Shown here in pieces: positions 1 through 64,000 of a stretch of 64,000 bases of DNA. The stretch is from Candidatus Gottesmanbacteria bacterium GW2011_GWA2_43_14 (GTDB lineage: Bacteria > Patescibacteriota > Microgenomatia > 2-02-FULL-39-11), in NCBI GenBank assembly GCA_000999095.1, contig LCFP01000003.1, positions 26,839 to 90,838 on the forward strand, read 5' to 3'. Each line of letters opens with the position of its first letter. Positions within the stretch are counted from its first letter, which is position 1. A program made the position numbers and the translations under genes. The notes beneath the pieces were generated by a model. It did not search any database and was not told the DNA's origin. It saw only the letters and a list, made by a program, of their open reading frames with translations.

Positions 1-157
1 CCAACGGATTCTCAGTGACGGATGCAATTTGAGTAGAATCATCAGTGTTGCCAACTGTGTAACCGATGGCCGTACCAACGGAAAAGACCAGCAGTCCGCC
101 CGCGAACAGTAAATACCAGGGATAATTTTTTACCGGTTTATCTTTGGGCGTGATCAC
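1..157 (-). CDS. partial CDS, N-terminal part of a membrane-anchored hypothetical protein (gene runs off window start); putative GTG start at 155-157
   Basis: Reverse-complement reading gives VITPKDKPVKNYPWYLLFAGGLLVFSVGTAIGYTVGNTDD... with a TM helix, open to position 1; an in-frame stop lies just upstream of the GTG. Confidence 0.3.
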   Translation of the reverse strand, partial: MITPKDKPVKNYPWYLLFAGGLLVFSVGTAIGYTVGNTDDSTQIASVTENPL

Positions 158-185
158 AATTAATTATTAAAATTAGCCTATTAAA

Positions 186-1022
186 TCAGGTAGGGTTGGC
201 TGTTACTTCTGTCGGAGTCACAGCTTCCGTCGGGAAAATCGATATTGTTTCAGGCGTAGCGGTAATTGATGACGGGGTTGATGAAATCTGCGAATCCTCA
301 TTTAAATTATAAACTCCCACGGCCAGTCCTGGAATGATATGGATTTTCTCTGCCAGAAGAGTCCCGTCTGCCTGCGGCAGGCCGAAAGCGGCAATTCTGG
401 TATCAGGCTCGAGTGCCAATTGCGTACCTGATGAGGTAGCATTTTCTGCATCCGTATCTTCTGTTACCGGCTCAGTTAATTTACCGGTGATAACCGTATT
501 TCCATCCATAACAATGGTATATATCCTATCCGATTGGATCTGATGAGCCAAAGTTATGATATTGCCGGAAATTGAAGTTATTATACCCATAACGGCACGC
601 CGTTTTTTCAAAAGTGAGGAACCGGTCGCCTGTTTCAGTTCCAGTTTATAAAGTTTTTTATTCATATTCTTCAGTTTTCCTGCATCTGTGCCTGCAATAT
701 TTAAAAGATCTTTCATTTGCAACGTACCCAGCTTGGCGGTTTTTAACTTTTTTTCCTGATTTTTCCCGATTGTTATGTTGAGATTTTCATTTCCGGTCTT
801 TTTTATACCTCCGAGACCGTTATTTTCCCTGTCAACGGTTTGCCCCGGTGCTTCCGTTTGTTTATAAATTCCAATATCTTTTTGATTTTCCGCTTTTTTT
901 AGCTGTCCTTGTGAGAGGCTTTTATCGTCTTCCTGTTTGGCCGTGAGGGTGTTTGGCAAAACCAGAAAGATAAGGATAACGGCACTCATTATTAATGATG
1001 CGGATGTTAATCTACGATTCAT
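186..1022 (-). CDS. secreted hypothetical protein with N-terminal signal peptide/TM
   Basis: 278-aa ORF; N-terminal hydrophobic segment SAVILIFLVLPNTLTA; 4-bp overlap (ATGA) with upstream ORF suggests translational coupling. Confidence 0.6.
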   Translation of the reverse strand: MNRRLTSASLIMSAVILIFLVLPNTLTAKQEDDKSLSQGQLKKAENQKDIGIYKQTEAPGQTVDRENNGLGGIKKTGNENLNITIGKNQEKKLKTAKLGTLQMKDLLNIAGTDAGKLKNMNKKLYKLELKQATGSSLLKKRRAVMGIITSISGNIITLAHQIQSDRIYTIVMDGNTVITGKLTEPVTEDTDAENATSSGTQLALEPDTRIAAFGLPQADGTLLAEKIHIIPGLAVGVYNLNEDSQISSTPSSITATPETISIFPTEAVTPTEVTANPT

Positions 1023-1522
1023 AGTTCTTCGGCATTGACATTAATTTCCAGATCCAGTGTTTTTTCCTCGCCTTGGGGTGAAACTGCTGTTACAGAGAGA
1101 ACATCAGAGGTATCAGATAAAACAATAGTCGTTTCAAAATTCCCCTGGCTGTCACTTTGGACAGTTTCCTCATCAGCATCAGTAAATATCAAAACAGTAC
1201 TGCCCGGGAGCGTCCGGCCTTTAACCAGAGTTTCCTGGTCCACGGCGATTGAATCCGCTTCGGGATATTCCAGCGTCAGAAACATATTTGACGGTATTTC
1301 ACGTCCGGTAACTGTCGTTGATAATTCCTCATTCTTTTTAAGGGACGGAACTATTATAAAAACTGAAGCTACAATCAGTAAGACGAGAATAAAAAGGCCC
1401 AGGTAAAGGTAACGAAAATCTCTTTTTTTAACTTGTTGGGATTCAGTCTGCGGATTTGCGTCAAGCGGCTTTTCAATATCTGCCTGATTCTGATCCATAT
1501 ATAATTGATACCACCCTTCCAC
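1019..1522 (-). CDS. membrane-anchored hypothetical protein (single TM, extracytoplasmic C-domain)
   Basis: 167-aa ORF with one TM helix (LGLFILVLLIVASVFIIV); co-oriented with and overlapping the downstream ORF. Confidence 0.55.
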   Translation of the reverse strand: MEGWYQLYMDQNQADIEKPLDANPQTESQQVKKRDFRYLYLGLFILVLLIVASVFIIVPSLKKNEELSTTVTGREIPSNMFLTLEYPEADSIAVDQETLVKGRTLPGSTVLIFTDADEETVQSDSQGNFETTIVLSDTSDVLSVTAVSPQGEEKTLDLEINVNAEEL

Positions 1523-1539
1523 CAGACTGTCAACGTCAA

Positions 1540-2982
1540 TCAGGTCGGCAGTCTTTTGAAAAGAAAAACAGCAAAATTACCGACATCAGTCATCCTTTTA
1601 ATCATGAAATATTCCCCGTATTTTCCCAAAAACTTGGAATGACATTTTTCAATTTTTTCTTTGTCACATACAATAAACAGGTATTCGGGTGTTTCATTAA
1701 TCATATTGATACCGAAATCTGAATCCCCGGAGAATTTACTGAACTGATATTCAAGCTTTTCTTCAAAAAAATACCATAAAGACGGACTGTGGATGTAATT
1801 TCCCAGAACCATCAGGGTGTTGAAATCCTGCAGTTCGTTTTGCCTTACTTCTATTATCATCTGCTCTGCCAATTTCTGTTTTGTTAAGTAATCATCCTGT
1901 TTCCTGTACAAACGGTCATACGAATTTGAAATAAGAGATAAAAAATAAAATAAAAGAAAAAATCCGGACAAGCGGAAAGAGAGTTTTTTTGCACTGATAA
2001 TGTTGATGCCGAGATAACCGATTAATAGATAATAAAATGGAAAAACAGGGGTAAAGTAAGAAGAACAGCAATATTCACTGTTATTGCTTACGGCTATTAA
2101 AAATATTCCAATGGGAAAAAGTAAAAAAGCTATCTTTTTCAGAGAAAGATTATTCAGCAATATGCTGCCGACCAGTAAAATTAACAGGATGATTACCGCG
2201 GGCAAGATGTTTAATTTTTCGATCCTAAAGATACTTTCCAGGTAAAGAGGAACAAAACCGGTAATTTTAAAAATACTGAAATTCGGCCGGAATGAAGGAT
2301 AAACTCCGTCGCGGATATAAGTTTTTATCAACGGGATATTCAACAGTGTAAAAAACAGGAACAGCAATAAATTTGAAAAGAAAACCAACTTATAATTTTT
2401 GGTTTTCAGGTAAGCCCAAACAGCATAGGGAATAAGCAACAGGAACGGTGTGTAATAAATAAAACTTGATATGAAGATGAAAAGATACGACAGAAAGAAA
2501 AAGCCCAATTTCGACTTTTTCAAAAAAATCAGAAAAAAAGCAAAGGAAAAAACCGTCAGCGGGATAATTAAACTGCCACCCAGGATATTTCTTGAATAGA
2601 AAATTTCATTGGTAGCAACGGCAAAAAATAAAGCGGACAAAAGACCCGTCCGGTTATTAAAAAGCAGTTTTCCGATTAAATATATGGGGAAAACGGCAAG
2701 AGCATGAGTTGCGGCAATCAGGGAAATGATAAACTCCAGATTGCTGCTGATCAGCATGGGCAGAGCCAATATATAGTAGCCTATGACCGGATATTGGGAT
2801 TTTATTGCCCAGGCATACGGACCCTTTACCGGATGGTCAGCGTATTGAACTATATGTCTGGCAATCAGATAATAATAAGAGTTGTCACCGTCCCAGAGGG
2901 TCGGCAGTCTTTGCGCCAGACGTAAAATCAATCCCAGGGTAAAGATAAAAAAAAGGAGACGGCGGCTATTTGCCAGCTTCAT
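1540..2982 (-). CDS. polytopic membrane glycosyltransferase, GT-C fold (ArnT/PMT-like, GT39/GT83-type)
   Basis: 480 aa, more than 10 predicted TM helices, N-terminal region typical of dolichyl/undecaprenyl-phosphate-sugar dependent GT-C enzymes (…LWDGDNSYYYLIARHI…). Confidence 0.6.
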   Translation of the reverse strand: MKLANSRRLLFFIFTLGLILRLAQRLPTLWDGDNSYYYLIARHIVQYADHPVKGPYAWAIKSQYPVIGYYILALPMLISSNLEFIISLIAATHALAVFPIYLIGKLLFNNRTGLLSALFFAVATNEIFYSRNILGGSLIIPLTVFSFAFFLIFLKKSKLGFFFLSYLFIFISSFIYYTPFLLLIPYAVWAYLKTKNYKLVFFSNLLLFLFFTLLNIPLIKTYIRDGVYPSFRPNFSIFKITGFVPLYLESIFRIEKLNILPAVIILLILLVGSILLNNLSLKKIAFLLFPIGIFLIAVSNNSEYCCSSYFTPVFPFYYLLIGYLGINIISAKKLSFRLSGFFLLFYFLSLISNSYDRLYRKQDDYLTKQKLAEQMIIEVRQNELQDFNTLMVLGNYIHSPSLWYFFEEKLEYQFSKFSGDSDFGINMINETPEYLFIVCDKEKIEKCHSKFLGKYGEYFMIKRMTDVGNFAVFLFKRLPT

Positions 2983-3032
2983 CTTAATAATTTTAACATT
3001 ACGGCAGAATCAATTTTTAGTATAATTTTCCT

Positions 3033-3722
3033 ATGCTGCGAAAGAATTTTATATATTTGGAAATTGCCTCGCTGATCCTTATGGCATTACACGGTATAAT
3101 TCTTTTCGGACCGCAGATTCTTCTTCTTTTTGCCCTGACTTATATCTCAAGTACTGCCGCGGAGCTTTTGGCACTTAAAACACCAATCGGCTGTTTCGGA
3201 GTCAAATACAAGTATGACCTGAAAAATCCTCGCTTTAGTTCAGGGATTAATTTTTTCGGTGTTTACCCCCTGGAAATTTCTTTGGCCTGGATGGAATTGA
3301 AATATATTTCATTTTGTTTGGGAGTCTTGATCGTTTCGGCTTTTAAATTACCGGAAGCAGCGGCAATCGCTTTAATTCCCCTGATTCTGGTTTCCCTGGA
3401 TTTTATCATTGATCCAGTATCAGTATTCGAAAAAAAACTTTGGAAGTGGGAGAGCGGCAGTTTTTATTTCGGCATCCCGTTGAGTAATTTCACCGGTTGG
3501 TATTTGGTCGGTCTGGCGCCGACATTATTATATGTCATATCGGCCGGTTATCCGGTGGCATCCGGGAAAATTCTGTATCTTTTGCCCGTTATTTTTTACG
3601 CTTTAGTCTTTAGAAATACCCCAGTCATGTTCAAGAAAAACCGTACCTTGGCTCTCTCAGGTACATTTCCGGCATTTTTGTGGCTTTTTTTGAGCACCTT
3701 AAGCCTGATGAGAATATCTTGA
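3033..3722 (+). CDS. hypothetical polytopic membrane protein
   Basis: 229-aa hydrophobic ORF with multiple TM segments; no motif recognised. Confidence 0.5.
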   Translation: MLRKNFIYLEIASLILMALHGIILFGPQILLLFALTYISSTAAELLALKTPIGCFGVKYKYDLKNPRFSSGINFFGVYPLEISLAWMELKYISFCLGVLIVSAFKLPEAAAIALIPLILVSLDFIIDPVSVFEKKLWKWESGSFYFGIPLSNFTGWYLVGLAPTLLYVISAGYPVASGKILYLLPVIFYALVFRNTPVMFKKNRTLALSGTFPAFLWLFLSTLSLMRIS

Positions 3723-4186
3723 CTGATGCAACTGTGTTGCATTATGATTGGAGTGTGGAGAACATCAACAGTTTAATAGCCAAAATAAAAAGCAGGGGAC
3801 ATAAAATTACCAGGGGAAGAAAACGAATTCTGCAAATACTTTTAAACCTGAACGCTCCGGTTACAGCCTCCGAATTAATGAAGCTTCTTGAAGAGAAAGA
3901 GGCAACACTCAACAAAACAACCGTCTACCGGGAGCTGGAATTTCTGCAAAAAGAAGGTTTGGTGAGGACCGTTCAACTGGATGAGAGAAAACAGCGGTTC
4001 GAACTTATAAAAGGCGATCACCACCATCATCTGGTTTGTAAAAACTGTAAGAATGTAGAAGATGTGGCTTTTGCATCTCTGGAGGAACAAATGAAAATGT
4101 TCGAAAAACAGCTGAAGTACAAAAGTCAATTCCGGGAAATCAAACACTCTTTGGAATTCTTCGGACTCTGCAGGCATTGTCAATAA
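3680..4186 (+). CDS. Fur-family metal-responsive transcriptional regulator (Fur/Zur/PerR); true start probably an internal GTG/TTG downstream of 3680
   Basis: N-terminal winged-helix region (KSRGHKITRGRKRILQILL…ASELMKLL), HHHH and CxxC…CxxC metal sites (HHHHLVCKNC … CRHC). Confidence 0.8.
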   Translation: MAFFEHLKPDENILTDATVLHYDWSVENINSLIAKIKSRGHKITRGRKRILQILLNLNAPVTASELMKLLEEKEATLNKTTVYRELEFLQKEGLVRTVQLDERKQRFELIKGDHHHHLVCKNCKNVEDVAFASLEEQMKMFEKQLKYKSQFREIKHSLEFFGLCRHCQ

Positions 4187-4241
4187 CACTCCATTTTGGT
4201 ATTCGTTCCCCGCTTAGCGTAATATTAAATCAGATAAGGAG

Positions 4242-4667
4242 GTGAGACAGATGAATTTAACATTAAAAAGAGGAGTCTTTGCCGGAGCAGCCAATTTGAT
4301 TACCGGGTTGGGACTCGGCTGGCTGATAGGAATTATTCTTCCCGCAATTGCGGAAGAATACCAGAACACGGCTATTTTCCGGCCTTGGAGCGATCCAAGG
4401 ATGATGGTTTATTTCGCCTATCCTTTCATACTCGGTTTGGCTTATGCCTATATCTGGTCGATGGTCGAGAGGCAGTTTAAAGGGAATGACCGGATTGAAC
4501 GGGCAGGCCAGTTTGCCAAACTCTATTTTATTATAGCGACCGTCCCCGGGATGTTTATCACATATACCAGTTTCCAAGTGTCGTTGATGATGGTATTGTT
4601 GTGGACGGTAACCGGATACATGCAGGCCTTTGTCGCCGGCTGGATTTTTGCCTCGGTCAAAAAATAA
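4242..4667 (+). CDS. hypothetical membrane protein
   Basis: 141-aa ORF, strong SD (AAGGAGGTGAG) 7 nt upstream of ATG, 3-4 TM helices. Confidence 0.6.
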   Translation: MRQMNLTLKRGVFAGAANLITGLGLGWLIGIILPAIAEEYQNTAIFRPWSDPRMMVYFAYPFILGLAYAYIWSMVERQFKGNDRIERAGQFAKLYFIIATVPGMFITYTSFQVSLMMVLLWTVTGYMQAFVAGWIFASVKK

Positions 4668-4679
4668 ACAGTCTTTCTT

Positions 4680-5570
4680 ATGTCACGATACAGAAACAAG
4701 ATTTTATTCCTGGTGCTTTTGCTATTGTTTCTTTCACCTGTTTTCATTCCCGGATTGAGAAATATTTTAACGATAGAGGACGGCCGGATTATTTTGCAAT
4801 TTGCTGAATCCGGTGAAAAAGTTACCCGGGAGAGCAATCTAAAGACTATACCAACACCTACCAATATGCCAAGCGCCACACCGCTACCGTACTCAGTCAT
4901 CACGATAAACGGACCATCAGAAATTACCGAGGGAGAAATGGCTGCTTTCACCTGGTATGTCAATGGACAGCCGACAAAGGTGAATTCAACCTCAATCTAT
5001 TACGGCAAAAAAAGCACTGCTGACTGGAATATCAGCGGCATTTCGCCTGAGGATTCAGTTTATACCCAATTTCTCCAGGAATTTATACAAGGCGAATTTA
5101 ATATCCCGCTGACATTCGTGGGAAATTCGAAAACCATTGAGGAGGGAAAATATTATTACAGATCCTATGCTTTGATAAACAACAGGCATTATTGGAGCAG
5201 CGAAAAATCTTTTCTGGTAAAAGCAGTTCCCAAAAATGAAATTAAAGTCATCGATTTTCCCGGGAAAATCCATCCAAATGAGAATGCCGCCTTCACCTGG
5301 GAAATTCTGGGGCCGCAAGCCTCAACCTGGTATACGGTTATAGCCGGAAGCAAAGAGTCAAAATCCGGAGAACTGCCGGTAACCGCTGATTTGGCATCGA
5401 CTCCTTATAAAATTCTGATAAAAGACTTCACTGAGAAGGAGAGCAAAGTCCCCTTAAGATTTATCGGCAATACCTTTTTTCCGGATACGGGCGTCTATTA
5501 TTTCCGTGCTTTAGCGTTTATTAATGATAAAAATATCTGGTCGGAAGAATATTCTTTGACTGTTGAATAA
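4680..5570 (+). CDS. secreted protein with two tandem copies of a ~100-aa domain
   Basis: Signal peptide/TM at N-terminus; internal repeat (AAFTWYVNGQ…YYYRSYALINNRHYWSSEKSFLV vs AAFTWEILGP…VYYFRALAFINDKNIWSEEYSLTV). Confidence 0.6.
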   Translation: MSRYRNKILFLVLLLLFLSPVFIPGLRNILTIEDGRIILQFAESGEKVTRESNLKTIPTPTNMPSATPLPYSVITINGPSEITEGEMAAFTWYVNGQPTKVNSTSIYYGKKSTADWNISGISPEDSVYTQFLQEFIQGEFNIPLTFVGNSKTIEEGKYYYRSYALINNRHYWSSEKSFLVKAVPKNEIKVIDFPGKIHPNENAAFTWEILGPQASTWYTVIAGSKESKSGELPVTADLASTPYKILIKDFTEKESKVPLRFIGNTFFPDTGVYYFRALAFINDKNIWSEEYSLTVE

Positions 5571-5575
5571 AACAT

Positions 5576-6190
5576 ATGAATCGCGAAGGACAAAGTGCAA
5601 TTAAAAATCATTTTGACAGACTGTATAAACAGGGAATTACCCCCTGGAAAAATCATCCGCCGTCATCCCTGCTTATCCGTTTTTTCGCCCTGTTGAAAGC
5701 TTCTGCGGCAAAAGCAAGGCTTCTTGATTTGGGCTGCGGCGACGGTTGGCTGACGATAGAAGCTGCCAGGGTATCTATTGCAGCTTGGGGTATCGACGCT
5801 TCGGAAACAGCCATCGAAAGAGCTGAAAAGTCGGCAAAGTCAACCGGTATTGCCTCCAAAACCAAGTTTGCAGCCGGAGACGCCCTGGATTTACCCTATG
5901 AAGACAATTTTTTCGACGGAATGATTGACCGGGGGCTTTTCCATCATATCCTGACGGAAAACAGGCAGCTTTACTTTGACAATATTTTGCGGGTGTTAAA
6001 AAAAGATGCCCTGGTTTATCTGGCTGTTTTCAGCGAGAATAATCCGGAAGGGATAGGCCAGAGGTTTACCGGGAAAGATATCGCAGCACTTTTCGGCAGA
6101 TATTTCCGTATTATCCAAACAGAGAAGGACAAATTGCCGACTACTGCCCCGGCTCATCTGCTTCATTTAATTCTTAAGAAAACGCAATAA
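5576..6190 (+). CDS. class I SAM-dependent methyltransferase
   Basis: Motif I LDLGCGDGWLT and downstream acidic-loop motifs typical of Rossmann-fold methyltransferases. Confidence 0.75.
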   Translation: MNREGQSAIKNHFDRLYKQGITPWKNHPPSSLLIRFFALLKASAAKARLLDLGCGDGWLTIEAARVSIAAWGIDASETAIERAEKSAKSTGIASKTKFAAGDALDLPYEDNFFDGMIDRGLFHHILTENRQLYFDNILRVLKKDALVYLAVFSENNPEGIGQRFTGKDIAALFGRYFRIIQTEKDKLPTTAPAHLLHLILKKTQ

Positions 6191-6198
6191 ATATTCCC

Positions 6199-6879
6199 AT
6201 GATAAAGGTCAGTTGCATCATCCCTTTTTATAACGAATCCTTAAATCCCCTCTATGTGATTGAGTCAGTCCGGAAATTAAGACCGAGGCCTGAAATCATT
6301 GCCGTCGATGACGGATCGGACGATAATTCTGCCTTCATGGCATTGAAACAAAAGTATAAAGACATTGTTTTATTGAAATTGAGCAAAAACAAAGGTAAAG
6401 CCGGGGCGATAAAATCCGCTTTAGCTCACGTCACCAGCAATTATGTGCTGTTAATTGACGGTGATTTATCGAGCATTAAAGAATATGGGATAACTAAAGC
6501 CGTCGACAGGATTATCAAAAATCCGGAAATCGATATGATTATTCTGCGGCGGACCAACGACAAAACAGCTGCTTACCTTCCTTTTTTAAGAGATGATATT
6601 ATTCTTTCCGGACAGAGAATATTAAAAACTGAAGATCTGAGAAAAGTCTTTGCCAAAACAATTAACGGATATAAATTGGAATCGGAAATAAACAGTTTCA
6701 TGATGAAAAGAAATAAGAAAGTATTTTGGATGCCTTTAAGCATAAAGAACAGGCATAAACAGCATAAGTGGGGTTATTGGGAGGGTATTAAAATCGGACT
6801 GCCGGGCTTTTTCCGCTATATGTTTTCCCCGGAAATGGTTCGGCAGATTTTGTTTTTCTGCAAAGAAGAAGCCATATAG
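6199..6879 (+). CDS. GT2-family glycosyltransferase (dolichol/polyprenol-phosphate sugar synthase-like)
   Basis: N-terminal CIIPFYNE…AVDDGSDD GT-A signature (DxD context). Confidence 0.75.
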   Translation: MIKVSCIIPFYNESLNPLYVIESVRKLRPRPEIIAVDDGSDDNSAFMALKQKYKDIVLLKLSKNKGKAGAIKSALAHVTSNYVLLIDGDLSSIKEYGITKAVDRIIKNPEIDMIILRRTNDKTAAYLPFLRDDIILSGQRILKTEDLRKVFAKTINGYKLESEINSFMMKRNKKVFWMPLSIKNRHKQHKWGYWEGIKIGLPGFFRYMFSPEMVRQILFFCKEEAI

Positions 6880-6940
6880 AAGACTATACAAAATAAGAAC
6901 CGTGCTATAATAAATCTGACTGCCCCCGAAAACCTGATTT

Positions 6941-8140
6941 ATGACTCGAAGCATCTTGGAGCGGCTGACCCTGGTTCATCCTGATTTGGAAATCTGGTGG
7001 GATTCATCACCTCTGGTCTTCAGTTCATGGGTCAGGAAAATGGTCGGAAACGCCCCCCCGACTGAAAAAGAACTTCTTGAAGAACAATTAAACAGAATTT
7101 TTAATACCACTAATCCCTCCGAAAGCATCATACGCGGATGCACCACCAATCCGCCTTTATCCCTGACTGCCGTCAAAACAGACCCTGAAACATGGAATGG
7201 GTGGATCGACCAGTTGATCAGATCCAAAAAAGGCCTGAGCCGGCAAGAGTACAGCTGGCTGACCTATAAGGAAGTCATAAGAAGAGGGGCAAAAATGATG
7301 CTGCCGATCTGGGAAAGCTCCGGCGGCAAGTACGGTTATATTTCCGGCCAGCTTGATCCCAGGCTGTTAACCGAAGGGGAGAAAATGATAAAAATGGCCA
7401 AGGAAATCCGCGCCATTTCACCCAATCTGATGATAAAAGTACCGGCTTCAACGCAAGGGGTGGAAGTTGTTAAAGTCCTGACTTCCCTGGCCATCCCGAC
7501 AAACGTCACTACCTGTTTTACCCTGCCGCAAATTTGGGCTGTTGCCCGTGCTGCCAAGGAAGGAGCGGCCATTGCGGAGAAAAACAAAGTGGACATGACT
7601 AAATGGCGGGCTGTCATAACCATGATGATCGGCCGGCTGACAGAACATCCGGTTTTGGACGAACAGGCAGAAAGGCGGGGAATTAAACTCTCCTGGAGCG
7701 ACAAGCATTGGCTGGGTATTTATGTCTTCAGAAAAGCCTTTAAACTCCTGAAAGAAAATGCCATGCCCAGCAAAATGCTGGCCTGCTCCATGCGGGACGG
7801 ACCCCTCGTTTCCGGCAGTTACCGCTTCTGGGATATCGAAAAAATCGCCGGAGAAATCGTCTATACTATGCCGCCCTACGTTTTGGAACCTCTGTTCCTG
7901 CGCTGCGGAAGTCTCAATTTCAGAGAGGAAGTTCTTTATGATGATGTACCTGAGGAAGTAATCGATAAAATGGGCAAAATTCCCTTCGTCAGGCAATCCT
8001 GGGATGAAAACGGCATGGAAGAAGATCAATTTAACCAGCATCCTTCAACCGTTTCAACCGCGGCAACTTTTGCTCAGGCAACGCTTGGCCTGGAAGAATA
8101 TATCGGTAAAAGGATGTCGGTCAAGGCCCGGAAGAAATGA
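6941..8140 (+). CDS. tal: transaldolase-family protein
   Basis: TTNP(P)LSL motif (IRGCTTNPPLSL) and Schiff-base lysine context IKVPAS-QGVE; 399 aa is longer than classical TalB, so subfamily uncertain. Confidence 0.6.
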   Translation: MTRSILERLTLVHPDLEIWWDSSPLVFSSWVRKMVGNAPPTEKELLEEQLNRIFNTTNPSESIIRGCTTNPPLSLTAVKTDPETWNGWIDQLIRSKKGLSRQEYSWLTYKEVIRRGAKMMLPIWESSGGKYGYISGQLDPRLLTEGEKMIKMAKEIRAISPNLMIKVPASTQGVEVVKVLTSLAIPTNVTTCFTLPQIWAVARAAKEGAAIAEKNKVDMTKWRAVITMMIGRLTEHPVLDEQAERRGIKLSWSDKHWLGIYVFRKAFKLLKENAMPSKMLACSMRDGPLVSGSYRFWDIEKIAGEIVYTMPPYVLEPLFLRCGSLNFREEVLYDDVPEEVIDKMGKIPFVRQSWDENGMEEDQFNQHPSTVSTAATFAQATLGLEEYIGKRMSVKARKK

Positions 8141-9240
8141 AAAAGCAAATCTCCGATTATCTGGTCCCCTATATTAAACCACTGACGATGTACGTTTCAG
8201 GACACATCGATCTGGCCTGGAAAAAACCTTCACTCAAACGCATGATGTCCAATGAAAACCCCCTGCCTCCCTCCAAAAAAGTATTGAAAACCGTGATGAA
8301 GTATGCCTCCATGGCCAACCGCTATCCTGACCAGGGCATCACCGTCCGCACTAAAATTGCAAAAATGAATAAACTGCATGGAGCGGAAAATGTGGTATTG
8401 GGCAACGGCTCCAGCGAGATTTATGACATGATTTTCAGGACTTTTCTTGAGCCGGGGGATGAAGTTATCCAGCAGACGCCCTGTTTCGGAATCTACAAAC
8501 TGAGATGCGAAGTTCTGGGCGGCAAGATCATATCGGTGCCGATGATCTATAGGGACAAAAAACTGCTTTATGATGCAGAGGGTATTATAAATGCAATCAC
8601 CCCTAAAACAAAAATAATCGTTGTCGCCAATCCCAATAACCCGACAGGCAACTTCATGGAAACAGCTGATTTTATCCGCCTGGCTAAAACGGGCATCCCT
8701 TTATGCATAGATGAGGCTTATATTGAATATGAGGGATTTAAAAAGTCACATACGAAACTTATAAGAAAATATAAAAATGTAATCGTTACCAGGACACTTT
8801 CCAAAGCATACGGACTGGCAGGGCTTCGTTTCGGCTACCTTTTGGGAGACAGGGAAGTCGCCATGAAAATAGCGGCAACACTTCTGCCCTGGAATGTCGG
8901 TACGATTTCCATGTGGGCAGCTTTGACAGCATTGGGAGACAAAAAGGGATTGAAAGACAGGGTCAATTACAACAACGGGGAACGTGCGGCTATCATCAAA
9001 GCCCTGAGCAAAATTCCGGGACTGGTCATTTTTCCGTCAAAGGCAAATTATGTGCTTTTCGATAGTGGACCGGCCGGTAAAAAAGGTGAGGACATCATCA
9101 GTTTCGCCCAGAAAAAAGACATTATTTTAAGGGGAGACAAACCCAAGTATGGAAGCGACGGTTGGTTCCGGGTGACCGTCGGCAGTAAAGCGGAAAACCG
9201 CAAATTCGTAAGAGTCATCAAAGAATTCTTTTCCAAATAA
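8137..9240 (+). CDS. hisC: histidinol-phosphate/class II aminotransferase (PLP-dependent)
   Basis: N-terminal NENP motif, PLP-lysine motif SKAYGLAGLRFGY; 4-bp overlap with upstream gene. Confidence 0.65.
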   Translation: MKKQISDYLVPYIKPLTMYVSGHIDLAWKKPSLKRMMSNENPLPPSKKVLKTVMKYASMANRYPDQGITVRTKIAKMNKLHGAENVVLGNGSSEIYDMIFRTFLEPGDEVIQQTPCFGIYKLRCEVLGGKIISVPMIYRDKKLLYDAEGIINAITPKTKIIVVANPNNPTGNFMETADFIRLAKTGIPLCIDEAYIEYEGFKKSHTKLIRKYKNVIVTRTLSKAYGLAGLRFGYLLGDREVAMKIAATLLPWNVGTISMWAALTALGDKKGLKDRVNYNNGERAAIIKALSKIPGLVIFPSKANYVLFDSGPAGKKGEDIISFAQKKDIILRGDKPKYGSDGWFRVTVGSKAENRKFVRVIKEFFSK

Positions 9241-9248
9241 TCCGTTAT

Positions 9249-9851
9249 ATGCTCGATGAACGATTTGTAATTGCCGGAGTTATTTTAAGTCTGGTCGGCG
9301 GATTAAAATACTTAATCGATACGGTTAAAGGTAAAACACAACCCAACAAAGTCACCTGGTTTTTATGGGCTCTGGCTCCTTTGATTGCTTTTGCCGCTGA
9401 GATGAAAGAGGGTGTCGGAATGCAATCATTAATGACATTTATTGTCGGTTTCAATCCCCTGATGATTTTTCTGGCATCTTTTATAAACAGGAAATCTACC
9501 TGGAAATTATCCAGTTTTGATATCATTTGCGGCGGTTTATCTGTTTTGGGGCTTGTGTTGTGGCAAATTACCAAAGTAGGCAATCTGGCGATTGCGTTAA
9601 GCCTTGCCGCAGACGGATTAGCAGGAGTACCGACGATAGTTAAAGCCTACCGCGCCCCTGAAACCGAAAGCGATCTTCTTTACCTGTTGACAGGCATCAA
9701 TGCAATCATAACCCTGGCCACCATAGACAATTGGAATTTTGCACATTTTGCATTTCCCGTTTATATCCTTTTACTCTGTCTGCTACTCTTTATCCTTGTC
9801 AGATTCAGAATCGGCAGACGGAGGGAAGTACAGGGAAATATGGTAAAATAG
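9249..9851 (+). CDS. hypothetical polytopic membrane protein
   Basis: 200-aa ORF, 5-6 TM helices. Confidence 0.5.
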   Translation: MLDERFVIAGVILSLVGGLKYLIDTVKGKTQPNKVTWFLWALAPLIAFAAEMKEGVGMQSLMTFIVGFNPLMIFLASFINRKSTWKLSSFDIICGGLSVLGLVLWQITKVGNLAIALSLAADGLAGVPTIVKAYRAPETESDLLYLLTGINAIITLATIDNWNFAHFAFPVYILLLCLLLFILVRFRIGRRREVQGNMVK

Positions 9852-9859
9852 ACTGCCTC

Positions 9860-10993
9860 ATGGTAAAACCCAGTAAAGAAACAGCCAACAAGCTCCCCGG
9901 TTTAAAAATGCTTAAAAAGCAAAAATTCGGCAGAATACTGATTTTTCTGGGTGTCAACACTTCTTATATTCTGACCTATTACCTGATAAATTTATATTTT
10001 CCGTTTATCCCGAATTATCCCTTCTACTTTGCATTGATCGCCAGCAGTCTCTACTTGGGTGGATTCAGGTTCGGCTTCTTTTCACTAGGGGTCAGCAGTC
10101 TGGCTATGGTTATCATTCAGCCCGATAATATTCCCGTTCTGCCGCTTTTAGCATCAGAAGGACTTATCGTTGTCTATTTTTTTGAAAAGATCAGAAATTC
10201 GTCCATTATAAATAAGCTTGAAGAGAGGGAACAACTCCTGACAAAAAAGTATGAGGAAAATGAACAACTTTTAAAAAGCGCCCAGAAAGAAATCCGCTTC
10301 AGGGATGAATTCCTCTCAATCGCTTCGCATGAGCTGAAGACTCCGCTGACCTCCATGTTGCTGGAACTCCAGCTGATGCTTCACAATGTCAGAAATGTTT
10401 CCCTGGCCAAGTTCTCGGTGCAAAACCTGATGACCATGCTGGAGAGCGCCGAAGACCAGACTAAAAGACTGTCAAAAATGATCAACGATCTTCTCAATGT
10501 TTCACTAATCACCTCAGGCAAATTAACTTTGGAAGCGGAAGAGGTAAGCCTAAATCAAATTGTCGAGGAAGCGGTCAATAAAATAACAACCATTAAAGGA
10601 GGCACCGATATCCAATTCATGAACGGAGTTCCCGTAAAGGGATATTGGGATAAAGTCCGGCTGGAGCAGGTGGTGGTCAATTTCCTGTCCAATGCCGTTA
10701 AATACGGCAACGGCAAACCGATCAAAATCTCCGTCAATAAAAAAGACAATTTCGCTCTTCTGATTATCGAGGACAAGGGAATCGGTATCGCCCGTGACAA
10801 AATGGGCAAAATTTTCGAAAGATTTAAAAGAGGTGTTACCGACAAGGAGTATAAAGGATTGGGAGTAGGTTTATATATCGTTTCACAGATCGTCAAGCAG
10901 CACGGCGGGAAAATCAACGTCCAAAGCAAAATCGGGAAAGGTACGATTTTTACGGTCGAACTTCCCCTTAATATTAAAAGGCGCGAAAAGTGA
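9860..10993 (+). CDS. membrane-bound sensor histidine kinase (start at internal Met; the ORF 9731 extension is likely spurious)
   Basis: TM helices then H-box IASHELKTPLTS and HATPase G-boxes (GLGVGLYIVSQIV…GGKI). Confidence 0.8.
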   Translation: MVKPSKETANKLPGLKMLKKQKFGRILIFLGVNTSYILTYYLINLYFPFIPNYPFYFALIASSLYLGGFRFGFFSLGVSSLAMVIIQPDNIPVLPLLASEGLIVVYFFEKIRNSSIINKLEEREQLLTKKYEENEQLLKSAQKEIRFRDEFLSIASHELKTPLTSMLLELQLMLHNVRNVSLAKFSVQNLMTMLESAEDQTKRLSKMINDLLNVSLITSGKLTLEAEEVSLNQIVEEAVNKITTIKGGTDIQFMNGVPVKGYWDKVRLEQVVVNFLSNAVKYGNGKPIKISVNKKDNFALLIIEDKGIGIARDKMGKIFERFKRGVTDKEYKGLGVGLYIVSQIVKQHGGKINVQSKIGKGTIFTVELPLNIKRREK

Positions 10994-12203
10994 TAATAGA
11001 GTTTAAAAGTTTTTGTATGCGGTAATTCTTAAGTCCCCATAAGACCATAAATCCCCATAAAAATACGGCTGCCGTATCTTTCAGCCAAACAGGCAAGGCC
11101 GGAGGCAGGTAACGGTAATCGAAGATATAAGCGGCATTTAGAACGGTAAAAATGCCGGTTGCCAGGAAAAATTCCGGGACGAGCTTATTTTTATTGACCA
11201 GAAGAAAGGGCAATATCCAGACAAAATAGTGAATGCTCAGTCCGAAAGAAAAAATGTAAAGGATGAAAATGACCAATTGTGCTGACCAGAAGATATTCTT
11301 ATATTTATAAACCGCATATATCCGGATCAGAATTGCCAGTGACAGAAGTTTTGATAAAAAAACAGGCAGCGTAAGAATTTTCCTGTGCCCGCTGAGTAAG
11401 GCTAAATATTTGAACAAAACAGACGGTCCCCACCAGCCGAATGCGCTCTCGTAGAGAACAATCGACCCAACCATGGTAGCAAGGTCAGCATCAGGGATAA
11501 GGATTTTATAAGAGACAATCACAGCCAAAGGCATCAGCGCCATGATTGTCAGAAATTTGATGCGGGGCCGCCAGGCCTTTACCCGCAAAAGCATAAGCGG
11601 TGCGAAAATTACAGGCCATGGTTTGAATGCAATGGCTGTGCCCAGCATTAATGATCCGAGTGAAAGGGATTTCCGGCTAGCCAGATAAAGGGCAGTTACG
11701 GCAAAAAACAACGGGATGGCATCAAATTGTCCGGAAACAGCACAAATCAGACTGACGGGAGACAGGGCATAAACTATGCCCTTTTTTATATCCCGGCAGG
11801 CAGTGGCGATCAAGAGAGCCATAAGCGAATCGAAGAAAACTGCTGCCAACTTGATGCTGATAAAAGCCGGAAGGAAGTTTAACTTTAATAAGGCAGCGGT
11901 AATCATGCCGAAAGTCGGCAGAAAGGCAAAATATTCCCTGGTTCCCAGTCCCCAGTATAGATCCAGGCCTTTGTTGATTTGCCCACCCGCCCAAAGGAAA
12001 GCCTTAATATCCCAACCTACAGCAAAAGGAAACAGCATCATTGTCAGCCTGACTGCCATGGCCAGGGAAAAAAGTTTAATAAGCCGGTTTTTCGATGGCC
12101 TGAAGGAGGGTAAATATAGTAAACAGAGGTAATCCGCTGCCAGGAAAAAAAGGCCGATAATTATAAATAAAATAAAATTAAAATCAGTCGCAGCAAAAAT
12201 CAA
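10974..12203 (-). CDS. polytopic membrane protein, GT-C-like glycosyltransferase (DUF2029/GT87-like)
   Basis: 409 aa, about 10 TM helices; architecture typical of polyprenol-phosphate-sugar dependent mannosyltransferases; no catalytic motif verified. Confidence 0.45.
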   Translation of the reverse strand: MIFAATDFNFILFIIIGLFFLAADYLCLLYLPSFRPSKNRLIKLFSLAMAVRLTMMLFPFAVGWDIKAFLWAGGQINKGLDLYWGLGTREYFAFLPTFGMITAALLKLNFLPAFISIKLAAVFFDSLMALLIATACRDIKKGIVYALSPVSLICAVSGQFDAIPLFFAVTALYLASRKSLSLGSLMLGTAIAFKPWPVIFAPLMLLRVKAWRPRIKFLTIMALMPLAVIVSYKILIPDADLATMVGSIVLYESAFGWWGPSVLFKYLALLSGHRKILTLPVFLSKLLSLAILIRIYAVYKYKNIFWSAQLVIFILYIFSFGLSIHYFVWILPFLLVNKNKLVPEFFLATGIFTVLNAAYIFDYRYLPPALPVWLKDTAAVFLWGFMVLWGLKNYRIQKLLNSIITFRAF

Positions 12204-12310
12204 GGTTTTCCTTTCACAATTGCCCTAATAGCAACTTCTTGCGTTAATCTTAAGATATTTTTACTTAGGTTACTTAATCGAAGTGCTAGGTTGAAATAAC
12301 CCTTAAGTAT

Positions 12311-15300
12311 ATGTCCAAGCTGAAAAAAGTATTTCATATTTCAATCATCATTCCAACTCTTAACGAAGAAAAGAATATCAAACCTTTGCTTGAGAGGATT
12401 GACGGAGCTTTAAAGGAGACGGCAATTGATTATGAGGTTATTTTTATTGATGACAGGTCAACAGACAAGACCTGTCAAATGATTAAGTTCTTCCAGCCTG
12501 CCTATCCAGTTTCCCTTTATCTTAAGAAAGGAAAAAAAGGCAAGGCTTTTTCCATACTAGAAGGCATTGAATATGCCAAGCACGATTTAATCGTGCTTTT
12601 GGACGGTGATTTGCAGTACGGGCCTGAAAATATACCGGTGATGGTGGTGAAAAGCAACAGGTTCGGAGTCGTGGTCGGCAACCGCAGGAAAAACAGGAAC
12701 GGTATTTTCCGTAAAATTGCCTCACGGATTAATACTGTTGTGACAAGTAAAATGCTATTAGGGATTGAGGCTGATACACAATCAGGCCTCAAAGTCGTCC
12801 GTAAAGAAATTTTCAATCATCTGGATCGAAGTAATATCGGCCCCTGGTCTCTGGATATTCCGCTTCTGAATACCGCTTACGAGTTGGGGTATGACATCGG
12901 TTCCGTCGATATAACCTTTGACAAAAGAATAAACGGAACTTCCAAAATAAATTTCCTGACAGCAGCAATTGAAATTCTTTCGGGGGCGGTAAAAGTAAAG
13001 CTTCACAGGAAGAAGGTTTACCCTATTACACCTTTGAAAAACGGGTCAATGCTTGGTGCCGGTATCGTTCATAAACGCCGGAATTACATAACCCATACCA
13101 CTCTTTCCCAAAAACAAAGCGCCATAGCCACTTTGACTTTCCCCCAGTTGATGTTTCTGGCAGTGATTTTCATAATATTTGCCGCCGGACTTCTGTTCAA
13201 CCCGCTGGGTCTTTTGAAGCTGACAGTGGCTATTATATCCTCGGTTTATTTTATTGATGTGATTTTCAACCTGTTCCTGCTTTCCAAAAGTTTAAAAAAA
13301 GATATTGAAATAAAAATATCTTCGGATGAGCTAAGACAATTGGATGTAACAAATTTACCCCTTTATTCAATCCTCTGTCCTTTGTATCGGGAAGCACACC
13401 TTATTCCGCAATTTGTAAAATCTCTTGATCAATTGGATTGGCCAAAAGACAAATTGGAAGTGGTTCTGCTCTTGGAAGCCGATGATTCTGAAACAATTGA
13501 TAAGGTCAGGCAAATCAAGCTGCCCGGCTATATCCGCAGCGAAATTGTTCCCGAATCTGAACCCAAGACCAAACCCAAAGCCTGCAATTACGGTTTAAAT
13601 ATCATCAGGGGTGAATATGTGGTCATTTATGATGCGGAAGACATACCGGATCCGCAACAATTAATGAAAGCCTATCTCGGTTTTGCCAAAGCCGGTCCCC
13701 GCGTCATCTGTCTGCAGGCCAAGCTCAATTATTACAATCCGAACCAGAATCTATTAACCAGATTGTTCACGGCTGAATATTCGTTATGGTTCGATATCAT
13801 CCTGCCGGGACTGCAGTCGATTGAAACCAGCATCCCATTGGGTGGCACTAGCAATCATTTCCGAAGGCAGGATTTGCTCAACCTTAAAGCTTGGGATCCT
13901 TTTAACGTGACGGAAGATTGCGATTTGGGGGTAAGGCTTTTTAAAAAAGGTTTTAAAACAGCCATTTTTGATTCAACCACCATGGAAGAAGCCAACAGCA
14001 ATGCCAAGAATTGGTTAAGACAGCGGTCACGCTGGATAAAAGGTTACATCCAGACATATTTGGTACACATGCGGCATCCTTTCGCCTATCTTAAAGAGCA
14101 CGGAACCCATGCCCTGATTTTCCAGTTGATTATAGGTGGACGTATCGCTTTTCTTTTCATAAACCCCTTTCTTTGGCTGGCTACCATTTCCTATTTTGCC
14201 CTTCGTGCCCAGGTCGGGGCGGCCATTGAAGCAGTTTATCCTGCGGCTGTTTTCTATATTGCCGTTTCTTCCCTGGTTTTCGGCAATTTCATGTACCTCT
14301 ACTATTACATGATCGCCTGCGCTAAAAAAAATCACTGGCATCTGGTGAAATATATCTTCCTGGTTCCTTTTTATTGGCTGATGGCCTCAGTCAGTGCGGG
14401 TCTGGCTCTGGTGCAAATTATCTTCAAGCCGTTTTATTGGGAAAAAACCATCCACGGCTTCCATCTCTCAATCCCGATCCAGGATTTTGTGGCGGCAGAA
14501 AAGCCAAAAAGGGCCAGGTTTTCATATTTGTACAAATTTATGCATATCGGCAGGATGAAGTTCCAAAATATGCTTAATTTTCTCGATTTGATATTTGGCC
14601 AGCAGACACCCGACATAAAACCAAACGGCAAACCGCGGATCCTGATTTTCAATTGGCGCGACATCAGGCATACCTGGGCAGGCGGAGCGGAAAGCTATAT
14701 CCATAATATAGCCGCCCAATGGGTCCGGCAGGGAAGCAAGGTTACCATATTTTGCGGTAATGACGGAACCCAAGAAAAGACTGATGAAATTGACGGAGTC
14801 AGAATTATCAGGCGGGGAGGTTTTTATTCATTATATTTCTGGGCAGTTTTATACTACATTTTCCATCTGCGCCGAAGCGTGGATATAGTGGTGGACTCGG
14901 GTAACGGCATTCCCTTTTTCACTCCGCTTTATGTTTTTAAACCCAAGTACCTGCTGATTTACCACATGCACCAGGAAGTTTTCCGCAGGCACCTGCCTCT
15001 GGTTTTATCAAACCTGGCCCAATTTTTAGAAAGAAGGTTAGTGCCTTTTATTTACAGGAACCAGAAAATAATTACCATTTCCGAATCTTCTAAAGAAGAA
15101 ATTGTCCGCCTTAGACTGGCTGATCCTAACAACGTTTTTATCGTAAATCCGGGCATTGATTTCGAAAAGTTCAATCTGCTGCCCAAAACAGATTTTCCGC
15201 TGATTACTTATTTGGGCAGATTGAAACCATATAAAAACATACATATCGTAATTGAAGCCTTTGTACATATTCTTTACAGGCATCCGGATGCCCAGCTGTT

Positions 15301-15772
15301 TATCGCGGGCAGCGGAGAAAGCCAATTTTTTCTCAATGATCTGGTTGCCAAATTGGGAATAGGTGAGAGCGTCTTTATTATAGGCAAAGTGTCCGAAATG
15401 GAGAAGAGAGCGCTTCTGGCCAGAAGCTGGCTGGTTGTCCAACCTTCTTCTGCTGAAGGATGGGGAATGACCGTCATTGAAGCCAATGCAGCCGGCACAC
15501 CGGTCGTTGCTTCGGATATACCGGGGCTTAGGGATTCAGTCATTCATAAATCCACCGGCATTTTGGTACCGGCAGGAGATATTATGGCTTTTACCGAAGC
15601 TATTAATTCTTTAATCTCCGACCGACGTATCCTGGACCGGTTGGCAATCAGCGCTTACAGCTGGGCGAAAAATTTCAATTGGAAGGAAAGCAGTGAAAAA
15701 TTTTACCGGCTGATAAATTATTCTCCGGAGCCTTACTTTTCCCTGGAATTTAAACGATTGGAACTGAATTAA
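12311..15772 (+). CDS. triple-domain glycosyltransferase: N-terminal GT2 (DPM-synthase-like) + membrane-embedded processive GT2 (cellulose/chitin-synthase-like; DAED, TED, QRSRW motifs) + C-terminal GT4
   Basis: ISIIIPTLNEE…FIDDRSTD (GT-A); YDAEDIPD…TEDCDLGVRL…QRSRWIKGY with flanking TM helices; C-terminal GT-B (E…G…AAGTPVVASDIPG) region. Confidence 0.75.
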   Translation: MSKLKKVFHISIIIPTLNEEKNIKPLLERIDGALKETAIDYEVIFIDDRSTDKTCQMIKFFQPAYPVSLYLKKGKKGKAFSILEGIEYAKHDLIVLLDGDLQYGPENIPVMVVKSNRFGVVVGNRRKNRNGIFRKIASRINTVVTSKMLLGIEADTQSGLKVVRKEIFNHLDRSNIGPWSLDIPLLNTAYELGYDIGSVDITFDKRINGTSKINFLTAAIEILSGAVKVKLHRKKVYPITPLKNGSMLGAGIVHKRRNYITHTTLSQKQSAIATLTFPQLMFLAVIFIIFAAGLLFNPLGLLKLTVAIISSVYFIDVIFNLFLLSKSLKKDIEIKISSDELRQLDVTNLPLYSILCPLYREAHLIPQFVKSLDQLDWPKDKLEVVLLLEADDSETIDKVRQIKLPGYIRSEIVPESEPKTKPKACNYGLNIIRGEYVVIYDAEDIPDPQQLMKAYLGFAKAGPRVICLQAKLNYYNPNQNLLTRLFTAEYSLWFDIILPGLQSIETSIPLGGTSNHFRRQDLLNLKAWDPFNVTEDCDLGVRLFKKGFKTAIFDSTTMEEANSNAKNWLRQRSRWIKGYIQTYLVHMRHPFAYLKEHGTHALIFQLIIGGRIAFLFINPFLWLATISYFALRAQVGAAIEAVYPAAVFYIAVSSLVFGNFMYLYYYMIACAKKNHWHLVKYIFLVPFYWLMASVSAGLALVQIIFKPFYWEKTIHGFHLSIPIQDFVAAEKPKRARFSYLYKFMHIGRMKFQNMLNFLDLIFGQQTPDIKPNGKPRILIFNWRDIRHTWAGGAESYIHNIAAQWVRQGSKVTIFCGNDGTQEKTDEIDGVRIIRRGGFYSLYFWAVLYYIFHLRRSVDIVVDSGNGIPFFTPLYVFKPKYLLIYHMHQEVFRRHLPLVLSNLAQFLERRLVPFIYRNQKIITISESSKEEIVRLRLADPNNVFIVNPGIDFEKFNLLPKTDFPLITYLGRLKPYKNIHIVIEAFVHILYRHPDAQLFIAGSGESQFFLNDLVAKLGIGESVFIIGKVSEMEKRALLARSWLVVQPSSAEGWGMTVIEANAAGTPVVASDIPGLRDSVIHKSTGILVPAGDIMAFTEAINSLISDRRILDRLAISAYSWAKNFNWKESSEKFYRLINYSPEPYFSLEFKRLELN

Positions 15773-15776
15773 TTTT

Positions 15777-16892
15777 ATGAAAATCTGTTTTTTCGGTACT
15801 TACTTCGCCAATTACGCCAGAAACACATCCATTAGGGAAGGGTTAAAAAGGTGTGGAATTGAAGTCGCGGAAGTCCATGCTGAAATTGCCAATATCCCCA
15901 TGGATCAATCAAACGACGTCACGCTTTTCAAAGTATTCTACCGGTTTGCCAGAAAAATCAAGGTGTACATACGGCTTTTATCACGGTACCGGGAAGTATT
16001 GTCGGCTGATTATATTTTTGTCCTGCATCCCGGCCATTTTGATCTGCCGTTTGCCTGGATACTGTCAAAACTCGGGGGTAAAAAGCTGTTTTTTGACTCC
16101 AGCATTTCCCACTATGACACGATGTTCGTCGGCGAGACGATCGGCAATCGCAGAACCCTCAAAGCCAAAATCATCAAATTGGCGGAAAAATTCTGCCTTC
16201 TGTTTCCCGATAGAATCTTTGTTGATACCGAAGCGATGAAGGATTTTATGGTCAGTGAGTTCAAAATCAGTGAGGAAAAAATATTCGTTGTTCCCCTCGG
16301 GGCAAATGACACTCTCTATAAACCAAACGGTAAAGTAAAACATAACGGCACAACTGATGTCTTTTTTTTCGGACTTTACAACCGGATGCAAGGCGCCGAT
16401 ATCATTATGAAAGCTATCAATCTCCTCAAAGAAGACAGCGATATTGCATTCACCATGCTCGGCGACGGATCTCTGAAAACCGAATTTGTTGAATTTGCCA
16501 GGAATCATAATCTGACTAATGTCCATTTCGTTGGTTTCGTCCCGGAAAAAGAACTTGTTTCCCACTTGCAGCAGGCTGATATAGCCCTAGGTGTGTTTTC
16601 CAACAGCCCTGTTTTTCAGAGAGTTATACCGAATAAAGTTTTTGCTGCCTTGGCTTGCGCCAAACCCCTTATCACAGCAAGGTATCAAGTACTGGAAGAA
16701 GTTTTGCATCACGAATATAATGTCTTTTTCTGTAAACCGGAGAATCCGGAGGATCTGGCAAAGGCAATCAGGAGTGTATCCCGCAACAGACGTCTGCAGG
16801 AAACTCTGTCGCAAAACGGCTATGTACTTTATAAAAGAAACTTTACACCCGATAAGATCGGAAAAACGTTAGCGGATCATCTTCATAACTGA
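15777..16892 (+). CDS. GT-B-fold glycosyltransferase (GT4-like C-terminal domain)
   Basis: C-terminal region LGVFSNSPVFQRVIPNKVFAALACAKPLI…; paralogue of 21840..22979. Confidence 0.6.
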   Translation: MKICFFGTYFANYARNTSIREGLKRCGIEVAEVHAEIANIPMDQSNDVTLFKVFYRFARKIKVYIRLLSRYREVLSADYIFVLHPGHFDLPFAWILSKLGGKKLFFDSSISHYDTMFVGETIGNRRTLKAKIIKLAEKFCLLFPDRIFVDTEAMKDFMVSEFKISEEKIFVVPLGANDTLYKPNGKVKHNGTTDVFFFGLYNRMQGADIIMKAINLLKEDSDIAFTMLGDGSLKTEFVEFARNHNLTNVHFVGFVPEKELVSHLQQADIALGVFSNSPVFQRVIPNKVFAALACAKPLITARYQVLEEVLHHEYNVFFCKPENPEDLAKAIRSVSRNRRLQETLSQNGYVLYKRNFTPDKIGKTLADHLHN

Positions 16893-16904
16893 TATGAAAA
16901 TCTT

Positions 16905-18530
16905 ATGAAAAGACTTCTCGGTTATGCCATCTTTACAGTGTATTGTATCTTTATTCTCGTCCTCTCGATCAGGGGTATACCGGGTAATCCGGCGGAAAAA
17001 ACACTCAATGACCCGCGTTGGGGGGAAGAAGGGCCGTTTGAGCTTTCACCCGAACGCGGAAGGTTTGCACTTCTCGTCTCGCTTATAGAGAATAAATCAT
17101 TTCATTTTTCACTACCCATTGCCAGGTTCGCCATTCCTGATCTTGGATATACCCAGGGGAATTATGTTTCATTGTTTGCTCCCGGACTTTCGATTATCTC
17201 CATTCCCGGATACCTCATCGGAAAATACTACAATAATTCACAGATAGGCACTTATGCCGTAGTAAGCTTGTTTGCCGTATTGAATGCCATTTTAATCAGA
17301 GCGCTGGCGCAACGCGCTGGGAGTACGAGCATTGCCTCCTCGCTTGCGGCACTAGTTTTTCTGTTTGCCACACCTGCTTATGCCTACGCCGTCTCTTTTT
17401 ACCAGCATCATCTTTCAACTTTTTTAATTCTAATTTCAATTTACCTCCTGATAACACTTAAAGGCGTCTTACCGCTTTATCTTCTGTGGATTCTCTTCGG
17501 AATTGCCCTTATTACCGATTATCCGAATGTTATTCTGATGCTTCCGATACTGTTATTTGCTTTAAAGAATTTAATTTATTTGGTAAATGACAACGGCAAA
17601 ACAATTGTAAATGTCAGAATTCTTGGTTTTATTTCATTAATAACAATTCTTATCCCTTTGTTTTTTCTGTTTTGGTTTAATCAAAATTCGTACGGCAATC
17701 CCATGAGTTTGGCCGGAACAGTTACTGCTGTTAAATCAATAGACAAGTCCGGAAGACCGGAGTTACCCAAAGTAGCTGGAGGTCAAAAAACAGCGGTCGG
17801 TTTTTTTAAATCCCGAAATATGTTCAACGGGATAAATATACTTCTGTTCAGTCCAGACAGGGGATTGTTTATTTATACTCCGGTTGTCCTGTTCAGTTTA
17901 TTTGGTATATGGGCAGCTTATAAAAAAAACCTGTATCTTTATCCGCTGTTCACAGCCCTTATCAGTATCAATATACTGCTATATTCCATGTGGGGAGATC
18001 CCTGGGGAGGTTGGGCATTCGGCTCCCGTTATCTTATCCCCGGTTTTGCCATAGCCTCCATATTTATAGCCATAGCCCTTACCCGTTATCACAGAAATAT
18101 TATCTTTTTTTTAATCTTTTTTATAACTTTAAGCTATTCTTTAGCAATTAATACATTGGGTGCTTTGACTTCCAACCGAAATCCTCCCCTGTCAGAAATA
18201 AAAGCATTGGAAAAGCTGTCGGGGAAAGCGGAAAAATATACTTACGAACGAAATTTAGATCTGTTATTAAACGGGGTATCAAAATCATATTTATTCCAAT
18301 CCTATGGTTCTAAATTTTTCAGTCCGGTTGAATATTACCGCCTGATTGTTTTTATGTTGGCGGCAGTCTGTTTTTTTCTGATTGTCGCGGATAACCTGTC
18401 TATTTTTAAAAATTACCATATGGAAAAAAGAGGCTGGCAAAAACTCATAATATATAAGAAACAACCGACGAAATACCAGCTTTCACATTTAGTAAATTTG
18501 TTCTTTATCAAAATAATGAAGCCAATCTAA
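16905..18530 (+). CDS. polytopic membrane glycosyltransferase, GT-C fold (PMT/ArnT-like); paralogue of 24074..25642
   Basis: 541 aa, more than 10 TM; shared motif MWGDPWGGWAFGSRYLIPG with paralogue. Confidence 0.6.
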   Translation: MKRLLGYAIFTVYCIFILVLSIRGIPGNPAEKTLNDPRWGEEGPFELSPERGRFALLVSLIENKSFHFSLPIARFAIPDLGYTQGNYVSLFAPGLSIISIPGYLIGKYYNNSQIGTYAVVSLFAVLNAILIRALAQRAGSTSIASSLAALVFLFATPAYAYAVSFYQHHLSTFLILISIYLLITLKGVLPLYLLWILFGIALITDYPNVILMLPILLFALKNLIYLVNDNGKTIVNVRILGFISLITILIPLFFLFWFNQNSYGNPMSLAGTVTAVKSIDKSGRPELPKVAGGQKTAVGFFKSRNMFNGINILLFSPDRGLFIYTPVVLFSLFGIWAAYKKNLYLYPLFTALISINILLYSMWGDPWGGWAFGSRYLIPGFAIASIFIAIALTRYHRNIIFFLIFFITLSYSLAINTLGALTSNRNPPLSEIKALEKLSGKAEKYTYERNLDLLLNGVSKSYLFQSYGSKFFSPVEYYRLIVFMLAAVCFFLIVADNLSIFKNYHMEKRGWQKLIIYKKQPTKYQLSHLVNLFFIKIMKPI

Positions 18531-18540
18531 AGTTATAATT

Positions 18541-19449
18541 GTGAAAAAACTCACGGTTACCATAGGAATTTCGGCTTATAACGAGGAAGGAAATATCGCT
18601 AAAATCCTAAAGTCGGTTATTTCTCAAAAGGAAAAAACGATTCAAATCAGCGAAATCCTTGTTTATTCTGACGGATCGACAGATCGGACTGTTCCAACTG
18701 CCAAGTCATTTAAGGACAAACGGATCCGGGTCGTCAATGACAAAATTCGACGCGGGAAAGCATTCCGGCTGAATCATATATTTTCTGTTATGAAAGGTGA
18801 TGTGCTCGTTCTTTTTGATGCCGATACGGTTCCTGTCAATTCCGAGATGCTTGAGTATATCTGCCGTCCATTCCATAGAAGATCATTCATTGGGCTTGCC
18901 GGAGGCCGTAGATATTCAATTCCTACGACTTCACTTACGGGTACCTCTTTGGCTAACTTATTTCACGCTTATGATGTGGTCCGGAAGGAGCTGCGAAACG
19001 GCATTAACATATATTGCTTTTTAGCCGGCATCACTGCTCTCTCACGTGATTTTGCCAAAGCGTTAACTCTTCCTCTTGATTCACCCTGTGATGATAATTT
19101 CATCTATCTTGAAGCGAAAAAGCGAGGGTTTTCCTTAGCATATGTACCCGAGGCGATCGTTTGGTTTTCCCCTCCGCAATCTGCATCCGATCAAATTTCG
19201 CAGGGTTCAAGATACCTGGCCAGCAGTTCGATATTAAGCAGATATTTTAATTCGACGTACGTCAAAGGCGAATTTTACGTTCCTTTTTATCTTCGCCTGA
19301 AAGTTTTCCTTTATCAGGTAAGACATAATCCCATTGCATTTCTGTGGTTAAAATGCTTGGCAGCCGTTTGCCACATACAAAACTTCAAAACCCAAAGACA
19401 TGTGAACGGTCTATACAGGAATGTATATTCAACTAAGAGATTGACATGA
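18541..19449 (+). CDS. GT2-family glycosyltransferase (GTG start)
   Basis: TIGISAYNEEGNI…VYSDGSTD GT-A signature. Confidence 0.7.
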   Translation: MKKLTVTIGISAYNEEGNIAKILKSVISQKEKTIQISEILVYSDGSTDRTVPTAKSFKDKRIRVVNDKIRRGKAFRLNHIFSVMKGDVLVLFDADTVPVNSEMLEYICRPFHRRSFIGLAGGRRYSIPTTSLTGTSLANLFHAYDVVRKELRNGINIYCFLAGITALSRDFAKALTLPLDSPCDDNFIYLEAKKRGFSLAYVPEAIVWFSPPQSASDQISQGSRYLASSSILSRYFNSTYVKGEFYVPFYLRLKVFLYQVRHNPIAFLWLKCLAAVCHIQNFKTQRHVNGLYRNVYSTKRLT

Positions 19450-20354
19450 AAACGCCGGCCGTTTCCATAGGCATTCCCACATATGAAGCGGGAATAAGCC
19501 TGATCAGAACTCTGAATTCAATTTTCAATCAATCCGCATTTTCCCAAATACGGGAAGTCATTATCGTAGTTGACGGAAATACTCTCACTCCCCAAGTTAG
19601 AAACAGATTGCGACATCCTAAAGTGCGCATTGTCATGCGACCCGAAAGAATGGGTCAATCTTCTTGCCTGAATTACATTTTTTCCCGGGTTCATAACGGG
19701 TTGCTTCTACTGACCAATGACGATGTTGTTCTTGATAAGCATGCTACCAAGAACTTCATAGAATGCTATATAGCACAAAGACCTGATTTTTTGGCGGCAC
19801 AAGCCAAGCCGTTACCGCCCAAAAGTCTGTTTGAGCGTATATTGTTTGCCGGTCAAACGATTAATACGCGTATCGCTTCGCGCTGGTTAAATGGTGATAA
19901 TTATCTGTCGGTGAACGGAAGAATGATCGCACTCTCCAGACGATTGTATTCAAATATATCTATCCCACCCGGATTATGGAATAACGATGCTTATATCTAT
20001 CTATACGCAAAATTGAAAAACCTAGGGTTTATTAATGTCAACAACGCGAGAGTATATTATAAACTTCCCGGAAACGTGGCAGACCATCTGCGTCAAAGTT
20101 ATAAATTTCACCTGTCGCAACGCGAAAACGAAATCTACTTTCATGATTCACTTACACGATTCTACAAAATTCCCGTATCACTTTCGATAAAGGCTATGAT
20201 ACATACACTTTTTGATCAACCGGTTTTTACTCCGCTTTATATAGTTTTTTCGGCTCTGACCCGTATATGGTTAACGATATCTCATCAATCACTTCCCAAT
20301 ACCGGATATTGGAATACTGACAGGTCGACAAAACTGCTGGGAGGTAAGTTATGA
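19446..20354 (+). CDS. GT2-family glycosyltransferase, tandem paralogue of upstream gene
   Basis: SIGIPTYEAG…VVDGNT; 4-bp overlap; same length (302 aa) as neighbour. Confidence 0.7.
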   Translation: MKTPAVSIGIPTYEAGISLIRTLNSIFNQSAFSQIREVIIVVDGNTLTPQVRNRLRHPKVRIVMRPERMGQSSCLNYIFSRVHNGLLLLTNDDVVLDKHATKNFIECYIAQRPDFLAAQAKPLPPKSLFERILFAGQTINTRIASRWLNGDNYLSVNGRMIALSRRLYSNISIPPGLWNNDAYIYLYAKLKNLGFINVNNARVYYKLPGNVADHLRQSYKFHLSQRENEIYFHDSLTRFYKIPVSLSIKAMIHTLFDQPVFTPLYIVFSALTRIWLTISHQSLPNTGYWNTDRSTKLLGGKL

Positions 20355-20476
20355 ATTCATTTTTTACCGATAGGTGTGATTTTCTTAAGAAGTTATTACC
20401 AATGTAAAGTATGAATCAGGCATAAAATTGTCATAAATGAATGATACGGAGGGGTTTATCCTCTCCTTATTAATCT

Positions 20477-21769
20477 ATGTACGATATCATCCTGCAAAAA
20501 CTGGAATCGAGAAAAAAACCGATAGAAGTGATTGTTTCGGGTTTGGGTTTTGTTAGTTTCGGTTTCATCTCATCAATCCGTAACTTCAAAGGTCTAAAAG
20601 TTCCCTTGGTCATTACCAGAAGACCGGCAGCCGCCCGCAGTTTTCTGGAAAAAAAAGGATTAAAAGCGGTTCTGGAAAACAATCCGGACAAAATTAAAGA
20701 CAATTCGAATCTGGGGATCATTTCCCTGACTGATGATTTAGAGCTTATCAATAATTATGAAAATGAAGTTGTAATAGAAATGACAGGTACGATTGCCTAC
20801 GGTACGAAAATTGCCTTAAAGACAATCAAGGCCGGGAAGCATCTGGTGACTATGAATCCGGAGCTTCAGGCGACCGTCGGAGCGGAACTTCATACATTGG
20901 CCAGCCGCAAAAAAGTGGTGGTAACAGATATCATCGGCGACCAGCCGGGCAGCCTGGCACGGTTGATAAACCAGGCGAAAGTGATGGGCTTCCGTGTTTT
21001 ACTGGCCGGTAATATGAAGAGGTTTTTGAACAGACATGCCACTCAGTCCGAAATGCAGAACTGGGCTGATAATAAGGGTTTGTCAGTCAAACAGACGGTT
21101 TCTTTTACCGACGGTACCAAACAATCGATAGAAATGAATCTGGTAGCCAATTATTTCAATATGGATATCCTGGAATTCGGCATGCATGGGCCAACAGTCG
21201 AAACTGTTCATGATTCGTTAAACTCTTTTCACTGGGACAAGTTACCCCGGGAAGGCATTGTTGACTACGTTATAGGAAAAAAATTGTTTCCGGGTGTTTT
21301 TCTCATCGCCGAACATCCGGACAAAAACCAAAAACCATACCTATCTTATCTCGGTTTGGGAGAGGGACCCCGTTATGTCCTTTTTGAGCCTTATCATTTG
21401 TGCCATCTGGAGGTTGCGGGCTCAATCGCCAAAGTAATTCTGACCAAAAAGGAAATAATCAGCAATACTTACCCGAAAACCAGGACGATCGCCGTAGCGA
21501 AATACAGGCTTTACCCGGGGCAGAAATTGGATGGTATCGGCGGTGATCTTATTTACGGGAATATTGATAAAGATGAATATGCAAAAGATTTTCTGCCCGT
21601 CGGTCTAACCGAAGGGGCTGTTCTTAAAAAAGCTTTACATCAGGACCAGCCGATCAAAATCTCTGATGTTATTTTGCCACAAAACGCCGCCACTATTTTA
21701 ACCGGATTGGCAGAAAGCCCAAGAGGAAAGGAAAAAATAGATTATGAATTCCCGTCAGTTAAGGTTTAA
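20477..21769 (+). CDS. NAD(P)-binding oxidoreductase with C-terminal SAF-like domain (COG4091 'predicted homoserine dehydrogenase'-like)
   Basis: N-terminal Rossmann GxGxxG (VSGLGFVSFG); size and domain order match COG4091; assignment by recall only. Confidence 0.4.
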   Translation: MYDIILQKLESRKKPIEVIVSGLGFVSFGFISSIRNFKGLKVPLVITRRPAAARSFLEKKGLKAVLENNPDKIKDNSNLGIISLTDDLELINNYENEVVIEMTGTIAYGTKIALKTIKAGKHLVTMNPELQATVGAELHTLASRKKVVVTDIIGDQPGSLARLINQAKVMGFRVLLAGNMKRFLNRHATQSEMQNWADNKGLSVKQTVSFTDGTKQSIEMNLVANYFNMDILEFGMHGPTVETVHDSLNSFHWDKLPREGIVDYVIGKKLFPGVFLIAEHPDKNQKPYLSYLGLGEGPRYVLFEPYHLCHLEVAGSIAKVILTKKEIISNTYPKTRTIAVAKYRLYPGQKLDGIGGDLIYGNIDKDEYAKDFLPVGLTEGAVLKKALHQDQPIKISDVILPQNAATILTGLAESPRGKEKIDYEFPSVKV

Positions 21770-21838
21770 ATGTCCAGAAAATACCAGCTAAGAGTACTTC
21801 TTTTACTGCTTATATCTGCCGGCCAAATATTGATCTAA
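21770..21838 (+). CDS. possible 22-aa hydrophobic micro-ORF (MSRKYQLRVLLLLLISAGQILI) at the boundary of an AT-rich segment
   Basis: ATG abuts the upstream stop and its own stop is followed by the next ATG; no SD; may be non-coding. Confidence 0.2.
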   Translation: MSRKYQLRVLLLLLISAGQILI

Positions 21839-21839
21839 A

Positions 21840-22979
21840 ATGAAAATTCTTTACTTCGGCTCTTATGACAATGATTACATTAGAAACGTTATTAATATAA
21901 AAGGTCTCAGATTAAACCTAGTTGATGTAATAGTATGTAATTTTTATAAAAGAAAATTATTTATAGCATCTGAATATTCGAAAATTACTTATCTAATTAG
22001 AATTTCTACTTCATTGTTTTACCGTTCGATTTATCTTTTTTTTAAAGGAATAATTATTATTATTAAGCAAAAAATTTCATATATCATTATTGGATTTCCT
22101 GGTCATCTTGATATTCCGATAGGCTATCTTATCGCAAAAATAACCGGTAGCAAAATAATTTTTGATCCTTTTATATCGCTATATGATACCTTTGTAACTG
22201 ACAGAAAAATTTTTAGCACTGACTCCTTAATTTCAAAAAGCATAAAAAAGTACGAAACCGCAATATATAAACTTCCAGATTTAATTTTGACACATACAGA
22301 GACTGATAAGTTATATTTCTCAAAAAGTTTCAAGATCCCCTTGAATAAGATCAAAGTTCTTTACATTGGAAGTGATAATTTAACGCAAAAAACCACTGCG
22401 CTCACCGGGAAATCTTCCGATTTTTCAGTTGTATATCAAGGCAACTTTATTCCATTACACGGAATTGAACATATTATTCATTCTGCATTTATTCTGAGTC
22501 AAATAGATAAAAAAATTAAATTTATATTCGTTGGAAACGGACAAACATATCAAGAAAATTTTAATCTCGCAAACATATTAAAACTTAGAAATGTTGTTTT
22601 TAAAGGATTCGTTTCAATATATGACTGGAAAAAAACAATTAATAAGGCCGATATTATATTAGGGATTTTCCAAAATTCGGTGAAGGCTTCTAAATCGATA
22701 CCAAATAAAGTAATTCAAGGAATTGCAGCTAAAAAAGCCGTAATTACCGCAGAAACTACAGCAATTAAAGAATTATTTAATCACTTTGAAAATATGTATT
22801 TCTGCAAACCAGCAGATCCTCTCTCTTTAGCGAACGGAATATTAGAACTAAAAAGAAATTCGAATCTAAGGAATAAAATCGCTTATAACGGGAATAAAAT
22901 ATACAAAAATAAACTAACGCCAATTTCAGTAGGGCGTGAGTTACTGACTATTTGTAACGAGTTTCAAAATTCAAATTAA
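21840..22979 (+). CDS. GT-B-fold glycosyltransferase, AT-rich paralogue of 15777..16892
   Basis: Aligned N-terminus MKILYFGSYDNDY vs MKICFFGTYFANY and C-terminal …IPNKV…FCKPADP; local GC about 28%. Confidence 0.6.
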   Translation: MKILYFGSYDNDYIRNVINIKGLRLNLVDVIVCNFYKRKLFIASEYSKITYLIRISTSLFYRSIYLFFKGIIIIIKQKISYIIIGFPGHLDIPIGYLIAKITGSKIIFDPFISLYDTFVTDRKIFSTDSLISKSIKKYETAIYKLPDLILTHTETDKLYFSKSFKIPLNKIKVLYIGSDNLTQKTTALTGKSSDFSVVYQGNFIPLHGIEHIIHSAFILSQIDKKIKFIFVGNGQTYQENFNLANILKLRNVVFKGFVSIYDWKKTINKADIILGIFQNSVKASKSIPNKVIQGIAAKKAVITAETTAIKELFNHFENMYFCKPADPLSLANGILELKRNSNLRNKIAYNGNKIYKNKLTPISVGRELLTICNEFQNSN

Positions 22980-22980
22980 A

Positions 22981-24069
22981 ATGAAAATAATAATTTCTAA
23001 TTACGATGAAATAAAAAATCCTTATTATGGCGGAGGAGGAGCTATGAGTAATCATAAAATCGGTAAATATTTAGCGGAAAAAAATGAAGTAATGATTATT
23101 TGTGGCGCATTTAAAGGCTGCAGGAACGGTGTTGTAGAAGGTGTATTTTATAAACATATTGGTATAAAAAGATTTGGTCCAATTTTGGGACAGATATTCT
23201 TTTCGTTATTACTGCCCGTATTCGCGTTGATAGAAAATTATGATTTATGGGTAGAAAATTTTGTACCGCCTCATTCTACCAATTTCATTCCAATTTTCAC
23301 CAATAAACCCGTCGTGGGGGTCAGTTCACTCTTGCACGCAAAAGAATTTAGTCAAAAATATGGAATCCCGTTTTATTTAATAGAAAATTTAGGTCTAAAA
23401 TTCTATAAGAATATCCTTGTATTGAGTAATGAATATGCTAAAAAAGTCCAAAAAATCAATAAAAAAGCGAAAATAGTAGAAATTCCAAGGGGGGTAGATG
23501 ACGCTTATTTTGAAATTAAAGGAAATGAGAACAACTATATATTGTATTTAGCGCGAATTGATATTTTCCAAAAAGGTTTAGATTTATTGTTGAAAGCATG
23601 GAAAAAAGTAGTTTATAGGTATCCGCATATCAAATTAGTTATAGCAGGAAATACTACATTTGCAGAAGAAAGAAAATTCAAGCAAATCGTTGATCAACTT
23701 TCATTAGATAAAAATGTTAAGTATATAGGATTGGTAAAAGGAGAAAAAAAAAGAACCCTATTATCAAACTCTCTTTGTGTGATCAGTCCATCACGGTTTG
23801 AAAGCTTCGGCAATTCATCATTGGAAACATTAGCAGCAGGGAAATGCTTAATAGTATTTGATATACCCGGTTATTGCTGGATACCGGAAAATGTTTCAGT
23901 AAAAATAAAGTCGGTAAATTTCAATTTGTTAGCTGTGGCAATTGAAAGAGTCATTTCCAATAAAGAATTAAGAATTAAGTACGGAAAACTAGCAAGGAAT
24001 TTTGCTGAAAATTATAGATGGAAAAAAATATTTAAATTGTACGAAGCTTATTTTTTAAATGTAAATTAA
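22981..24069 (+). CDS. GT4-family glycosyltransferase
   Basis: GT4 motifs (…ESFGNSSLETLAAGKCLIVFDIPG…); AT-rich. Confidence 0.7.
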   Translation: MKIIISNYDEIKNPYYGGGGAMSNHKIGKYLAEKNEVMIICGAFKGCRNGVVEGVFYKHIGIKRFGPILGQIFFSLLLPVFALIENYDLWVENFVPPHSTNFIPIFTNKPVVGVSSLLHAKEFSQKYGIPFYLIENLGLKFYKNILVLSNEYAKKVQKINKKAKIVEIPRGVDDAYFEIKGNENNYILYLARIDIFQKGLDLLLKAWKKVVYRYPHIKLVIAGNTTFAEERKFKQIVDQLSLDKNVKYIGLVKGEKKRTLLSNSLCVISPSRFESFGNSSLETLAAGKCLIVFDIPGYCWIPENVSVKIKSVNFNLLAVAIERVISNKELRIKYGKLARNFAENYRWKKIFKLYEAYFLNVN

Positions 24070-24073
24070 ATAT

Positions 24074-25642
24074 ATGAAGCTCTTAAAAGCAATTAGTTTT
24101 ATTTCATTTTGCATTGCGATATCCGTCTTATTAACTCTCACAATAAAGGGTAACGAAGGTAACCCTTTACCCTTTCAAAACGATCATAATACTAAGGTGG
24201 GGGGGCCATTTGAAGCATCCAACACAACTTCAAGGTATGCTTTAACTTTGGCAATTGCTGAAAACGGATCATTTTTTCTCAATGAAGATTTGGCCAAGTT
24301 TGCTTCACCTGATGTAGTCAAATATAAAGACATGTATATGTCAATCTTTGCGCCCGGAGTATCATTTATAGTAATTCCATTTTATCTTTTTGGAAAAAAA
24401 CTGGGACTTCCTCAGGTAGTTACATTTTTAAGCGTAACTTTCTTTGCCTTATTCAATCTTTTTTTAATAGCCTGGATTTCCATAAAACTGGGATCCGGAT
24501 TCTGGACGGGTTTTTTGGGCGGATTTATTTTCTTATTCGGTACCAATGCCTTGTCATATGCACAAACACTTTCCCAGCACCATTTTACTGTGACAGTTGC
24601 ACTCCTGGCAATAATTACGGCCATGGGTAAACGGACCCTTATCAAAAATATCTGGTTCGGGATATTGTTTGGACTTGGTGTATTGGTAGATATTCCCAAT
24701 GTTTTTCTACTGGCTCCGATTCTTATTTATATTCTGTACAGGCAATTCTATCGGGAGATTTCTGCTGAAATTATTCGAGTCAACATGTCCTTAAATTTTA
24801 TCGGGTTAATTTTAGGAGTGCTGCCGTTTATTGCCTTATTTGCCTGGTATAACAGAGCTACCACCGGTTCATACACAATGCTTGCGCAATCAATCGGTCG
24901 GATGGAAGAGCATGGGGAAACGTTCTCTCAAAGTGATTCAGTAATCCTTCGGGAACAAAAAGATGTCAGAGCTCCGAAAGGAATCCGATTACCTTTTAAT
25001 CCAAGAAAACAGTTAGCCGGAGCGTACACATTATTTATAAGTGATGAAAGATCATGGATATATTACAGTCCGGTAGTCCTTTTAGGTATTTTTGGTCTTT
25101 TTAAACTTCTTAAAAATCAAAAATACAGAGAATTTGCAGCAGTTTCATTGTCAGTGATTTTTCTTAACGGTATTATGTATTCCATGTTTGGAGACCCCTG
25201 GGGGGGTTGGGCATTCGGACCCAGGTATTTAATTCCGGCGGGAGCGCTGTTGTCTATCGGATTAAGCATAATTTATACCAATTGGAACAGGAATATTCTT
25301 TTTATGTTGATTTTTGTGATTTTGGCTATTTATAGTCTGCGCATCAATACTCTCGGTGTGACAACAACCACTATGATTCCGCCGAAGATAGAGGCAATTA
25401 ATCTTCCTAAACCTATACCTTACACCTACGACTATAACTTCCAGCTTCTGAATAAGAATATCTCCAGTTCACTAATTTATAATCGCTTCTTGTCTAAAAA
25501 ACTGACTGCCACAGATTATTCTTACAGGCTCTTCATATCTGTTTCTTCGGTTTTTCTATTACTCACAATAGCTTCTTATTTCGAAATAAAAACATTAATT
25601 AAGAAATCTCATTACAGGAAGATATATATAAATAACATATGA
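24074..25642 (+). CDS. polytopic membrane glycosyltransferase, GT-C fold; paralogue of 16905..18530
   Basis: 522 aa, more than 10 TM; MFGDPWGGWAFGPRYLIPAG motif shared. Confidence 0.6.
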   Translation: MKLLKAISFISFCIAISVLLTLTIKGNEGNPLPFQNDHNTKVGGPFEASNTTSRYALTLAIAENGSFFLNEDLAKFASPDVVKYKDMYMSIFAPGVSFIVIPFYLFGKKLGLPQVVTFLSVTFFALFNLFLIAWISIKLGSGFWTGFLGGFIFLFGTNALSYAQTLSQHHFTVTVALLAIITAMGKRTLIKNIWFGILFGLGVLVDIPNVFLLAPILIYILYRQFYREISAEIIRVNMSLNFIGLILGVLPFIALFAWYNRATTGSYTMLAQSIGRMEEHGETFSQSDSVILREQKDVRAPKGIRLPFNPRKQLAGAYTLFISDERSWIYYSPVVLLGIFGLFKLLKNQKYREFAAVSLSVIFLNGIMYSMFGDPWGGWAFGPRYLIPAGALLSIGLSIIYTNWNRNILFMLIFVILAIYSLRINTLGVTTTTMIPPKIEAINLPKPIPYTYDYNFQLLNKNISSSLIYNRFLSKKLTATDYSYRLFISVSSVFLLLTIASYFEIKTLIKKSHYRKIYINNI

Positions 25643-27258
25643 ATATTCTAAATTTGCGGTTTTCCATAAAAAAAGGCTCATTAGATAAAATAAGCGAATG
25701 GGAAAGCAGGATGCCGTTATTACTTCTGGGTATTTTAGCGATCTTGTCCATTGTCTGTTTTTACATTTTTTATGATAACGGGCTCGGACTTTCCTACAAC
25801 GATGCCCGGTCGCATCTGGACATCGGAAGACGCGTGGTTGAAGGATTAAAACCCGGGTTGGCCCAACTCGGATCAGTCTGGCTGCCTCTGCCTCACCTTC
25901 TTATGATTCCGACAATTTGGCATGATTTTATGTGGCATACCGGGCTTTCGGGAGCATTGCCCTCGATGCTTTCATTTGTGGCTACATCTCTCTTGATCTA
26001 TTTTTTTCTGCAAAAACTGGGTGTCGGCTTATCCGGAAAAATACTGGGGGTTGCCGTATTTGTCGCCAATCTCAATGTCCTGTATCTCCAGTCAACAGCC
26101 ATGACGGAACTGCTTCTCCTGGCAACCATGACTGCCGGTATGTATGAGCTTTTAAAGTGGAGCATGGATGAAAATTTCCTCAATCTTATTAAATCCGCTT
26201 TTTGGATCATGCTTTCCTCCCTTGTCAGATATGAAGGCTGGTTTCTGCTGCTTTATGCAGCCTTTCTGATAATTTTCATTATGGTGAGGAAAAAAGGCTA
26301 TAAAGTAACGGAAGGCACCTTGATTCTTTTCGGAACTTTGGCAGGAGTTGGTATTCTGTTATGGTTTCTCTGGAATACTTTGATTTTCAATGATCCCTTA
26401 TATTTTGCCTACGGTCCTTTCTCAGCCCGCACCCAGCAGAAACAAATGGAACTGGCCGGTGTCTTATCTACAAAAAACAATTTATTGTTATCCCTGAAAG
26501 TCTATCTATTTGCCTTAATCTATAATTCTTATGCCTATAATGCCGTTTTGGGACTTATAGGAGCAATAGTATTTTTCACCGATAAAAATATTAAACCTCA
26601 TGTCAGGTTTGCAGCTACTGTTTTGCTTACTCCATTAATATTCAACGTTTTAGCACTTTTCATGGGTCACTCTGTTCTATTTATACAGGGAATTTCAGGC
26701 GATACCTGGTTTAACGTCCGTTACGGTCTGATGATGCTGCCTTCAATTGCCATTTTTGCGGGCTACCTCGTCCATAAAGCCAAGTCATTAAGAGTAACCA
26801 TAATCGGATTATTTGTCTTTGTTATTTTTTTTGCATTTACCAACGGTGATGCAGTCACAATTGATGATGCAAGAGTCGGCTCCAGCCAGAAAAATGTCTC
26901 AGAGGTAAGCGGTTATCTGAACACCCATGCCAAAAATACAAAGGGATTTGTGCTTATTTCGGCAGCTTCACACGACGCCATTATTTTTTCATCAGGACTT
27001 CCCATGAAAAGATTTATCCATGAAGGAACAGGCGGCTATTGGGAATCGGCAACAGGCAGTCCTGACAGATGGGCGCGCTGGATAGTCGTACGCACCAACG
27101 ACAATAATGACTTAACCTGGAAATCCCTTTCCGAAGCACCGGATTCCATATCAAAATACAAACTGGCCGCCAAATATCCTTTTGCCGATGTTTACGAATT
27201 GAAAAAAGAATACCTGGCGGAATTAATCACGGAGCCGATTCTCGGAAAACAAAAATAA
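25639..27258 (+). CDS. polytopic membrane protein with C-terminal extracytoplasmic domain (possible GT-C-like)
   Basis: 539 aa, about 11 TM then soluble domain; 4-bp overlap with upstream GT-C gene. Confidence 0.45.
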   Translation: MNILNLRFSIKKGSLDKISEWESRMPLLLLGILAILSIVCFYIFYDNGLGLSYNDARSHLDIGRRVVEGLKPGLAQLGSVWLPLPHLLMIPTIWHDFMWHTGLSGALPSMLSFVATSLLIYFFLQKLGVGLSGKILGVAVFVANLNVLYLQSTAMTELLLLATMTAGMYELLKWSMDENFLNLIKSAFWIMLSSLVRYEGWFLLLYAAFLIIFIMVRKKGYKVTEGTLILFGTLAGVGILLWFLWNTLIFNDPLYFAYGPFSARTQQKQMELAGVLSTKNNLLLSLKVYLFALIYNSYAYNAVLGLIGAIVFFTDKNIKPHVRFAATVLLTPLIFNVLALFMGHSVLFIQGISGDTWFNVRYGLMMLPSIAIFAGYLVHKAKSLRVTIIGLFVFVIFFAFTNGDAVTIDDARVGSSQKNVSEVSGYLNTHAKNTKGFVLISAASHDAIIFSSGLPMKRFIHEGTGGYWESATGSPDRWARWIVVRTNDNNDLTWKSLSEAPDSISKYKLAAKYPFADVYELKKEYLAELITEPILGKQK

Positions 27259-27264
27259 CAGATT

Positions 27265-28500
27265 ATGCGTAAAATTGCCGTTTTCAGTTTAAGCCTTTTT
27301 TTAATTGCCGTTTTGTTTAAAACAAACGGCATGACGCAAACCCCAAGACCGTCCTGGTGGGAGTTCCAATCAATAGACACGATGAAGTATTCCCGGGATA
27401 CGGCACGGGAAAAAAATAACGACAGGGAATTTGCCAAAACAATCGATGAGCAAATAAAAGCAATCGGCCAAACCGGGGCAACCCATGTTGCCATAGCTAC
27501 CCCCTATGATGATGAATTTTTACCTTTTCTGACACTCTGGGTAAATACTGCCAGAAAATACGGACTAAATATCTGGTTCCGGGGAAATTGGTCCGGTTGG
27601 GAGCAGTGGTTCGGCTACGGCAAAATAAACCGGGAGGAACATCTGATAAAAACAGCAGAATTCATAAATAAAAATGCCGGATTATTCCGCGACGGTGACG
27701 TATTTACAGCCTGTCCTGAATGTGAAAACGGGGGACCGGGGGATCCGAGATTTAATAATGACGCTAACGGACACAGGCTGTTTTTGATAAAAGAATACGA
27801 GCTGACGAAAGGCCTATTTAATAAACTTAATAAAAAAGTAAAATCAAATTACCTGTCAATGAACGGGGATGTAGCCAGGTTAATTATGGATGAGGAAACG
27901 ACAAGCAAACTTGACGGACTGGTAGTCATCGACCATTACGTTTCCTCACCGGAAATACTGGCAAATGATATTAAAAATATAGCTGTAAAAAGCAAGGCTA
28001 AAATTGTTCTCGGAGAATTCGGTACCCCCATTCCCGATATTCACGGAAAAATGACCGATGAGGAGCAGTCGAAGTGGATTAAAGAAGCGCTTGAAAAACT
28101 GTCGGCCATACCTGAAGTAATCGGCCTTAACTACTGGGTAAGTTACGGCGGATCGACAGAAATTTGGCGGCCTGATAACAGCGAAAAAGCTGCTGTTTCT
28201 GTTTTATCCTCTTTTTTTAAACCCCAGGTCTTAAATGGGAAAATAGTCAATGAGTTGGACTGGCCTGTAGAAAATGCCATGGTAGAGACAAGGGGTCGAA
28301 AGGAAACGACAGACGCCCAGGGTATGTTTAGCCTTCCTTTTATCGGAGAGAATTCGCAGGTCGAGATAAGCCATAAGGATTATGAGAAAATACAATTAAC
28401 GGTAAGTGAGTTTAAAAATAATCAGTCTGCCGTGCTGATAAAGACTTCCGAGAGTTTTGTTTATAAGCTGCTTAAAAAAATAAAAGAATTAATAGACTGA
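27265..28500 (+). CDS. secreted putative glycoside hydrolase (TIM-barrel, GH5-like clan GH-A) with C-terminal beta-sandwich domain
   Basis: Signal peptide; candidate acid/base …CPECENGG… and nucleophile …VLGEFG… motifs; assignment tentative. Confidence 0.4.
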   Translation: MRKIAVFSLSLFLIAVLFKTNGMTQTPRPSWWEFQSIDTMKYSRDTAREKNNDREFAKTIDEQIKAIGQTGATHVAIATPYDDEFLPFLTLWVNTARKYGLNIWFRGNWSGWEQWFGYGKINREEHLIKTAEFINKNAGLFRDGDVFTACPECENGGPGDPRFNNDANGHRLFLIKEYELTKGLFNKLNKKVKSNYLSMNGDVARLIMDEETTSKLDGLVVIDHYVSSPEILANDIKNIAVKSKAKIVLGEFGTPIPDIHGKMTDEEQSKWIKEALEKLSAIPEVIGLNYWVSYGGSTEIWRPDNSEKAAVSVLSSFFKPQVLNGKIVNELDWPVENAMVETRGRKETTDAQGMFSLPFIGENSQVEISHKDYEKIQLTVSEFKNNQSAVLIKTSESFVYKLLKKIKELID

Positions 28501-28728
28501 TTGGCGGTGGGTGACGGAAATAATGATTATTTTTTTACCCTTGATTTCATAAACAATCCGGTAAGGCCAGGCACGCAGCGATCTTAGGCCTTCAAGTTCG
28601 ACTCTTAGCGGTTTTCCGACGAGGGGATTTTCAGGAACCATCTCTATTTTTTTAAGGATTTTCCGGATTTCAGTTGCAGGGATTTTTTTAAACTGTTTTA
28701 AAACCGTGCTTTTATATTCAATCCGCAT
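28489..28728 (-). CDS. type II toxin, RelE/ParE family
   Basis: 79 aa, …RVELEGLRSLRAWPYRIVYEIKGKKIIIISVTHRQ… typical RelE/ParE fold sequence. Confidence 0.8.
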   Translation of the reverse strand: MRIEYKSTVLKQFKKIPATEIRKILKKIEMVPENPLVGKPLRVELEGLRSLRAWPYRIVYEIKGKKIIIISVTHRQSVY

Positions 28729-29005
28729 TTTCGATTCCGAGGCTTTTCATCAGTTTACCGTGCGAAACAGTTTTTCTGAGTTTTTTTGCCCTTCTGATTG
28801 CCTCGATTTCTTTTTTATTTGACAGAATATCAAAAGTTTCAGCCCAGGACTCCAGATCATCTTTGCTTATCATAATGACTGATTTTTCTCCCCGCAACTT
28901 AATCTCATAGGCTTCCAACCCGTTGGCGGCAGATTTAATCAACTCATATAAATTATCCCTGGCTTCACTGGCAGTATAGGTTTTTAGATTGGAAATGATG
29001 CTCAT
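28718..29005 (-). CDS. type II antitoxin, Phd/YefM family
   Basis: 95 aa, N-terminal …ASEARDNLYELI… Phd/YefM signature; overlaps toxin gene by 11 bp. Confidence 0.75.
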   Translation of the reverse strand: MSIISNLKTYTASEARDNLYELIKSAANGLEAYEIKLRGEKSVIMISKDDLESWAETFDILSNKKEIEAIRRAKKLRKTVSHGKLMKSLGIENAD

Positions 29006-29061
29006 TGTAAATCTAATCGTACGATATTACGTACGAGTTGTCAATAACCTCAATTATATAT

Positions 29062-29772
29062 TTATTTGGCCATGGCCTGTTTCCGCATTGTCTCCGGCAT
29101 TTTTTCGATTGCGTATCTCAGGGCAGTTCTCGGCATGACTTTCTTATTTTTCATTACATAACCGAAAATTTCTTTCTGATTTTTGCGGCTGGCTACTTTC
29201 AGCATCCAGCCGTAACCTTTTTGCACCAGATCCTCTTCGTCCAAAAGTAAAATGCCGGCAATTTCGAGAATATCTTCAAGAAACTCACCTTTTTTGGCGG
29301 GAATAATCAAGGAAACCGCTGCAGCACGCCGCAGCCATTTATTTTCTGCCGCAGCCCACTTTTTCAGGCGTATCAAATGCACCGGAAATTTTTCGATTAA
29401 AGCTCCGACTGCATGATTGCAGAGTGTGTCGCATTCCGCCCAATTATCGATATAGAGACTAACCCAGCGCTCAAATATTTCAATGTCTTCTTTTTGGAAA
29501 TCGCGGCTGACCCGATCCGCCCAATTGGCGGAGATCCAGGCTTCTTCGCAGTAGCCTGATTTCAACAATTCTTCGCATAGTACAAATATCTCCTGATTAT
29601 TTTTATTTTTTATTTTTTCAAAAAATTCCCTGGCGATTTTTGAAACAGTAGACGATTTAACACCGTGGAATTTAACTTCTTCCTTGAAAAACCGCTGAAA
29701 ACCGCTTTTAGTTTTCTCATCACTGCTTTTTTGCAGAGCAAGCCGGATTTGCAAAATGATTTTTGCTTTCAT
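29062..29772 (-). CDS. DNA alkylation repair enzyme (AlkD/HEAT-repeat-like)
   Basis: 236 aa, N-terminal …KSGFQRFFKEEVKFHGVKS… and HEAT-like repeats resemble pfam DNA_alkylation family. Confidence 0.55.
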   Translation of the reverse strand: MKAKIILQIRLALQKSSDEKTKSGFQRFFKEEVKFHGVKSSTVSKIAREFFEKIKNKNNQEIFVLCEELLKSGYCEEAWISANWADRVSRDFQKEDIEIFERWVSLYIDNWAECDTLCNHAVGALIEKFPVHLIRLKKWAAAENKWLRRAAAVSLIIPAKKGEFLEDILEIAGILLLDEEDLVQKGYGWMLKVASRKNQKEIFGYVMKNKKVMPRTALRYAIEKMPETMRKQAMAK

Positions 29773-29850
29773 AATTGATTATAATATATTCTTAAAATTA
29801 CTCAGTTTATTTTCAGGAAAATATTGATATAATTCTATATTTCCAGGGAC

Positions 29851-30909
29851 ATGAAGAAAATACTTATAGCGGTCATACTTATAGTTACAGCAGGACTTTT
29901 GCAGGCTAAAATAACCACAAAATCCCAAATCCTGTCTCCGGCGACTGACATGCCGCAAATACAGCTCGATGATCAAAGCCCTCTCGAAGAGGCTCATGTA
30001 CTTTCAATTGCCTCACTCAGGCAGCAGTCATTCCCCGGAAGCGAGATTACGATTGAGGAAACTTTACCGCCCGGCAGCAATTACAAGCGCTATTTAACCT
30101 CATACCTATCTGAAGGGTTGAAAATCTTTGCCTTGTTGACCATTCCCAATGCCGAACCTCCGGCTGCAGGATTCCCGGCCATTATCTTCAATCACGGCTA
30201 TATCCCGCCGGCCCAATACAGGACCACCGAAAGATATGTCGCTTACACAGATGCTTTCTCCCGGAACGGATACATTGTTTTTAAACCCGATTACCGGGGA
30301 CATGGATCTTCCGAGGGTAACCCAGCCGGAGCCTACGGTTCCAACGCTTATACAATTGACGTTCTGAACGCCGCCTCATCAATTCAAAAACATCCTCAAG
30401 TTGACGCCGGTAAAATCGGTATGTGGGGACATTCCATGGGCGGACACATAACTCTGCGATCCATGGTGGTGTCCAAGGACATCAAAGCCGGAGTTATCTG
30501 GGCGGGAGTGGTTGCTTCTTATCCCGATTTAGTAAATAATTGGCGCAGAAGAAATCCGTCCGCAACTGCTGTTGTTTCCGGAGCCCCGGTACCGGCAGGC
30601 GGCAGACGCTGGCGCGACCAGTTGGCAGCCCGGTACGGGGCTCCCGAACAAAATCCTGATTTCTGGAATTCCATCTCAGCCAATCATTATTTGAGTGATA
30701 TTTCCGGTCCTATTCAGCTTCACCACGGGACAGCGGACGCATCCGTTCCCGTCAGGTTCAGTCTTACTCTTAATAAACAGATGGAGAATGCAGGACGAAC
30801 TGTTGAACTGTTTACCTATCCCGGAGACGACCATAACATTGCGGCTAATTTATCCACCGCCTTAAACAGGTCGGTTGCTTTTTTCGATAAATATCTCAAA
30901 GCAATTTAA
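29851..30909 (+). CDS. secreted alpha/beta hydrolase (S9 prolyl-oligopeptidase/dienelactone-hydrolase-like)
   Basis: Signal peptide; nucleophile elbow GMWGHSMGG; catalytic D/H downstream. Confidence 0.7.
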   Translation: MKKILIAVILIVTAGLLQAKITTKSQILSPATDMPQIQLDDQSPLEEAHVLSIASLRQQSFPGSEITIEETLPPGSNYKRYLTSYLSEGLKIFALLTIPNAEPPAAGFPAIIFNHGYIPPAQYRTTERYVAYTDAFSRNGYIVFKPDYRGHGSSEGNPAGAYGSNAYTIDVLNAASSIQKHPQVDAGKIGMWGHSMGGHITLRSMVVSKDIKAGVIWAGVVASYPDLVNNWRRRNPSATAVVSGAPVPAGGRRWRDQLAARYGAPEQNPDFWNSISANHYLSDISGPIQLHHGTADASVPVRFSLTLNKQMENAGRTVELFTYPGDDHNIAANLSTALNRSVAFFDKYLKAI

Positions 30910-31983
30910 TTGAGTTTAATGCTTAAGAAGAAAAACATAATTCTCCTGACATCTTTTTTTCTGCTTACCGGCGTTTTAATCCGGTTGTATTTTGTTTTAC
31001 AAAGTGAGACTCCGATTAAGACTGTTTTAAACAGCCGGCAGATATTCAACCGGTCCAACCCCGGTCTTTCTCCGACACCGATGCCATTCAGTGAATTGAC
31101 AATAGATTATTTACGGACCAGAGAGTATGTCAGCAGTTTGGGTTCATTAAATCAACTGAATGATTTTGCCGACTACACCTCTTATTTAACGAGTTTTGAT
31201 TCAGAAGGATTTAAAGTTAATGCTCTCATGACCCGGCCAAAAGGGCTAATGCCTGCCGGCGGCTGGCCGGCGGTAATCTTTATCCACGGTTATATCCAGC
31301 CGCGGCAATATTCTACCTCCCAAAATTATTATGACTATGTGGACTATCTGGCCCGAAACGCCCTGGCTGTTTTTAAGATAGATCTGCGCGGGCACGGTAC
31401 ATCGGAAGGCGAACCGGGCGGAGCTTATTACAATTCGGATTACATCATCGACGTCCTGAACGCTTACAGCGCTTTGGGAAAAGCGGACTTTATAAACGGA
31501 AATAAAATCGGGCTTTGGGGGCACAGCATGGCCGGCAATGTGGTTATGAGGAGTTTGGCTGCCAAGCCGTCAATTCCGGCGGCGGTCATCTGGGCAGGAG
31601 CCGTCTATACGTATACCGATTTGGCCGAATACGGCATTGATGACAACAGTTACCGGCCGCCTGAGAATGATTCCGAAAGGCAAAGGCGGCGGCGGGAATT
31701 ATTTGCAAACTACGGGCAACCGGCAGAAGGGCATGCCTTCTGGAAACTTGTAGCTCCGACAAACTACTTATCGGATCTGAAAGGAGCTGTTGAGATCCAC
31801 CATGCCGTAAACGATAACGTGGTTGATATCGGATACAGCCGGAATCTGAGCAATTTGTTGAAAGAAGCCGGCATTCCGGCTGAACTGCATGAATACAATT
31901 CGGGAGGCCATAACCTGACCGGTCCGGTTTTCGGAAAGGCAATGCAGAGAACTGTCAATTTTTTCCTTGAATATTTAAAATAG
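30910..31983 (+). CDS. alpha/beta hydrolase, tandem paralogue of upstream gene
   Basis: GLWGHSMAG elbow; co-linear similarity to 29851..30909; abuts upstream stop. Confidence 0.7.
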   Translation: MSLMLKKKNIILLTSFFLLTGVLIRLYFVLQSETPIKTVLNSRQIFNRSNPGLSPTPMPFSELTIDYLRTREYVSSLGSLNQLNDFADYTSYLTSFDSEGFKVNALMTRPKGLMPAGGWPAVIFIHGYIQPRQYSTSQNYYDYVDYLARNALAVFKIDLRGHGTSEGEPGGAYYNSDYIIDVLNAYSALGKADFINGNKIGLWGHSMAGNVVMRSLAAKPSIPAAVIWAGAVYTYTDLAEYGIDDNSYRPPENDSERQRRRRELFANYGQPAEGHAFWKLVAPTNYLSDLKGAVEIHHAVNDNVVDIGYSRNLSNLLKEAGIPAELHEYNSGGHNLTGPVFGKAMQRTVNFFLEYLK

Positions 31984-33046
31984 CTTCCCTGGTGGGAGTA
32001 AAATTCACGTTATAGTAAACCGCTTTTTCAAATTCTTCCCCGGCCGCCTCCAAATTCTGCTGTTTCCGATAGATTTGTCCACGCAGGTAGTAAAGCTCGG
32101 AAAAAGCCCGGTTGTAGTTATTGAGCACTTTATCGGTCAGTGAAAAAACTTTGGAGTAATCGTTGAGTTGAAAGTAAGCTTCGATAGGCTCAATCTGGTA
32201 CCAGAGCATCCGCCAGGGAAGCATATTTTCAACCTGTTCAAAATAGTTAACCGATTCCTTAAAACGCCCGAGATGATAATTGGCCACGCTTAAATTGAAA
32301 AGGCGGTAAATATCAGATGTTTCCCTATTTACCTCAAGCTGCTGTCTGGCATTATCCCAGGCAGTGGTTTCGTCCAGATTTTCACCTAAAATTGCTTCGG
32401 CAATTTCCACTTTTGACCCTGGGAGCAAAACCAAAAATTCATAATTAAACGGTTCCCATATTTTCACAAGATCGGTAAAGCTGAAGCTCAAATTTTTATT
32501 TTGGAGGGAATCATCCTGGATAAAAACACGGGTGGATAAATCATAACCTCTGATTAAACGGTAATGTCCGATATCTTCACCTTCTTTAAGCCAGGTTCTG
32601 ATGACTACCGGGATGCCTTCCGCTATAAACTGCTGCAGGATTTGCGGGTTGCCGTTGGGCCGGTGATATGCCGTTAAGCCGTAATTTTCCGCTTCTTTGG
32701 CCAGCTCAGCCAAAGTCACTGATTTGTCGTCATTGTTGCCCTGCGGATGCTGAAAAGGCCTGAGTTTCCGGCCCAGCTCTTCCTGTGAAACAGTTATTTC
32801 AAAATAAGACAGCAGCATTGACAGGCTGGCCGGACCGCAATTATTGAATGTCTGGAAGACGTGATTTTTTATGGGAATTATTTTCCGCGGCGGGACGGTG
32901 GGAGTCGGCCGGGGGGAGGCTGTAGGTGAGGCAATTAAAGGCAGATTGTCAGCAATAATTGTAACCGGGGGAGACTTTTCAAAATAGCCTGTCAAGAGAA
33001 ACAGTAAAATTATGAAACTTGCTATCAGGGTAAAAATCCGTATCAT
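31955..33046 (-). CDS. secreted C39-like cysteine peptidase domain protein with C-terminal TPR repeats
   Basis: TM/signal; NCGPASLSML motif of peptidase_C39-like domains; TPR-like YYLRGQIYRKQQNLEAAGEEFEKAV. Confidence 0.55.
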   Translation of the reverse strand: MIRIFTLIASFIILLFLLTGYFEKSPPVTIIADNLPLIASPTASPRPTPTVPPRKIIPIKNHVFQTFNNCGPASLSMLLSYFEITVSQEELGRKLRPFQHPQGNNDDKSVTLAELAKEAENYGLTAYHRPNGNPQILQQFIAEGIPVVIRTWLKEGEDIGHYRLIRGYDLSTRVFIQDDSLQNKNLSFSFTDLVKIWEPFNYEFLVLLPGSKVEIAEAILGENLDETTAWDNARQQLEVNRETSDIYRLFNLSVANYHLGRFKESVNYFEQVENMLPWRMLWYQIEPIEAYFQLNDYSKVFSLTDKVLNNYNRAFSELYYLRGQIYRKQQNLEAAGEEFEKAVYYNVNFTPTREAILNIQGKN

Positions 33047-33064
33047 AAGAATGAATATTGTACC

Positions 33065-33658
33065 ATGAGAAAAACACTGATTTTAGTCTGGTTTATGCTT
33101 TTTTTGTCGCTGGCTGCAGTCACGGCTACGCTCTTTTTTTACCGGCAACTGGAAAATAAAAATAAAAAAGAGAGGATAAACAAGGAGAACTTTTGGTTTC
33201 TTTTGGAAAGGCAATCCAACCTTGAAACACTTTATTACGGACAGCCGGGGAGAGTCACCGACAGTAAAATTGTCAGGCAGTTTAAAGTCAAAACAGGCAG
33301 GCCAAATGAGCGACCGACGCCCCTGCCTCAACTTTTGGGTAGGGAATACTGGCTGATCAGCGGTAAAACCGAGACAAAAGATAATCCGGAGACCGGACCA
33401 TATTTCATTTCCCTGGACATCCCCGTAACTGACGATGAACCGTACGGTCCGGAAAAATATCCGGAATGCGAAGGCCGATGCAACTGGGTTCTGCCGGGGG
33501 CATTCGGTTTGCACGGAATAGGCGGAGATGACAGTAAATTAACGGAGAGCGATCCGGGATCTTCAGGCTGCATCAGACACACGGACGAAGATATAACTCA
33601 TCTATACAATTTGATTGATCCCACAAAGTCAATCCGCTATTACATAGAAAACAGCTGA
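33065..33658 (+). CDS. L,D-transpeptidase (YkuD-family)
   Basis: Catalytic motif HGIGGDD…SSGCIRH (H…SxGC). Confidence 0.75.
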   Translation: MRKTLILVWFMLFLSLAAVTATLFFYRQLENKNKKERINKENFWFLLERQSNLETLYYGQPGRVTDSKIVRQFKVKTGRPNERPTPLPQLLGREYWLISGKTETKDNPETGPYFISLDIPVTDDEPYGPEKYPECEGRCNWVLPGAFGLHGIGGDDSKLTESDPGSSGCIRHTDEDITHLYNLIDPTKSIRYYIENS

Positions 33659-33727
33659 ATATTTTCTTACTTTTTGCGCCAAACCTGATTATTGCCGGGC
33701 TTATCGGCCTGGGGTTTCTGGGTTAAG

Positions 33728-34249
33728 TCATTTGGAACAGTTGGGCCAGGCGACCCGGCCGTTTATTGCCAGTTTGTATGCTGCAGTTTTGATGGCTTCC
33801 TCCGCATTAAAGCGCAATTCCGGATCTGTATTGAGATTCATCAGGAGCCTTAAATTTTTCCACGAATTTTCAGAGAATTGGAACATGCCTCCGTAAATGC
33901 CGTTTCGAGCCTGCGGGTTAAAAGAGGATTCACAGGCGGCGATCTTTTTCAAAAGCTCCCGGTTCACGCTTTCTTTATCAGCGTATCTGGTAAAGTAATT
34001 TTCCAGGTCGCCTGAGGTTATTTTTGGCAGCGGAGTCGGAGTCGGGGTAGCGGTCGGGCGGGGAGTGTTGGTGGGAACCGGCGTTTCAGTTATGACGGAA
34101 TATTCCACAGGTAATATTGGAGCTGTCAAAGGCGAGGGAGTCGGGGAAATTATCCGGATATTTTTTTGGCCGGAATTTTGAATTTTAAAAGTTATGGCCG
34201 GGATAACCGACAACAGAACAAGAGTAATGCCGAGAATGGAGATTTTCAT
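33728..34249 (-). CDS. secreted transglycosylase-like domain protein (Rpf/SLT-like) with Pro/Thr-rich linker
   Basis: …IAACESSFNPQARNGIYGGMFQFSENSW… transglycosylase-like motif; signal peptide. Confidence 0.6.
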   Translation of the reverse strand: MKISILGITLVLLSVIPAITFKIQNSGQKNIRIISPTPSPLTAPILPVEYSVITETPVPTNTPRPTATPTPTPLPKITSGDLENYFTRYADKESVNRELLKKIAACESSFNPQARNGIYGGMFQFSENSWKNLRLLMNLNTDPELRFNAEEAIKTAAYKLAINGRVAWPNCSK

Positions 34250-34274
34250 TTGATTCTTTCGTTCATATACGGAA

Positions 34275-34799
34275 TTATTTTACTATTTCTTCGGGGAAAC
34301 TTCTCTCGAGTTTAATAATTTTCGGGTCAATTACCAGACGGCAGTATGGAGCTTGACGGTTCCTGCCGTAAAAATCCTGGTGATAGCTTTCCGCGGGGAA
34401 AAACTTGCCAAAGGGGACGATTTCCGTTACTACCGGACCGGTCAGATCTGCAGTAATTTTTTCTTTAATTTCCTTTGCCGTTTTTTCCTGAATCGCGTCA
34501 TGATAAAAAACAGCACTCCGGTACTGGCTGCCGACATCAGCTCCCTGACGGTTCAGAGAAGTCGGATCATGAGTTTTGAAAAAAACTTCCAGAATTTTTC
34601 CGTAACTGATAATTTGCGGGTTGAAGGTAACTTGAATTGCTTCAGCATGTCCTGTCCGGCCCGAATAGACTTCATCGGATGAAGGATTGTCGATTGTCCC
34701 GCCGGTAAAACCGGAGATGACGGAATCAACGCCCTTCAGTCTATTGAAGACGGCTTCAGTACACCAGAAACATCCGCCGGCTAATGTGGCTGTTTCCAT
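34275..34799 (-). CDS. msrA: peptide methionine-S-sulfoxide reductase MsrA
   Basis: Canonical GGCFWCTEAVF active-site motif at N-terminus. Confidence 0.9.
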   Translation of the reverse strand: METATLAGGCFWCTEAVFNRLKGVDSVISGFTGGTIDNPSSDEVYSGRTGHAEAIQVTFNPQIISYGKILEVFFKTHDPTSLNRQGADVGSQYRSAVFYHDAIQEKTAKEIKEKITADLTGPVVTEIVPFGKFFPAESYHQDFYGRNRQAPYCRLVIDPKIIKLERSFPEEIVK

Positions 34800-35110
34800 T
34801 ATTCCTCGTCTCTTTTGATGAAGCGGTAGGAATTGATTGGGATTTCCGCCTGGGGATTTTCCTCATACAGAAATGCCAATTGTTGATCTTCAAATATTCT
34901 GAAAAATTCATTCCAATCGATATTCTGGCCTTTTTTTGCATCGCTGAGATAAATCTCATCATCTTTGCCCGGAAAATCAATTCTCAGGCCGGTTTTATCC
35001 GAAGCATAAGGATCCTCGATTTTTTGCGGACGTCCCCTTACTTTTTCTACCCAGGTAATTATAAATTGATGGTCTGTCGTTTTTTTCAATGCATTTAACA
35101 TAGAAGACAA
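34799..35110 (-). CDS. hypothetical cytoplasmic protein, translationally coupled to msrA
   Basis: 103-aa ORF; stop overlaps msrA start by 1 nt. Confidence 0.5.
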   Translation of the reverse strand: MSSMLNALKKTTDHQFIITWVEKVRGRPQKIEDPYASDKTGLRIDFPGKDDEIYLSDAKKGQNIDWNEFFRIFEDQQLAFLYEENPQAEIPINSYRFIKRDEE

Positions 35111-35262
35111 AAATAAGAATAATACGGGAAAAAGATGAAAATAACTTAAAAAGATTCTTACATTTCTATTGGCCCTTTTTTACTCCATGCTCATCAAAAC
35201 GGATTACCATGACAATTCAATTAGAAATCTTAAGCAGAATAAAGGAGGTGAGAAAAGGCAAG

Positions 35263-35493
35263 ATGCGAAATTTATTTGCAGTTTTATTAATGGCAGTTAT
35301 GGTTGGTTTTGCGGGCAGTTCAGTTCTGGCGCAAACACCTACCGACACGACTAACAATACCACCAATAACACAACCGGAAACCTTACGGATAATGTGACA
35401 GAAAATACAACCGGAGAAGCCGGAGTGGGCGCAGCGCCTGAAGATGAACCTGACGGAGCTCCCAGCACAGGATTGGGTGGTATGCCCCATTAA
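35263..35493 (+). CDS. small secreted Asn/Thr-rich low-complexity protein (start at internal Met after SD)
   Basis: SD AAGGAGGTGAG upstream of MRNLFAVLLMAVMVGFAGSSVLA signal peptide; TNNTTNNTTGN low-complexity. Confidence 0.55.
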   Translation: MRNLFAVLLMAVMVGFAGSSVLAQTPTDTTNNTTNNTTGNLTDNVTENTTGEAGVGAAPEDEPDGAPSTGLGGMPH

Positions 35494-35572
35494 CCGTAAA
35501 TAAAACTAACAGAGATAAAGTATACATGAGGGTGGGAGATCCGCCCTCATGTACAAAGAATAGGATAACAAT

Positions 35573-36142
35573 ATGAAAAAACTGCTTTTAACCCCTTTTT
35601 TAATTTCCGGTCTTTTTATCGGATTAAATTTAACCTCAGCAGCCGAAAGGCCTCTTATTAAAAATACAGCAGGTTACGTATTGCGTCCTCAGGAAATCGA
35701 AATACCTGACCTTAAGATTAAAACAGAAATTGAATGGGTTGCCGAAGATACTGACGGAAATATGGCAAGTCCCGAGGATACAAACAGGGTTGCCTGGTAT
35801 ATGGACGGTTTTTTACCCGGAGAAAAAGGCAATATGGTTATTGCCGGCCATCGCGACTCCAAAAGCGGACCGGCCGTGTTTTATGAGCTGGAAAAACTGG
35901 ATACAGGGGACACCGTCAAGCTGAAAGACATAAAGGGAACGGTATATGTTTACCGGGTAACGGATGAAAAAGTATATTCAGATGAAAATTTTCCCGTTAA
36001 AGAAATTTTCGGCCGCTCCGACAGGAAAAAACTGAATTTAATCACCTGCAAAGGCTCTTTCGACAAATCACTTCAGCAATACTCCCACCGTGTCGTTGTG
36101 GAAGCAGAACTGTCCTACAGCTATTGGTCTGGATTTTTATAA
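35573..36142 (+). CDS. sortase-family transpeptidase
   Basis: N-terminal TM, catalytic His (VIAGHRDSK), TLxTC-type motif NLITCKG, conserved Arg (HRVVV). Confidence 0.75.
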   Translation: MKKLLLTPFLISGLFIGLNLTSAAERPLIKNTAGYVLRPQEIEIPDLKIKTEIEWVAEDTDGNMASPEDTNRVAWYMDGFLPGEKGNMVIAGHRDSKSGPAVFYELEKLDTGDTVKLKDIKGTVYVYRVTDEKVYSDENFPVKEIFGRSDRKKLNLITCKGSFDKSLQQYSHRVVVEAELSYSYWSGFL

Positions 36143-36167
36143 CTGCACCTTCTAAGATAGAAGGAAA

Positions 36168-36827
36168 ATGGCCGTTAAAATCAACCGAGTAGTGATTTTT
36201 GCCAACGGTTTCCTTTATCCAGAATATCTGGAAAACATCAGCAAAAAAGATACCGTAATCTGTGTTGACGCTGCCTGCATCTGGCTTCTCAGGCAGGGGA
36301 TCAAAGCAGATTACGCGATCGGGGATTTCGACTCGGTAACTAAGGAAGAATTAGCAGAGATAAAAGCTGCATTAAAAAAGATCCAAATTTACCCGCAAGA
36401 CAAGAATGCCACCGATTTTGAGTTGGCAGTCGAACTGGCCATCCATATTAAACCTTCCGATGTTTTAATTTTCGGCGCACTCGGCAGCCGGCTGGACCAC
36501 AGCCTCTCAGCTATTTTTCTTTTGGAGCGTTTTTTAAATAAAAATATTCAGGCTGAAATCAGGGATTTGAACAACCTTTTAACGTTAATTGCAGGCAGCT
36601 ATGAAATAAGGAACTTACGGCAGTATAATTATTTTTCCCTGCAACCTCTGACTGATACGGCCGTAGTAACTGTGACAGGCTGCCGATATCCCCTTTCACT
36701 TAAAAAAATCCACAGATCCAGTTCATTGACCATCAGTAACCGCAAAAAGAAAAAGAACTGTCTGATAAAGGTGCACCGCGGACTAGTCAGTCTGATCCTG
36801 AGCCGGGACACTGTTAACCGGCAATAA
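36168..36827 (+). CDS. thiamine pyrophosphokinase
   Basis: VVIFANG… and GDFDS motif characteristic of TPK catalytic domain. Confidence 0.6.
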   Translation: MAVKINRVVIFANGFLYPEYLENISKKDTVICVDAACIWLLRQGIKADYAIGDFDSVTKEELAEIKAALKKIQIYPQDKNATDFELAVELAIHIKPSDVLIFGALGSRLDHSLSAIFLLERFLNKNIQAEIRDLNNLLTLIAGSYEIRNLRQYNYFSLQPLTDTAVVTVTGCRYPLSLKKIHRSSSLTISNRKKKKNCLIKVHRGLVSLILSRDTVNRQ

Positions 36828-37590
36828 TCAGAAAAAAAATAACAGCCAGAATAATCCGGTAAACACCGAAGGCCAGGAAAGTATGCCTTTTCAGGTAGGC
36901 CAAAAGAATTCGGATGCTGAGTAAAGCTGTCAGGTAAGCTCCTGCAAAACCTGCCGTCAAAAGAATAATCTCCTGTTTTTGGGCCACCCAGTTACTTTTA
37001 AAAATGTCGAGAAGGGAGGCTGCCAAAATGGTCGGTACGGCCAGAATAAAGGAATATTCAGTGGCTGTTTTCCTGTTTAATCCGAGAAAAAGTCCGCCAA
37101 TAATGGTAGCGGCTGCCCGGGAAACTCCGGGAACCATGGAAACGGTCTGGATTGTGCCTATCAGCAAAGCTTTTTTTATGCCAATGTGCTGAAGCTGCAT
37201 AACTGATTTACCTTTTCGAGGTATCTGCCAAAGTTCCAATAAAATCATGATAATACCCCCAAGAAAGAGCATTATTACCGTAAGCAGGGTATTTTCAAAA
37301 AGATGTTTGACGTAGGGGTAAAAAAATAAGCCGGCGGCCCCTGTAGGGATAAATCCGGCCATGGCAAGCATAAATATTTTCCTATCGGATATTTTTTTCA
37401 TGTAAAGTGTAGCAACTGCCAAAATAGCTCCCAATTGGATAATAATTTCGAAACTTTTCACAAAAGCTGACTGGCTTATTTTTAATAAATAGGAAGTTAA
37501 AATAAGGTGACCGGTCGAGGAAACCGGTAAAAACTCCGTCAGACCTTCGACCGCGGACAGGATTAGTGCATCAAGAATGGTCATAAACAA
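36814..37590 (-). CDS. uppP: undecaprenyl-diphosphate phosphatase UppP/BacA
   Basis: N-terminal …VEGLTEFLPVSSTGHLIL… signature, 8 TM. Confidence 0.9.
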   Translation of the reverse strand: MFMTILDALILSAVEGLTEFLPVSSTGHLILTSYLLKISQSAFVKSFEIIIQLGAILAVATLYMKKISDRKIFMLAMAGFIPTGAAGLFFYPYVKHLFENTLLTVIMLFLGGIIMILLELWQIPRKGKSVMQLQHIGIKKALLIGTIQTVSMVPGVSRAAATIIGGLFLGLNRKTATEYSFILAVPTILAASLLDIFKSNWVAQKQEIILLTAGFAGAYLTALLSIRILLAYLKRHTFLAFGVYRIILAVIFFLIIAG

Positions 37591-37649
37591 GATGATAACA
37601 TCCGGAAACAGTTGAAACCAGGAATCAGACGGAGCTAAAATAGGTTAGG

Positions 37650-37964
37650 ATGCTATTGCTGCTTATTACGTTGATTATTTTATTGTGGCTGGTGGGCTTT
37701 ATTTCCGTACCCTCGACCTCTTTTTTTACCCTGCCTGTCATGTTCCTTAACGGCCGGGCTATCGGACTTTGGGATATCATAATTTTTTTAGTGTTGATTT
37801 GGGTGGTAGGTATCCTTCCCCAGCCGCTTAAAGGCGCCGTTTTAATTCTTCTCCTGTTGTGGATTCTTTCACTTATGGGGATAGTAGTAATTTCGGGAAT
37901 GGGCAACGTACTGCTCTTGTTGCTTTTGGCAGCACTAATCCTGCATATAATGGGGTTTGTCTGA
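37650..37964 (+). CDS. small hydrophobic membrane protein (hypothetical)
   Basis: 104 aa almost entirely TM; the overlapping minus-strand ORF 37625..37906 is an alternative. Confidence 0.4.
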   Translation: MLLLLITLIILLWLVGFISVPSTSFFTLPVMFLNGRAIGLWDIIIFLVLIWVVGILPQPLKGAVLILLLLWILSLMGIVVISGMGNVLLLLLLAALILHIMGFV

Positions 37965-37970
37965 TTTTAT

Positions 37971-38360
37971 TTATTTCTTTTTCACCAGGTAAACCGCAAG
38001 GGTAAGGATAATTCCCAGTATCACGGCTATCCAGAATGAAGAAATACCGAATCCGCTGAATCTGGCAAATCTGCCGACCAACCAAACACCCGCAATATTC
38101 ATTACCGCCATTCCGGTCAATTTAACTGTTTCTGATTTGTATTTCCTTATATATGAGGTTGTGACCAAAGAGATTGACAGATATTGGAATAAAAAGACAA
38201 CACATAAGGCAATCAGAAATCCAATAAAAGGACTTACAAGGTCATTGCCAAATACCATATTTTCCGGATAAAGCATCAGGCCGAGAAAGATTATTAGTAT
38301 GTCCAGACCGGCTATCATCAGATAGCGGCTTGAGGTTTTATTTAATTTAATATAAATCAC
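37971..38360 (-). CDS. hypothetical membrane protein (4 TM)
   Basis: 129-aa hydrophobic ORF. Confidence 0.5.
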   Translation of the reverse strand: MIYIKLNKTSSRYLMIAGLDILIIFLGLMLYPENMVFGNDLVSPFIGFLIALCVVFLFQYLSISLVTTSYIRKYKSETVKLTGMAVMNIAGVWLVGRFARFSGFGISSFWIAVILGIILTLAVYLVKKK

Positions 38361-38506
38361 CCCCCCTCGGTAGTCCGTTCAACTTAAGTTTATTAATTTA
38401 AAGCAGTTTCCGCAACCCTTTTCTTACCCAGGTCTTACCGACCGAAGAACCTCTGTTTACAGGTGACGGATATATTGTTTCCAGATTAAGAGGAGGTGAG
38501 TTTTTT

Positions 38507-38716
38507 ATGGCAACGGTAATTAACAATCCTGGTGAAAACAACAATTCATGGGGATATTCGGTCGGCGTGGTTCTATTGTTAGCCGTTGTTTTAATTTTTG
38601 TCATTTACGGCCTGCCTATCCTTAGACAATCTCAAATCGAACAGGCACCGCAAATCAATGTACCGGGTGAAATAGATGTCAATATCAATGAAGGACAGGG
38701 TGGCGGAGGTAATTAA
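38507..38716 (+). CDS. small single-TM protein, paralogue of 40921..41142
   Basis: Strong SD AAGAGGAGGTGAG; TM then Q-rich tail ending GQGGGGN; similar to the other copy (…GLPILRQSQIEQ… vs …GLPLIEQTGQLN…). Confidence 0.6.
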   Translation: MATVINNPGENNNSWGYSVGVVLLLAVVLIFVIYGLPILRQSQIEQAPQINVPGEIDVNINEGQGGGGN

Positions 38717-38751
38717 CATCTGACATATCGAAAGGGGGTGATGACCCAATC

Positions 38752-39006
38752 ATGAATATTTTATTATGGATTCTGTTCGGAGCATTAGCCGGCTGGATAG
38801 CTTCTCTGGTTATGAAGAATGATGCCAGTCAGGACATCCTTATGGATATCGTCATGGGTATTGCCGGTGCCTTGGTCGGCGGTTTCCTGATGCAATTGTT
38901 CGGCGTCCCCGGAGTCACCGGATTTAACCTGTACAGTTTATTGGTTGCCGTTGTCGGAGCCAGTATCCTGATTTATTTGGGAAGATTGTTGAGAAGAAGT
39001 GCATAA
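38752..39006 (+). CDS. GlsB/YeaQ/YmgE-family stress-response membrane protein (transglycosylase-associated protein)
   Basis: 84 aa; WILFGALAGWIAS…GIAGALVGG signature. Confidence 0.8.
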   Translation: MNILLWILFGALAGWIASLVMKNDASQDILMDIVMGIAGALVGGFLMQLFGVPGVTGFNLYSLLVAVVGASILIYLGRLLRRSA

Positions 39007-39078
39007 GTTATTAATTTTTTTACATACTCTGGGAGCCCCCAAAATATATAAGAGGCGGGCTCCCGGAAAACTGCTCTT

Positions 39079-39582
39079 ATGAATTTTAGATATATAACTT
39101 TATTTATTTTTATTGCCATGGTCGCCCTGTTATTTATGCCTGCCGAAAGTCTGGCCAATGAATGCGGTTTAATGAGCGAGTCCAGCTGTCTTATCAGAGA
39201 TAATACCCTCCACCGTTTTTCCCCGGAGGGTGTTATTGCCGATGATATGCAATTTAATTCCGGGGATGAAAAGATAAATTCCGAAAGTTCCGGCTTTGCG
39301 GAGCTGACCACTTTAAAGCCTGATTTTTCCGTTAAACAAATCTTTTCACCAGATGGCCAAATAATACAAACAACCAGCGTCGGACCTGCAGAGGATACGG
39401 AGCGGGCAAGTTATAGCGGTAAATCGCTCACCGTCACCGTCATTTCCGGCGGCAAGAAAAAAACTATACATGCTTATATGGCGGGAGGAATAATTAAAAC
39501 TTCATCTGATGCGGATGAATTTGAAGAATTGGATATATCATTTACAACGTCCACCAATGTCATCAATATCATCGGTCATTGA
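39079..39582 (+). CDS. secreted hypothetical protein
   Basis: Signal peptide …MVALLFMPAESLA; no motif. Confidence 0.5.
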   Translation: MNFRYITLFIFIAMVALLFMPAESLANECGLMSESSCLIRDNTLHRFSPEGVIADDMQFNSGDEKINSESSGFAELTTLKPDFSVKQIFSPDGQIIQTTSVGPAEDTERASYSGKSLTVTVISGGKKKTIHAYMAGGIIKTSSDADEFEELDISFTTSTNVINIIGH

Positions 39583-39597
39583 GAAGGGAAAATACAG

Positions 39598-39849
39598 ATG
39601 ATAGCTGCCATAGATTTTTTTTATATTGCCATAGGTTTCGGTTTTCTCATCGCTTCTGTCAGTCTAGCCGTGACGCTGGTCGCTTTAACAAGAACAGTCA
39701 TGGTTGCTAAAAAAATTATTGAGGATGTGGAGGATACAACCCGCGATATCAAACTGTTGAAAAGCGGACTTAAAGTCGGATTATTGTCAATGGCAACAAA
39801 AGTAATCGGTTATTTCGCTAATAAAAAGAGTCAAAATGAAAGGGGGTGA
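39598..39849 (+). CDS. small membrane protein, DUF948-like
   Basis: N-terminal TM then coiled-coil; classic neighbour of YtxH-like genes. Confidence 0.45.
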   Translation: MIAAIDFFYIAIGFGFLIASVSLAVTLVALTRTVMVAKKIIEDVEDTTRDIKLLKSGLKVGLLSMATKVIGYFANKKSQNERG

Positions 39850-40136
39850 ACAAAAGATATATGAACACAAATAATGTTAATAAAAATAATTCGGGAGGCA
39901 GTAAAATGCTGATTTCGGCAGCTTTAGGTGCTGCCTTCGGTGCGGCTGCGGTTGTACTGTCGGACAGAAAAAAGAGGGAAAAAATCAAAAAAGCCGTCGA
40001 CGAAATCATTACCAAAGGCAATCAGCAGATAGACAGGATCAGGGAAACCGCGGAAATCGCCACAGACAAGGGGCGGAAAATTCTTAACGACGAACTTGAC
40101 AAGCAGAAACATCTGATCAGCAAGAAATCAGAGTAA
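39846..40136 (+). CDS. YtxH-like general stress protein
   Basis: TM (MLISAALGAAFGAAAVVL) followed by amphipathic Lys/Glu helix; 4-bp overlap with upstream gene. Confidence 0.5.
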   Translation: MNKRYMNTNNVNKNNSGGSKMLISAALGAAFGAAAVVLSDRKKREKIKKAVDEIITKGNQQIDRIRETAEIATDKGRKILNDELDKQKHLISKKSE

Positions 40137-40216
40137 GGAAATTTTACGGCAGAAACCCGAAATAAAAAACAAACATCTTATTGTTTTTTTACTTCCTTCA
40201 ATGTCTAAATTAACCT

Positions 40217-40669
40217 TTGTTTGTTATGCTTCGGGCTATGTCAAAAAATTCCTTTCTTATTTTGACCGTGGGCTTGGCTGCATTGATACTTGTTATCGGT
40301 GCAACCGGTTTAAAGCGGGAGACTGACCTTAATAATTATGCGGTCGGCGGAGGCCCCCCTGAAGTAATTGAAAGTCCGACTCAAACAACAACGACAAGTG
40401 CAGTTATAGTGGTGTATTTAACTGCCGGTTATGAGCCGGTTATAGTTACTATCAGAAAGGGAGAAACCGTCAGTTGGATAAACAGGTCTGAAGAAATGAT
40501 GCAGGTGGCTTCAGATCCTCACCCCACCCATGACTTTTACCCGGGATTTGACCAGTTATACGGTGTCGGACAAGGCCAGACGTATACTTTTACTTTTGAT
40601 AAACCCGGAATTTGGAATTACTATAATCATTTAAATCCGGCACATGCAGGCAGGATTGTCGTTATCTGA
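40217..40669 (+). CDS. membrane-anchored cupredoxin-like domain protein
   Basis: …VIVTIRKGETVSWINRSEEMMQVASDPHPTHDFYPGF… plastocyanin-like beta-sandwich pattern; no Cys copper ligand seen. Confidence 0.4.
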   Translation: MFVMLRAMSKNSFLILTVGLAALILVIGATGLKRETDLNNYAVGGGPPEVIESPTQTTTTSAVIVVYLTAGYEPVIVTIRKGETVSWINRSEEMMQVASDPHPTHDFYPGFDQLYGVGQGQTYTFTFDKPGIWNYYNHLNPAHAGRIVVI

Positions 40670-40808
40670 AAATCAGCTTAATTTCTTACACAGCTCTTAC
40701 CGGTCCGGCCGATTAATCTTAAACCCCTCCCATAAACTCTCATTTGTTGAAGATGCTGTTACAGGAATTTTCCATAACATACTCATCTTCTCTAAATAAA
40801 CTTTAAAC

Positions 40809-40849
40809 GCTTTCGAATAGCCAATTTGACTATCGAAAGCGTTTTTTTA
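40809..40849 (+). terminator. rho-independent terminator
   Basis: GCTTTCGaATAG-loop-CTATCGAAAGC stem followed by GTTTTTTTAT. Confidence 0.6.
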
Positions 40850-40920
40850 TATAACATTTCTTACCGCTATCTTATCAGCCTGAAGAGTTTTTTTAATGCC
40901 CCCAAGTTAGAATATGGGGT

Positions 40921-41142
40921 ATGGTAAATAAATACCCCCAGGCAGCTGAAAAGGAAGAAAATATAGGTTTCCTCTCGGGAATAATGATTTTGATTGTAGC
41001 CGTTTTCCTGTTTTTGTATTTCGGTTTGCCCCTGATTGAACAAACAGGACAGTTAAATACGATGTTAAATGAAGAGCAGGGGGTGGGCGGAAATTTTTAT
41101 GTGCCTGAAGAATTTGCGGTCCATGAAAATAGTCTTAAATAG
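40921..41142 (+). CDS. small single-TM protein, paralogue of 38507..38716
   Basis: TM then Q/E-rich tail with GVGGN; preceded by TCTTACC direct repeat. Confidence 0.5.
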   Translation: MVNKYPQAAEKEENIGFLSGIMILIVAVFLFLYFGLPLIEQTGQLNTMLNEEQGVGGNFYVPEEFAVHENSLK

Positions 41143-41233
41143 TGAGTTGGGTAAATCTTCTTACCGTAAATTTACATAATTCTCACGTTCTACTTACGGG
41201 ATTTAAATACCCTCAATTTATCCTTTTATTTGC

Positions 41234-43786
41234 ATGATACCGGGAAAAGTGGCTATGATTTCTCCAGCTCACCTTGACTTAGTCATAAACAGTATTGCAG
41301 AAGGTATTACCGTTCAGGATATGCGAGGAAACTTAATTTACGTAAATGAGGCAGCTGCCAGATTGACTGGTTTTAAGAGTGCAAAAGAGTTGCTTTCAAC
41401 ACCGCGCGAAAAAATCCTGGAAAAGTATGAATTGCTGGATGAAGCCAGGCGGCTTATACGCGCAGGCCGTTTGCCGGGAAGAATGGTAATCAGTTCGGGA
41501 AAACCCCAGGAGGAAGTCATTCAGTTTCGGATACTCGCAACCGGCGAAAAACGGTGGTCGACCGTTAAATCCAGACCGGTTAACGATAAACAAAAAAAAC
41601 TGAAGGTCATCGTAAATGTTTTCAGGGATATTACCCGTGAAAAAGTTACCCAAGACCAATTGATACATAAGATCAGACAGCAGGAATCAGTTTCCCTATT
41701 GGGGCAAAAATCGCTGGAAGGTGCATCAAGCAGTAAAATCATGCAGTTTGCCCTGGAAATTCTCTCCCTGCGGCTGCCTATTGAATACTCGAAAATCGCT
41801 CGGATGGATGACGACGGTAAAAGCCTGCTAATAATCTACGGAAAAGGCTGGAGGAAAGGGAATATAGGGACAGTTCGCGAGGCAAGCGACATATATTCTC
41901 CGGCAGGATATACCCTGAAATCGAGGAAACCGGTGATCATGAATAACTTGGCTGAGGAAAAAAGGTTTAAAATTCCGGCTTTTCTCAAAGATCACGGGAT
42001 AAACAGCGGAATGAGTGTCATAATTCATGGTGAGCAGAAACCCTTCGGAGTTCTCGGAGTCTATTCCAATTCAGCAGTCAAATTCAACCGCGATGACATT
42101 TATTTCCTGTCCCAGGTCTCAAATATAATCGCGGAAAGCATAGAGGGGGAAAAGAAAGTAGAAGAGATAAAATTCCAGACAAAACTAATAAATGCTGTTG
42201 AAGAGGCAGTAATTGCAACTGATCCGGATGGGAAAGTAATTTTTTGGAATGACTATGCTTCAAAACTATACGGCTGGAAAATGTCGGAAATGAAAGGTAA
42301 AAATTTAATGAAAATAATTCCCGATTGGGAGAAAAATAAAACAAAATTTGCCATGGCCGCCGTTAGAAAATCCGACAGCTGGTCCGGAGAAATGCAACTT
42401 CTCAATAAAAACGGCAAAGTCTTCACTGCCTCGGTTTCTGATTATCCGGTCATGGGAAATAACGGAAAACTTATTGGTATGGTGGGTGTTTCCCGAAATA
42501 TTTCAATAGAAAAACGGCAGGAAATAAGTCTGCTGTTTTTGGAAAGGGCCACTGCCATGATGGGTTCATCATTGGAATACGAGAAAACATTAGCGGAAGT
42601 TTGCCGCCTCGCCGTTTCTGAATTTTGCGAGTGGTGTGTAGTTGATTTATGGGAAGACGGTAAATTAAGACAACTCTCGGTCAGCCATTTCCGGAAATCG
42701 ATGGTTGATAAAGCCCTGATTTTTCAAAAACAATACCCACCGAACTTAAATAAAACTGAAGGCAGGCTGATAATTGCCCGAAGCGGAAAACGCATATTCA
42801 TACCTGAAATTAATAAGTTGATGTTAAAGAAATATGCCATGTCTGCCGAACAGCTGAAGCAGTTGGAATCTTTTAATTTTAACTCTTACATAGGAATTCC
42901 GATCAAATACCAGGAAAAAACATTAGGCGTCCTAAGTTTTATCAACACCGGGGGAAACAGAATTTTTTCAAGGGCGGATTTATCAATAGCCCAAAATGTA
43001 GCTAACCGGGCCGGTGTAGCCATCGAAAACGCCAGATTGTACAACCTGGCGCAGGAAAAGATAAGTGAAAAGGAAGAGATAGAAAAAAGAAAGGATGAAT
43101 TTATATCCATTGCTTCTCATGAGTTGAAAACACCTTTAACTTCAATCAAAGCCTTCACCCAAATTCTGTTAAAGAGCGTGTCTGACGACGAAATCAAACA
43201 TAAGAAATATCTCACAAGAATGGACCAGCAGCTGGACAAGCTGACAGAACTCATAAATGATCTTCTGGATGTTTCCAGAATTAAATCAGGAGTGTTGGAG
43301 CTTCGGGAGGAAATTTTTCCCCTGGATATATTTGTCAGGGAAGTCGTAGAGGATGTGGCCAGCATTGTACCCAATAATGACATAGTCGTTGTCGGCAGGA
43401 CAGGCAGGCTGATCAAATCGGATAAAAATAGAATCAGCCAGGTGCTCACAAATCTATTAACCAATGCCGGTAAGTATTCTCCAAACGGCCGCGAAATCCT
43501 GGTCAGGCTTGATTATTCCGACAAGGAGGTCACTATTCATGTGGAAGATTTCGGGATAGGTATTGCTAAAAACAAAATAAATAAAATATTCCAAAGGTTT
43601 ACCAGGATCAACAATCCGAAAAATGAAAAATCTCCCGGTTTAGGATTGGGCCTTTACATATCATCCCAAATCATCAACCGGCTGGGAGGGGAACTCCGTG
43701 TTAAAAGTGAACCAGGAAAAGGTTCCGTTTTCAGTTTCAACCTGCCTACTCTTAAAGAAAAGCAACTGTTATTATCATATAATTAA
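41234..43786 (+). CDS. cytoplasmic multi-domain sensor histidine kinase (PAS-GAF-PAS-GAF-HisKA-HATPase)
   Basis: No TM; H-box ISIASHELKTPLTSIKAF; HATPase G1/G2 (GLGLGLYISSQII…GGEL). Confidence 0.8.
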   Translation: MIPGKVAMISPAHLDLVINSIAEGITVQDMRGNLIYVNEAAARLTGFKSAKELLSTPREKILEKYELLDEARRLIRAGRLPGRMVISSGKPQEEVIQFRILATGEKRWSTVKSRPVNDKQKKLKVIVNVFRDITREKVTQDQLIHKIRQQESVSLLGQKSLEGASSSKIMQFALEILSLRLPIEYSKIARMDDDGKSLLIIYGKGWRKGNIGTVREASDIYSPAGYTLKSRKPVIMNNLAEEKRFKIPAFLKDHGINSGMSVIIHGEQKPFGVLGVYSNSAVKFNRDDIYFLSQVSNIIAESIEGEKKVEEIKFQTKLINAVEEAVIATDPDGKVIFWNDYASKLYGWKMSEMKGKNLMKIIPDWEKNKTKFAMAAVRKSDSWSGEMQLLNKNGKVFTASVSDYPVMGNNGKLIGMVGVSRNISIEKRQEISLLFLERATAMMGSSLEYEKTLAEVCRLAVSEFCEWCVVDLWEDGKLRQLSVSHFRKSMVDKALIFQKQYPPNLNKTEGRLIIARSGKRIFIPEINKLMLKKYAMSAEQLKQLESFNFNSYIGIPIKYQEKTLGVLSFINTGGNRIFSRADLSIAQNVANRAGVAIENARLYNLAQEKISEKEEIEKRKDEFISIASHELKTPLTSIKAFTQILLKSVSDDEIKHKKYLTRMDQQLDKLTELINDLLDVSRIKSGVLELREEIFPLDIFVREVVEDVASIVPNNDIVVVGRTGRLIKSDKNRISQVLTNLLTNAGKYSPNGREILVRLDYSDKEVTIHVEDFGIGIAKNKINKIFQRFTRINNPKNEKSPGLGLGLYISSQIINRLGGELRVKSEPGKGSVFSFNLPTLKEKQLLLSYN

Positions 43787-43793
43787 ATTTAAT

Positions 43794-44186
43794 ATGAACG
43801 GAAAGAAGCATATTCTGATTGTTGACGATGACTCGGCAATTCTTGATGTCATTCAGATCATTCTCAATGACGCCGGATATGCGACCCATATCATTTCAGA
43901 CGGGGATCAGGTGAGAAATTTCCTTAACAGGCAACGGGTGGATTTAATTCTTCTTGATATCTGGATGTCAGGCATGGACGGATCGGAAATTACAAAAATG
44001 CTGAAAGATGATAATGGCACTAAAAGCATCCCCGTTATCATGATTTCGGCCAACAATCAGGGGATGAATATTGCCAAGTCTTCCGGAGCTGACGGTTTTA
44101 TCGCTAAACCGTTCGAAATTGACCAACTTTTAAATGTGGTAGCCAAATTTATCAACGGAAAAAAGCTTTTAACCGAAAACTACTAA
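43794..44186 (+). CDS. single-domain response regulator (CheY-like receiver)
   Basis: ILIVDDD…DLILLDIWMSGMDG…KPF; start at internal ATG 7 nt after kinase stop. Confidence 0.75.
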   Translation: MNGKKHILIVDDDSAILDVIQIILNDAGYATHIISDGDQVRNFLNRQRVDLILLDIWMSGMDGSEITKMLKDDNGTKSIPVIMISANNQGMNIAKSSGADGFIAKPFEIDQLLNVVAKFINGKKLLTENY

Positions 44187-44367
44187 GACTGCTGCGAAAA
44201 AAGGGATGACTACAGTCACTACGCTGATAAAAATTTTGTTAAGCATATTTGCTTATCTTGCCATAAACGCATAAACCGGACTTCAGAAGTTCTGTAATAA
44301 AATAATAATAAATTTTTTCTTACAAATCTCTTACCCTCAAACTTATATATTTTATTAAAAATACCTC

Positions 44368-44397
44368 TTGACATACCGCAAAAGCTGATGGTATATT
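44368..44397 (+). promoter_or_regulatory. sigma70-type promoter (TTGACA-18 nt-TATATT) for GH18 gene
   Basis: Near-consensus -35/-10 with 18-nt spacer about 60 nt upstream of start codon; TCTTAC repeats 33 nt upstream of -35. Confidence 0.55.
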
Positions 44398-44456
44398 GGC
44401 AACTCTCTTAAGGTAATAAAAAAGTTAAAAACATGTAAGGAATTGTTAAGAAACAA

Positions 44457-45776
44457 GTGCCTGTCCAAAAACTAATCAGCAAATTATCGCAAAATAAAGA
44501 AAAATATTTAATCTTTGCCCTGATTGAATCAATACTTCTCCTCCTCCTATTTATTCACCGCTTAACTGACGTAAAACAAATCTTAAGTCCGCTTGTTTTT
44601 CCGGATACAGCCAACCAGGAAAGAATCCTGCAGAAAAACCAACGCGAAGTATTCGGATTCGCACCTTATTGGGTATTTGACCGGCGATTGGATAATGTTG
44701 ATTTCAGCGTCCTGACTACATTCGCTTATTTCGGTATTGACGTACTGGATACAGGCTACCTCAATAAAAAAAATGATGCCTACCGCGTCTTTAACAGTCG
44801 TAGGGCAACCGATATTTTCAGTAAGGCGCATCGGAACGGTACCAAAGTAGTTTTGACTTTGACCCAGATGGATAACGCGACCATCACAAAATTTCTGGAT
44901 AATCCGTCCGCCTGGAAAAGATCCTCAACCGAAGCTGCAGCCGAAGTGAAACGCCGGGGGATCGACGGAGTCAATGTTGATTTTGAATATGTCGGCAATC
45001 CTGGTTCGAGCTACCGCCGGAAATTCAGCGATTTTGTCCGGATTCTGACAACGGAGATGCACAGGAATCTGCCTGACTCCCGGGTTACTGTTTCCGTTTA
45101 TGCTTCATCAGCCAAGGAACCCAAGCTTTATGATATCGGCGCTTTAGCCAATGACAGTGACGGCATTTTCATGATGGCCTATGATTACGCCACAACAACG
45201 GCCGAAAAGGTAATGCCTACTTCGCCTCTTTACGGTTATAAAGAAGGAAAATACTGGTATGATGTATCGACAGCCATCGAGGATTTTCTGAAAGAGATGC
45301 CGGCGGAAAAGCTGATTTTGGGAGTACCCTGGTACGGTTACAATTATGCGGTAGCTTCTCCTGAAATTAATGCTTCTGTCAACCGCGGATATTATACCTG
45401 GCGGAGAATCGGCAGGCGGAATATAAGAGTTTTTAATCCCCAAAGAGGAACAGCCCAGACATATTCGGCCCTTAAAAATAAAATCAGCGTCACGCCCCAA
45501 GAAGGAGAAACTTTACTTTCCGGATGGGACGATATCGGCCAGGTCGGCTGGCAGGCATACAAGAGCAGAGGAGTCTGGAGAATGATTTTCATCGAAGACA
45601 GCCGTTCTCTGGGTGTGAAATACGATTTTGCCATAAGCAAGAATTTGGGCGGGATAGGTATTTGGGCTTTGGGTTTTGACCAGGGAGGTGAATTTTGGCA
45701 GGTGCTGGCTGAAAAGTACGGACGCAAATTGGCCGAAAACAACCGTGTCAGTAAAAAAATAAATAAGAATATATGA
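44457..45776 (+). CDS. glycoside hydrolase family 18 (chitinase/peptidoglycan hydrolase-like)
   Basis: DGVNVDFEY catalytic DxxDxDxE motif; N-terminal TM; GTG start. Confidence 0.75.
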   Translation: MPVQKLISKLSQNKEKYLIFALIESILLLLLFIHRLTDVKQILSPLVFPDTANQERILQKNQREVFGFAPYWVFDRRLDNVDFSVLTTFAYFGIDVLDTGYLNKKNDAYRVFNSRRATDIFSKAHRNGTKVVLTLTQMDNATITKFLDNPSAWKRSSTEAAAEVKRRGIDGVNVDFEYVGNPGSSYRRKFSDFVRILTTEMHRNLPDSRVTVSVYASSAKEPKLYDIGALANDSDGIFMMAYDYATTTAEKVMPTSPLYGYKEGKYWYDVSTAIEDFLKEMPAEKLILGVPWYGYNYAVASPEINASVNRGYYTWRRIGRRNIRVFNPQRGTAQTYSALKNKISVTPQEGETLLSGWDDIGQVGWQAYKSRGVWRMIFIEDSRSLGVKYDFAISKNLGGIGIWALGFDQGGEFWQVLAEKYGRKLAENNRVSKKINKNI

Positions 45777-46858
45777 AAGATTTTGAAGTTAAATTCGATC
45801 TAACTTACGATAAACAGAAATTCAGGACGCTAAACTGGAAAATATTTCTGGTAAGCATGGCCGTATCCGCCCTGCTCTCAGTGTTCACCTCCTCTATTCC
45901 CCGAATCAGCCTTCTGTCACCGGCTATCGATAATATGCGGATTGATGTATTTTCCGTTGTTTTGCCGAAACTTAAAGAAATACCCAATGAATTCATACTC
46001 CGTAAAAAATCTTCTTTGGTTTCCTCGGCTTATGCCACAGGAGAGTTGGATAAGGCGAAAGCCTACGGTATTATCAATTTTGAAACGGGAGAAATAATCA
46101 GGGAGAAAAACCTGGATAAAATACTGCCGATTGCCTCTTTGACCAAAGTCATGACAGCTGTGGTTGCAATGGACCTGGCAGATAAAGATGAAACATTTAC
46201 CGTCTCAAGGAATGCTGCCAATAAGATTCCAACCAAAATCGGGGTAGTGCCCGGCCAAAAACTCTCCCTCGAAGAACTTTTGAATGCTCTCCTTTTGACC
46301 AGCGCCAATGATGCGGCTGAAGTTATAAAGGAAGGCATTGACAGTAAATACGGGGCTGAAATATTTATCAGAGCCATGAATGCCAAGGCTGAATTTTTAG
46401 GACTCCGTCACAGTACTTTCCAGAATCCCCAGGGATTTGATGCGCCAAATCACTATTCCAGTGCCGGTGATATGACTGTTTTAAGCCATTATGCGTTGGA
46501 AAATTATCCAGTGATATCACAAATCGTGGTCAAGGACTTTCAAAGACTGTCACAAACCAGGCAGCACAAAAAATACGACCTTTATAACTGGAACGGCCTG
46601 ATCGGGGTATACCCTAATGTTTTCGGAGTAAAGATCGGTTATACGGGAAAAGCCGGGAAAACAACCGTTGTCGTATCCCAAAGGGACGGCGTTAAAATTA
46701 TGGCAGTTGTTCTGGGAGCGCCGACGGTTCTCGCGCGCGACCTCTGGGCGGGGCAGGCATTGGACATTGGTTTTGAAGAAACGGCAGGCCTGCCTGCCAT
46801 AAATATTTCCGAGCAGCAATTAAAAGCGAAATATTTGACCTGGAATAACTGGCCATAA
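45773..46858 (+). CDS. D-alanyl-D-alanine carboxypeptidase (S11, PBP5/DacA-like)
   Basis: SxxK (ASLTK), SxN (TSAND) and KTG-like motifs; 4-bp overlap with GH18 gene. Confidence 0.75.
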   Translation: MKDFEVKFDLTYDKQKFRTLNWKIFLVSMAVSALLSVFTSSIPRISLLSPAIDNMRIDVFSVVLPKLKEIPNEFILRKKSSLVSSAYATGELDKAKAYGIINFETGEIIREKNLDKILPIASLTKVMTAVVAMDLADKDETFTVSRNAANKIPTKIGVVPGQKLSLEELLNALLLTSANDAAEVIKEGIDSKYGAEIFIRAMNAKAEFLGLRHSTFQNPQGFDAPNHYSSAGDMTVLSHYALENYPVISQIVVKDFQRLSQTRQHKKYDLYNWNGLIGVYPNVFGVKIGYTGKAGKTTVVVSQRDGVKIMAVVLGAPTVLARDLWAGQALDIGFEETAGLPAINISEQQLKAKYLTWNNWP

Positions 46859-46924
46859 CTTCTTTCTTACCAACTCTAACTATCTCCTTTAAATGAAACA
46901 TCCATAATCTGAAAACGCTAACCT

Positions 46925-48865
46925 ATGACCAAATTCAGGCTGACAGTTTTTTTTTGCGGTTTTTTATCTTTCATTATATTTATTGCCGTTTTGACATACC
47001 TGAATTTCCACAGTGTTTACCGCTTCAAGGAGAAACTGCTTCAGTATAACGACCGCGGACTGATACTGTTTGATGTGGCCGGCAGGCCATTTTTTGAATT
47101 CGGTGAATCAAAAGTCAGACAATACATCTCATGGCAGGAAATTCCAAAGTATGCAAAAAGCGCGGTTGTGGCTGCCGAAGACAAAGATTTTTACCGGCAT
47201 CCGGGTTTTTCAGTTAAAGCCATAGCCAGGTCAATATGGAAAAATTTAAAATCAGGCTCTATATCCTACGGAGCCTCCACTTTGACGCAGCAATTGGTCA
47301 AAAATAACCTTTTATACCAGGATAAGAAACTGCTCAGAAAATACCAGGAAATTCTTATCGCTTTGCTTTTGGAACAACGCTACTCCAAAACTGAGATTCT
47401 GGAAATGTATTTGAACAGTGTTTATTTCGGCCAGGGTGCCTGGGGCATCGGCGAGGCTGCTGAAACCTATTTCGGGAAAAATGCCCATGATCTGACTCTG
47501 GCTGAAACGACTGTTTTAATAGCTGTTTTGCCTTCACCTTCACTTTACGACCCTTTAAAAAGTGACAACTATAAAAAGCGCCAGCAAACCACCCTATCAA
47601 GCATGGTCGAGCAAGGCGCAATTACCAGGGAAATGAAAAGTCAGGCGTTAGCGGAAAAGCCCGATTTTCAAAATCAGACTTCCAAGTTAAACAAGAATGC
47701 CCCTCATTTTGCCCTGATGGTTCGTGATTTTTTAAAGGAAAAATGGGGAGAGAGGGCGGAAAGTTCGGGCTGGAAAGTGCAGACTACTTTAAATCTTGAC
47801 TGGCAGAAATTTGTAGAAAATGATCTCAAGAACCAGGTGATCTTGTTAAAGCAAAAAAAGGTTTCCAACGGCGCCGCTGTAGTTTTGGACACACGAAGCG
47901 GGGCTGTCAGAGCTTTGGCGGGCAGTTACGATTGGAATGACAACCGCGTCGGCCGGATTAATATGGTTTTAAAACCCCGGCAATCGGGATCAGCCTTTAA
48001 ACCGCTGGTTTATCTGGCGGCACTTGAGGCCGGCTGGCTTACACCAGCCTCTATCCTTAATGACCGGCCTGCAAACTACAGTACGCCAACTGGTTTTTAC
48101 AAGCCTAAAAATTACGACCGGCGTTTCCGGGGTAATGTAACCGTAAGACGAGCCCTGGCTAATTCTTTAAATGTACCGGCCGTTGAAGTCATGTCTAAAT
48201 TAGGCGTTTATGATGCTCTCCGGTTTGCAGGTAAAATGGGTATTACCAGTTTAAAAGGAGCTGACAACTACGGCCTCTCTTTGGTCTTGGGCACCGGGGA
48301 AGTCAGCCTTCTGGAGCTGGCCGGAGCTTACTCTGTTTTGGGCAATAACGGCAGTTTGCATAATACATTTACGGTTATCTCCATAAGGGACAATCAGAAC
48401 AGAGAGATCTACCGGGTAAAGGATAAACCGCAACAGGTCGTAAGTCCGGAATCATCTTATTTGGTCACTTCCATTTTGTCGGATGAAAAGACTAGACGGG
48501 AAATTTTCGGCCGCCTGCTGGATACGGATACCCCTGCAGCTGTCAAAACCGGCACAACCGATGATTACCGTGATTCGGTGACTGCAGGATACACTCCTTT
48601 TATCACAGCAGCTGTCTGGGTAGGCAACAATGACAACAGTCCCATGACGGCAGTAGCCGGTTCATTGGGGGCAGCTCCTGCCTGGAAAAAGATAATTGAC
48701 GGTTTATCAAAAAGTTTTCCTGTCACGGATTTTTCCCCTCCGGAGTCTGTTGTGAAATTGAAAGTCTGTTCACCTGCCGGATTTTCGGAGCCAAATGCGG
48801 AAACAGGTGGAGGCAAAGTAGAATATTTTATGGCCCAAACGGCAAACCGCATTAAAACGTGCTAG
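46925..48865 (+). CDS. class A penicillin-binding protein (GT51 transglycosylase + transpeptidase)
   Basis: GT51 motif AAEDKDFYRHPG; SGSAFKP (SxxK); KTGTTDD. Confidence 0.85.
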   Translation: MTKFRLTVFFCGFLSFIIFIAVLTYLNFHSVYRFKEKLLQYNDRGLILFDVAGRPFFEFGESKVRQYISWQEIPKYAKSAVVAAEDKDFYRHPGFSVKAIARSIWKNLKSGSISYGASTLTQQLVKNNLLYQDKKLLRKYQEILIALLLEQRYSKTEILEMYLNSVYFGQGAWGIGEAAETYFGKNAHDLTLAETTVLIAVLPSPSLYDPLKSDNYKKRQQTTLSSMVEQGAITREMKSQALAEKPDFQNQTSKLNKNAPHFALMVRDFLKEKWGERAESSGWKVQTTLNLDWQKFVENDLKNQVILLKQKKVSNGAAVVLDTRSGAVRALAGSYDWNDNRVGRINMVLKPRQSGSAFKPLVYLAALEAGWLTPASILNDRPANYSTPTGFYKPKNYDRRFRGNVTVRRALANSLNVPAVEVMSKLGVYDALRFAGKMGITSLKGADNYGLSLVLGTGEVSLLELAGAYSVLGNNGSLHNTFTVISIRDNQNREIYRVKDKPQQVVSPESSYLVTSILSDEKTRREIFGRLLDTDTPAAVKTGTTDDYRDSVTAGYTPFITAAVWVGNNDNSPMTAVAGSLGAAPAWKKIIDGLSKSFPVTDFSPPESVVKLKVCSPAGFSEPNAETGGGKVEYFMAQTANRIKTC

Positions 48866-48874
48866 TATAGATGA

Positions 48875-49060
48875 ATGGTTAAAGGGGACTTTGCACTGAA
48901 AAAATTACGGCATGACATCAAAAATTATTTGACGGTGATAAGATTAAATCTGTTTTTACTGAAAAAGGATTTACCTCCGGAAAAAGAACAGTTTGCAGTC
49001 AAGATTGAGGAAAAATTGGAGCTGATTTTACGGGACCTGGAAAAAAGCAAAAAAGGATAA
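48875..49060 (+). CDS. 61-aa protein with H-box-like motif (possible stand-alone DHp/phosphotransfer helix hairpin)
   Basis: …LRHDIKNYLTVIRLNL… resembles HisKA H-box; no ATPase domain. Confidence 0.3.
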   Translation: MVKGDFALKKLRHDIKNYLTVIRLNLFLLKKDLPPEKEQFAVKIEEKLELILRDLEKSKKG

Positions 49061-49066
49061 AACGGT

Positions 49067-49738
49067 TTATTCTTTGATGACGTAACCGAATCCGCGAACG
49101 GTATTAATAAGAAGCTTTTTGGAGTTTTGATCGATTTTTTTCCTTAAATAACCGATGTAGACATCAACTACCCGGGGCTCAATATAGTCAGCCGTCAGCC
49201 AGATGCGTTGAAGAATCATGTCCCTTGTCAGTACCCGTCCGGCATTAATCATCAGATACTGCAGGAGCTCATATTCCTTATGGGAAAGGCTTATTATCCG
49301 GTCACCCCTTTTTACCTCAAAGGTTTTGGTATTAAGCTCCAGGTCTGCAACTTTGAGGGATGTGCCGTTATGCTCCAAGTGGCGCAGCCTGGCTTTTATC
49401 CGGGCGATGAGCTCTTCGCCTTTGAAAGGTTTGGTAATGTAATCATCAGCACCCAGATTTAATCCTTTAACGATATCGGTCACATCATCTTTGGCAGTGA
49501 GAATGATAACCGGGAGGTCGGGAAACTTTTTTCTGATTTCCGTCATGACTGATTCACCGCTTAATTTGGGCAAACCCAAGTCCAGGATGACCAGGTCCGG
49601 CCGGCGGCTTTCCACCAGATCCAGAGCTTTTACACCGTCCGGTGCTTCTACTACTGAATAGCCTATATCAAGGAGTAAAGTGTTGATGTATTTGCGGATG
49701 TCATTGTCGTCTTCAATAACCATTACCGTTTTGATCAT
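49067..49738 (-). CDS. OmpR/PhoB-family response regulator (receiver + winged-helix)
   Basis: VMVIEDD…DLVILDLGLPKLSG…; C-terminal wHTH …RVLTRDMILQRIW…VDVYIGYLRKKI. Confidence 0.85.
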   Translation of the reverse strand: MIKTVMVIEDDNDIRKYINTLLLDIGYSVVEAPDGVKALDLVESRRPDLVILDLGLPKLSGESVMTEIRKKFPDLPVIILTAKDDVTDIVKGLNLGADDYITKPFKGEELIARIKARLRHLEHNGTSLKVADLELNTKTFEVKRGDRIISLSHKEYELLQYLMINAGRVLTRDMILQRIWLTADYIEPRVVDVYIGYLRKKIDQNSKKLLINTVRGFGYVIKE

Positions 49739-49784
49739 AGGGGAATCATTCTAACACATTCTTACAATTTGTAAATCGGCAAGT

Positions 49785-50201
49785 TCAGCTTTTTGAAGGG
49801 TCAGGAACAGGGTTGACCTGGTTATTATCGAGTAGCGTGAAAAAATTATTAATTTCATTAACTATGTCTTTCGGGACGAGGTGGGCTTTTAAAAAAAATC
49901 CTTCAGCTCCGATTTTAAAGGCTTTTTTGATAATTTCATCCTGGCCCAAATTTGTAATCAGAAAAACGGGTGTGTTTTTGTTTTTAGATTCAGGTTTTTT
50001 TATTTCGATCAGGACATCAATACCGGTGACTTTTGGCAGCATGATATCCAAAAGAATCACGTCAAATATTTGCTGGGAAATCTTGTTTTCCGCTTCAGCG
50101 CCGTCTATCGCCAGAGTTACATCATATCCGGCTTTGCAGAACGCCCGTTCATACAGTTCCCTGATAAACTCCTCATCTTCGACAATCAGGACTTTCTTCA
50201 T
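49785..50201 (-). CDS. single-domain response regulator (CheY-like receiver), paralogue of 57553..58092
   Basis: VLIVEDEEFIRELY…DVILLDIMLPKVTGIDVL…. Confidence 0.8.
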   Translation of the reverse strand: MKKVLIVEDEEFIRELYERAFCKAGYDVTLAIDGAEAENKISQQIFDVILLDIMLPKVTGIDVLIEIKKPESKNKNTPVFLITNLGQDEIIKKAFKIGAEGFFLKAHLVPKDIVNEINNFFTLLDNNQVNPVPDPSKS

Positions 50202-50206
50202 ATCCT

Positions 50207-52498
50207 TTACTTTAACAGAATACCATTCATATTCACCTGTGACAACTTATCACCGGTTTTTATTTCATTAAAATGTTTAATACTGTCATCCGTCAAAATC
50301 GGCAGGGCAAAATAAAAAGTAGAGCCTTTACCCAATTCACTCCGGACCCATATATTTCCGTGATGCATCTCGATTATTGATTTGGAAATGAATAAGCCTA
50401 GCCCGGTCCCTTTTGACCCCTGTTCCAGCGCTCCCGACACACGGTAAAATTTGCTGAATAATTTCGGAATGGCTTCCTTGGGGATTCCCTGTCCGGTATC
50501 CATGATGGAAACAACCAGTCTTGACTTGCCGTTTATGTCGGGATTAGATTCGATTGACTCCTTTACCTTTATTGTGCCCCCCGATTGCGTGTAAGCGACA
50601 GCGTTTGACAAAAGATTTGACAGTACCTGGGAAATGCGGAAGCTGTCCGCCAAGACATGAGGAAATTTGGTAGTCAAGGGCAGGTATTCAACCGTTTGAT
50701 TTTTTGTGTGGGCAATTTCTTTAAACCCGGATACGGTATTGGAAATTGTTTCGCTCAGGTCTACGGGACTGACATCAACTTTAAAAGCATCCCGTTCAAT
50801 CCGGGCGACATTCAACAGATTGTCTATCAGGCTGTTTAAATTTCTGGTGCTGACGACCAGACGTTCAACATACCGCTTGTGTTCATCAGACAGTTGCGGG
50901 GCAATTTCGTCGCTGATGATCTGCACGTATCCCCTGATTGAAGTCAGCGGCGTCCGAAGTTCATGGGCTGCCATCGAGACAAAATCCACTTTCATCTCTT
51001 CAAGCTTTAATTCTTCGGTCACATCATGAACAGTTATAATGCAGCCTAAATTTCCGGCCCGGCTTTCGGTGATTTTGCCGGTCACCAGATTGACGCATGA
51101 CTCTTTTTGGTTAGCGACTAATCTGAGATTTTTTTTGTTAAAGATGACTCCTTCAAACGTATCATTACGGATAGGGGCATATCTGTCCGGCAGCAATTCT
51201 TCCTCTTTGTCATAAAGCCTGAAAACCTCCTTCAGGTACCGGCCGATCACCTGTTTCGATTCAGTCCCGGTGATTTTTTCGGCGGCCGAGTTAAATTGTG
51301 TTATACACTGATTCAGATCCGTGGCGATAACTCCGTCCTCGATTGCCGAAAGGATGACCGCCAGTTTATTCCTTTCGGAAGATATATTTTCTTTTTCCCG
51401 CTCCAGCTGGGAGCGGTTTGTTTTCAACTGTAAAGCCATGATATTGAGGCTTTTACCCAAATCTTCTATTTCATCCCCGCTGGTTATTTCCACTTCGGTA
51501 TCCAGATTTCCCTGCTTAATCAGATCGGTAAAATAAATAAGCTTGAGAATCGGCTGGATAAAGCGGGTGCTTAATACAATCGAACTTGCGACCAGCAACA
51601 ATAATGAGAAAGCGGCGGTCGTGAAGTAAAGATTTCGCAACATGGTAAGCTGGGCGAATATTTCCGCTTCCGGCTGTTCGACAACGACTATCCACTCCAA
51701 TCCGGGAATTTTTAAGCTGTCGGAAACGACGCGGACATTGTCTTCGTTGGTATAGACATCCGATGATTCAGGTAAAAGCTGTTCATTGTCCTCACCAGAG
51801 TCCAATTGCCGCTTGATTACCGGTCTGTCTGAAAAATTCGGTCCGGACAGGACAAGTTCGTGCTTGGGATGCATAATCAGACGGCCTTCATCATCAACTA
51901 CATAGGCAAACCCGCTTTTTCCAAGCTTCACCTGGGCAATAACGTCCGACAGCCTGTCTAACCGAAGCTGGCTTTTAACTACACCTGCAACCAAACCCAG
52001 TTCGGATACTACCGGAGTAAAAACTGAAAGATAGGGCATAGAGTCTGATTCGGAAAAATAAACTTTGGAGACGGCTGTTCTGCCGGATAAAGCGGACTTA
52101 AAAGGATCAGTCGGGATTTCAATGCTGAGGTTTTCGTCCCTTGAGACAGAATATCTGTCGGCTTTAATTAATTCCCTGCCGGTTGGGGATAAAATGCTGA
52201 TATTCTGGTAGAAAAATTTTTGGCGGATTGAGTATTTTATGACTTCGACAACTTTGTCCGGGTCAGATTCATAGTTCAGCTGAAATTCGCGTCCTATACC
52301 CAAATGGTCCAATTCAATTGACGAAGTCAGATTATTAATATATGAGGCGGCATCCCGGGCTTTCTCCTTTAGGATTTGGTTATTCTGGTTGCGGATGTAC
52401 TTTTCCGTGAGTTTAAATCCGAATGTCTGGGAAATGAAAAAGAGAACAAGAACTACGGCATATCCCAGGAGAATTTTGCTGCGGATAGACAGTTTCAT
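50207..52498 (-). CDS. membrane sensor histidine kinase with extracytoplasmic Cache-like and PAS domains
   Basis: Two TM flanking about 270-aa sensor domain; HAMP-like; H-box [16 protein letters not shown]; HATPase. Confidence 0.85.
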   Translation of the reverse strand: MKLSIRSKILLGYAVVLVLFFISQTFGFKLTEKYIRNQNNQILKEKARDAASYINNLTSSIELDHLGIGREFQLNYESDPDKVVEVIKYSIRQKFFYQNISILSPTGRELIKADRYSVSRDENLSIEIPTDPFKSALSGRTAVSKVYFSESDSMPYLSVFTPVVSELGLVAGVVKSQLRLDRLSDVIAQVKLGKSGFAYVVDDEGRLIMHPKHELVLSGPNFSDRPVIKRQLDSGEDNEQLLPESSDVYTNEDNVRVVSDSLKIPGLEWIVVVEQPEAEIFAQLTMLRNLYFTTAAFSLLLLVASSIVLSTRFIQPILKLIYFTDLIKQGNLDTEVEITSGDEIEDLGKSLNIMALQLKTNRSQLEREKENISSERNKLAVILSAIEDGVIATDLNQCITQFNSAAEKITGTESKQVIGRYLKEVFRLYDKEEELLPDRYAPIRNDTFEGVIFNKKNLRLVANQKESCVNLVTGKITESRAGNLGCIITVHDVTEELKLEEMKVDFVSMAAHELRTPLTSIRGYVQIISDEIAPQLSDEHKRYVERLVVSTRNLNSLIDNLLNVARIERDAFKVDVSPVDLSETISNTVSGFKEIAHTKNQTVEYLPLTTKFPHVLADSFRISQVLSNLLSNAVAYTQSGGTIKVKESIESNPDINGKSRLVVSIMDTGQGIPKEAIPKLFSKFYRVSGALEQGSKGTGLGLFISKSIIEMHHGNIWVRSELGKGSTFYFALPILTDDSIKHFNEIKTGDKLSQVNMNGILLK

Positions 52499-52502
52499 TC
52501 AT

Positions 52503-53420
52503 TTATTCCAGCCATTTCTGCTTCAGTAAAACCAGGTACCCCTGTTGTCTCAGGCTGTTCAGAGCAGTATTAATTTCCGCGATCAAATCATCCTCATTTT
52601 TCCGGAAGACCACACCGTATTCTTCCTCCGTAAAGGGTTCTCCCGCTATTTTAAGTTCCTGATTACTGTCAACAATTCCTTTGGCATTGGTCAGATCGGT
52701 GATAATGGCGTCGGCTTCCCCTTTTATCAACGCATCAGTAGCTCCGATAAAATCGTCAAAAAGAAGTACTTGATCGGGAGGGGCAGCCTTGAGAGCTTCA
52801 TCTTCACTGGTGGTTCCCTTTTGAACGGCTATCCTTTTAGCCGACAAATCATTTTCCGACTTGATGGAGTTTTCTGTTTCCAAAGTGATGATCACCTGGC
52901 CGGCATTTAAATAAGGAATGGAAAAATCAACGGTTTGTTTCCGTTCTTCATTGATGGTCACGCTCGAGAGGATAATGTCGGCTTCCCTCCTGTTCAAAGA
53001 ATTGAAAATGTCATCAAAGAGAATTGATGAGAATTCAGCTTTAACACCAAGCTTTTCGGCAATTTTATTCCCCAAGTCGATATCATATCCGGCCATCATT
53101 TGGTTGTCATCAACAAATTCCATCGGAGGATATGTTGCGTCCGTGGCGATAATGATTTTCCCGGCATTTTTAATGCGTTCTACATTCGGCAGGGACGGCT
53201 TTTCCTCCACCACCAGTTTTCTGCTTAGGGAACTTATGTAAAATAACCCGGCCCCTAATAAAACGATGAACCATAAACCAAGCACAATCAGCCATAAGTG
53301 ATGCCGTTTCGGTACGACAGGGGGTTGGGAAGGAATAGGGGAAGCGGCCGAAAGGACGGAGGACGGTTCAGGAGGGACAGTTTGATCCTGATCGGACGGC
53401 ATACTTTTACCATATATCAA
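52503..53420 (-). CDS. membrane-anchored family-3 solute-binding protein (amino-acid ABC-type SBP fold), likely kinase co-sensor
   Basis: Pro-rich N-terminus + TM then SBP_bac_3-like domain; stop 4 nt from kinase start. Confidence 0.6.
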   Translation of the reverse strand: MIYGKSMPSDQDQTVPPEPSSVLSAASPIPSQPPVVPKRHHLWLIVLGLWFIVLLGAGLFYISSLSRKLVVEEKPSLPNVERIKNAGKIIIATDATYPPMEFVDDNQMMAGYDIDLGNKIAEKLGVKAEFSSILFDDIFNSLNRREADIILSSVTINEERKQTVDFSIPYLNAGQVIITLETENSIKSENDLSAKRIAVQKGTTSEDEALKAAPPDQVLLFDDFIGATDALIKGEADAIITDLTNAKGIVDSNQELKIAGEPFTEEEYGVVFRKNEDDLIAEINTALNSLRQQGYLVLLKQKWLE

Positions 53421-53665
53421 TCACTTCGTTGCGTCAATTGTTTTTTACTTAAATCTCATAATCTATCCGGTAGCTTATTACATCCAGAGTATAACATCTG
53501 TTAGCCCATTTTTTTTCCGTTCCTACGCCAGAAATTAACAGTAATTACTCTTTCTTCTTACTGTCATCTTACATTTTTCTGCCTGGTGTCTAATTTCCTG
53601 AAATTAGTATTTTCATTCCTAATAAAAAATTCAAACATAAGGAGAAAGGAGGTGAAAAAAAACAA

Positions 53666-54253
53666 ATGAAGAAAGCTATTGGATCAATGGCCTTTGCAGC
53701 CGGACTGCTTCTGATGAGCGGTGTCCCTGCCATGGCCAAGGAATACTGCGGTAATAAAATTACAGGCCCTTTCAGTTATAACCGCTGCAAAATCGATAAT
53801 GAAAAGAAAATTTATATCGATTTAGATCAAAGAGCCAAGGTTAAGAATTATGTTCATACCGATTTCAATACCGGAAATAATTCGGAATACACAACCAAAG
53901 CCAAAGGAGGTCACACAAGCGGTGATGTTGATGCTGATGTAAAAATATACAATGACGTTAACAGCGCTAATCTCCTTATAGCACAGGGCGGAGACGGTAA
54001 CGGACAAAAAGGAAGTAATTATGTTACCGGTCCGTTTTCTCTAAACACAGTCGAAATAAAAGACAAAGCCAAGATTGACGTGGATTTGAATCAGAACGCG
54101 TATGTTAAAAACGATGTCACTGTCAACGCGAATACCGGAAGTCAATGCAAATTTACCACAATTTGCAACACCGGAAGTTCAGGCGACATTGATTCGGACG
54201 TGAAGATTGTAAATAAAGTTAACGATGCGGTATTGACTGTTGTTCAAAACTAG
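53666..54253 (+). CDS. secreted protein with two tandem ~70-aa repeats
   Basis: Strong SD GGAGAAAGGAGGTG; signal peptide; repeat (NKITGPFSYNRCKID…DVDADVKIYNDVNSANLLIAQ vs NYVTGPFSLNTVEIKD…DIDSDVKIVNKVNDAVLTVVQN). Confidence 0.65.
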   Translation: MKKAIGSMAFAAGLLLMSGVPAMAKEYCGNKITGPFSYNRCKIDNEKKIYIDLDQRAKVKNYVHTDFNTGNNSEYTTKAKGGHTSGDVDADVKIYNDVNSANLLIAQGGDGNGQKGSNYVTGPFSLNTVEIKDKAKIDVDLNQNAYVKNDVTVNANTGSQCKFTTICNTGSSGDIDSDVKIVNKVNDAVLTVVQN

Positions 54254-54274
54254 GTAACAACAATTACCTTTAAG

Positions 54275-54314
54275 CAAACTCTCCAAGGTACCTGCCTGGG
54301 AGAGTTTGTTTTTT
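54275..54314. terminator. bidirectional rho-independent terminator between convergent genes
   Basis: CAAACTCTCC-loop-GGAGAGTTTG followed by TTTTTT (and preceded by A-rich tract on the other strand). Confidence 0.65.
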
Positions 54315-56553
54315 ATAAGGTCGGTAATAATCCGGTAGGCAGAGGTACTTCTTCGGTTGGCAAAAGTTCCGGTGTAGCCGAAGGATCGACGGTCGGGGTC
54401 GGCACCGGAGTTAAAGTAGGATCATTTTCCTCTTCTTCTGGCTCATCTTCATTATCATCATTATTTTCTTCCGGGATATTTTCATCTTCTGATTCCGGTG
54501 TGGGAGTGGGACAATCAACGGCACTTACAGTGTCTTCATCAAAAACTTCCTCTATTTTATCGGCACAATCACATCCGGGCAACAGCGTTTCACGGCAAAC
54601 AGCCAACCGGATAATTCCGGATGGTTCGCTAAAATTATTTTGAGGCAGACGGCGATGTGCTGCTTCCATGACATCATGCCAAATGGGAGCCGCTCCGACA
54701 GAACCGGCGACGCGGCTCATAGGCCTGTTGTCATTATTGCCGATCCAGACTCCAGTGACCAGATCAGGAGTATAGCCAATTGTCCAGGCATCGCGGTAAT
54801 CATCGGTCGTGCCCGTTTTAACAGCTGCCTGACGTGAAAGATTCAAGGCGCTGACACTGCCGAAAATTTCCGCTCTGGCGAAGCTGTCTGAAAGAATATC
54901 TGTTGTCAGATAGGCATATTTTTCCCGGATGATACGTTTGCTGCCGCTGCCGTTGATATTTTTTTCCTTCATAACAGATTCATAGTCGGAGAGTTCGCTA
55001 TTGGTAAAAATTTTATCTTCAATCAAGGTTTGAGGGTTGTAAGCATAAATCAGATTTCCGAATTTATCCTTTATTTCCAAAAAGAAATGGCTGGGGACTG
55101 AATTGCCCATTTGGGAAAAAATGCCGTAAGCCCTGGTTAGCTCAAATAATTCGACTTCGCCGCCTCCCAGGGTCAACGATAAGCCGTATCTTTCCGCTTC
55201 AGTCAAACTGGTAATACCCAGATCCCCGGCCAGTGACAAAGCCGCATCCACACCAATCATGCTTAAAAGCTCAACAGCTGGAATGTTCAGTGAATTGGCT
55301 AAAGCCCTTCTTAAGGTGACATCCCCCCGGAAACGGTTGTCGTAATTTTTCGGGCTGTAGTTACCAAAATCAGTTGGCCGGTCATGAAGTATATCGGTTG
55401 TCTTGAAACCTTCCATAAAAGCTTTGGTATAAACTACCGGTTTGAATGCAGAACCAGGCTGGCGTTTGGAAAAAACGACGTTAAATTTGCCAAACGTTTC
55501 ATTATTCCAGTCATAGCTTCCGACCATAGCCAATATTTCTCCTGTTGAAGGTTTGATTACCACCAGTCCGCCGTTTTCAACATTCTGGGGTGCCAGCCTG
55601 TCGACGTGACCGGATAAAATATTCTGCGCTTCCTCCTGCAAAGACAAATCAAGTGAGGTAGTTACCTGAAAACCGTTGCGGATTACGGTGTCTTCTCCGT
55701 ACATGTCAATCAGGAGTGATTTGACATAAACCGCAAAATGCGGAGCCGTAAAGGTCTCTTCCGGTTGATTTTCCAGAAAGTCCGGCGGACTCCCTACGGC
55801 TTCCCGGTATTCTTCATTTTCGATTATTTTTGCTTCTAAAAGTCTGTCCAGGATAAGCTTTTGCCTTTCAAAAAGCTGCTGCCGGTCGCCTGTTATGGGT
55901 GATAAGCGTGACGGAGCTTGAGGTAAAGCGGCCAAAATGACCGCTTCGGATAAATTTACCTCATTGATGTTTTTGCCGAAATAGGTTTCTGCAGCGGCGG
56001 CTACACCGTAGGCGCCTTCACCGTAATAAATGGAGTTAAGATACATTTCCAGAATTTTATCTTTGTCATATCTCCTTTCGACTTCGAAAGAGAGGATCAA
56101 TTCCTGGAATTTGCGCCTGATGGTTTTGTCAGCCGTTAAAAGGGAATTTTTAACTAACTGCTGGGTAATGGTTGAACCTCCGTATGTTAGATCCTGGACT
56201 TTCAGATTTAAAAGGATTGACCTGGCTATGCCGGTGAAAGAAAAGCCTGGATGATCGTAAAATTCCCTGTCTTCGATTTGGATTGTAGCCTGCCTCAAAA
56301 GGAGGGGTGTCTCATTTAAAGGAACGGGTTCCAGCTCTTTTAATTGTCCGCTTTTATAAAAAACTTTGCCGTTTCTGTCGGTCAGGACCAAACCGGTGTT
56401 ATTGCTGTTCATCAGCCGTTCGGGTGTGGCCAGATTGGCGATAAAGATAATATAGGTATACAGGCCGAATAAAAAAACCAGGAATACCACAACTACCGAT
56501 ATGAAAAACCAGTAAGGCAGGATTTTTTTGACGACAGATAGAAGCTTTTTCAT
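54313..56553 (-). CDS. class A penicillin-binding protein (second copy) with acidic/Pro-rich C-terminal tail
   Basis: QIEDREFYDHPG (GT51); SGSAFKP; KTGTTDD; C-terminal EDENIPEENNDDNEDEPEEEEND…PTLTPVPTPT. Confidence 0.85.
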   Translation of the reverse strand: MKKLLSVVKKILPYWFFISVVVVFLVFLFGLYTYIIFIANLATPERLMNSNNTGLVLTDRNGKVFYKSGQLKELEPVPLNETPLLLRQATIQIEDREFYDHPGFSFTGIARSILLNLKVQDLTYGGSTITQQLVKNSLLTADKTIRRKFQELILSFEVERRYDKDKILEMYLNSIYYGEGAYGVAAAAETYFGKNINEVNLSEAVILAALPQAPSRLSPITGDRQQLFERQKLILDRLLEAKIIENEEYREAVGSPPDFLENQPEETFTAPHFAVYVKSLLIDMYGEDTVIRNGFQVTTSLDLSLQEEAQNILSGHVDRLAPQNVENGGLVVIKPSTGEILAMVGSYDWNNETFGKFNVVFSKRQPGSAFKPVVYTKAFMEGFKTTDILHDRPTDFGNYSPKNYDNRFRGDVTLRRALANSLNIPAVELLSMIGVDAALSLAGDLGITSLTEAERYGLSLTLGGGEVELFELTRAYGIFSQMGNSVPSHFFLEIKDKFGNLIYAYNPQTLIEDKIFTNSELSDYESVMKEKNINGSGSKRIIREKYAYLTTDILSDSFARAEIFGSVSALNLSRQAAVKTGTTDDYRDAWTIGYTPDLVTGVWIGNNDNRPMSRVAGSVGAAPIWHDVMEAAHRRLPQNNFSEPSGIIRLAVCRETLLPGCDCADKIEEVFDEDTVSAVDCPTPTPESEDENIPEENNDDNEDEPEEEENDPTLTPVPTPTVDPSATPELLPTEEVPLPTGLLPTL

Positions 56554-56640
56554 ATTTTCATATATGTATTTAAGTGAAGTGATCTGATTTTATAATAAAG
56601 GCGACAGATTGCCAAAATACTGATGAGGCCAGCGCTTAAT

Positions 56641-56669
56641 TTGTATCCTTGAGCCGGATTCACTATACT
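56641..56669 (+). promoter_or_regulatory. candidate sigma70 promoter (TTGTAT-17-TATACT) giving a very short leader for dsbB
   Basis: -10 ends 16 nt before ATG; no SD present. Confidence 0.35.
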
Positions 56670-56685
56670 AATAGAAACAAAATTT

Positions 56686-57234
56686 ATGAATCCGGCAGCA
56701 GTAACAACCTTTCTGTCAGTCTTAACGGTTGCAGGCTTAGTGGGAGCAGTTTTTCTGGCCTTAATTTATCTATTACCAAAAAACTCCAAAAAAACCGGGA
56801 AAAAGCTTGTTCCGCTTAAACAGTGGTTATCCCAATACGCTTTTCATCTGGCGCTGATCGTTTCTTTAACGGCGACCATGGGCAGTTTATATTTTTCTGA
56901 AATTGCAGGGTATGAACCGTGCAAACTGTGCTGGTACCAGCGTATTTTGATGTACCCGCAAGTTTTATTGCTGGGATTAAGCCTGATCATGAAAGATAAG
57001 AATATCGGCCGGTATCTGTTGATGCTTTCTCTTATCGGTTTACCTGTGGCCGTCTACCATTACTACCTGCAATGGGGAGGCAATCCGTTGGTTCCCTGTT
57101 CCACTGTCGGCATATCGGTTGACTGTTCCGACAGGTTTGTGATGCAGTTTGGGTTTGTTTCCATCCCTTTTATGTCTTTTACTTCATTTTTGCTGATTGC
57201 CCTTTTAATGCTTTTCCCCAAAAAAAGCAGGTAA
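56686..57234 (+). CDS. dsbB: disulfide bond formation protein B (DsbB/BdbC family)
   Basis: 4 TM; CKLCWYQR first Cys pair and second Cys pair in periplasmic loop (C…C at PCSTVGISVDC). Confidence 0.7.
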   Translation: MNPAAVTTFLSVLTVAGLVGAVFLALIYLLPKNSKKTGKKLVPLKQWLSQYAFHLALIVSLTATMGSLYFSEIAGYEPCKLCWYQRILMYPQVLLLGLSLIMKDKNIGRYLLMLSLIGLPVAVYHYYLQWGGNPLVPCSTVGISVDCSDRFVMQFGFVSIPFMSFTSFLLIALLMLFPKKSR

Positions 57235-57285
57235 AATCTCCTTCTCTTTTCCTTGCCGGGATTTTGATTTAAAATACCAACCGCT

Positions 57286-57552
57286 ATGGCAGAAAAGGAA
57301 AAAAAAGGCTGGGGCACGAAAATCCTGGAAGTTTCCCAGAAAGTAGATAAATATGTAATAGTCGCGGGTCTTGGCATGATTGCCTACGGTTTAATCGCAG
57401 CCTCATCAGCTGCGGTAGGATGGGGGGCGTTGGCTGCAGGTACGAGTGCAGCGACCTATGCCGGAGCCGAATACATAAAAAACAGAAAGAAAAGAAAGCA
57501 AGGATCAGTCAGAGTCAACCGCAGGTCTAAGGCAATCTATAATGATGTCTGA
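57286..57552 (+). CDS. small membrane protein (hypothetical)
   Basis: 88 aa, two TM, basic C-terminus. Confidence 0.4.
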   Translation: MAEKEKKGWGTKILEVSQKVDKYVIVAGLGMIAYGLIAASSAAVGWGALAAGTSAATYAGAEYIKNRKKRKQGSVRVNRRSKAIYNDV

Positions 57553-58092
57553 TTATTGGGGTTTATCGGGAGATGGAGCAGTTGCCGGCGAAGAAGGGGG
57601 AGGAGTAACCGGTTGAACCTGAGGGGGTACGGCTGGGGTTATGTCAGCCGGAGCGGGAGCCGGAGATGCCACAGGCTCTGCTGCCGCCGGTGCCGCTGAC
57701 TGATTCTGTAAATCCGCCATCTGCTGGAAAAATGCATCCACTTCCCTGACAACGTCCATGGGTGTAAATTGGGCTTTGATCAGATAACCGTCAGCCCCGA
57801 TTTTGAAGGCTTCCTTGATGATATCTTCCTGGCCAAGATTGGTGATCAGAATGATAGGTGTATTTTTCGTCGGAGAAGTAGGGGCTCTCATGGCCCGCAG
57901 GACATCGATGCCGGTAACCTTTGGCAGCATGATATCCAAAAGAATCAGATCGTATACATGGCTGCTTAATTTAACCAGAGCTTCTTGTCCGTCCGAAGCA
58001 GTTTCGACCGAATAATTGCCGGTTTTAACGAAAGACATGCGGTAGATTTCCTGAATGTGGAAATCGTCCTCAACCAATAACAGGGTTTTCAT
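57553..58092 (-). CDS. single-domain response regulator with Pro/Ala-rich C-terminal tail
   Basis: LLLVEDDFHIQEIY…DLILLDIMLPKVTGIDVL…; tail …PAPAPADITPAVPPQVQPVTPPPSSP. Confidence 0.8.
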   Translation of the reverse strand: MKTLLLVEDDFHIQEIYRMSFVKTGNYSVETASDGQEALVKLSSHVYDLILLDIMLPKVTGIDVLRAMRAPTSPTKNTPIILITNLGQEDIIKEAFKIGADGYLIKAQFTPMDVVREVDAFFQQMADLQNQSAAPAAAEPVASPAPAPADITPAVPPQVQPVTPPPSSPATAPSPDKPQ

Positions 58093-58095
58093 AAT

Positions 58096-59613
58096 TTAAT
58101 TGCTGCCTGAATTGCCGGCCATCCTCTGGGAAATTCTTTCAGGATTAATCATAATACCTTTTCCGGTTTTAGACAAACTGCCGAACTGGGCTGCCGGTTG
58201 GGATGCCTGGATATTGGAAGCGATAGGCAGGGTAAAAGTGAAAGTTGAGCCTTTGCCAAGTTCGCTTTCAACTGAAATTTCTCCACCATGCATGGTAATA
58301 ATGGATTTGGAAATGAATAATCCTAAACCTGTGCCCTTGGATCCCTGTTCCAGGACGCTGGAAACCCGGAAAAATTTGGTAAAAAGCTTGGCAAGGGCTT
58401 CTTTGGGAATGCCGATGCCGGTGTCCCTGACGGAAACGGAGACGAATGAATCCTTTTTGGTAAGATAGATCTTTATTGATTCGCCAACAGGAGTATAGGT
58501 TATGGCGTTTGTTATCAAATTGGAAATAACCTGATTGATACGCGAAGAGTCAGCCATTACCAGGGGCAATTTTTCCAGCGGCTCTTCAAAAGTCAGTGTT
58601 TGTCCTTTGCTGTTTGCCTGGTCTATCATATCGGTAACGGTATTTTTCACAAGAGAGGTCAAATCCAAGGCTGCAGGTTCAATTTTATAGGACCCTCTTT
58701 CAATCCGCGAGACGTTTAACAGATTATCGATGAGAGTTCCCAAATTTGCAGCATTATATTCGAGTCGATGCAGATGCTCCTGATGTTCCGGAGACAGTTT
58801 TTCGCCCAGTTCGGAGTTCAGAAGTTCGGCATATCCCCTGATGACTGTCAAAGGCGTCCGAAGTTCATGGGCTGCCATGGAAACGAAGTCTAGCTTCATT
58901 TCCTCCAGGGCTTTTTGATTGGTTTCGTCATAGAATGTCAGAATAAAACCGTGGTTTTCCTCTTCCTGGAAAGTGACTGTAGTAATGGAAACAGATACAT
59001 GGAATATCTTGCCGTCCTGCGATCTGATTTGCAGGCCGTGTTCACGATGGATTGTCGCCAGCTCATCCGGTTTGACAAAGTAATTGGAAACTATGATTTT
59101 TTCATCGCCCCCGTAAATATGAAGTATTTCATCAATATGTTTTCCGGTAACCATTTGCTCCGTAAAACCCGTGAATTTCTCGGCCGTTTTATTGAAAATC
59201 AGGACTTTGCCGCCCTGGTCCAGAGCAATTACTGCTTCAGATAAAGAAGCCAGCAGGGTTTCCATTTTCTTTTCCTGCCTGTTGAATTGCGCTTCACGCT
59301 GTCCGATTTGTTCGGTTATCAAAGTAAAAGTGGTTGACAGATGTTCTAAATCCTGACCGGCGATGCCTATGCCGGAATTGAATTTTTCCTTTTCCAGTTT
59401 TTCCAAAGCTGAGGCCATTTTGTTGCCTATCGAGCTGTAAAATAAGTTTATTACCAATATCGAAGCTAAAATAAGCAGATTACCGGCTACTAAAACCAGC
59501 CAAAAACCGGGAAGCGGTCCTCCTAAAAGATAAGCAATCAGGGCAAGTGCGGTGAAAAGGCCGGTCAGGATTACGGCTGTTATAAGGGATTTTGCTCTCA
59601 AGCTTATTTTCAT
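58096..59613 (-). CDS. membrane sensor histidine kinase (2 TM, PAS domains)
   Basis: H-box [16 protein letters not shown]; HATPase; 3-nt gap to downstream receiver gene. Confidence 0.85.
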
Positions 59614-59685
59614 AAGAAGAAGAATCCAGTTAAAACGGATTCATAATCAGCATAAGCCAAATTAAAGCAATTTGTAAACCTCCAA

Positions 59686-60189
59686 TTGATCTGCTATCTT
59701 CAATTTATGAATAAAAGACTTAAGTTGGGATGGTTTTCATTTTCCTGCTGTGAAGATTCAACTATTATCTTTACAGAGCTTCTGAATGATCACTATTTAA
59801 CCTGGAAGAAATTGATTGATTTTCGGTCAATTTCGGTTCTTCAGAAGAAAGAAGATCTGACGGATTTGGATGTAGCCTTTGTTGAAGGAGCCATAACTTC
59901 AGGCGGGCAGTCGGATAGGCTAAAGGTGATCCGCGAAAACAGCAAAAAACTGGTGGCCGTAGGGAGTTGTGCCTGTGTCGGTATGCCGTCAGCCCAGAGG
60001 AATCTTTTTAACACAGAAACAAATACAGAAATTGAGGCTATCCTGACCCGATTCAAGTACTTGCCTAAAGTACAAAAATTGTCAGAAATTGTGACTGTTG
60101 ACGATCAGGTGCCAGGCTGTCCGATGAACGAAAAAATATTCCTGACTTTAGTTGATAAATACTTAAAGGAGTTTAAGATAATTTCCTAA
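59686..60189 (+). CDS. [NiFe]-hydrogenase small subunit, group-3-like (single proximal FeS-cluster domain); start may be ATG at 59707
   Basis: …GWFSFSCCEDS…GSCACVGMP…VPGCPMNE matches small-subunit proximal-cluster motifs (GxCAxxGG, PGCPP). Confidence 0.7.
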   Translation: MICYLQFMNKRLKLGWFSFSCCEDSTIIFTELLNDHYLTWKKLIDFRSISVLQKKEDLTDLDVAFVEGAITSGGQSDRLKVIRENSKKLVAVGSCACVGMPSAQRNLFNTETNTEIEAILTRFKYLPKVQKLSEIVTVDDQVPGCPMNEKIFLTLVDKYLKEFKIIS

Positions 60190-61479
60190 ATGCATAATCT
60201 TGATTTGACGCTTTCCGACATCTCCAAAATTGAAGGCAAAGCAGGCTGTGACATCAAAATCCGCGACGGTCTTGTCAAAGAAGTAAAATTCTCCATAGCT
60301 GAATTTAAGCGGTTCTATACCCAGGCAATCCGAGGGAAGGACATAGCTGCCCTGCCTCAACTGACAGCCAGGATTTGCGGCACCTGCTCCAACGCCCATT
60401 TGCTGTGCGCCATCAAAGCCTGTGAAAATATTTTGGGCATTAAAGTCAGCCAACAAACACTCCTGCTCCGGCAACTTTTGAACTTCGGCTTAATAATCAG
60501 GGATCATGCTTTACATTTATATATATTCGTCCTACCTGATTTTTTCGGCCGGGATTCGATTTTGGATTTTAAAGAAGATGACGGCCCGGAGCATAAATTT
60601 CTACATGATGCTTTCGCGGTAAAGTCTGCCGGGAATCATTTAAGCATAGCTGTTGGCGGCAGAAGCGTTCATGCACCGTATCCGATGGTGGGCGGTTTTA
60701 CCAGGCTCCCGGATAAGGCGGAACTCATTAAATGCCTGCAGGAATTAAAAGGGATCAGATCACGGGTAATTGATCTGGTAAAGTTATTCTTGGAAAAAGA
60801 CAAAACACTGGTCCGGAACAACCTGCAGTTTGCCGCTCTTCTGGACGAATCATATTCCTTTCTGGATGGAGAAATTTATCATACGGACGGCAAAGAAGCA
60901 CCGGAAAAATACGGAGATAATCTGAAATATGTATCCATCCCGTATTCACATGCCTCCGGATTCCGTTTCAGAGGCAAAACCTTCATGACAGGTGCCCTGG
61001 CCCGGCTGAACCTGGGGAAAGAAAAACTGCATAAAAAATCCAAGCAAAGTTTGGGGCCAATTTTGGACATTTTTCCGTCCCAAAATATATATCATAACAA
61101 TTTAGCCCAAGCCATAGAGATTCTCCACAGCATCGATTCGGCGGCTGATATTATTGAAAATCTGGATATCAAAGAGGAGAAACAACTGCCTATAACCAGA
61201 AAGGCCGGGGAAGGAGTGGGAGTCATTGAAGCACCGAGGGGGATACTTTATTACCGCCTGGCAATTGACGGAACCGGCCGGATAATCAAAGGGCAGATTG
61301 TTGTTCCTACAGGCCAAAATCAGATCGGCATCGAAGAGTCTATCCGGGTTTATCTGGAAAACAATCTTGAAAAATTAAATGACAGGGAAATATTGGAAAA
61401 AGAAATCGAATCAATAGTCCGGGCATATGACCCCTGCATGAGCTGCGCCTCACATTTCCTCAAAATCCGCTACAGCTGA
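60190..61479 (+). CDS. [NiFe]-hydrogenase large subunit (group 3-like)
   Basis: N-terminal RICGTCSNAH (RxCGxCxxxH) and C-terminal DPCMSCASH Ni-binding motifs; stop 1 nt after small subunit stop. Confidence 0.85.
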   Translation: MHNLDLTLSDISKIEGKAGCDIKIRDGLVKEVKFSIAEFKRFYTQAIRGKDIAALPQLTARICGTCSNAHLLCAIKACENILGIKVSQQTLLLRQLLNFGLIIRDHALHLYIFVLPDFFGRDSILDFKEDDGPEHKFLHDAFAVKSAGNHLSIAVGGRSVHAPYPMVGGFTRLPDKAELIKCLQELKGIRSRVIDLVKLFLEKDKTLVRNNLQFAALLDESYSFLDGEIYHTDGKEAPEKYGDNLKYVSIPYSHASGFRFRGKTFMTGALARLNLGKEKLHKKSKQSLGPILDIFPSQNIYHNNLAQAIEILHSIDSAADIIENLDIKEEKQLPITRKAGEGVGVIEAPRGILYYRLAIDGTGRIIKGQIVVPTGQNQIGIEESIRVYLENNLEKLNDREILEKEIESIVRAYDPCMSCASHFLKIRYS

Positions 61480-61847
61480 TTTACCAGAATTTCACATAAT
61501 TCCGCAACAGCTTTATCAGGAAGTATATGGTCCGGAACTCCGATGATGAGAAAATCGTTCAGCTTTCTTAATTTTTTTCTTAAGGATAATTCCAAAAAAA
61601 GATCGTAATCATGAACGCTGACATTCGGAGTAGGGGAAAAGGCGGACAGGGAATTAAAGATAGTGATTTTCTTAATACCCAGAACCGTATCAATCAAAAC
61701 CAGTTTTTCCGCTTCATCCGGCAGTTCTTCGGTCGGGTCGTATTTTATGAAATTAAATCCGGGCAATTTTCTTTTAAGACGCGGCAGAATTTTAAGGGGC
61801 AGGGAATCCCGGGGTAAAAGCATATTGCCCAAACAATAAACATTCAT
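61470..61847 (-). CDS. hydrogenase maturation endopeptidase (HycI/HoxW/HybD-like)
   Basis: …VYCLGNMLLPRDSLPLKI…LVLIDTV…HDYDL…IIGVP pattern of hydrogenase maturation proteases. Confidence 0.6.
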   Translation of the reverse strand: MNVYCLGNMLLPRDSLPLKILPRLKRKLPGFNFIKYDPTEELPDEAEKLVLIDTVLGIKKITIFNSLSAFSPTPNVSVHDYDLFLELSLRKKLRKLNDFLIIGVPDHILPDKAVAELCEILVNQL

Positions 61848-62605
61848 GAGTTAATAACCTGCAGGGATAGATTTGTATAATATTTAAGATTTATTAGCTG
61901 CCGGACTTCCAGCTTCTGGCAGAAATAGCCCCAGTGGTAGGAAAGGTAATCGCCTTTTACGAGATCTGACTTTAAAGCGTCGCTCTTACCCTGGTATTTA
62001 ATGTTTCTGGTTATTTTTTTCGTCAGATGCAGTTTTCCCGCCACATCTTCCAGTTTTTGCGTCGTGACTTTGATTGTGCCGTCCTCGTTAAAAGCAATAA
62101 TTTTACCCCAATTGATAAGGCAGGCATCCATAGTTTCCAAAGTATGTGGAATATTGAGATGCCCGGTTCTTCGCCAGACTGCCAGGACATGAAAGGAATG
62201 GTGGGGTTTGGGGGACCTTGGGAAAAAGTTTACCAGCCGCTTCAGCTCCCCCGGACTCTTTTTTTTCAGTTCCATTTTATCAATCAGATGATCCGCGTAA
62301 CTTTTGATCCTGACCTTCTCCAGAAGCTGATTTCCCAGCCAGTATGCTTCGACCACCAGCGGATCAAATGGATCAGAGAAATTATTCTGGTAGGCAATCA
62401 GACAAAGATAAGGATATAAAGTTGAAAAATTCCCTAAAATCTCTGAGGCACCCAGGTCAAGTATGGCAGTTTCCGAATAGTAGGCCATGTCTTTTTTTTT
62501 GTTCAAGGGTCCGCATAAAGAAAGCGAGTTGGGAGGATATGCATAGCGGCTGCAGAGAAAGATGCCGCTAGACGACGATGCTGCGGTTTTTTGGTCGGAA
62601 AACAT
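61844..62605 (-). CDS. hypothetical protein embedded in hydrogenase maturation operon
   Basis: 253 aa, CxxxxxxxxxxxxC near N-terminus; overlaps both neighbours. Confidence 0.5.
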   Translation of the reverse strand: MFSDQKTAASSSSGIFLCSRYAYPPNSLSLCGPLNKKKDMAYYSETAILDLGASEILGNFSTLYPYLCLIAYQNNFSDPFDPLVVEAYWLGNQLLEKVRIKSYADHLIDKMELKKKSPGELKRLVNFFPRSPKPHHSFHVLAVWRRTGHLNIPHTLETMDACLINWGKIIAFNEDGTIKVTTQKLEDVAGKLHLTKKITRNIKYQGKSDALKSDLVKGDYLSYHWGYFCQKLEVRQLINLKYYTNLSLQVINS

Positions 62606-63449
62606 AAATCAGCATAATGCCTGAAAGCGAGAGAATCAGGTTGTTTAATTGCAGTCCGGAAATGAATTGACGTGTCCAAAACATATTTAAGAGATTGGTG
62701 ACAGGGGTGGCCAGAATCAGAATGGCGGTCACCTGGGTAGCTGGGGCATACTTTAAGGCTGAAAAAAGACCGGTGACATAAAGAGTCAGAAGCACAATAG
62801 AAGGTATTACCGGCAGCAGGGTGGTCCAATCAAGCAAAAATAATAATCTGAGTTTTGACTGCCAGGCGGCAATTCCGATTAAAATCAGACTTCCCAAAAA
62901 CATCCGGCTCCAGGAAACCGTCAGACTTCCGGATTTGCGTAATACTTTTTTTGCCACTATATATTCACAAGACCATAATAAAGTAGCCAGAAGAATGAGA
63001 GCTTCGCCGCTGTTGAATGCAAAGCCGTTAAAACCCAGGAAGATATTTGACAAGGCTATCAGGACAAATCCGGCCACCTGAAGCATGCCCAGTTTTTCTT
63101 TCAAAAATGGAATAGCCAGAAAGGCCACCCAAATAAAAAGCGATTTATGGATCAGGTTGGCATTTATGGCCGAAGCCGATACCAGGCCGGCAAAATATAA
63201 AATAAATGGCAGACTGCCGCCGGCAACAGCAATAATTAAAAGCCCCTTCCAGTTTTTTTTAAAATCCTCAGTTATCCTGCCTCTTCGTCCGGTAAAAAGC
63301 GCCAGTGACAAAATGACGGCCGTCCCTCCGTTTTTAACGATATTAAAGATCAGGGGATCAATGCCTTTTACCAATACCTGTTTATTGTAGAAGATGGAAA
63401 CACCCGATATTAATGCTGTCAGTATGGCCCATTTGATTCCTTTATTCAT
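62568..63449 (-). CDS. EamA/DMT-superfamily transporter
   Basis: 293 aa, 10 TM, duplicated EamA-like halves. Confidence 0.7.
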   Translation of the reverse strand: MNKGIKWAILTALISGVSIFYNKQVLVKGIDPLIFNIVKNGGTAVILSLALFTGRRGRITEDFKKNWKGLLIIAVAGGSLPFILYFAGLVSASAINANLIHKSLFIWVAFLAIPFLKEKLGMLQVAGFVLIALSNIFLGFNGFAFNSGEALILLATLLWSCEYIVAKKVLRKSGSLTVSWSRMFLGSLILIGIAAWQSKLRLLFLLDWTTLLPVIPSIVLLTLYVTGLFSALKYAPATQVTAILILATPVTNLLNMFWTRQFISGLQLNNLILSLSGIMLIYVFRPKNRSIVV

Positions 63450-63453
63450 AAAA

Positions 63454-63672
63454 TCAGGAGAGTGATTTGATCAATAAGCGCACTTTCATTCCTTCCTCCC
63501 GGCTGAGCCTGGCAACAGCCAAGCCGCCTGCGACCTGCAAATATTCGCCTTTTTTTACGGTCAGATCTCCTGTCAATGATACGGTCCGGCCACCTTCTAT
63601 CATTGCTTTATTGCCGACAACCTGCAGCACTTTTACGGGAACGGTAAAACACATATTTGAATTAAAGTACAC
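63454..63672 (-). CDS. hypC: [NiFe]-hydrogenase assembly chaperone HypC/HupF
   Basis: N-terminal MCFTVPVKV (MC(L/F)xxP) signature, 72 aa. Confidence 0.8.
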   Translation of the reverse strand: MYFNSNMCFTVPVKVLQVVGNKAMIEGGRTVSLTGDLTVKKGEYLQVAGGLAVARLSREEGMKVRLLIKSLS

Positions 63673-63704
63673 CTAATATATAATATTCCAATCAATAAAT
63701 AAAT

Positions 63705-64000
63705 ATGCCCGTTCGCATAAATACCGTTTTATACAACCGCATTATTTTCGCTTTGTCGCTTTTAGGCATTATTTTAGCGGTTTATGTCCTCCAAAGTTTT
63801 CTCAGGCAAACCCCGATTGTCTGTTTGAATTCGGGCTGCGAACTGGTCAGGAAAAATCCTTTAAGCTATCCCCTTGGGATTCCGGTGCCCGCTGTCGGGC
63901 TGGTAGGTTATTCTATCCTGGCTGTTTTGGCTTTTTTAAAAACTGCTTCGACCAAGCGGAATCTGCTTTATGCTATCCTGGGCATGTCCGCTTTCGGTGT
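63705..64000 (+). CDS. vitamin K epoxide reductase (VKOR)-family membrane protein, 3'-truncated by window end
   Basis: TM helices and CxxC (VCLNSGC) in first periplasmic loop typical of bacterial VKOR. Confidence 0.5.
   Translation, partial: MPVRINTVLYNRIIFALSLLGIILAVYVLQSFLRQTPIVCLNSGCELVRKNPLSYPLGIPVPAVGLVGYSILAVLAFLKTASTKRNLLYAILGMSAFG

Follow-up and report, generated by a model that had tools for sequence, protein, structure and literature searches.

The tandem TCTTAC[C/A] repeats that recur in the window (the whole 64-kb stretch of DNA analyzed here, from a genome of Candidatus Gottesmanbacteria within the Microgenomates, candidate phyla radiation, organisms that are uncultivated) probably serve as operator sequences for a response regulator of the OmpR/PhoB family, for which the protein encoded at 49067-49738 is the leading candidate. 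Judged from sequence, the predicted regulon comprises peptidoglycan enzymes, small membrane/stress-type proteins, a secreted repeat protein, and kinase and receiver genes, and is predicted to be conserved across Gottesmanbacteria and neighboring Microgenomates lineages. The proposed mechanism is ordinary, and the regulon is the first of its sort predicted for this group. The initial annotation had described the targets as envelope and signaling functions, and the peptidoglycan enzymes, small membrane proteins, and signaling genes found here agree with that description; the target list supports the term "envelope homeostasis" and nothing beyond it, such as "stress." Promoters throughout are predictions from -10 and -35 hexamers, and comparisons with related genomes are at the level of loci, with ∼20 kb read per genome.

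The statistical signal resides in the arrangement of the motif and not in the hexamer. The eight paired sites and two single copies listed in the initial annotation were all found at their coordinates, but the frequencies separate the tandem, which is strongly overrepresented in the window, from its parts: TCTTAC by itself is not enriched (27 copies versus 23.4 expected), TCTTAC[CA] shows a weak excess (19 versus 12.2, reached in 4 of 100 shuffles), and TCTTAC-N5-TCTTAC with up to two mismatches gives 18 matches versus 4.36 ± 2.0 expected, a count that none of 100 shuffles reached. Exact copies number four (38422, 40684, 44318, and 53556), and among hexamers exactly repeated at 9 to 13 bp in the window, TCTTAC at 11 bp alone reaches four, the rest occurring at most twice. 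Pairs with no more than one mismatch in total lie without exception on the + strand, five of them at 11 bp, two at 10 bp, three at 22 bp, and none at 12 to 17 bp; they are direct repeats on one strand, not inverted. The spacing of 10 to 11 bp originally proposed holds overall: the distribution peaks sharply at 11 bp and echoes at 22 and 33 bp, and 6 of 26 sites have an extra half-site at +33 (background, 0.4%), while the pairs at 46865 and 49750 are spaced by 10 bp, not 11. Pairs scoring at least 16.5 bits against our weight matrix are 100% intergenic in the window, ∼5% of which is intergenic by our open reading frame call; the earlier statement that the motif is almost only intergenic is thus correct for the tandem and fails for the single 7-mer, 7 of whose 19 copies are coding. 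Positions T3, T4, and A5 of the half-sites are invariant. The 42 seed half-sites of the matrix, which come from sites picked for their resemblance to TCTTAC, have C at position 2 in 35 cases, T in 5, and A in 2. The features of the window are as follows.

35156..35183, + strand: weak site, strong half-site TCTTACA plus TTTTAC at +22, upstream of genes for a secreted 94-aa protein and a sortase (35209-36142)
38422..38439, + strand: predicted high-affinity dimer site TCTTACCcaggTCTTACC, exact match, 23.1 bits
38422-38465, + strand: array of four 11-bp units begun by the 38422 site
38471-38476, + strand: predicted -10 TATATT of the 38422 promoter, starting 31 nt past the 18-mer
40684..40701, + strand: dimer site TCTTACAcagcTCTTACC, exact match
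40717, + strand: extra half-site TCTTAA at +33 of the 40684 site
40733-40738, + strand: predicted -10 TAAACT of the 40684 promoter, 31-nt offset
40806..40853, + strand: terminator-like hairpin AAACGCTTTCGAATAG...CTATCGAAAGCGTTT, then a T run
40859..40876, + strand: dimer site TCTTACCgctaTCTTATC, matrix match
40908-40913, + strand: predicted -10 TAGAAT of the 40859 promoter, 31-nt offset
41159..41202, + strand: four degenerate units in 11-bp register (TCTTAC, ATTTAC, TCTCAC, ACTTAC), preceding the gene of the PAS/GAF histidine kinase (41234-43786)
44318..44335, + strand: dimer site TCTTACAaatcTCTTACC, exact match
44368-44373 and 44392-44397, + strand: near-consensus promoter, TTGACA, 18-nt spacer, and TATATT, 32 nt downstream of the 44318 site
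46865..46881, + strand: weaker pair TCTTACCaacTCTAACT, 10-bp spacing, 16.7 bits, 60 nt upstream of the start of PBP1A (46925)
49067..49738, - strand: response regulator, REC plus Trans_reg_C winged helix (Pfam), 223 aa, proposed binder
49748..49775, - strand: promoter-like site of the regulator gene, TTTACA, 16 nt, and TAGAAT preceded by TG, the -10 ending 9 nt before the ATG at 49738
53556..53573, + strand: dimer site TCTTACtgtcaTCTTACA, exact match
53605-53610, + strand: predicted -10 TAGTAT of the 53556 promoter, 31-nt offset

The 38422 site precedes the small-TM gene 38507, behind which Transgly_assoc (38752), 39079, DUF948-like (39598), YtxH-like (39846), and cupredoxin-like (40217) genes follow on the same strand, and its orthologous targets bear sites in related loci L083 (18090/17901), L082 (17401), L084 (11485), and L087 (6653). 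The 40684 site falls between the stop codon of gene 40217-40669 and the hairpin, with no protein gene before the hairpin, and the same unit of a site, ∼105 nt, and a hairpin is found again in L081 and L083, where the hairpin arm is conserved. This hairpin, with a fold energy of -29.1 kcal/mol (z = -5.2), would terminate either a predicted ∼105-nt transcript from near 40745 or the upstream operon; the hairpin and repeat region had no match in Rfam. The 40859 site serves, by prediction, the small-TM gene 40921-41142, a paralogue of 38507 (orthologue, L083 17618), whose ATG lies only 7 nt past the -10, so that its mRNA looks leaderless. Kinase genes bear sites elsewhere too, in L083 (17026) and L086 (2077). 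The promoter following the 44318 site is predicted to serve the GH18/DacA/PBP1A operon (44457-48865); the arrangement of site and promoter is shared by L081, L082, L083, L006, and L170, and L004 and L005 have the site as well. We note that a GH18 promoter of this consensus type should need no activator. Within the operon, the 46865 pair possibly marks an internal promoter, and its L081 counterpart (12907, 15.8 bits) lies 63 nt ahead of the PBP1A start. The 53556 site lies between this divergently transcribed pair of units, the regulator operon and the gene of a 195-aa secreted repeat protein (53666-54253), and precedes the latter; in L081 the orthologue of that gene (9239-9832) shows three units (9938/9927) and an identical -10 offset. 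Of the two single copies, 35156 has a parallel in L082, where a half-site lies upstream of a homologous 58-aa/sortase pair, and 33665, initially listed as a weak site, lies between convergent genes and is probably a chance occurrence.

The motif is conserved before the same gene families in different related genomes: copies stand before the GH18/DacA/PBP1A operon, small membrane and Transgly_assoc genes, the secreted repeat protein gene, kinase genes, and the regulator gene itself. At a threshold of 17 bits, 11-bp matches number 5 in the window, 17 in L081-L087, 6 in L001-L007 plus L050, and 7 in the independent set L168-L171; the counts for L081-L083 and L004-L006 are partly circular because the matrix seed was chosen by similarity to TCTTAC, and L084-L087 and L168-L171 were kept out of matrix building. 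At most other spacings the same matrix gives 0 to 2 matches, with a second peak at 22 bp. Site density is ∼82 per Mb in the orthologous loci versus ∼1 per Mb in the controls (1.76 Mb in all), which comprised GH18 loci from outside the Microgenomates (987 kb, no 11-bp matches) and the surroundings of 80 paralogous OmpR-family regulators (769 kb, 2 matches). By count from gene tables, 32 of 35 sites have a gene start within 350 nt ahead in the same orientation as the gene, and the repeats lie 40 to 200 nt from start codons.

Several lines of evidence point to the 49067-49738 product as the likely cognate regulator, in agreement with the initial proposal. It is the sole Trans_reg_C protein of the window and the last gene of an operon encoding an SBP, a dCache kinase, a REC protein, and the regulator (53420 to 49067). 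Its gene is syntenic with the GH18/DacA/PBP1A target operon and lies near target promoters in at least eight genomes, and most orthologous loci have a site a short way upstream of the regulator's own gene, as in L081, L082, L084, L085, L087, L168, L170, and L171. The recognition helix E-x-RVVDVY-x-GYLRKK is invariant in 12 orthologues of 61 to 88% identity, and the site is kept at orthologous targets despite that divergence. We consider it unlikely that the sites, while real, are bound by another protein whose gene lies outside the window, whether an OmpR/PhoB-family paralogue or a tandem-binding factor of a different kind. Paralogues do exist in the group, since the regulator orthologue is present twice in L006, only ∼20 kb was seen per related genome, and L169 and L083 have the regulator gene with no strong site nearby; against this stand the single Trans_reg_C gene in 64 kb, the adjacency of the regulator gene to target promoters, a recognition helix that is invariant over the lineage range in which the motif is conserved, and the near absence of matches around the 80 paralogous regulators.

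The regulator gene has a predicted promoter of its own in which GTAAGA, a reverse half-site, sits within the spacer, which suggests autoregulation. The pair placed at 49750-49766 by the initial annotation is half retained: TCTTACA is a clear half-site, while TCTAAC is the -10 box (TAGAAT on the - strand), and the pair is reversed inside the promoter. L081-L084 have a comparable -10 (TG-n-TAAAAT or TAGAAT) near the ATG of the regulator gene, and reverse half-sites occur near the regulator -10 in L085 and L087. The kinase neighboring the regulator differs from genome to genome and is not WalK-like. A conserved stand-alone 60-aa phospho-acceptor (DHp) protein also adjoins the regulator.

The position of the sites relative to predicted promoters is fixed. 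A -10-like hexamer starts exactly 31 nt past the 18-mer at 10 of 31 sites, versus about 1 per offset, and three further cases in the independent set bring the total to 13 promoters. When aligned, these promoters display four 11-bp units, the last ending ∼10 nt before the -10, and a -35 consensus is absent. In the Pho regulon, 22-bp boxes are likewise set in helical register, and the promoter-proximal box lies ∼10 nt before the -10 and replaces the -35. The resemblance to the tandem pho boxes of PhoB (Escherichia coli pstS type), with 7-bp direct repeats, a 4-bp spacer, and 22-bp arrays in register, extends to the promoter-proximal units, which here too end ∼10 nt before the -10 in place of a -35. 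Unlike those of PhoB, the half-sites read TCTTAC[C/A] and not CTGTCAT, and the distal pair is strong while the proximal units are degenerate. We hypothesize that the phosphorylated regulator would bind head to tail as a dimer on two TCTTAC[C/A] half-sites 11 bp apart, the strong pair lying at about -61 to -44 in most target promoters; two weaker units in the same register, ending ∼10 nt before a -10 that lacks a -35 consensus, would then probably recruit a second dimer, and transcription would be activated as by PhoB at tandem pho boxes. At GH18, too, the placement of the site with respect to the core promoter is kept across genomes; there it is 29 to 33 nt from the -35 with no strict helical phase. 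Because the GH18/DacA/PBP1A pair lies ∼30 nt upstream of a consensus promoter, it would modulate promoter activity and not create it.

That the same regulator acts mainly as a repressor or roadblock, and not as a PhoB-like activator, seems to us improbable. One would expect a repressor to bind over the -35/-10 or the start of transcription, whereas the site here ends at -44, and the 13 sites that lack a -35 consensus and are followed by a -10 at exactly 31 nt carry the signature of activator dependence. Individual sites do lean the other way: the L004 pair lies just downstream of the -10 box of a TTGACA/TATACT promoter and looks like repression, the half-site within the spacer at the regulator gene and the 40684 site between a stop codon and a terminator would suit a repressor or roadblock, and the GH18 promoter is already consensus.

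We regard it as very improbable that the repeat is, instead of a protein operator on DNA, a signal in the 5′-leader RNA or a promoter recognized by an alternative sigma factor. The shared orientation of 32 of 35 repeats with the downstream gene and their proximity to start codons would fit such a signal. The GH18 repeat, however, lies upstream of a conserved -35/-10 and is not transcribed from that promoter, the repeat precedes the predicted -10 at 13 promoters, a -35/-10 pair would not consist of identical hexamers at 11 bp with 22- and 33-bp harmonics, reversed copies occur upstream of the regulator gene, and the Rfam search was empty. A chance or compositional artifact of AT-rich intergenic DNA, or the remnant of a mobile repeat, has negligible probability even though the hexamer by itself is not enriched, given that the tandem count was never reached by shuffling, that the same matrix finds almost nothing at other spacings in the same DNA (a control that already refutes an artifact), that the flanks of the copies are unrelated to one another, and that copies are conserved at orthologous genes of distant genomes.

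With direct repeats, 11-bp phasing, promoter position, conservation, and association with the regulator in agreement, the initial assignment of the repeats to an OmpR-family operator appears well founded. The regulator falls under every NCBIfam equivalog cutoff, including those for PhoB (TIGR02154, 202.1 bits versus 296.2), YycF (NF040534, 182.4 versus 340), and MtrA (NF040689, 194.5 versus 300). No phosphate-uptake genes were found among the targets seen, which represent part of each genome. Among proteins of solved structure, its closest relative is Mycobacterium tuberculosis PhoP (PDB 5ED4, E = 1.7e-46), a cooperative tandem dimer on DNA whose 7-bp direct repeats are separated by strictly 4 bp (PMC4832192). 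The 7+4 geometry is identical here, and the base-contacting residues V213, Y217, and Y220 of PhoP are the same in the regulator (V190, Y194, and Y197) (PMC4832192); in contrast, the central contacts N212, E215, and S216 are replaced by R189, D192, and V193, the motif is TCTTACC and not TCACAGC, and the biology and lineage differ. WalR recognizes TGTWAH-N5-TGTWAH (PMC9210968), also a direct repeat of hexamers separated by 5 nt, and TCTTAC fits five of the six consensus positions; the WalR consensus was nevertheless rejected for this motif, position 2 being G in 0 of 42 seed half-sites, and a WalK-type partner is absent.

Like WalR (YycF) in Firmicutes and MtrA in Actinobacteria, the regulator is an OmpR-family protein highly conserved over a large lineage, with predicted targets that include peptidoglycan-remodeling enzymes. 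It is tempting, if speculative, to see in it a lineage-wide master regulator of the envelope in Microgenomates, a functional counterpart of WalR/MtrA in the candidate phyla radiation. Such a regulator would be expressed from its own, apparently leaderless promoter and would be served by different kinases in each genome, possibly via the 60-aa DHp protein, and its regulon would include a small RNA at 40745-40853.

The enrichment signal in this region resides in a tandem arrangement. TCTTAC by itself is not over-represented in the window (27 copies versus 23.4 expected) and the TCTTAC[CA] 7-mer is weakly enriched (19 versus 12.2), so we rejected single-word enrichment as a signal, but TCTTAC-N5-TCTTAC with at most two mismatches occurs 18 times versus 4.36 ± 2.0, a count reached by none of 100 dinucleotide shuffles. 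The initial annotation had proposed this intergenic repeat as an OmpR-family operator, and all of its listed sites are present; the tandem form stands and the single word carries little. In an unbiased count of exact hexamer repeats at spacings of 9 to 13 bp, TCTTAC at 11 bp was the sole one found four times (38422, 40684, 44318, and 53556), with all others found at most twice. Pairs with at most one mismatch in total number five at 11 bp, two at 10 bp, three at 22 bp and none at 12 to 17 bp, on the plus strand in every case, and pairs of at least 16.5 bits are all intergenic, ∼95% of the window being ORF by a greedy call. A lone half-site at 33665, between convergent genes and with no partner, was rejected as a site. 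At 12237-12264, in the divergent region upstream of a multidomain glycosyltransferase gene (12311-15772; 1153 aa), three degenerate units in 11-bp register (TCTTGC, TCTTAA, and TTTTAC) possibly form a weak site, whose score stays under the threshold owing to a G in the first unit at the position of the invariant A.

Eight gene calls around the sites agree with Pfam:

41234-43786, PAS/GAF kinase
44457-45776, GH18
45773-46858, S11 carboxypeptidase
46925-48865, class A PBP
49067-49738, minus strand, OmpR-type regulator
49785-50201, minus strand, receiver
50207-52498, minus strand, dCache kinase
52503-53420, minus strand, solute-binding protein

The sites sit within an island dense in cell-envelope genes (33065-57234), which holds the GH18/DacA/PBP1A operon together with the following:

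33065, L,D-transpeptidase (YkuD)
33728, minus strand, SLT lytic transglycosylase
34275, minus strand, MsrA
35209-36142, secreted 94-aa protein and sortase
36814, minus strand, BacA/UppP
54313, minus strand, second PBP1A
56686, DsbB

A tRNA scan of the window found no tRNA. The predicted targets comprise peptidoglycan enzymes; Transgly_assoc, YtxH-like, DUF948-like and small membrane proteins; a secreted repeat protein; and kinase and receiver genes. This list backs envelope homeostasis; the "stress" of the cell-envelope stress regulon suggested in the initial annotation drew no support from any test run.

We fetched 11 loci around orthologous regulators (L081 to L087 and L168 to L171) and eight GH18 loci of related MAGs. 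Orthologues with 77 to 88% identity are named Candidatus Gottesmanbacteria by NCBI and those with 61 to 68% belong to Levy-, Davies- and Roizmanbacteria, while among the closest GH18 relatives, 48 to 57% identical, are MAGs named Davies-, Blackburn- and Levyibacteria. These relationships assign the window to a Gottesmanbacteria genome (Microgenomates, candidate phyla radiation). As in the window, regulator and GH18/DacA/PBP1A operon are convergent in L081 to L083; in L170 (61% identity) they are divergent. Conservation in related genomes held up, with a strong pair before the GH18 gene in the window, L081, L082, L083, L004, L005, L006, and L170. Further sites precede other recurring targets:

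Small-TM and Transgly_assoc genes: window 38422; L083 18090; L082 17401; L084 11485; L087 6653
195-aa secreted repeat protein: window 53556; L081 9938/9927
Kinase gene: window 41159; L083 17026; L086 2077
Internal PBP1A: window 46865; L081 12907
DacA/PBP1A operon, Levybacteria: L086 8102

In L082, a glycosyltransferase operon is likewise preceded by a strong site (9796).

The half-site reads TCTTAC[C/A], usually with T before it; in the seed set T1, T3, T4, and A5 vary hardly or not at all, and among 42 half-sites the second position holds C in 35 and G in none. Two features that were not part of the selection recur downstream: an extra half-site at +33 in 6 of 26 sites (0.4% background), and a −10-like hexamer (TAnnnT with at least 4/6 matches to TATAAT) starting exactly 31 nt past the 18-mer in 10 of 31 sites, the mean over offsets 0 to 69 being ∼1. 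An independent set gave three more cases with this offset (L168 9955, L170 18805, and L171 10673). The window has four, with transcription starts predicted near 38483, 40745, 40920, and 53617:

Site 38422, −10 TATATT at 38471-38476
Site 40684, −10 TAAACT at 40733-40738
Site 40859, −10 TAGAAT at 40908-40913
Site 53556, −10 TAGTAT at 53605-53610

Aligned, these promoters consist of four 11-bp units, 5 nt and the −10, with units 1 and 2 strong, unit 3 degenerate and unit 4 weakly TcTTAt, and they lack a −35 consensus. Counting the −10 hexamer as −12 to −7 puts the strong pair at about −61 to −44. A PhoB-like −10 immediately behind the strong pair, at 10 nt, is not general, the recurrent offset being 31 nt; here it is units 3 and 4 that occupy the position of the pho box, ending 9 to 10 nt before the −10. 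GH18 promoters form a second class, in which the pair lies 29 to 33 nt upstream of a conserved TTGACA/17-18 nt/TATATT promoter.

The regulator gene of the window is preceded by a promoter-like site of its own (TTTACA, 16 nt, TAGAAT, with TG before) whose −10 ends 9 nt before the ATG and whose spacer contains a reverse half-site, GTAAGA. The pair annotated at 49750-49766 is reduced to this half-site, its second half (TCTAAC) being the −10 read on the opposite strand. In L081, L082, L084, L085, L087, L168, L170, and L171, a site occurs no more than ∼200 bp before the regulator gene or the short gene ahead of it. A mainly repressive role is possible at some sites, among them the regulator's own promoter and the GH18 site of L004, where the pair falls just downstream of a −10 box, but repression does not fit the 31-nt class. 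For small-TM gene 40921 as well as the regulator gene, a good −10 ends 7 to 9 nt before the ATG and there is no Shine-Dalgarno (window 40908-40923 and 49738-49753), which suggests that their mRNAs are leaderless; their neighboring genes carry strong AGGAGGTG sites, and a −10 close to the ATG is also seen upstream of the regulators of L081 to L084.

The regulator is the sole Trans_reg_C protein in the window and, apart from its orthologues, in the fetched orthologous loci; near GH18 genes, one orthologue is encoded in L004 and two in L006. Across 12 orthologues whose identity is otherwise 61 to 88%, the recognition helix (E-x-RVVDVY-x-GYLRKK) does not vary, which matches the conservation of the putative operator. 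A half-site weight matrix (17 bits per pair, 11-bp spacing) built without L084 to L087 and L168 to L171 gave the following counts:

Window: 5 matches
L081 to L087: 17 matches
L001 to L007 and L050: 6 matches
L168 to L171: 7 matches
Control, 987 kb of non-Microgenomates GH18 loci: 0 matches
Control, 769 kb around 80 paralogous OmpR-family regulators: 2 matches

The paralogues came from a metagenome scan with the regulator alignment, among whose listed matches were only paralogues (35 to 45% identity), and they served as a negative control, not as added orthologues. Site density is thus ∼82 per Mb in orthologous loci versus ∼1 per Mb in controls, and a gene start lies within 350 nt ahead for 32 of 35 sites, counted from gene tables. 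Because the regulator gene tracks the sites closely and the motif is missing from paralogous loci, we consider it unlikely that a different, unseen paralogue is the binder. With the same matrix and loci, other spacings mostly give 0 to 2 matches, with a second peak at 22 bp. The 11/22/33-bp harmonics, and the position of the repeats upstream of conserved promoters, do not agree with an RNA-level signal or an alternative sigma promoter, and chance is excluded by the spacing controls.

Against NCBIfam, the regulator reaches the cut-off of no equivalog:

PhoB, 202 bits (cut-off 296)
MtrA, 194 bits (cut-off 300)
RpaB, 190 bits (cut-off 330)
YycF, 182 bits (cut-off 340)

We therefore did not file it as PhoB, WalR, MtrA, RpaB, or CseB, and the predicted regulon lies outside those of Pho, WalR and MtrA by regulator score, motif or targets. 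The best solved relative is Mycobacterium tuberculosis PhoP (E = 1.7e-46), which docks as a cooperative tandem dimer on 7-bp direct repeats (TCACAGC) set apart by a strict 4-bp spacer (PMC4832192). Three of the six base-contacting residues named there (V, Y, and Y) are the same here, while N212, E215, and S216 are replaced by R, D, and V, which fits a PhoP-like docking frame with a different sequence preference.

Genome comparison has shown a phased direct repeat that is kept before orthologous genes, holds a constant spacing to predicted −10 boxes, and is associated with one conserved winged-helix response regulator. We regard the finding as real and well supported by this comparative evidence; by analogy, the repeat would work like a PhoB-, PhoP- or WalR-type operator. 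PhoB activates promoters without a −35 at tandem pho boxes. In the same way, the phosphorylated regulator would bind the strong pair as a head-to-tail dimer, recruit a second dimer to the weak proximal units, and activate promoters lacking a −35. At GH18 it would modulate an already strong promoter from further upstream, and it may repress its own promoter. As this conventional mechanism is textbook OmpR/PhoB, it would not surprise two-component specialists. To our knowledge, almost nothing is known of regulation in candidate phyla radiation bacteria because they cannot be grown alone, and our literature search found no two-component regulon described for them. The value of the finding is that an uncultivated lineage gains a testable regulon, with a concrete motif, a named regulator, a promoter architecture, and conserved targets centered on peptidoglycan synthesis and remodeling. 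All of these are open to tests in metatranscriptomes and, using purified protein and synthetic DNA, in vitro. The motif could also help to annotate the promoters and small genes of such genomes.

Convergent with the 3′ end of the regulator gene, often overlapping it, all five Gottesmanbacteria-type loci encode a 58- to 69-aa protein that consists solely of a histidine-kinase phospho-acceptor (DHp/HisKA) hairpin with the H-box HD[IVL]KNxLTVI:

Window 48875-49060, plus strand (61 aa)
L081 10692-10865, minus strand
L082 10674-10883, minus strand
L083 10662-10865, minus strand
L084 10662-10838, minus strand

With 33 to 42% identity among the copies, the gene looks maintained. The protein scores 26.5 bits against Pfam HisKA (cut-off 26.9). 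Descent of the 60-aa protein from the GAF kinase encoded next door in Levy- and Daviesbacteria was rejected, as their similarity is too weak to show it. The protein may serve the regulator as a phosphotransfer or phosphatase partner.

After a cupredoxin-like gene there is a conserved unit of a strong site, a −10 at +31, ∼105 nt, and a hairpin (AACGCTTTCG...) with a T run (window 40684-40853; L081 16039-15890, minus strand; L083 18090 to about 17950, minus strand), with no conserved ORF in these three loci. The predicted transcript (∼40745-40853) folds into two hairpins (−29.1 kcal/mol, z = −5.2), and an Rfam search of the whole window, this stretch included, returned no match; it is a candidate regulator-dependent small RNA. 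In L085, a strong site at 9918-9935 (minus strand), followed by a −10 at +31, faces away from the regulator gene toward ∼250 nt without a called gene, beside a tRNA-Arg on the opposite strand; the "ORF" at 9471-9677 overlaps the tRNA gene (9540-9613) and looks spurious.

Finally, the MAG contigs L004, L006, L007, L009, and L050 are titled "uncultured Gammaproteobacteria," but most carry GH18 genes, and L004 and L006 regulator genes and the operator motif as well, with Microgenomates as the closest named relatives, and these taxonomic labels look wrong.

Follow-up and report, generated by a model that had tools for sequence, protein, structure and literature searches.

Between a cupredoxin-like gene and the gene of a small membrane protein, the genome of an uncultivated groundwater CPR bacterium, Candidatus Gottesmanbacteria, holds a short stretch in which the gene callers placed no gene. 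A preliminary description had read this stretch as an independent short transcription unit, built from a promoter-like repeat, a −10-like hexamer, a 17-codon open reading frame (ORF) and a strong rho-independent terminator. Is there such a unit, and if there is, does it make an RNA or a peptide? We addressed this question in the whole stretch of DNA that was analysed, 64,000 nucleotides long (the window), whose positions are used throughout. The features of the locus are the following:

40238..40669, plus strand: cupredoxin-like gene (KKS98139.1, annotated start 40226), with its own repeat (40176-40192) and −10 hexamer TATGCT
40684..40700, plus strand: predicted operator, exact copy of TCTTAC-N5-TCTTAC in 11-bp phase, at about −62 to −46
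40733..40738, plus strand: −10 hexamer TAAACT, after a 32-nt gap from the repeat
40746..40848, plus strand: predicted transcript of ~100 nt, ending in the T-run
40749..40790, plus strand: predicted 5′ hairpin around AUG 40753, with an outer stem (GAAGAUG/CAUCUUC) and further inner stems, Watson-Crick pairs throughout
40753..40806, plus strand: 17-codon ORF, MLLQEFSITYSSSLNKL, without a Shine-Dalgarno (SD) sequence; 19-20 codons if begun at the in-frame TTG 40747 or 40744
40781..40793, plus strand: CU-rich, anti-SD-like segment ACUCAUCUUCUCU, central to the pairing predicted for the 38507 mRNA
40805..40848, plus strand: intrinsic terminator, a 12-bp perfect stem with apical pairs, then T7 (40842-40848)
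40921-41142, plus strand: gene of a 73-aa membrane protein, apparently leaderless, with its own operator and −10 past the terminator

The repeat at 40684 is the direct repeat TCTTAC-ACAGC-TCTTAC. TCTTAC-N5-TCTTAC is strongly over-represented in the 64-kb window, where four exact copies (38422, 40684, 44318 and 53556), all on the plus strand, compare with 0.01 expected, and 18 sites with up to two mismatches compare with 4.4 expected. A position scan of the 18 sites found TAnnnT exactly 32 nt past the repeat in six of them, at a background TAnnnT frequency of 0.0175, and no enrichment at any other offset. Among the good operator copies the hexamer stands at 32 nt in 6 of 7, on the plus strand throughout, and the composite pattern repeat-N32-TAnnnT has seven matches in the window against 0.22 expected, every one of them on the plus strand. 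The sites with this geometry are:

38422..38476, plus strand: exact repeat, 32-nt gap, −10 hexamer TATATT; promoter of the 38507-40136 cluster
40176-40192, plus strand: repeat ahead of the cupredoxin-like gene, −10 hexamer TATGCT (40225-40230)
40684-40738, plus strand: exact repeat, 32-nt gap, −10 hexamer TAAACT
40859..40913, plus strand: TCTTAC-N5-TCTTAT (40859-40875), 32-nt gap, −10 hexamer TAGAAT; promoter of the 73-aa gene
41159-41213, plus strand: −10 hexamer TACCCT
53556-53610, plus strand: exact repeat, −10 hexamer TAGTAT

The word promoter-like in the preliminary description was thus well chosen, since the repeat recurs at a fixed spacing to a −10 hexamer ahead of five other transcription units; these five copies all stand upstream of genes. 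The spacers that link repeat and hexamer show no mutual resemblance, so the sites represent a common architecture and not a duplicated segment. The operator lies at about −62 to −46, with its centre near −53, and no −35 element is recognisable. OmpR/PhoB-type operators are recognised by direct repeats that recur every 10-11 bp or so, are over-represented and keep a fixed distance to a −10 downstream, and the repeats here show these properties. Two of the sites extend into longer arrays in the 11-bp phase: four half-sites at 41159-41197 (TCTTAC/ATTTAC/TCTCAC/ACTTAC) and three at 53556-53583 (TCTTAC/TCTTAC/TCTGCC). The phase and the arrays of three to four half-sites fit a winged-helix regulator. 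The exact copy at 44318-44334 is followed by a conventional TTGACA-18-TATATT promoter and a gene cluster for GH18, D,D-carboxypeptidase and PBP1A. We predict that the repeat is an operator for an activator, namely a response regulator, rather than a core promoter element, in a layout of the OmpR/PhoB type.

This layout is shared with known promoters of the family, such as the pho box, the OmpR C3/F3 sites, the WalR motif TGTWAH-N5-TGTWAH and the direct repeats of PhoP in Mycobacterium tuberculosis. As in those promoters, hexamer repeats with an 11-bp period occupy about −62 to −46, the −35 is weak or absent, the −10 is recognisable, and tandem half-site arrays occur at some sites. Unlike them, the predicted operator uses a TCTTAC half-site and a strict 32-nt gap that appear specific to this genome.

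The candidate binder of the repeat is most plausibly encoded within the window itself:

49067..49738, minus strand: OmpR/PhoB-family response regulator, Pfam Response_reg and Trans_reg_C (receiver and winged-helix)

The nearest solved relatives of this protein are M. tuberculosis PhoP, DrrD and MtrA; M. tuberculosis PhoP reads direct repeats phased by 11 bp. Its gene ends a minus-strand cluster, presumably an operon, of a substrate-binding protein, a dCache kinase, a receiver and the regulator, and the exact operator at 53556 lies within the divergent promoter region of that presumed operon. Our assignment draws on this operator copy and on proximity. As the 53556-53583 array sits in the divergent region beside the regulator's own gene cluster, it also suggests that the OmpR/PhoB-type regulator is autoregulated through the array.

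The operator copies precede the following genes. A cluster of small proteins at 38507-40136, a presumed operon, encodes a 69-aa membrane protein, a Transgly_assoc protein, a 167-aa protein and DUF948-like and YtxH-like proteins. Further copies precede the cupredoxin-like gene, the 73-aa membrane-protein gene, a PAS/GAF histidine kinase with a receiver-only partner, and ORF 53666. One operator appears to define a compact regulon with six promoters of equal geometry, two of them apparently giving leaderless mRNAs. The 69-aa (38507-38716) and 73-aa (40921-41142) proteins, both single-pass, are paralogous, with 30% identity (E = 3e-10) and a GLPxxxQ motif in both; neither belongs to a Pfam family, and each stands behind an operator promoter.

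In two of these genes, the cupredoxin-like gene (40238) and the 73-aa gene (40921), an ATG follows exactly 8 nt past the end of the −10 without any SD, and their mRNAs look leaderless. The annotated start of the cupredoxin-like gene, 40226, falls within the predicted −10 hexamer TATGCT, which makes 40238 (MSKNSF...) the likelier one; the gene probably starts there and we suggest that the annotation be corrected. Around a dozen genes in the window carry TAnnnT 7-9 nt ahead of the ATG, a leaderless signature. A 7-bp inverted repeat, GGGGTAT/ATACCCC (40916-40938), flanks the ATG of the 73-aa gene, and it could sequester this start codon in transcripts begun further upstream, for example by read-through.

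The spacing in the two leaderless neighbours also gives an estimate of where transcription would begin at the 40684 promoter. The preliminary description had placed a −10-like TAAACT at 40733, and it is present at 40733-40738; counting 8 nt from its end, as for the ATGs at 40238 and 40921, we infer a start at about 40746. The RNA from there to 40848 folds at −29.1 kcal/mol (z = −5.9) into a predicted order of 5′ hairpin, single-stranded A/U-rich linker and terminator hairpin. The 5′ hairpin (40749-40790) has a folding energy of −11.8 kcal/mol (z = −3.0) and was equalled in stability by 2 of 200 shuffles. The minus strand of the same stretch folds more stably, at −36.4 kcal/mol (z = −8.0).

The terminator is as strong as had been claimed: its arms (40805-40816 and 40833-40844) are 12 nt long and 100% complementary, the hairpin folds at −16.9 kcal/mol (z = −5.1), and the U-tract encoded by T7 (40842-40848) comes directly after this stable, G+C-containing stem, as in intrinsic terminators generally. 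A generic terminator scan, which permits loops of 3-8 nt, missed it because the perfect arms are 16 nt apart. A second repeat pair, TCTTAC-CGCTA-TCTTAT (40859-40875), and the next ORF (40921) come after it, again as described. In the sequence and its folds no other hairpin with a U-tract was found from the cupredoxin stop codon (40669) to 40805, and the cupredoxin-like mRNA must therefore also end at 40805-40848. The short unit is thereby embedded in the 3′ UTR of the cupredoxin-like gene, and its operator begins 15 nt past that gene's stop codon. Small RNAs (sRNAs) of 3′ UTRs that have their own promoter are laid out in this way, with the promoter where the upstream gene ends and one terminator serving both. 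The notion of an independent unit consequently stands in part: the promoter architecture is its own and the span is ~100 nt, but the terminator is common to the unit and the cupredoxin-like gene. The outcome that had been named as a refutation, read-through of the cupredoxin-like transcript to a stop at this hairpin, is almost certainly true as well. Given a promoter-associated repeat and a real terminator, a transcription unit of ~100 nt is the natural reading; as the upstream gene needs the terminator anyway, it is the promoter alone that argues for a separate product.

We give a probability of about 45% to the reading that this product is a response-regulator-driven RNA of ~100 nt, embedded in the cupredoxin 3′ UTR and acting as a riboregulator within its regulon. 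The active regulator, most plausibly the OmpR/PhoB-type protein of 49067-49738, would turn on the 40684 promoter. Transcription would begin near 40746 and end at the terminator at 40805-40848 that also closes the cupredoxin mRNA, and the discrete product would consist of the 5′ hairpin, the A/U-rich single-stranded linker and the terminator hairpin. Such an RNA may act by base pairing inside its own regulon. In the likeliest mechanism it would mask the translation start of the 38507 mRNA, both SD and AUG; 38507 is the lead gene of the cluster of small membrane and stress proteins, and the outcome would be a negative (incoherent feed-forward) loop.

The proposed target comes from the complementarity between the RNA body and the 5′ end of the 38507 mRNA, which amounts to 34 bp in five collinear helices with an energy of −32.8 kcal/mol:

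38485..38524, plus strand: predicted target site, which takes in the 5′ UTR, the SD AGAGGAGGUGAGU (38489-38501), AUG 38507 and six codons at the start of the 69-aa gene
sRNA 40781-40793 (ACUCAUCUUCUCU) with mRNA 38489-38501 (AGAGGAGGUGAGU): 13 bp including 2 G-U, covering the SD
sRNA 40772-40777 (CCAUAA) with mRNA 38505-38510 (UUAUGG): 6 bp, covering the start codon
sRNA 40754-40760 with mRNA 38512-38518: 7 bp
sRNA 40746-40750 with mRNA 38520-38524: 5 bp
sRNA 40795-40797 with mRNA 38485-38487: 3 bp

The predicted duplex starts at the predicted first nucleotide of each RNA. Among the 69 translation-initiation regions, 38507 is the best for the RNA body, 12 kcal/mol ahead, and the site takes rank 1 among ~16,000 windows on both strands; two sites in coding regions, 7993 and 47729, pair within 1.5 kcal/mol of it. 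The significance tests disagree. The 38507 target is favoured by composition-matched shuffling, in which none of 200 dinucleotide shuffles attained its pairing energy, and by the gap between the best and the second-best region, which was this large in 2 of 400 pseudo-sRNAs (random genomic 63-mers). On the other side, −33 kcal/mol on some initiation region was reached by 118 of 400 (30%) random genomic 63-mers, which are G+C-richer. With the cost of opening the 5′ hairpin included, the ddG for 38507 is −17.3 kcal/mol and that for the next-best initiation region −8.9 kcal/mol; in this cofold test 24 of 120 shuffled bodies equalled the 38507 value on some initiation region, which is not significant, the initiation region of 38507 being sticky in itself. 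We regard the 38507 mRNA as a possible but doubtful target of the short RNA.

Several other explanations would account for parts of the same evidence. The stretch may be an ordinary cupredoxin 3′ UTR without any product of its own, its hairpin serving as the terminator of that gene and shielding the leaderless 73-aa gene from read-through transcription. In that case the repeat would be either a distal or auxiliary regulator site, which might serve the promoter at 40859, 175 bp further on, or a relic promoter whose gene has been lost, and TAAACT would be a coincidence. We consider this somewhat unlikely, yet deserving of real weight. It agrees with the need of the upstream transcript to end at the hairpin, with the empty region left by the gene callers and with the Rfam result at 40740-40849 (see below); extra upstream sites are common at OmpR-family promoters, and TAnnnT would occur at one fixed offset by chance in ~2% of sites (0.0175). 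It sits less easily with a 40684 site that has the complete promoter architecture of exact repeat, exact 32-nt gap and TAnnnT, with a distance of 175 bp that does not correspond to an integral number of turns of the helix, and with a body hairpin, between start and terminator, more stable than 198 of 200 shuffles. If the unit is transcribed, its product might instead be a micro-protein, or the RNA might have both functions. The ORF reported earlier is there, with ATG 40753, stop codon 40804-40806 and the peptide MLLQEFSITYSSSLNKL, and it has no purine-rich SD upstream; it or its TTG-extended forms is the sole ORF, with the sole AUG, on the predicted transcript. It spans nearly the entire body and its stop adjoins the terminator, its regulon neighbours are apparently leaderless, and the remaining products of the regulon are small proteins. 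The missing SD, listed as a feature in the preliminary description, is real but carries little weight, as an SD-like tetramer precedes only 22 of the 69 predicted genes of the window and 47 of 69 are without one. Against translation, AUG 40753 lies 15 nt past the end of the −10, compared with 8 nt in the two leaderless neighbours, which gives a leader of ~7 nt, and in the fold it is base-paired in the outer stem of the 5′ hairpin of −11.8 kcal/mol. Buried in a stem and 7 nt from the predicted 5′ end, it suits neither SD-led nor leaderless initiation. The forms of 19-20 aa begun at TTG 40747 or 40744, near the predicted 5′ end, fare little better, TTG being a poor leaderless start codon, and the 17-aa peptide is neither hydrophobic nor Cys-rich and is very short for homology detection. 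For the short unit a non-coding RNA of ~100 nt is therefore more likely than a translated peptide, and we hold a micro-protein gene or dual-function RNA to be quite improbable.

With a promoter followed by a short ORF (three Ser codons in a row), a terminator and then further genes, the locus also resembles a classical leader-peptide attenuator, in which a conditional terminator would govern read-through from the 40684 promoter into the 73-aa and kinase genes. No antiterminator pairing appeared in the MFE or centroid folds, though, the downstream genes are not for amino-acid biosynthesis, and the 73-aa gene has an operator and −10 of its own past the terminator, which is not the arrangement of an attenuator. 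Moreover, a read-through transcript would translate the 73-aa gene poorly, because its ATG has no SD and is in a leaderless position. Attenuation is accordingly a very improbable account of the locus. Equally hard to credit is a functional element on the minus strand, either an antisense transcript or a small minus-strand ORF. The more stable fold of that strand and an SD-plus-ATG-like context on the reverse complement speak for it, but every operator copy is oriented along the plus strand, the uninterrupted T7 is found on the plus strand alone, the minus strand has no promoter-like site at coordinates above the element, and the nearest minus-strand gene at higher coordinates that could run in is ~8 kb away.

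Searches for relatives of the proposed riboregulator gave little. The whole window had no match to Rfam at the gathering thresholds, and at E <= 10 three chance-level matches fell within 40100-41300, none of them over 40740-40849. No paralog of the RNA body was found in the window and 10 kb more of the contig (74 kb). Apart from its own, the closest UppP has 59% identity and lies in an unrelated neighbourhood without synteny, and the cupredoxin-like protein has two distant homologs, neither of them syntenic. The histidine kinase (KKS98141.1) had no ortholog besides itself, and a scan of genome contigs with it gave generic kinase-domain matches alone. The same locus is present in two contigs of this organism, L022 and L031, with L031 matching the window without a difference over 40560-41070. 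A third contig, L032 (ENA NODE_431478, 592 bp), was considered as a strain variant and rejected: it matches the window to ~40636 and then diverges abruptly, and it is probably chimeric, with low coverage.

A metagenome pattern scan for two operators 143-173 nt apart gave 95 matches, with 80 loci listed, among which the window's own locus was absent. All the matches inspected were TCTTAC-type microsatellites and were discarded as operator relatives; 0 of 181 had TAnnnT at the promoter offset. Most of the loci were satellite or microsatellite sequences of termite-gut and marine origin, unrelated to the operator. A literature search on small RNAs and leaderless mRNAs in CPR bacteria gave nothing specific.

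The proposed RNA can be compared with two groups of known regulators. MicL, within cutC, and DapZ, at the end of dapB, are 'type I' 3′ UTR sRNAs of enterobacteria with their own promoters. The locus resembles them in that a predicted promoter dependent on a stress regulator stands where a protein gene ends, and in using the intrinsic terminator of that gene; its predicted RNA also falls in the same length class of roughly 80-300 nt and would likewise have a seed region ahead of the terminator hairpin. It differs from them in that the promoter lies just past the stop codon, whereas theirs lie inside the coding sequence, in its predicted dependence on a two-component response regulator in place of sigma-E or HilD, and in its CPR host; there is no sequence or Rfam relationship. 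The second group comprises sRNAs activated by response regulators: Mcr7 (PhoP, M. tuberculosis), MgrR (PhoP), OmrA/OmrB (OmpR) and CpxQ (Cpx regulon, cpxP 3′ UTR). As in this group, an OmpR/PhoB-family regulator bound to direct repeats would activate both an sRNA and envelope-related genes, and the sRNA would block a translation-initiation region and so produce a feed-forward or feedback loop. Unlike in this group, both the regulator-operator link and the target are predicted here, and the sequence and target are unrelated to theirs. CpxQ is released by processing, whereas the unit described here has its own predicted promoter.

Post-transcriptional regulation in the CPR (Patescibacteria) is almost unexplored, since the organisms are uncultivated and their intergenic regions diverge fast. 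The locus offers a candidate sRNA inside a regulon together with a specific predicted target. It would be the first base-pairing sRNA under two-component control to be described in the CPR, with the same regulator driving both the cluster and the RNA as an incoherent feed-forward brake; we think it unlikely that the full circuit exists in this form. If it does, the entire RNA body, from its first nucleotide, zips onto the first 40 nt of the lead mRNA, with SD, AUG and 6 codons, and the brake is built into a minimal genome in which few genes have an SD and many mRNAs are leaderless. Confirmation of the RNA would mean that feed-forward circuits joining a regulator and an sRNA, of the kind seen in enterobacteria and mycobacteria, are also at work in reduced CPR genomes. 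Failing that, the locus still stands as a clear case of a family of activator-dependent promoters in a CPR bacterium. Elsewhere in the window, an ORF resembling the large subunit of [NiFe]-hydrogenase (PF00374, 60190-61479) adjoins HypC-like, VKOR and DsbA-like genes, according to the gene table for a related contig.

Follow-up and report, generated by a model that had tools for sequence, protein, structure and literature searches.

A stand-alone HisKA-type hairpin gene convergent with an OmpR-type regulator in Gottesmanbacteria: a candidate phosphorelay protein

Results

The window (the whole 64,000-nucleotide stretch of DNA analysed here, from Candidatus Gottesmanbacteria bacterium GW2011_GWA2_43_14, a member of the Candidate Phyla Radiation) carries on its plus strand a 61-codon ORF, mini-DHp (48875..49060). 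It starts 9 nt past the stop codon of a PBP1a gene and ends 6 nt short of the stop codon of a convergent gene for an OmpR-family response regulator (49067..49738, minus strand; hereafter OmpR), which comprises a receiver and a winged-helix Trans_reg_C domain by Pfam and bears a complete Asp/Thr/Lys phospho-acceptor set. Further upstream on the minus strand lie a receiver-only protein with intact catalytic residues, REC138 (49785..50201), a membrane kinase of dCache_1/HAMP/PAS/HisKA/HATPase_c architecture, HK763 (50207..52498), and, 4 nt upstream of the kinase gene, a family-3 solute-binding protein (SBP) with an N-terminal hydrophobic membrane anchor (52503..53420; Pfam SBP_bac_3, E=5.7e-38). 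The best NCBIfam matches of the latter are amino-acid binding proteins, every one under its cut-off, and it is a probable co-sensor of HK763. A first-pass annotation had listed these five ORFs, with gaps of 4, 5 and 46 nt between the minus-strand genes, all of which we recovered with domains assigned by Pfam; it had further proposed a Spo0F/Spo0B-like relay running from HK763 through REC138 and the small ORF to OmpR.

The 46-nt gap upstream of OmpR (49739..49784, minus strand) contains a promoter-like site (TTTACA-16-TAGAAT with TG, 10/12 matches), a 13-nt palindrome and an imperfect 9-nt direct repeat, whose plus-strand copies, CATTCTAAC and CATTCTTAC, are identical at 8/9 positions and lie 10 nt apart. 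The TCTTAC repeat noticed earlier is thus present as a repeat, but not as an exact one; likewise, the gene order SBP, kinase, receiver, OmpR holds, whereas a single operon is not assured since OmpR has its own promoter-like site. Relatives retain promoter-like sequence upstream of OmpR and lack the repeat.

Two further kinase and receiver-only pairs bring the total to three, the number given in the first-pass annotation: HK850/REC132, HK763/REC138 and HK505/REC179. HK850, a cytoplasmic PAS-GAF-PAS-GAF-HisKA-HATPase_c kinase (41234..43786, plus strand), lies 1 nt upstream of REC132 (43788..44186, plus strand) and heads a gene string whose last gene is mini-DHp, with genes for GH18, Peptidase_S11 (D-Ala-D-Ala carboxypeptidase) and PBP1a (44457..48865, plus strand) in between. 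HK505, a PAS-HisKA-HATPase_c kinase, and REC179 occupy 57553..59613 on the minus strand; by blastp, HK763 and REC138 are their 42% and 54% identical paralogs, respectively. Every receiver retains the full D-D-D-T/S-K set. The window holds four kinases and three receiver-only proteins with only one regulator bearing an output domain, a tally that we counted in favour of a relay.

The 61-aa product is a HisKA-type helical hairpin. It matches Pfam HisKA at 26.5 bits (E=6.7e-6; gathering score 26.9), and its H-box, LRHDIKNYLTVI, suspected from the outset and unaccompanied by any ATPase domain, was judged genuine. Profile comparison with hhalign aligned its His13 to the H-box His of both HK505 (E=9.6e-8, probability 94%) and HK763 (E=1.9e-6). 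AlphaFold2 confidently modelled it as a hairpin of helices 2-30 and 37-60 (pLDDT 89), and the top-probability Foldseek matches of this model are the DHp domains of WalK, HK853 and EnvZ (rmsd 1.3-1.6 Å). His13 is the predicted phospho-acceptor, which we infer to be phosphorylated, and the protein probably assembles as a homodimeric four-helix bundle. Two other assignments were rejected: membership of the HPt family, as PF01627 was unmatched in the Pfam scan at E<=1, and homology to Spo0B, for which hhalign gave 26% as against 94% for HK505.

Among 1.84 billion representatives, homologs at E<=0.001 amounted to just five proteins of ~60 aa, the window's own and four others; a profile search added a sixth, and related loci yielded four unannotated or unnamed ORFs (profile E 1e-9 to 1e-17). 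The resulting family comprises proteins of 58–69 aa from 10 distinct loci, the window and nine others, and such same-length homologs at the same position place the ORF far beyond chance. All six database members match HisKA (best E=2.6e-8) and, weakly, SPOB_a. Three residues, His13, Lys16 (H+3) and Asn17 (H+4), are invariant in 10/10 members, with overall identity falling to 28%; these positions are solvent-exposed in canonical DHp structures. At H+1 the family has D, K or S, so an acidic residue is not kept (Lys or Ser in 4/10), and at H+12 nine of the ten members carry Asn, as does Spo0B, as against Tyr or Phe in HK505, HK763 and HK850, a difference also counted for the relay. Substitution patterns indicate that the gene is under purifying selection, pN being far below pS (for example 0.215 vs 0.732 for locus L007 vs L016), and that neighbouring genes evolve more slowly (dN/dS for L014 vs L016 is 0.69 for the mini gene and 0.04-0.11 for them). 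These 61 codons make up a genuine, conserved gene, whose product is a HisKA-type DHp hairpin without sensor or ATPase part. A Shine-Dalgarno-like sequence is not visible upstream of it in most loci.

In 10/10 loci the mini gene converges on one and the same OmpR ortholog (68-96% identical), sitting at its 3' end with an overlap of 0-14 nt or a gap of <=6 nt; the conservation beside the operon that the first-pass annotation had suggested examining is borne out by this linkage to OmpR. A ~120-aa receiver gene lies directly 5' of the mini gene, with a 7-40 nt gap or an overlap, in five loci. In the window, L020, L021 and L022, which share the GH18–carboxypeptidase–PBP1a block, this receiver is on the mini strand with the block in between (and, in L021, two additional opposite-strand genes); its immediate upstream neighbour in the window and in L022 is a kinase gene, L022 HK264 being 51% identical to HK850 across the kinase core. 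No receiver was found within the stretch fetched for the tenth locus, L023. OmpR and a receiver, the latter in 9/10 loci, are thus obligate syntenic companions of the mini gene, and its co-operonic arrangement with a single-domain receiver in relatives strengthens the idea of a Spo0F/Spo0B-like relay.

The partners in such a relay would differ from those first proposed. In L007, L008, L009, L014 and L016 the receiver directly 5' of the mini gene shares 52-60% identity with REC132, as do the receivers of L020 and L021 (48% for L022), and HK505/REC179 are orthologs of the pair directly upstream of OmpR in L014 and L016 (kinase 63-64%, receiver 75-84% identity). By these comparisons, REC132 is the receiver whose partnership with the mini gene is conserved, and HK505/REC179 the conserved kinase/receiver pair. 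L020, the closest relative (OmpR 88% identical), lacks SBP–HK763–REC138, and HK763 is missing upstream of OmpR in L020, L021, L022 and L009, a distribution that marks the three genes as a lineage-specific insertion; on this ground the path first proposed, from HK763 through REC138, is not supported as it stands. In L014 and L016 this kinase/receiver pair and OmpR have the look of a conventional operon, in which the kinase might act on OmpR without an intermediate; we counted this against a relay.

Outside the mini-bearing clade, Levybacteria lack the mini gene and encode at its position a full GAF-HisKA-HATPase kinase, HK386, convergent with the OmpR ortholog, which suggests that the partner encoded at this position contacts OmpR. 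HK386 gave no match to the mini profile at E<=1, so a mini origin from that kinase rests on position only. Other Microgenomates have OmpR orthologs that work without any mini gene, a further observation counted against a relay. Helix alpha1, the DHp-contact helix of known kinase-regulator complexes, starts with [DE]-[IVL]-R in the OmpR orthologs of the mini-bearing clade vs [GS]-[IL]-Q elsewhere; this was counted for the relay, although with a single clade the link is confounded by phylogeny.

Discussion

Always tail-to-tail with one OmpR-type regulator in Gottesmanbacteria, mini-DHp most likely passes phosphate between receivers and that regulator. Our preferred reading, to which we give a probability of roughly 45%, is that it may carry phosphoryl groups from one receiver domain to another by way of His13, in a relay with several inputs analogous to Spo0F/Spo0B/Spo0A. 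HK850, HK505 and HK763 would phosphorylate the adjoining REC132, REC179 and REC138, respectively; the phosphoryl group would then pass from a phospho-receiver to His13, and from there to OmpR. As the reaction is reversible, mini-DHp could also drain OmpR~P to a receiver sink, and both the direction of phosphate flow and the receiver that feeds mini-DHp are inferred here. No natural hairpin-only protein or phosphotransferase of the DHp type is described in the literature searched, and we know of no natural DHp-only phosphotransferase, a point that weighs against this reading; if the relay is real, no natural relay protein of this kind would be smaller than mini-DHp.

The Spo0B-like character proposed at first holds as an analogy of the relay and fails as sequence kinship. 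In B. subtilis, Spo0B likewise uses a DHp-like hairpin whose His shuttles phosphate from a receiver-only protein, Spo0F, to a DNA-binding regulator, Spo0A, with several kinases upstream. Its H-box helix, in a sequence checked against PDB 1F51/1IXM, resembles that of mini-DHp (H-D-x-x-N...I-[KR]-G-N-L, 48% identical across 25 columns, with Asn at both H+4 and H+12). Spo0B has, however, 192 aa, and both it and ChpT retain a C-terminal alpha/beta domain that the 61-aa mini-DHp lacks. The L21/L27/Obg neighbourhood of Spo0B (PMC6136694) is also absent around the mini gene, and the likeness is best read as functional analogy, not membership. PMC3433190 and PMC5898713 present the alphaproteobacterial ChpT and PhyT as dimeric DHp-based phosphotransferases linking receivers, PhyT being bifunctional; they retain a degenerate CA-like domain, and no sequence kinship to mini-DHp was detected. 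HPt proteins (Ypd1, ShpA, the ArcB HPt domain) have the same proposed role of small His carrier between receivers, but are monomeric four-helix bundles of another family (PF01627). Closest in size and fold is the EnvZ DHp (E. coli domain A, 67 residues; PDB 1JOY, 5B1O): construct residues 19-61 align gap-free with mini profile residues 11-53, His on His, although the sequence match is not significant (E 0.3-0.5), and the mini family has neither Pro at H+5 nor a conserved acidic H+1. The EnvZ hairpin was made in the laboratory by trimming a full kinase, whereas the mini hairpin is encoded by a natural gene. In vitro, the EnvZ construct is reported to dimerise, to take up phosphate and pass it on to OmpR, and also, in Zhu et al. 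2000 as cited in PMC3510030, to dephosphorylate OmpR~P.

This last activity leads to the strongest rival, which we consider possible but rather unlikely: a dedicated phosphatase, in which the mini-DHp dimer would dock OmpR~P and/or the ~120-aa receiver and hydrolyse the aspartyl phosphate via His and Asn(H+4), the pair used by bifunctional HisKA kinases when they work as phosphatases. It would be a Spo0E/CheZ analog made from a kinase hairpin, with the co-operonic receiver as second substrate or competitive regulator. A variable H+1, where kinases have a specific acidic residue, beside an H+4 Asn invariant in 10/10 members is the mark of a DHp that is kinase-dead but phosphatase-competent, and we counted it against the relay: in CrdS, HK1190, HK4262 and HK853 the requirement for the acidic residue is confined to kinase activity and that for the Thr/Asn to phosphatase activity, and N375A leaves phosphotransfer near wild type (PMC3510030). 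Phosphatase activity has been measured on an HK853 version without ATP-binding domain, with the His participating in the chemistry (PMC7005713), and the EnvZ DHp alone is reported to be a phosphatase (Zhu et al. 2000, as cited in PMC3510030, reference 16). The close, conserved adjacency to OmpR also fits. Yet Spo0B, a pure phosphotransferase, has Asn at H+4 too, so this residue does not discriminate, and the mini residue pattern suits a dedicated regulator phosphatase and a relay equally well. Were mini-DHp a phosphatase for the cognate regulator of these kinases, one would expect it to have the same docking residues as they do, but H+12 Asn is unlike the Tyr/Phe of every neighbouring kinase. 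Moreover, EnvZ phosphatase activity is stimulated by ADP, nucleotide and ATP-lid play a part in dephosphorylation by HK853 as well as by EnvZ (PMC7005713), and three kinase and receiver-only pairs with a single output regulator would be left unexplained.

It is improbable that the hairpin is a decoy or inhibitor, heterodimerising with a kinase DHp (most likely that of HK505) or sequestering a receiver, and so damping signalling without chemistry of its own, like Sda on KinA or RetS on GacS. HK505 is the best local match of the mini profile (17.2 bits, vs 14.8 for HK850 and 12.0 for HK763), as in hhalign, and the two share an LTVIR stretch; small helical-hairpin kinase inhibitors such as Sda provide precedent. 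A decoy, however, need keep its core only, whereas the invariant residues here are the exposed catalytic His, Lys and Asn, and the conserved linkage is with OmpR and the ~120-aa receiver, not with HK505, found in several genomes at a distance of 1.7 to 8 kb.

Slimmer still is the chance of a split kinase, in which His13 would be phosphorylated in trans by the catalytic domain of a full-length kinase and mini-DHp would serve as an extra phosphodonor for OmpR. EnvZ domain B does phosphorylate the isolated domain A in trans in vitro, and kinase genes belong to the mini gene string in the window and L022. In most loci, however, the mini operon has no kinase. The acidic H+1, required for autophosphorylation of HisKA kinases (PMC3510030; PMC7005713), is moreover replaced in four members.

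A non-functional remnant or chance ORF is very improbable: the scarcity of visible Shine-Dalgarno-like sequence, the faster evolution and a window member 0.4 bits under the Pfam gathering score would fit one, but length, frame, His and hairpin are kept over 10 loci at synonymous saturation, the gene upstream overlaps it or ends 7-9 nt away, in keeping with translational coupling, and the 6 nt or overlap between the mini gene and OmpR leaves no room for leftover ATPase-coding sequence.

Other small helical-hairpin modulators of two-component systems, the aspartyl-phosphate phosphatases Spo0E and CheZ and the kinase inhibitor Sda, are analogs for the phosphatase and decoy readings that are unrelated to mini-DHp in sequence, with no Pfam match. 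The catalytic residues, Asp in Spo0E and Gln in CheZ, differ from those of mini-DHp.

A conserved 61-residue gene convergent with an OmpR-type regulator

The 61-aa open reading frame at 48875-49060 (+), hereafter mini-DHp, begins 9 nt past the stop codon of a PBP1a gene and ends 6 nt short of the stop codon of the convergent gene for OmpR, a receiver plus winged-helix regulator (49067-49738, -). Its database record, from a member of the Candidate Phyla Radiation, reads hypothetical protein. Several lines of evidence show that it is a real gene. When 1.84 billion representatives were searched exhaustively by HMMER with the 61-aa protein (cut-off E ≤ 0.001), just five proteins came back, all 58-64 aa long: the window protein and four homologs with 44-53% identity to it. 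A sixth family member was added by profile search, and four further members were found in six-frame ORFs of loci reached via OmpR orthologs (profile E 1e-9 to 1e-17). At least one member, at 7677-7886 in the closest relative (L020), had escaped the gene finder, and the records of most members give neither name nor function, so similar mini-proteins may be overlooked elsewhere. Across the 10-member alignment, His13, Lys16, Asn17, Val21, Ile22 and Ile51 are invariant, with pairwise identities as low as 28%. Non-synonymous divergence lies far below synonymous (e.g. pN 0.215 versus pS 0.732), and the gene evolves faster than its neighbours.

A word-index homolog search with the same protein returned only its self-match, and pattern scans of genomes and metagenomes, based on the family alignment, yielded no new members; so far as sampled, the family is confined to Gottesmanbacteria. 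One candidate, in locus L019, was rejected, as it is a piece of a longer kinase-like ORF running off the contig end. A readthrough fusion was also rejected: mini-DHp and PBP1a share a frame, yet in-frame TAG and TGA stops part them, and mini-DHp is therefore not a fusion with PBP1a.

Mini-DHp is a predicted HisKA-type hairpin lacking a catalytic domain

At the sequence level, mini-DHp is a member of the HisKA domain family. In a Pfam scan it matched HisKA (PF00512) with E = 6.7e-6 and 26.5 bits, 0.4 bits under the gathering score of 26.9, and all six database members of the family matched this profile (best E = 2.6e-8). No HATPase_c domain was detected by Pfam within the 61 residues, and the short flanks (9 nt upstream, 6 nt downstream) leave no room for leftover kinase sequence 3' of the gene. 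AlphaFold2, run with the family alignment, predicted a helical hairpin as a single chain (helices 2-30 and 37-60, mean pLDDT 89). These results agree with the first-pass annotation, which had described a small H-box-like ORF without an ATPase domain and suggested checking it for a helical hairpin. The top Foldseek matches in the PDB by probability were the DHp domains of WalK, HK853 and an EnvZ chimera (rmsd 1.3-1.6 Å); their E-values are not significant and are uninformative here because a simple hairpin matches many designed proteins, and ranking was therefore by probability and rmsd.

Profile comparison by hhalign gave 94% probability and E = 9.6e-8 against the DHp of HK505, a kinase encoded further along the window, and E = 1.9e-6 against HK763, the kinase of the neighbouring solute-binding protein (SBP) operon, in both cases placing His13 on the H-box histidine. 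The same residue aligns with the H-box histidines of EnvZ, KinB and Spo0B, at the canonical helix-1 position, and is conserved in 10 of 10 members. Searching PDB sequences with the family profile gave matches to KinB and EnvZ, neither significant.

Being without a catalytic domain, mini-DHp is not a histidine kinase. It shares a similar H-box helix with Spo0B but lacks the C-terminal alpha/beta domain (SPOB_ab), stopping after helix 2, and its similarity to that protein is weak: Pfam SPOB_a (PF14689) matched at E = 0.021 and 14.9 bits against a cut-off of 28.1 (best family member 7.6e-4), and hhalign with the Spo0B hairpin gave 26% probability (E = 7.2e-4). For both reasons it is not placed in the Spo0B/ChpT family; proteins of the ChpT type keep the C-terminal domain, and the clostridial Spo0B-like proteins found in the literature, unlike mini-DHp, are full-length (PMC6136694). 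Nor is it an HPt protein, since PF01627 gave no match at E ≤ 1 in the Pfam scan, in which HisKA and SPOB_a were the sole matches listed. The nearest physical equivalent is a 67-residue laboratory construct, EnvZ 'domain A', to which the family profile aligns without gaps but not significantly. Full-text searches of a collection of open-access papers found no natural DHp-only or HisKA-only protein.

The mini gene is tied to OmpR and to a receiver gene

The first-pass annotation had proposed conservation of the small ORF beside the operon as a check, and the position next to the regulator is indeed conserved: all 10 distinct loci pair the mini gene convergently with an OmpR ortholog (68-96% identical to the window's OmpR), the two 3' ends overlapping by 0-14 nt or lying no more than 6 nt apart. 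The overlap measures 11-14 nt in six loci (L007, L008, L014, L016, L022 and L023), and a scan of the window found no terminator-like site at 49061-49066. The convergent transcripts would overlap, making antisense interference possible.

Two layouts were distinguished. In five loci (L007, L008, L009, L014 and L016) a gene for a ~120-aa receiver lies immediately upstream of the mini gene, at a spacing of 7-9 nt in three, 40 nt in L009 and with the two genes overlapping by 8 nt in L008, an arrangement suggestive of co-translation. In the window, L020, L021 and L022, the same-strand gene for this receiver is separated from the mini gene, which comes last, by genes for GH18, a D-Ala-D-Ala carboxypeptidase and PBP1a; L021 has two additional opposite-strand genes between receiver and cell-wall block. 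The window's receiver in this layout, REC132 (43788-44186, +), is 48-60% identical to the receivers of the other loci, and a kinase gene stands immediately upstream of the receiver in the window (HK850, 41234-43786, +) and in L022. The tenth locus, L023, fits neither layout, and no receiver was found in its fetched stretch. Across genomes these genes sit in a syntenic backbone of thiamin pyrophosphokinase, BacA, a small membrane protein, receiver/mini and OmpR, continuing after OmpR with a secreted ~195-aa repeat protein, DsbB, an HK505-type kinase with a REC179-type receiver, and hydrogenase genes.

The mini gene was missing from the two genomes inspected outside the mini-bearing clade. A Levybacteria genome (GCA_016180725.1; OmpR 66% identical) carries at the exact mini-gene position, convergent with the OmpR ortholog, a gene for a full GAF-HisKA-HATPase kinase of 386 aa, HK386 (7685-8845); the other genome (OmpR 62% identical) has nothing mini-related there. 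The same position is thus taken by a full kinase in Levybacteria and by a receiver and bare hairpin in Gottesmanbacteria. Descent of the mini gene from HK386 was rejected, as the mini profile did not match that kinase at E ≤ 1 and position was its sole support.

A further occurrence, in L003, was set aside. There, a mini gene identical to that of the window lies in a different gene context beside an OmpR-like gene (261-932) only 45% identical to the window's OmpR but with the last 24 residues identical, on a contig of 2x coverage. This locus, an assembly chimera or a recombination at the convergent 3' ends, was treated as a probable chimera.

Three kinase and receiver-only pairs and one output regulator

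Searching within the window by phmmer identified four kinases and four receiver-containing proteins. The three kinase and receiver-only pairs reported in the first-pass annotation were recovered by phmmer and Pfam: HK850/REC132, HK763/REC138 and HK505/REC179 (57553-59613, -). OmpR alone among the receiver proteins has an output domain. The D-D-D-T/S-K phospho-acceptor set is complete in all of them, OmpR included, so all can be phosphorylated. A FATGUY-like beta4 motif is absent from REC132, REC138 and REC179, where beta4 reads ISANN or ITNLG, and loss of the beta5 aromatic switch was not seen, the three keeping Phe or Tyr. Since this motif is also missing from some intermediary (Rec-inter) receivers (PMC9981736), its absence does not exclude a relay.

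The operon map of the first pass likewise held in the ORF list and Pfam annotation: a family-3 SBP with an N-terminal hydrophobic anchor (52503-53420, -), the dCache-HAMP-PAS-HisKA-HATPase_c kinase HK763 (50207-52498, -), the receiver-only REC138 (49785-50201, -) and OmpR, separated by 4, 5 and 46 nt as claimed. Relative to the conserved backbone, the SBP-HK763-REC138 block emphasised in that annotation is an insertion directly upstream of OmpR, missing in L020, L021, L022 and L009. HK763 and HK505 are paralogous (42% identity), as are REC138 and REC179 (54%), and L014 and L016 have an HK505-type kinase and a REC179-type receiver directly upstream of OmpR.

Residue patterns point to a putative phosphotransfer or phosphatase module

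The phospho-acceptor histidine is invariant in the mini family, whereas the acidic residue at H+1 is unconserved (Asp in six members, Lys in three, Ser in one). In four HisKA kinases, Willett and Kirby found that an acidic H+1 is required for kinase activity alone, and Thr or Asn at H+4 for phosphatase activity alone, phosphotransfer being unaffected (PMC3510030). Because the kinase-specific acidic residue is not conserved, mini-DHp looks like a DHp no longer dependent on phosphorylation from ATP. The specificity position H+12 is Asn in 9 of 10 members and Tyr or Phe in HK505, HK763 and HK850, so the hairpin is not a mere copy of a neighbouring kinase's docking surface. We also compared residues ~9-20 of OmpR across 120 ortholog clusters (P0007-P0126). 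The first residues of helix alpha1 fall into two sharply separated types: every cluster at ≥67% identity, corresponding to the mini-bearing clade, reads [DE]-[IVL]-R, and nearly every other cluster reads [GS]-[IL]-Q. A few orthologs at ≤66% identity (P0043, P0044, P0050, P0065, P0126, P0101, P0106 and P0114) have the [DE]-[IVL]-R start. Helix alpha1 is the contact helix for DHp domains in known kinase-regulator complexes.

The reading that the evidence favours most, which we put at roughly 45% probability, is that mini-DHp is a free-standing DHp dimer exchanging phosphate with receivers through His13, linking the receiver-only proteins to OmpR. Up to three kinases would feed the receiver-only proteins; these, foremost the co-oriented, ~120-aa REC132, would pass phosphate to His13 of the mini-DHp dimer, and the phosphohistidine would donate it to OmpR in a relay resembling Spo0F/Spo0B/Spo0A. 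Such a relay would explain the invariant histidine together with the loss of the kinase-specific acidic residue, the obligate synteny with receiver and OmpR, the surplus of kinase/receiver-only pairs relative to regulators with an output domain, and the differing docking residues. Its parts are at hand: three kinases, each paired with an intermediate receiver whose acceptor site is intact, OmpR as terminal output regulator, and mini-DHp as a candidate, judged by its sequence, for the separate histidine carrier without kinase activity.

The main rival, somewhat unlikely in our estimate, is that mini-DHp is a kinase-derived phosphatase dedicated to OmpR~P, to the receiver or to both. Isolated DHp domains are active as phosphatases in vitro, as reported for HK853 (PMC7005713) and for EnvZ (Zhu et al. 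2000, as cited in PMC3510030), and H+4, always Asn in the family, favours retained phosphatase chemistry. However, Spo0B also reads H-D-x-x-N, followed by G-N-L at H+11 to H+13 (sequence checked against PDB 1F51/1IXM), and is 48% identical to the mini family over 25 columns around the histidine; because Spo0B is a pure phosphotransferase with the same pattern, the H+4 Asn does not decide between transferase and phosphatase. Were mini-DHp a phosphatase, it would be an auxiliary phosphatase of a new type, with its origin in a kinase hairpin. A role as a decoy, in heterodimers with HK505, is improbable, as it agrees less well with the synteny and with the conservation of the catalytic residues. 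The same shortcoming, together with an H+1 pattern expected of a DHp not needing phosphorylation from ATP, argues against a split kinase phosphorylated in trans, which we regard as quite improbable. A non-functional ORF, again a poorer fit to catalytic-residue conservation and synteny, is highly improbable.

What would be new is the building of a phosphorelay or phosphatase module from a bare DHp. Returning to the relay, we tentatively propose that the histidine phosphotransfer proteins of bacteria include a third structural class beside HPt and the Spo0B/ChpT type, a bare HisKA DHp dimer which arose in Gottesmanbacteria, funnels several kinase/receiver inputs into one OmpR among peptidoglycan-enzyme genes, and constitutes a minimal natural unit that accepts and donates phosphate between receivers. 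If the hairpin carries phosphate, a DHp relay works without a catalytic domain or a Spo0B/ChpT-style pseudo-catalytic one. It would then provide a natural 60-residue model for DHp-receiver recognition, phosphotransfer and phosphatase chemistry, exemplify the rebuilding of a two-step pathway into a four-step relay, and reveal layered signalling, unexpected in very small genomes, that may control cell-wall enzymes.

Candidate targets and other features of the locus

The 46-nt gap upstream of OmpR (49739-49784) contains the repeat noted in the first pass, albeit imperfect, with one TCTTAC and one TCTAAC. The direct repeat (GTAAGAATG/GTTAGAATG, 10-nt spacing) and a 13-nt palindrome (TTACAAnTTGTAA) are overlapped by a promoter-like site found by site scan, TTTACA-16-TAGAAT with an upstream TG (extended -10), and may form an auto-regulatory operator; conservation of the repeat does not extend to L009, L014 or L016.

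Genes for GH18, Peptidase_S11 and PBP1a (44457-48865, +) lie between receiver and mini gene in four genomes (the window, L020, L021 and L022), and a second PBP1a (54313-56553) and BacA (36814-37590) are encoded nearby in the window. The system may control peptidoglycan remodelling. The secreted ~195-aa protein (53666-54253, +, in the window; 9028-9621 in L009; 6239-6832 in L020) has an internal duplication and no Pfam match. Its orthologs (37-40% identical) adjoin OmpR divergently in relatives, making its gene a candidate direct OmpR target; in the window the two are separated by the inserted SBP-HK763-REC138 block.

The fourth kinase (9731-10993, +; HisKA-HATPase_c, membrane-type N-terminus) has no receiver gene beside it in the window. 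Because the listed start overlaps the preceding ORF (9249-9851), the gene probably begins further downstream. REC179-type receivers (57553-58092, -, in the window; also L009, L014, L016 and L020) have Pro/Ala/Gln-rich low-complexity tails of variable length, ~50-110 residues, and, after strand beta5, Lys-Ala where Lys-Pro is usual. Genes for an Oxidored_q6 subunit and a NiFe-hydrogenase large subunit lie divergent from the HK505/REC179 pair in every case (58096-61479 in the window; also L009, L012 and L020), which hints at a redox- or hydrogen-related input or target.

Follow-up and report, generated by a model that had tools for sequence, protein, structure and literature searches.

A cytoplasmic, heterodimeric [NiFe] hydrogenase with its own maturation and supply set is the most probable reading, at about 60%, of a locus in a 64,000-nucleotide stretch of DNA (the window) from Gottesmanbacteria, an ultra-small groundwater bacterium. 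Judged from sequence comparisons, the enzyme belongs to the CPR-specific clade 'hyd2', a sister of group 3b. Adjacent small- and large-subunit genes are followed by a convergent operon of four genes, encoding a HypC-like protein, an EamA/DMT permease, a DUF6390 protein and a 125-aa protease (Table 1). All of the features listed in a first-pass annotation of this DNA were found in their places, including the minus-strand operon headed by HypC with a DMT transporter and a 253-aa protein. We compared the locus with 82 non-redundant hyd2 loci, of which the 51 well-flanked ones are the basis of the module counts. Among these 51, the small subunit is present in 51, the protease in 50, DUF6390 in 45, EamA in 40 and HypC in 36, and all five accessory genes occur together in 35, distributed over many CPR lineages. 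The six-gene module is a conserved unit.

Table 1. Features of the hyd2 hydrogenase locus and its upstream neighbours
Feature	Position in window	Strand	Evidence
REC-only response regulator, divergent from hydrogenase, upstream	57553..58092	-	Pfam
PAS histidine kinase, divergent from hydrogenase, upstream	58096..59613	-	Pfam
hyd2 small subunit, 160 aa	59707..60189	+	PF01058, E 1.9e-16
hyd2 [NiFe] large subunit, 429 aa	60190..61479	+	PF00374
Divergent HycI/HybD-family maturation endopeptidase, 125 aa	61470..61847	-	Fold and PF01750 matches of relatives
DUF6390 protein, 253 aa	61844..62605	-	
EamA/DMT-family permease, 293 aa	62568..63449	-	PF00892
HypC-like chaperone, 66 aa from ATG	63454..63654	-	PF01455, 27.7 bits, below cut-off

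The two-subunit arrangement is not a new kind, because the CPR clade hyd2 has already been named and described by Jaffe et al. (2020, BMC Biol 18:69; PMC7304191), and the present locus is a further member. According to the hydrogenase section of that paper, the hyd2 small subunit has a mean length of 164 aa, compared with 250 aa for hyd1 and non-CPR enzymes; hypC lies nearby; the beta and gamma subunits are missing from the surroundings, whereas their genes are adjacent in the sister CPR clade hyd1; and some hyd2 loci have an oxidoreductase of family PF07992 or a small Fe-S protein close by. Our locus likewise has a CPR host, a 3b-related large subunit, a truncated small subunit (160 aa), a hypC-like gene close by and no adjacent beta or gamma gene, and nothing essential in it differs from that description. 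The context plots in the same section display same-strand genes only, and the section names neither the protease, the DUF6390-EamA pair and its fusion, nor the tandem-cysteine motif. What is added here is the conservation of the module, the family-wide SCC motif, the identity of the protease, the ferredoxin and NorW-like neighbours, and the domain, fusion and context data for DUF6390.

The large subunit holds every catalytic and metal-binding residue. Both motifs previously annotated as canonical (RxCGxCxxxH and DPCxxCxxH) are present, L1 as R61-I-C63-G-T-C66-S-N-A-H70 and L2 as D414-P-C416-M-S-C419-A-S-H422; the Ni-Fe ligands C63, C66, C416 and C419 are invariant in the 15 relatives compared, as are E15, R350 and H422. 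A homologue search returned 5313 matches, and the best 120 of the 5313 are all CPR proteins. Compared with solved structures, the subunit scores 273 bits to Thermococcus kodakarensis HyhL and Pyrococcus furiosus SHI alpha, 195 bits to MvhA, 140-184 bits to group 3d and 98 bits to Frh. ShyA and HydA are its top NCBIfam matches, with equivalog cut-offs far above the scores obtained here (254 vs 700). By these sequence scores, the earlier assignment to a minimal, group-3-like enzyme can be narrowed to a nearest relationship with group 3b. The P. furiosus SHI (PDB 9e15/9nez) and T. kodakarensis Hyh (5yxy) enzymes are the best sequence and structure relatives of both subunits, and have in common with hyd2 the size (~428 aa), the EGK, L1 and L2 motifs, and a very short C-terminal tail. 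The tail beyond H422 has exactly seven residues (FLKIRYS), as had been counted, but its shortness is not the unusual trait it was taken for: it is ordinary for 3b enzymes, with around four residues in HyhL and SHI alpha, and mostly 7-11 among the 82 relatives.

The small-subunit ORF extends over 59686..60189, and translation most probably begins with an ATG at 59707 (alternative, TTG at 59686). On the 261-aa HydD profile of P. furiosus the protein matches positions 3-154 only, and it also aligns to the delta subunit of 9e15/9nez; in the HydD and delta alignments, the entire C-terminal cluster domain is missing. As the first-pass annotation proposed from a length of about 160 aa, the alignments indicate that the proximal Fe-S cluster domain alone is kept; since the delta subunit has been cut to its first ~155 residues, a single cluster would be left. 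The motif FSFSCCEDS, with SCC in place of the usual CxxC of group 3b, was correctly noted before and proves to be family-wide. In the 82 sequences C14, C88 and C138 never vary, position 15 is Cys in 76 and Ser in six, and E16 and D17 are nearly invariant. Four cysteines are thus available as candidate cluster ligands (the tandem C14-C15, then C88 and C138), as in the normal proximal cluster that had been set against an atypical motif, but they form a tandem pair like that of NuoB and not a CxxC. The exact register differs by one residue between methods: HMMER against HydD aligns C15 with the first cysteine of the CxxC, whereas hhalign sets C14-C15 on the CC pair of Escherichia coli NuoB (FGLSCCYVEM), the complex I subunit of cluster N2. 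Tandem cysteines ligate N2 in complex I (PMC8042128), and the hyd2 cluster is probably held in the same way, by a tandem Cys-Cys and two distant cysteines. Because position 15 is Ser in six sequences, the fourth ligand may in reality be Asp17 or Glu16.

The NuoB/PSST/Nqo6 subunits of complex I and the small subunits of group 4 resemble the hyd2 subunit in having PF01058 and a single [4Fe-4S] site. However, the similarity to NuoB (22 bits) is far below that to the 3b delta subunit (76 bits), and therefore the shared SCC motif is probably convergent; in addition, hyd2 has no membrane or quinone-site partners. In group 3d, HoxY hands electrons to the HoxFU diaphorase. It too is a short small subunit (~180 aa; 189 aa in PDB 5xf9_C) and has no cluster besides the proximal one, but HoxF and HoxU were not found at the hyd2 locus in scans of the window.

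In agreement with the earlier statement that no HoxFU, FrhB or MvhD-like partner is adjacent, Pfam scans of the window, covering the larger ORFs and all but a few of the small ones, revealed no HoxFU, FrhB, MvhD or HydBG-like genes, nor were any found in the ~9 kb beyond the window end in the same genome (L088). Beta or gamma subunit genes are near the hydrogenase in none of the 82 loci, in contrast to hyd1 (PMC7304191, hydrogenase section). This bears on whether the enzyme could be an ordinary tetrameric group 3b sulfhydrogenase or NADP hydrogenase, with its beta (Fe-S) and gamma (FAD/NAD(P)) genes elsewhere in the genome. Such an enzyme would suit a large subunit most like 3b alpha subunits, our survey of this genome covers only ~74 kb, and the hydrogenase section of Jaffe et al. 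leaves room for distant gamma-like matches. We nevertheless give it little credence, as the C-terminal domain, which in group 3b houses the medial and distal clusters and links delta to beta, is missing from the small subunit, and the co-encoded reductase, where present, comes from a different family.

That reductase is a NorW-like FAD protein (Pyr_redox_2 and Rubredoxin_C) found in 15 of the 82 loci, in most cases either immediately preceding the small-subunit gene or closing the accessory operon. A Fer4_15 3-Cys ferredoxin occurs in 11 of the 82 and mostly adjoins it. Outside the module itself, no neighbour family occurs in more than 15 of the 82 loci, and the sole redox neighbour to recur is this ferredoxin with its NorW-like reductase (about 11-15 of the 82). 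The pair is in neither this window nor most of the 82 loci, so that any partner named for this genome is a guess. We infer a soluble, ferredoxin-coupled hydrogenase that is served by nickel-supply and maturation genes of its own. Because the medial and distal clusters are missing, the proximal cluster would lie near the protein surface, and a small soluble protein could trade electrons with it directly. The likeliest carrier is a ferredoxin, which in this genome would be encoded elsewhere. In the minority of lineages that co-encode them, the 3-Cys ferredoxin and the NorW/rubredoxin-reductase-like enzyme would connect the hydrogenase to NAD(P)(H). Within the metabolism of a fermentative CPR cell, the heterodimer would serve as a reversible redox valve, with H2 evolution as the predicted main direction.

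The divergent histidine kinase previously noted upstream does exist, and with its response regulator it gives a layout that recalls HoxBC-HoxJ and HupUV-HupT, as if the hydrogenase were an H2 sensor signalling through the kinase. However, a kinase stands upstream in only four of the 82 loci, all of them from Gottesmanbacteria, and a relative with 66% identity (L004) has a Crp-type regulator in its place; kinase and response regulator are lineage-specific neighbours outside the conserved module. Regulatory hydrogenases are not known to carry a C-terminal tail that is cleaved or to depend on a protease, whereas here such a tail is conserved together with a protease of its own, and the sequence is 3b-like, not 2b-like. 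A sensory role is thus very improbable.

The protease gene lies tail-to-tail with the large-subunit gene, and their 3' ends overlap by 10 bp, as annotated. A Pfam scan of the 125-aa protein gave no match, but 16 of 29 relatives match PF01750, and the top seven PDB matches of its AF2 model (pLDDT 85) are all HybD/HycI proteases (probability 1.00), headed by the HybD-type protease 5ija. Its invariant residues include G7, N8, D14, D37, P38, D53, H79, D80 and D82. The modelled fold and the relatives' Pfam matches identify it as a divergent HycI/HybD endopeptidase, which would remove the large-subunit tail once nickel has been inserted, much as a HybD-type protease processes the tail in group 3b. 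The HypC-like ORF reaches a GTG at 63672, and the protein read from ATG begins MCFTVP; each of the 40 family members listed opens with MC, mostly as MCxxxP. Its PF01455 score is just under the cut-off of 28.5 bits, its TIGR00074 match is weak, and the equivalent of E. coli HypC His51 is missing. In the proposed set, HypC would deliver Fe(CN)2CO. The hypABDEF genes were not found in the ~74 kb surveyed. Standard Hyp machinery does exist in hyd2 genomes: hypD, hypE and hypF adjoin the enzyme in one locus (L034), and hypC is followed by hypA and hypB in two others (L023 and L025). The generic HypA/B/D/E/F proteins would here be encoded elsewhere.

The DUF6390 protein combines an all-helical N-terminal part of ~150 residues, for which fold comparison found no structural match, with a C-terminal HypC-like OB domain and helix. 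C31, H136, C162 and H224 are invariant, and C18, H135, H139 and C229 each occur in 88-98% of sequences. Its gene overlaps that of the EamA permease by 38 nt, and in two other lineages the two are fused, with EamA N-terminal and DUF6390 C-terminal (L047, 563 aa; L059, 559 aa). Like HypC/HupF, DUF6390 has an OB barrel plus helix, a Cys located at the first strand, and the motif GDYxxxHxG with its His; it differs in its extra 150-residue helical domain and in that its Cys is internal, not N-terminal as in HypC. Another reading takes it for an additional chaperone or scaffold of the HypC/HupF type, serving Fe(CN)2CO or the apo-large subunit, and the permease for an importer of an organic precursor or a merely co-transcribed gene. 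In an extended alignment, C162 and H224 do fall on HypC Cys2 and His51, the stand-alone CPR HypC is without that His, and 21 of 40 DUF6390 members have a weak HypF-finger-like motif (RYxYPPN..CGP). In the permease family alignment, Glu, Lys and Arg are conserved, but no His or Cys. We consider this account unlikely, in view of the company that DUF6390 keeps in other bacteria. There it is fused to HTH domains of four families (XRE, PadR, GntR or ArsR), which points to a ligand-sensing domain and not a scaffold. The DUF6390-HTH genes adjoin three kinds of nickel transporter, namely a HoxN/NixA-family (NicT/HoxN) protein that passes its NCBIfam cut-off, NikA-like ABC systems whose binding proteins score below family cut-offs, and an overlapping MFS gene; HypC, HycI, HypA and other [NiFe] hydrogenases are also neighbours. 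Homology of DUF6390 to NikR, RcnR or HypA/B was not detected. From this genomic context, DUF6390, an uncharacterised protein, probably handles nickel, as a candidate nickel-binding factor for maturation or supply; together with the EamA permease, it would most likely import nickel and then hand it over or sense it. Nickel-responsive regulators are a further functional analogue, in that DUF6390 forms the non-DNA-binding half of HTH proteins encoded beside nickel transporters.

ORF listing and translation of the window reproduced the gene-by-gene layout of the hydrogenase locus described in the first-pass annotation, namely a HypC-headed minus-strand operon with a DMT transporter and a then-unknown protein (now recognized as DUF6390), a convergent gene overlapping that of the large subunit, and a divergent histidine kinase upstream. 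Overall, the earlier observation was accurate and its interpretation sound. The large-subunit ATG directly abuts the small-subunit stop codon, and the minus-strand genes are transcribed in the order HypC-like, EamA/DMT, DUF6390, 125-aa protein. A promoter and terminator scan around the locus gave signals that were not clearly above those of shuffled controls. The Ni-Fe site of the enzyme is intact, its small subunit is of a one-cluster type, a predicted dedicated protease and a HypC-like protein are encoded with it, and beta and gamma subunits are not encoded nearby.

Hydrogenase module and flanking features in the window
Feature	Position	Strand	Assignment and remarks
DsbB	56686-57234	+	2.5 kb upstream of the module
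PAS histidine kinase and REC-only response regulator	upstream of small subunit, divergent	-	Pfam
Small subunit	ORF 59686-60189	+	Oxidored_q6; likely start ATG 59707 from comparison with relatives, giving 160 aa that begin MNKRLKLGWFSFSCCEDS
Large subunit	60190-61479	+	NiFeSe_Hases (PF00374); 429 aa; RICGTCSNAH and DPCMSCASH, then seven residues
125-aa protein	61470-61847	-	no Pfam/NCBIfam match; 3' end shares 10 bp with the large-subunit gene
DUF6390 protein	61844-62605	-	Pfam/NCBIfam
EamA/DMT permease	62568-63449	-	Pfam/NCBIfam
HypC-like protein	63454-63654	-	66 aa, MCFTVP N-terminus; sub-threshold HupF_HypC match
VKOR	63705-64000	+	truncated by the window end

Jaffe et al. (2020; PMC7304191) divided the group-3b-related hydrogenases of CPR (Patescibacteria) into hyd1, which has beta and gamma subunits, and hyd2. 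As described there, hyd2 has a small subunit of about 164 aa, lacks beta and gamma genes next to it, and has a hypC-like gene in its vicinity and, close to some loci, a PF07992 protein or a small Fe-S protein, and it is said that 'its function remains uncertain'. The window locus shows every feature stated there, and we assign it to hyd2 by these published descriptive features (PMC7304191). The window enzyme is a further member of this clade, published in 2020, and so offers little novelty as a kind. Our literature searches on hyd2 returned Jaffe et al. alone, with no later work. When one genome per GTDB species was scanned, 305 species proved to have a relative, and 80 loci were kept (Gottesman-, Roizman-, Morani-, Komeili-, Azam-, Kerfeld-, Andersen- and Chisholmbacteria, WWE3 and Parcubacteria), and the window's own stretch recurs on a 137-kb JGI groundwater contig (L088 in our numbering of the compared loci). 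Few enzymes of energy metabolism are carried by many CPR bacteria; hyd2 is among them, and its partner and direction decide between H2 production and consumption in these tiny cells.

The large subunit scores 97 bits against PF00374 (cut-off 25.8), and all of its Ni-Fe cysteines (C63, C66, C416 and C419) are present in intact RxCGxCxxxH and DPCxxCxxH motifs. These four cysteines, the EGK glutamate, the APRG arginine and the C-terminal His are invariant in relatives. The family profile gives 273 bits with the group 3b subunits HyhL of Thermococcus kodakarensis (5yxy) and SHI alpha of Pyrococcus furiosus (9nez), compared with 195 bits for MvhA (3c), 140-184 for group 3d and 98 for Frh (3a). Judged by these profile scores, the large subunit appears nearest to the characterized 3b alpha subunits; its best NCBIfam matches are ShyA and HydA, with scores far under the equivalog cut-offs. 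Homologues number in the thousands, and the nearest, 80% and 66% identical, belong to Candidatus Gottesmanbacteria and other Patescibacteria. The seven-residue tail after the C-terminal His, earlier noted as very short, is no oddity: the chains in group 3b structures end about four residues past this His, and the tail is mostly 7-11 residues long in 82 relatives, so a short tail is a 3b trait.

The small subunit departs from group 3b, whose delta subunit has around 260 aa and three Fe-S clusters, compared with 160 aa here. The nearest match of its family is the SHI delta subunit, at 76 bits, and the window protein aligns to positions 3-154 only of the 261-aa HydD profile. Since no more than the first 155 or so residues of SHI delta are covered, the medial/distal-cluster domain is missing, in agreement with the earlier description of a proximal-cluster domain alone. 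None of 82 small subunits lacks C14, C88 or C138; position 15 is Cys in 76 and Ser in six, and E16 and D17 are each kept by all but one. HMMER aligns the first Cys of the HydD CxxC motif with C15 and the second with Ser/Asn, and hhalign places FSFSCC exactly on FGLSCC of Escherichia coli NuoB, in which the tandem cysteines and two distal cysteines ligate cluster N2 of complex I (PMC8042128). The SCC motif had been called atypical, and it is indeed a tandem CC that differs from the hydrogenase pattern; four cysteines are nevertheless still available, in the pattern of N2. From this arrangement we infer that all four may ligate the cluster; alternatively, Asp17 or Glu16 may be the fourth ligand, above all where position 15 is Ser. 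The overall similarity of the small subunit to Nqo6/NuoB is low, and the tandem-Cys motif is therefore probably convergent. If true, N2-like tandem-Cys ligation is undescribed for a hydrogenase.

The group 3b heterotetramer normally co-encodes the beta (Fe-S) and gamma (FAD, NAD(P)) subunits, whereas the window locus does not. HydB/HydG-, HoxFU-, FrhB- and MvhD-like genes were absent from the scanned ORFs of the window (all except a few small ones), and no beta or gamma gene was found in about 9 kb past the window end. Genes of these four types were likewise missing from the neighborhoods of the compared loci. Pfam scans of the window ORFs likewise detected no ferredoxin, no diaphorase and no hyp gene other than the HypC-like one, in line with the earlier claim that a diaphorase/Fe-S partner is missing from the locus. 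The two subunits might instead be encoded in trans, but they are adjacent in none of the 82 relatives. The alternative that we favor is that the exposed proximal cluster would trade electrons with a soluble ferredoxin, which in some lineages is co-encoded with an NAD(P)H-linked reductase, and that in a fermenting cell the enzyme would serve as a reversible redox valve. With just two subunits and a single surface-exposed cluster, such a [NiFe] hydrogenase would be unusually small for its class and attractive for engineering.

Conservation of the neighborhood was counted across 51 non-redundant loci flanked by 4.5 kb or more on each side. The small subunit is present in all 51, the 125-aa protein in 50, DUF6390 in 45, EamA in 40 and the HypC-like protein in 36, and 35 loci have all five. 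In most loci the accessory operon converges on the hydrogenase genes and overlaps them; two (L012 and L013) have it upstream, in the same orientation. When all neighbors were clustered, other families reached at most 15 loci. The commonest of these, in 15 loci, is a flavoprotein of about 415 aa (Pyr_redox_2 plus Rubredoxin_C), homologous to E. coli NorW, which in most cases either directly precedes the small subunit or closes the accessory operon. A single-cluster ferredoxin of 85-100 aa (CxxxxxC...CP) occurs in 11 loci, usually adjoining this flavoprotein. Neither of the two is found in the window or in L088. In a further reading, the enzyme would be an H2-sensing regulatory hydrogenase, with the divergent histidine kinase as its cognate partner. 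We rejected it because the kinase association is not conserved (upstream in only 4 of the 82 loci); the large-subunit tail and the dedicated protease, neither of which is expected in regulatory hydrogenases, are conserved.

Several other neighbors recur in particular lineages. VKOR adjoins the hyd2 module in 10 loci (e.g. L001, L004, L010, L016, L017, L043, L056 and L057), usually followed by a DsbA-like gene, either after HypC or co-directionally and directly 5' of the small subunit; in L004, Trx, DsbD and Grx genes also lie upstream. A functional tie of the hydrogenase to VKOR, DsbA or DsbB was set aside, as the association is lineage-restricted and offers no plausible thermodynamic coupling. 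Three more unannotated families are repeatedly found near the module (L076, 8363-9424 (-) and 13553-14567 (-), and comparable sites in Roizmanbacteria-type loci): one of about 353 aa in 13 loci, mostly divergent and 5' of the small subunit, and two of about 181 and 154 aa, which follow HypC in seven loci. In a Gottesmanbacteria locus (L057, 11307-13900), genes for an MgtE_N/CBS protein and an NRAMP divalent-metal transporter stand between the large-subunit and protease genes.

The AlphaFold (AF2) model of the 125-aa protein (pLDDT 85) has as its top seven PDB fold matches exclusively [NiFe] hydrogenase maturation proteases (E = 4.5e-6 to 8e-4, probability 1.00), including HybD and HycI of both T. 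kodakarensis and E. coli and a Wolinella homologue. The window protein itself has no Pfam match, its family profile found nothing relevant among PDB sequences, and hhalign to E. coli HycI by itself reached a probability of 1%; among 29 close relatives, however, 16 match Pfam HycI (PF01750; best E = 1.3e-6). Since direct sequence matches are absent or weak, it is the modeled fold and the Pfam matches in relatives that identify the 125-aa protein as a predicted shortened endopeptidase of the HycI/HybD family, as had been proposed for the convergent gene. The metal-binding triad of HybD consists of Glu/Asp16, Asp62 and His93. The family invariants are GN...D14, DP, D53 (IDT) and H79-D-x-D, and D14, D53 and H79 are candidate metal ligands; H79 aligns with the HycI His, and the register of D53 is uncertain.

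HypC/HupF chaperones have about 70-90 aa and an N-terminal Met-Cys. The HypC-like protein of the window, with a Met-Cys N-terminus, scores 27.7 against PF01455 (cut-off 28.5), and the L088 copy is a weak HupF_HypC match. The CPR HypC-like proteins listed all start with MC, most with MCxxxP, and have no equivalent of E. coli HypC His51. Searches with E. coli HypA-F (phmmer) found hyp genes in neither the window nor L088, and located hypD, hypE and hypF directly 5' of the hyd2 genes in L034, a Moraniibacteriota locus (16-3725), and hypA and hypB directly after hypC in two others (L023, 13465-14452; L025, 12540-13480). Thus, hyd2 organisms do have the standard machinery, in most cases at unlinked sites.

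The freshest lead of the locus is the DUF6390/permease pair; literature searches on DUF6390 found nothing. The DUF6390 model (pLDDT 88; 253 aa) comprises an all-helical N-terminal domain (residues ~10-160), which found no match in either structure search, and a C-terminal beta-barrel plus helix, and in the Foldseek results for the protein HypC ranked third and was top in identity. By hhalign, GDYLSYH224WGYF of DUF6390 falls on GxWVLVH51VGFA of HypC (56% probability), and in extended mode AC162LINWGK falls on MC2xxxPGK. A HypC/HupF-like scaffold is the main alternative for DUF6390. Among 60 diverse members, C31, H136, C162 and H224 are invariant, and C18, H135, H139 and C229 are conserved in 88-98%. 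A motif resembling the HypF finger was discarded as too short and weak (E 0.065 or worse; hhalign 4%). The public JGI call of the protein (P0121; L088 10001-10645) starts at an internal Met, giving 214 aa, and thus omits a conserved N-terminal segment with C18 and the invariant C31-G-P.

DUF6390 extends well beyond CPR, with 1261 clusters at 50% identity in an exhaustive profile search. In one Kerfeldbacteria and one Parcubacteria genome it is fused to the C-terminus of a full-length EamA in proteins of about 560 aa (L047 11642-13333 (-) and L059 11726-13405 (-)), and in non-CPR bacteria to XRE, PadR, GntR or ArsR HTH domains. Four HTH-DUF6390 genes were placed in their genomic context (L095 10001-10972, L096 4413-5516, L093 1346-2455 and L091 1468-2499), and all four adjoin transporters: a HoxN/NixA-family nickel transporter above the NCBIfam cut-off with an overlapping MFS permease in L095, ABC systems whose binding proteins best match NikA under the cut-off in L093 and L096, and another ABC system in L091. 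Three of the four lie <10 kb from other [NiFe] hydrogenase genes, with HycI in L095 and L096, accompanied by HypA and HypC, respectively. DUF6390 appears tied to hydrogenase nickel supply well outside CPR, and the HTH fusions may form an unrecognized class of regulators.

The most economical reading is that DUF6390 is a domain of hydrogenase biogenesis that binds a metal, probably nickel, and that EamA and DUF6390 would supply or sense nickel. The EamA permease has no conserved His or Cys, so a nickel chelate or another substrate is possible. The boldest reading, to which we give a probability of about 40%, is that DUF6390 would be an unrecognized nickel-binding domain of [NiFe]-hydrogenase biogenesis, which in CPR would act with the DMT permease in nickel import and hand-over and in the HTH fusions would form new nickel-responsive regulators, and that the hyd2 proximal cluster would be N2-like. 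The candidate arrangement joins a helical domain and a HypC-like OB domain around a core of C31, H136, C162 and H224, with the DMT permease as a sometimes fused partner serving a minimal hydrogenase, and with HTH fusions that would control nik/hoxN-type transporters and hydrogenase genes. The accessory operon offers a concrete, testable function for Pfam DUF6390.

Elsewhere in the window, the receiver domain of the response regulator at 57553-58092 (-) is succeeded by some 60 residues rich in Pro and Ala, and the protein has no recognizable output domain. Three successive large ORFs (522, 539 and 411 aa) at 24074-28500 have no Pfam match. They follow a long run of glycosyltransferase genes (12311-24069), one member of which is a multi-domain protein of 1153 aa, and the G+C content is 0.30 at 22-24 kb compared with around 0.42 elsewhere.
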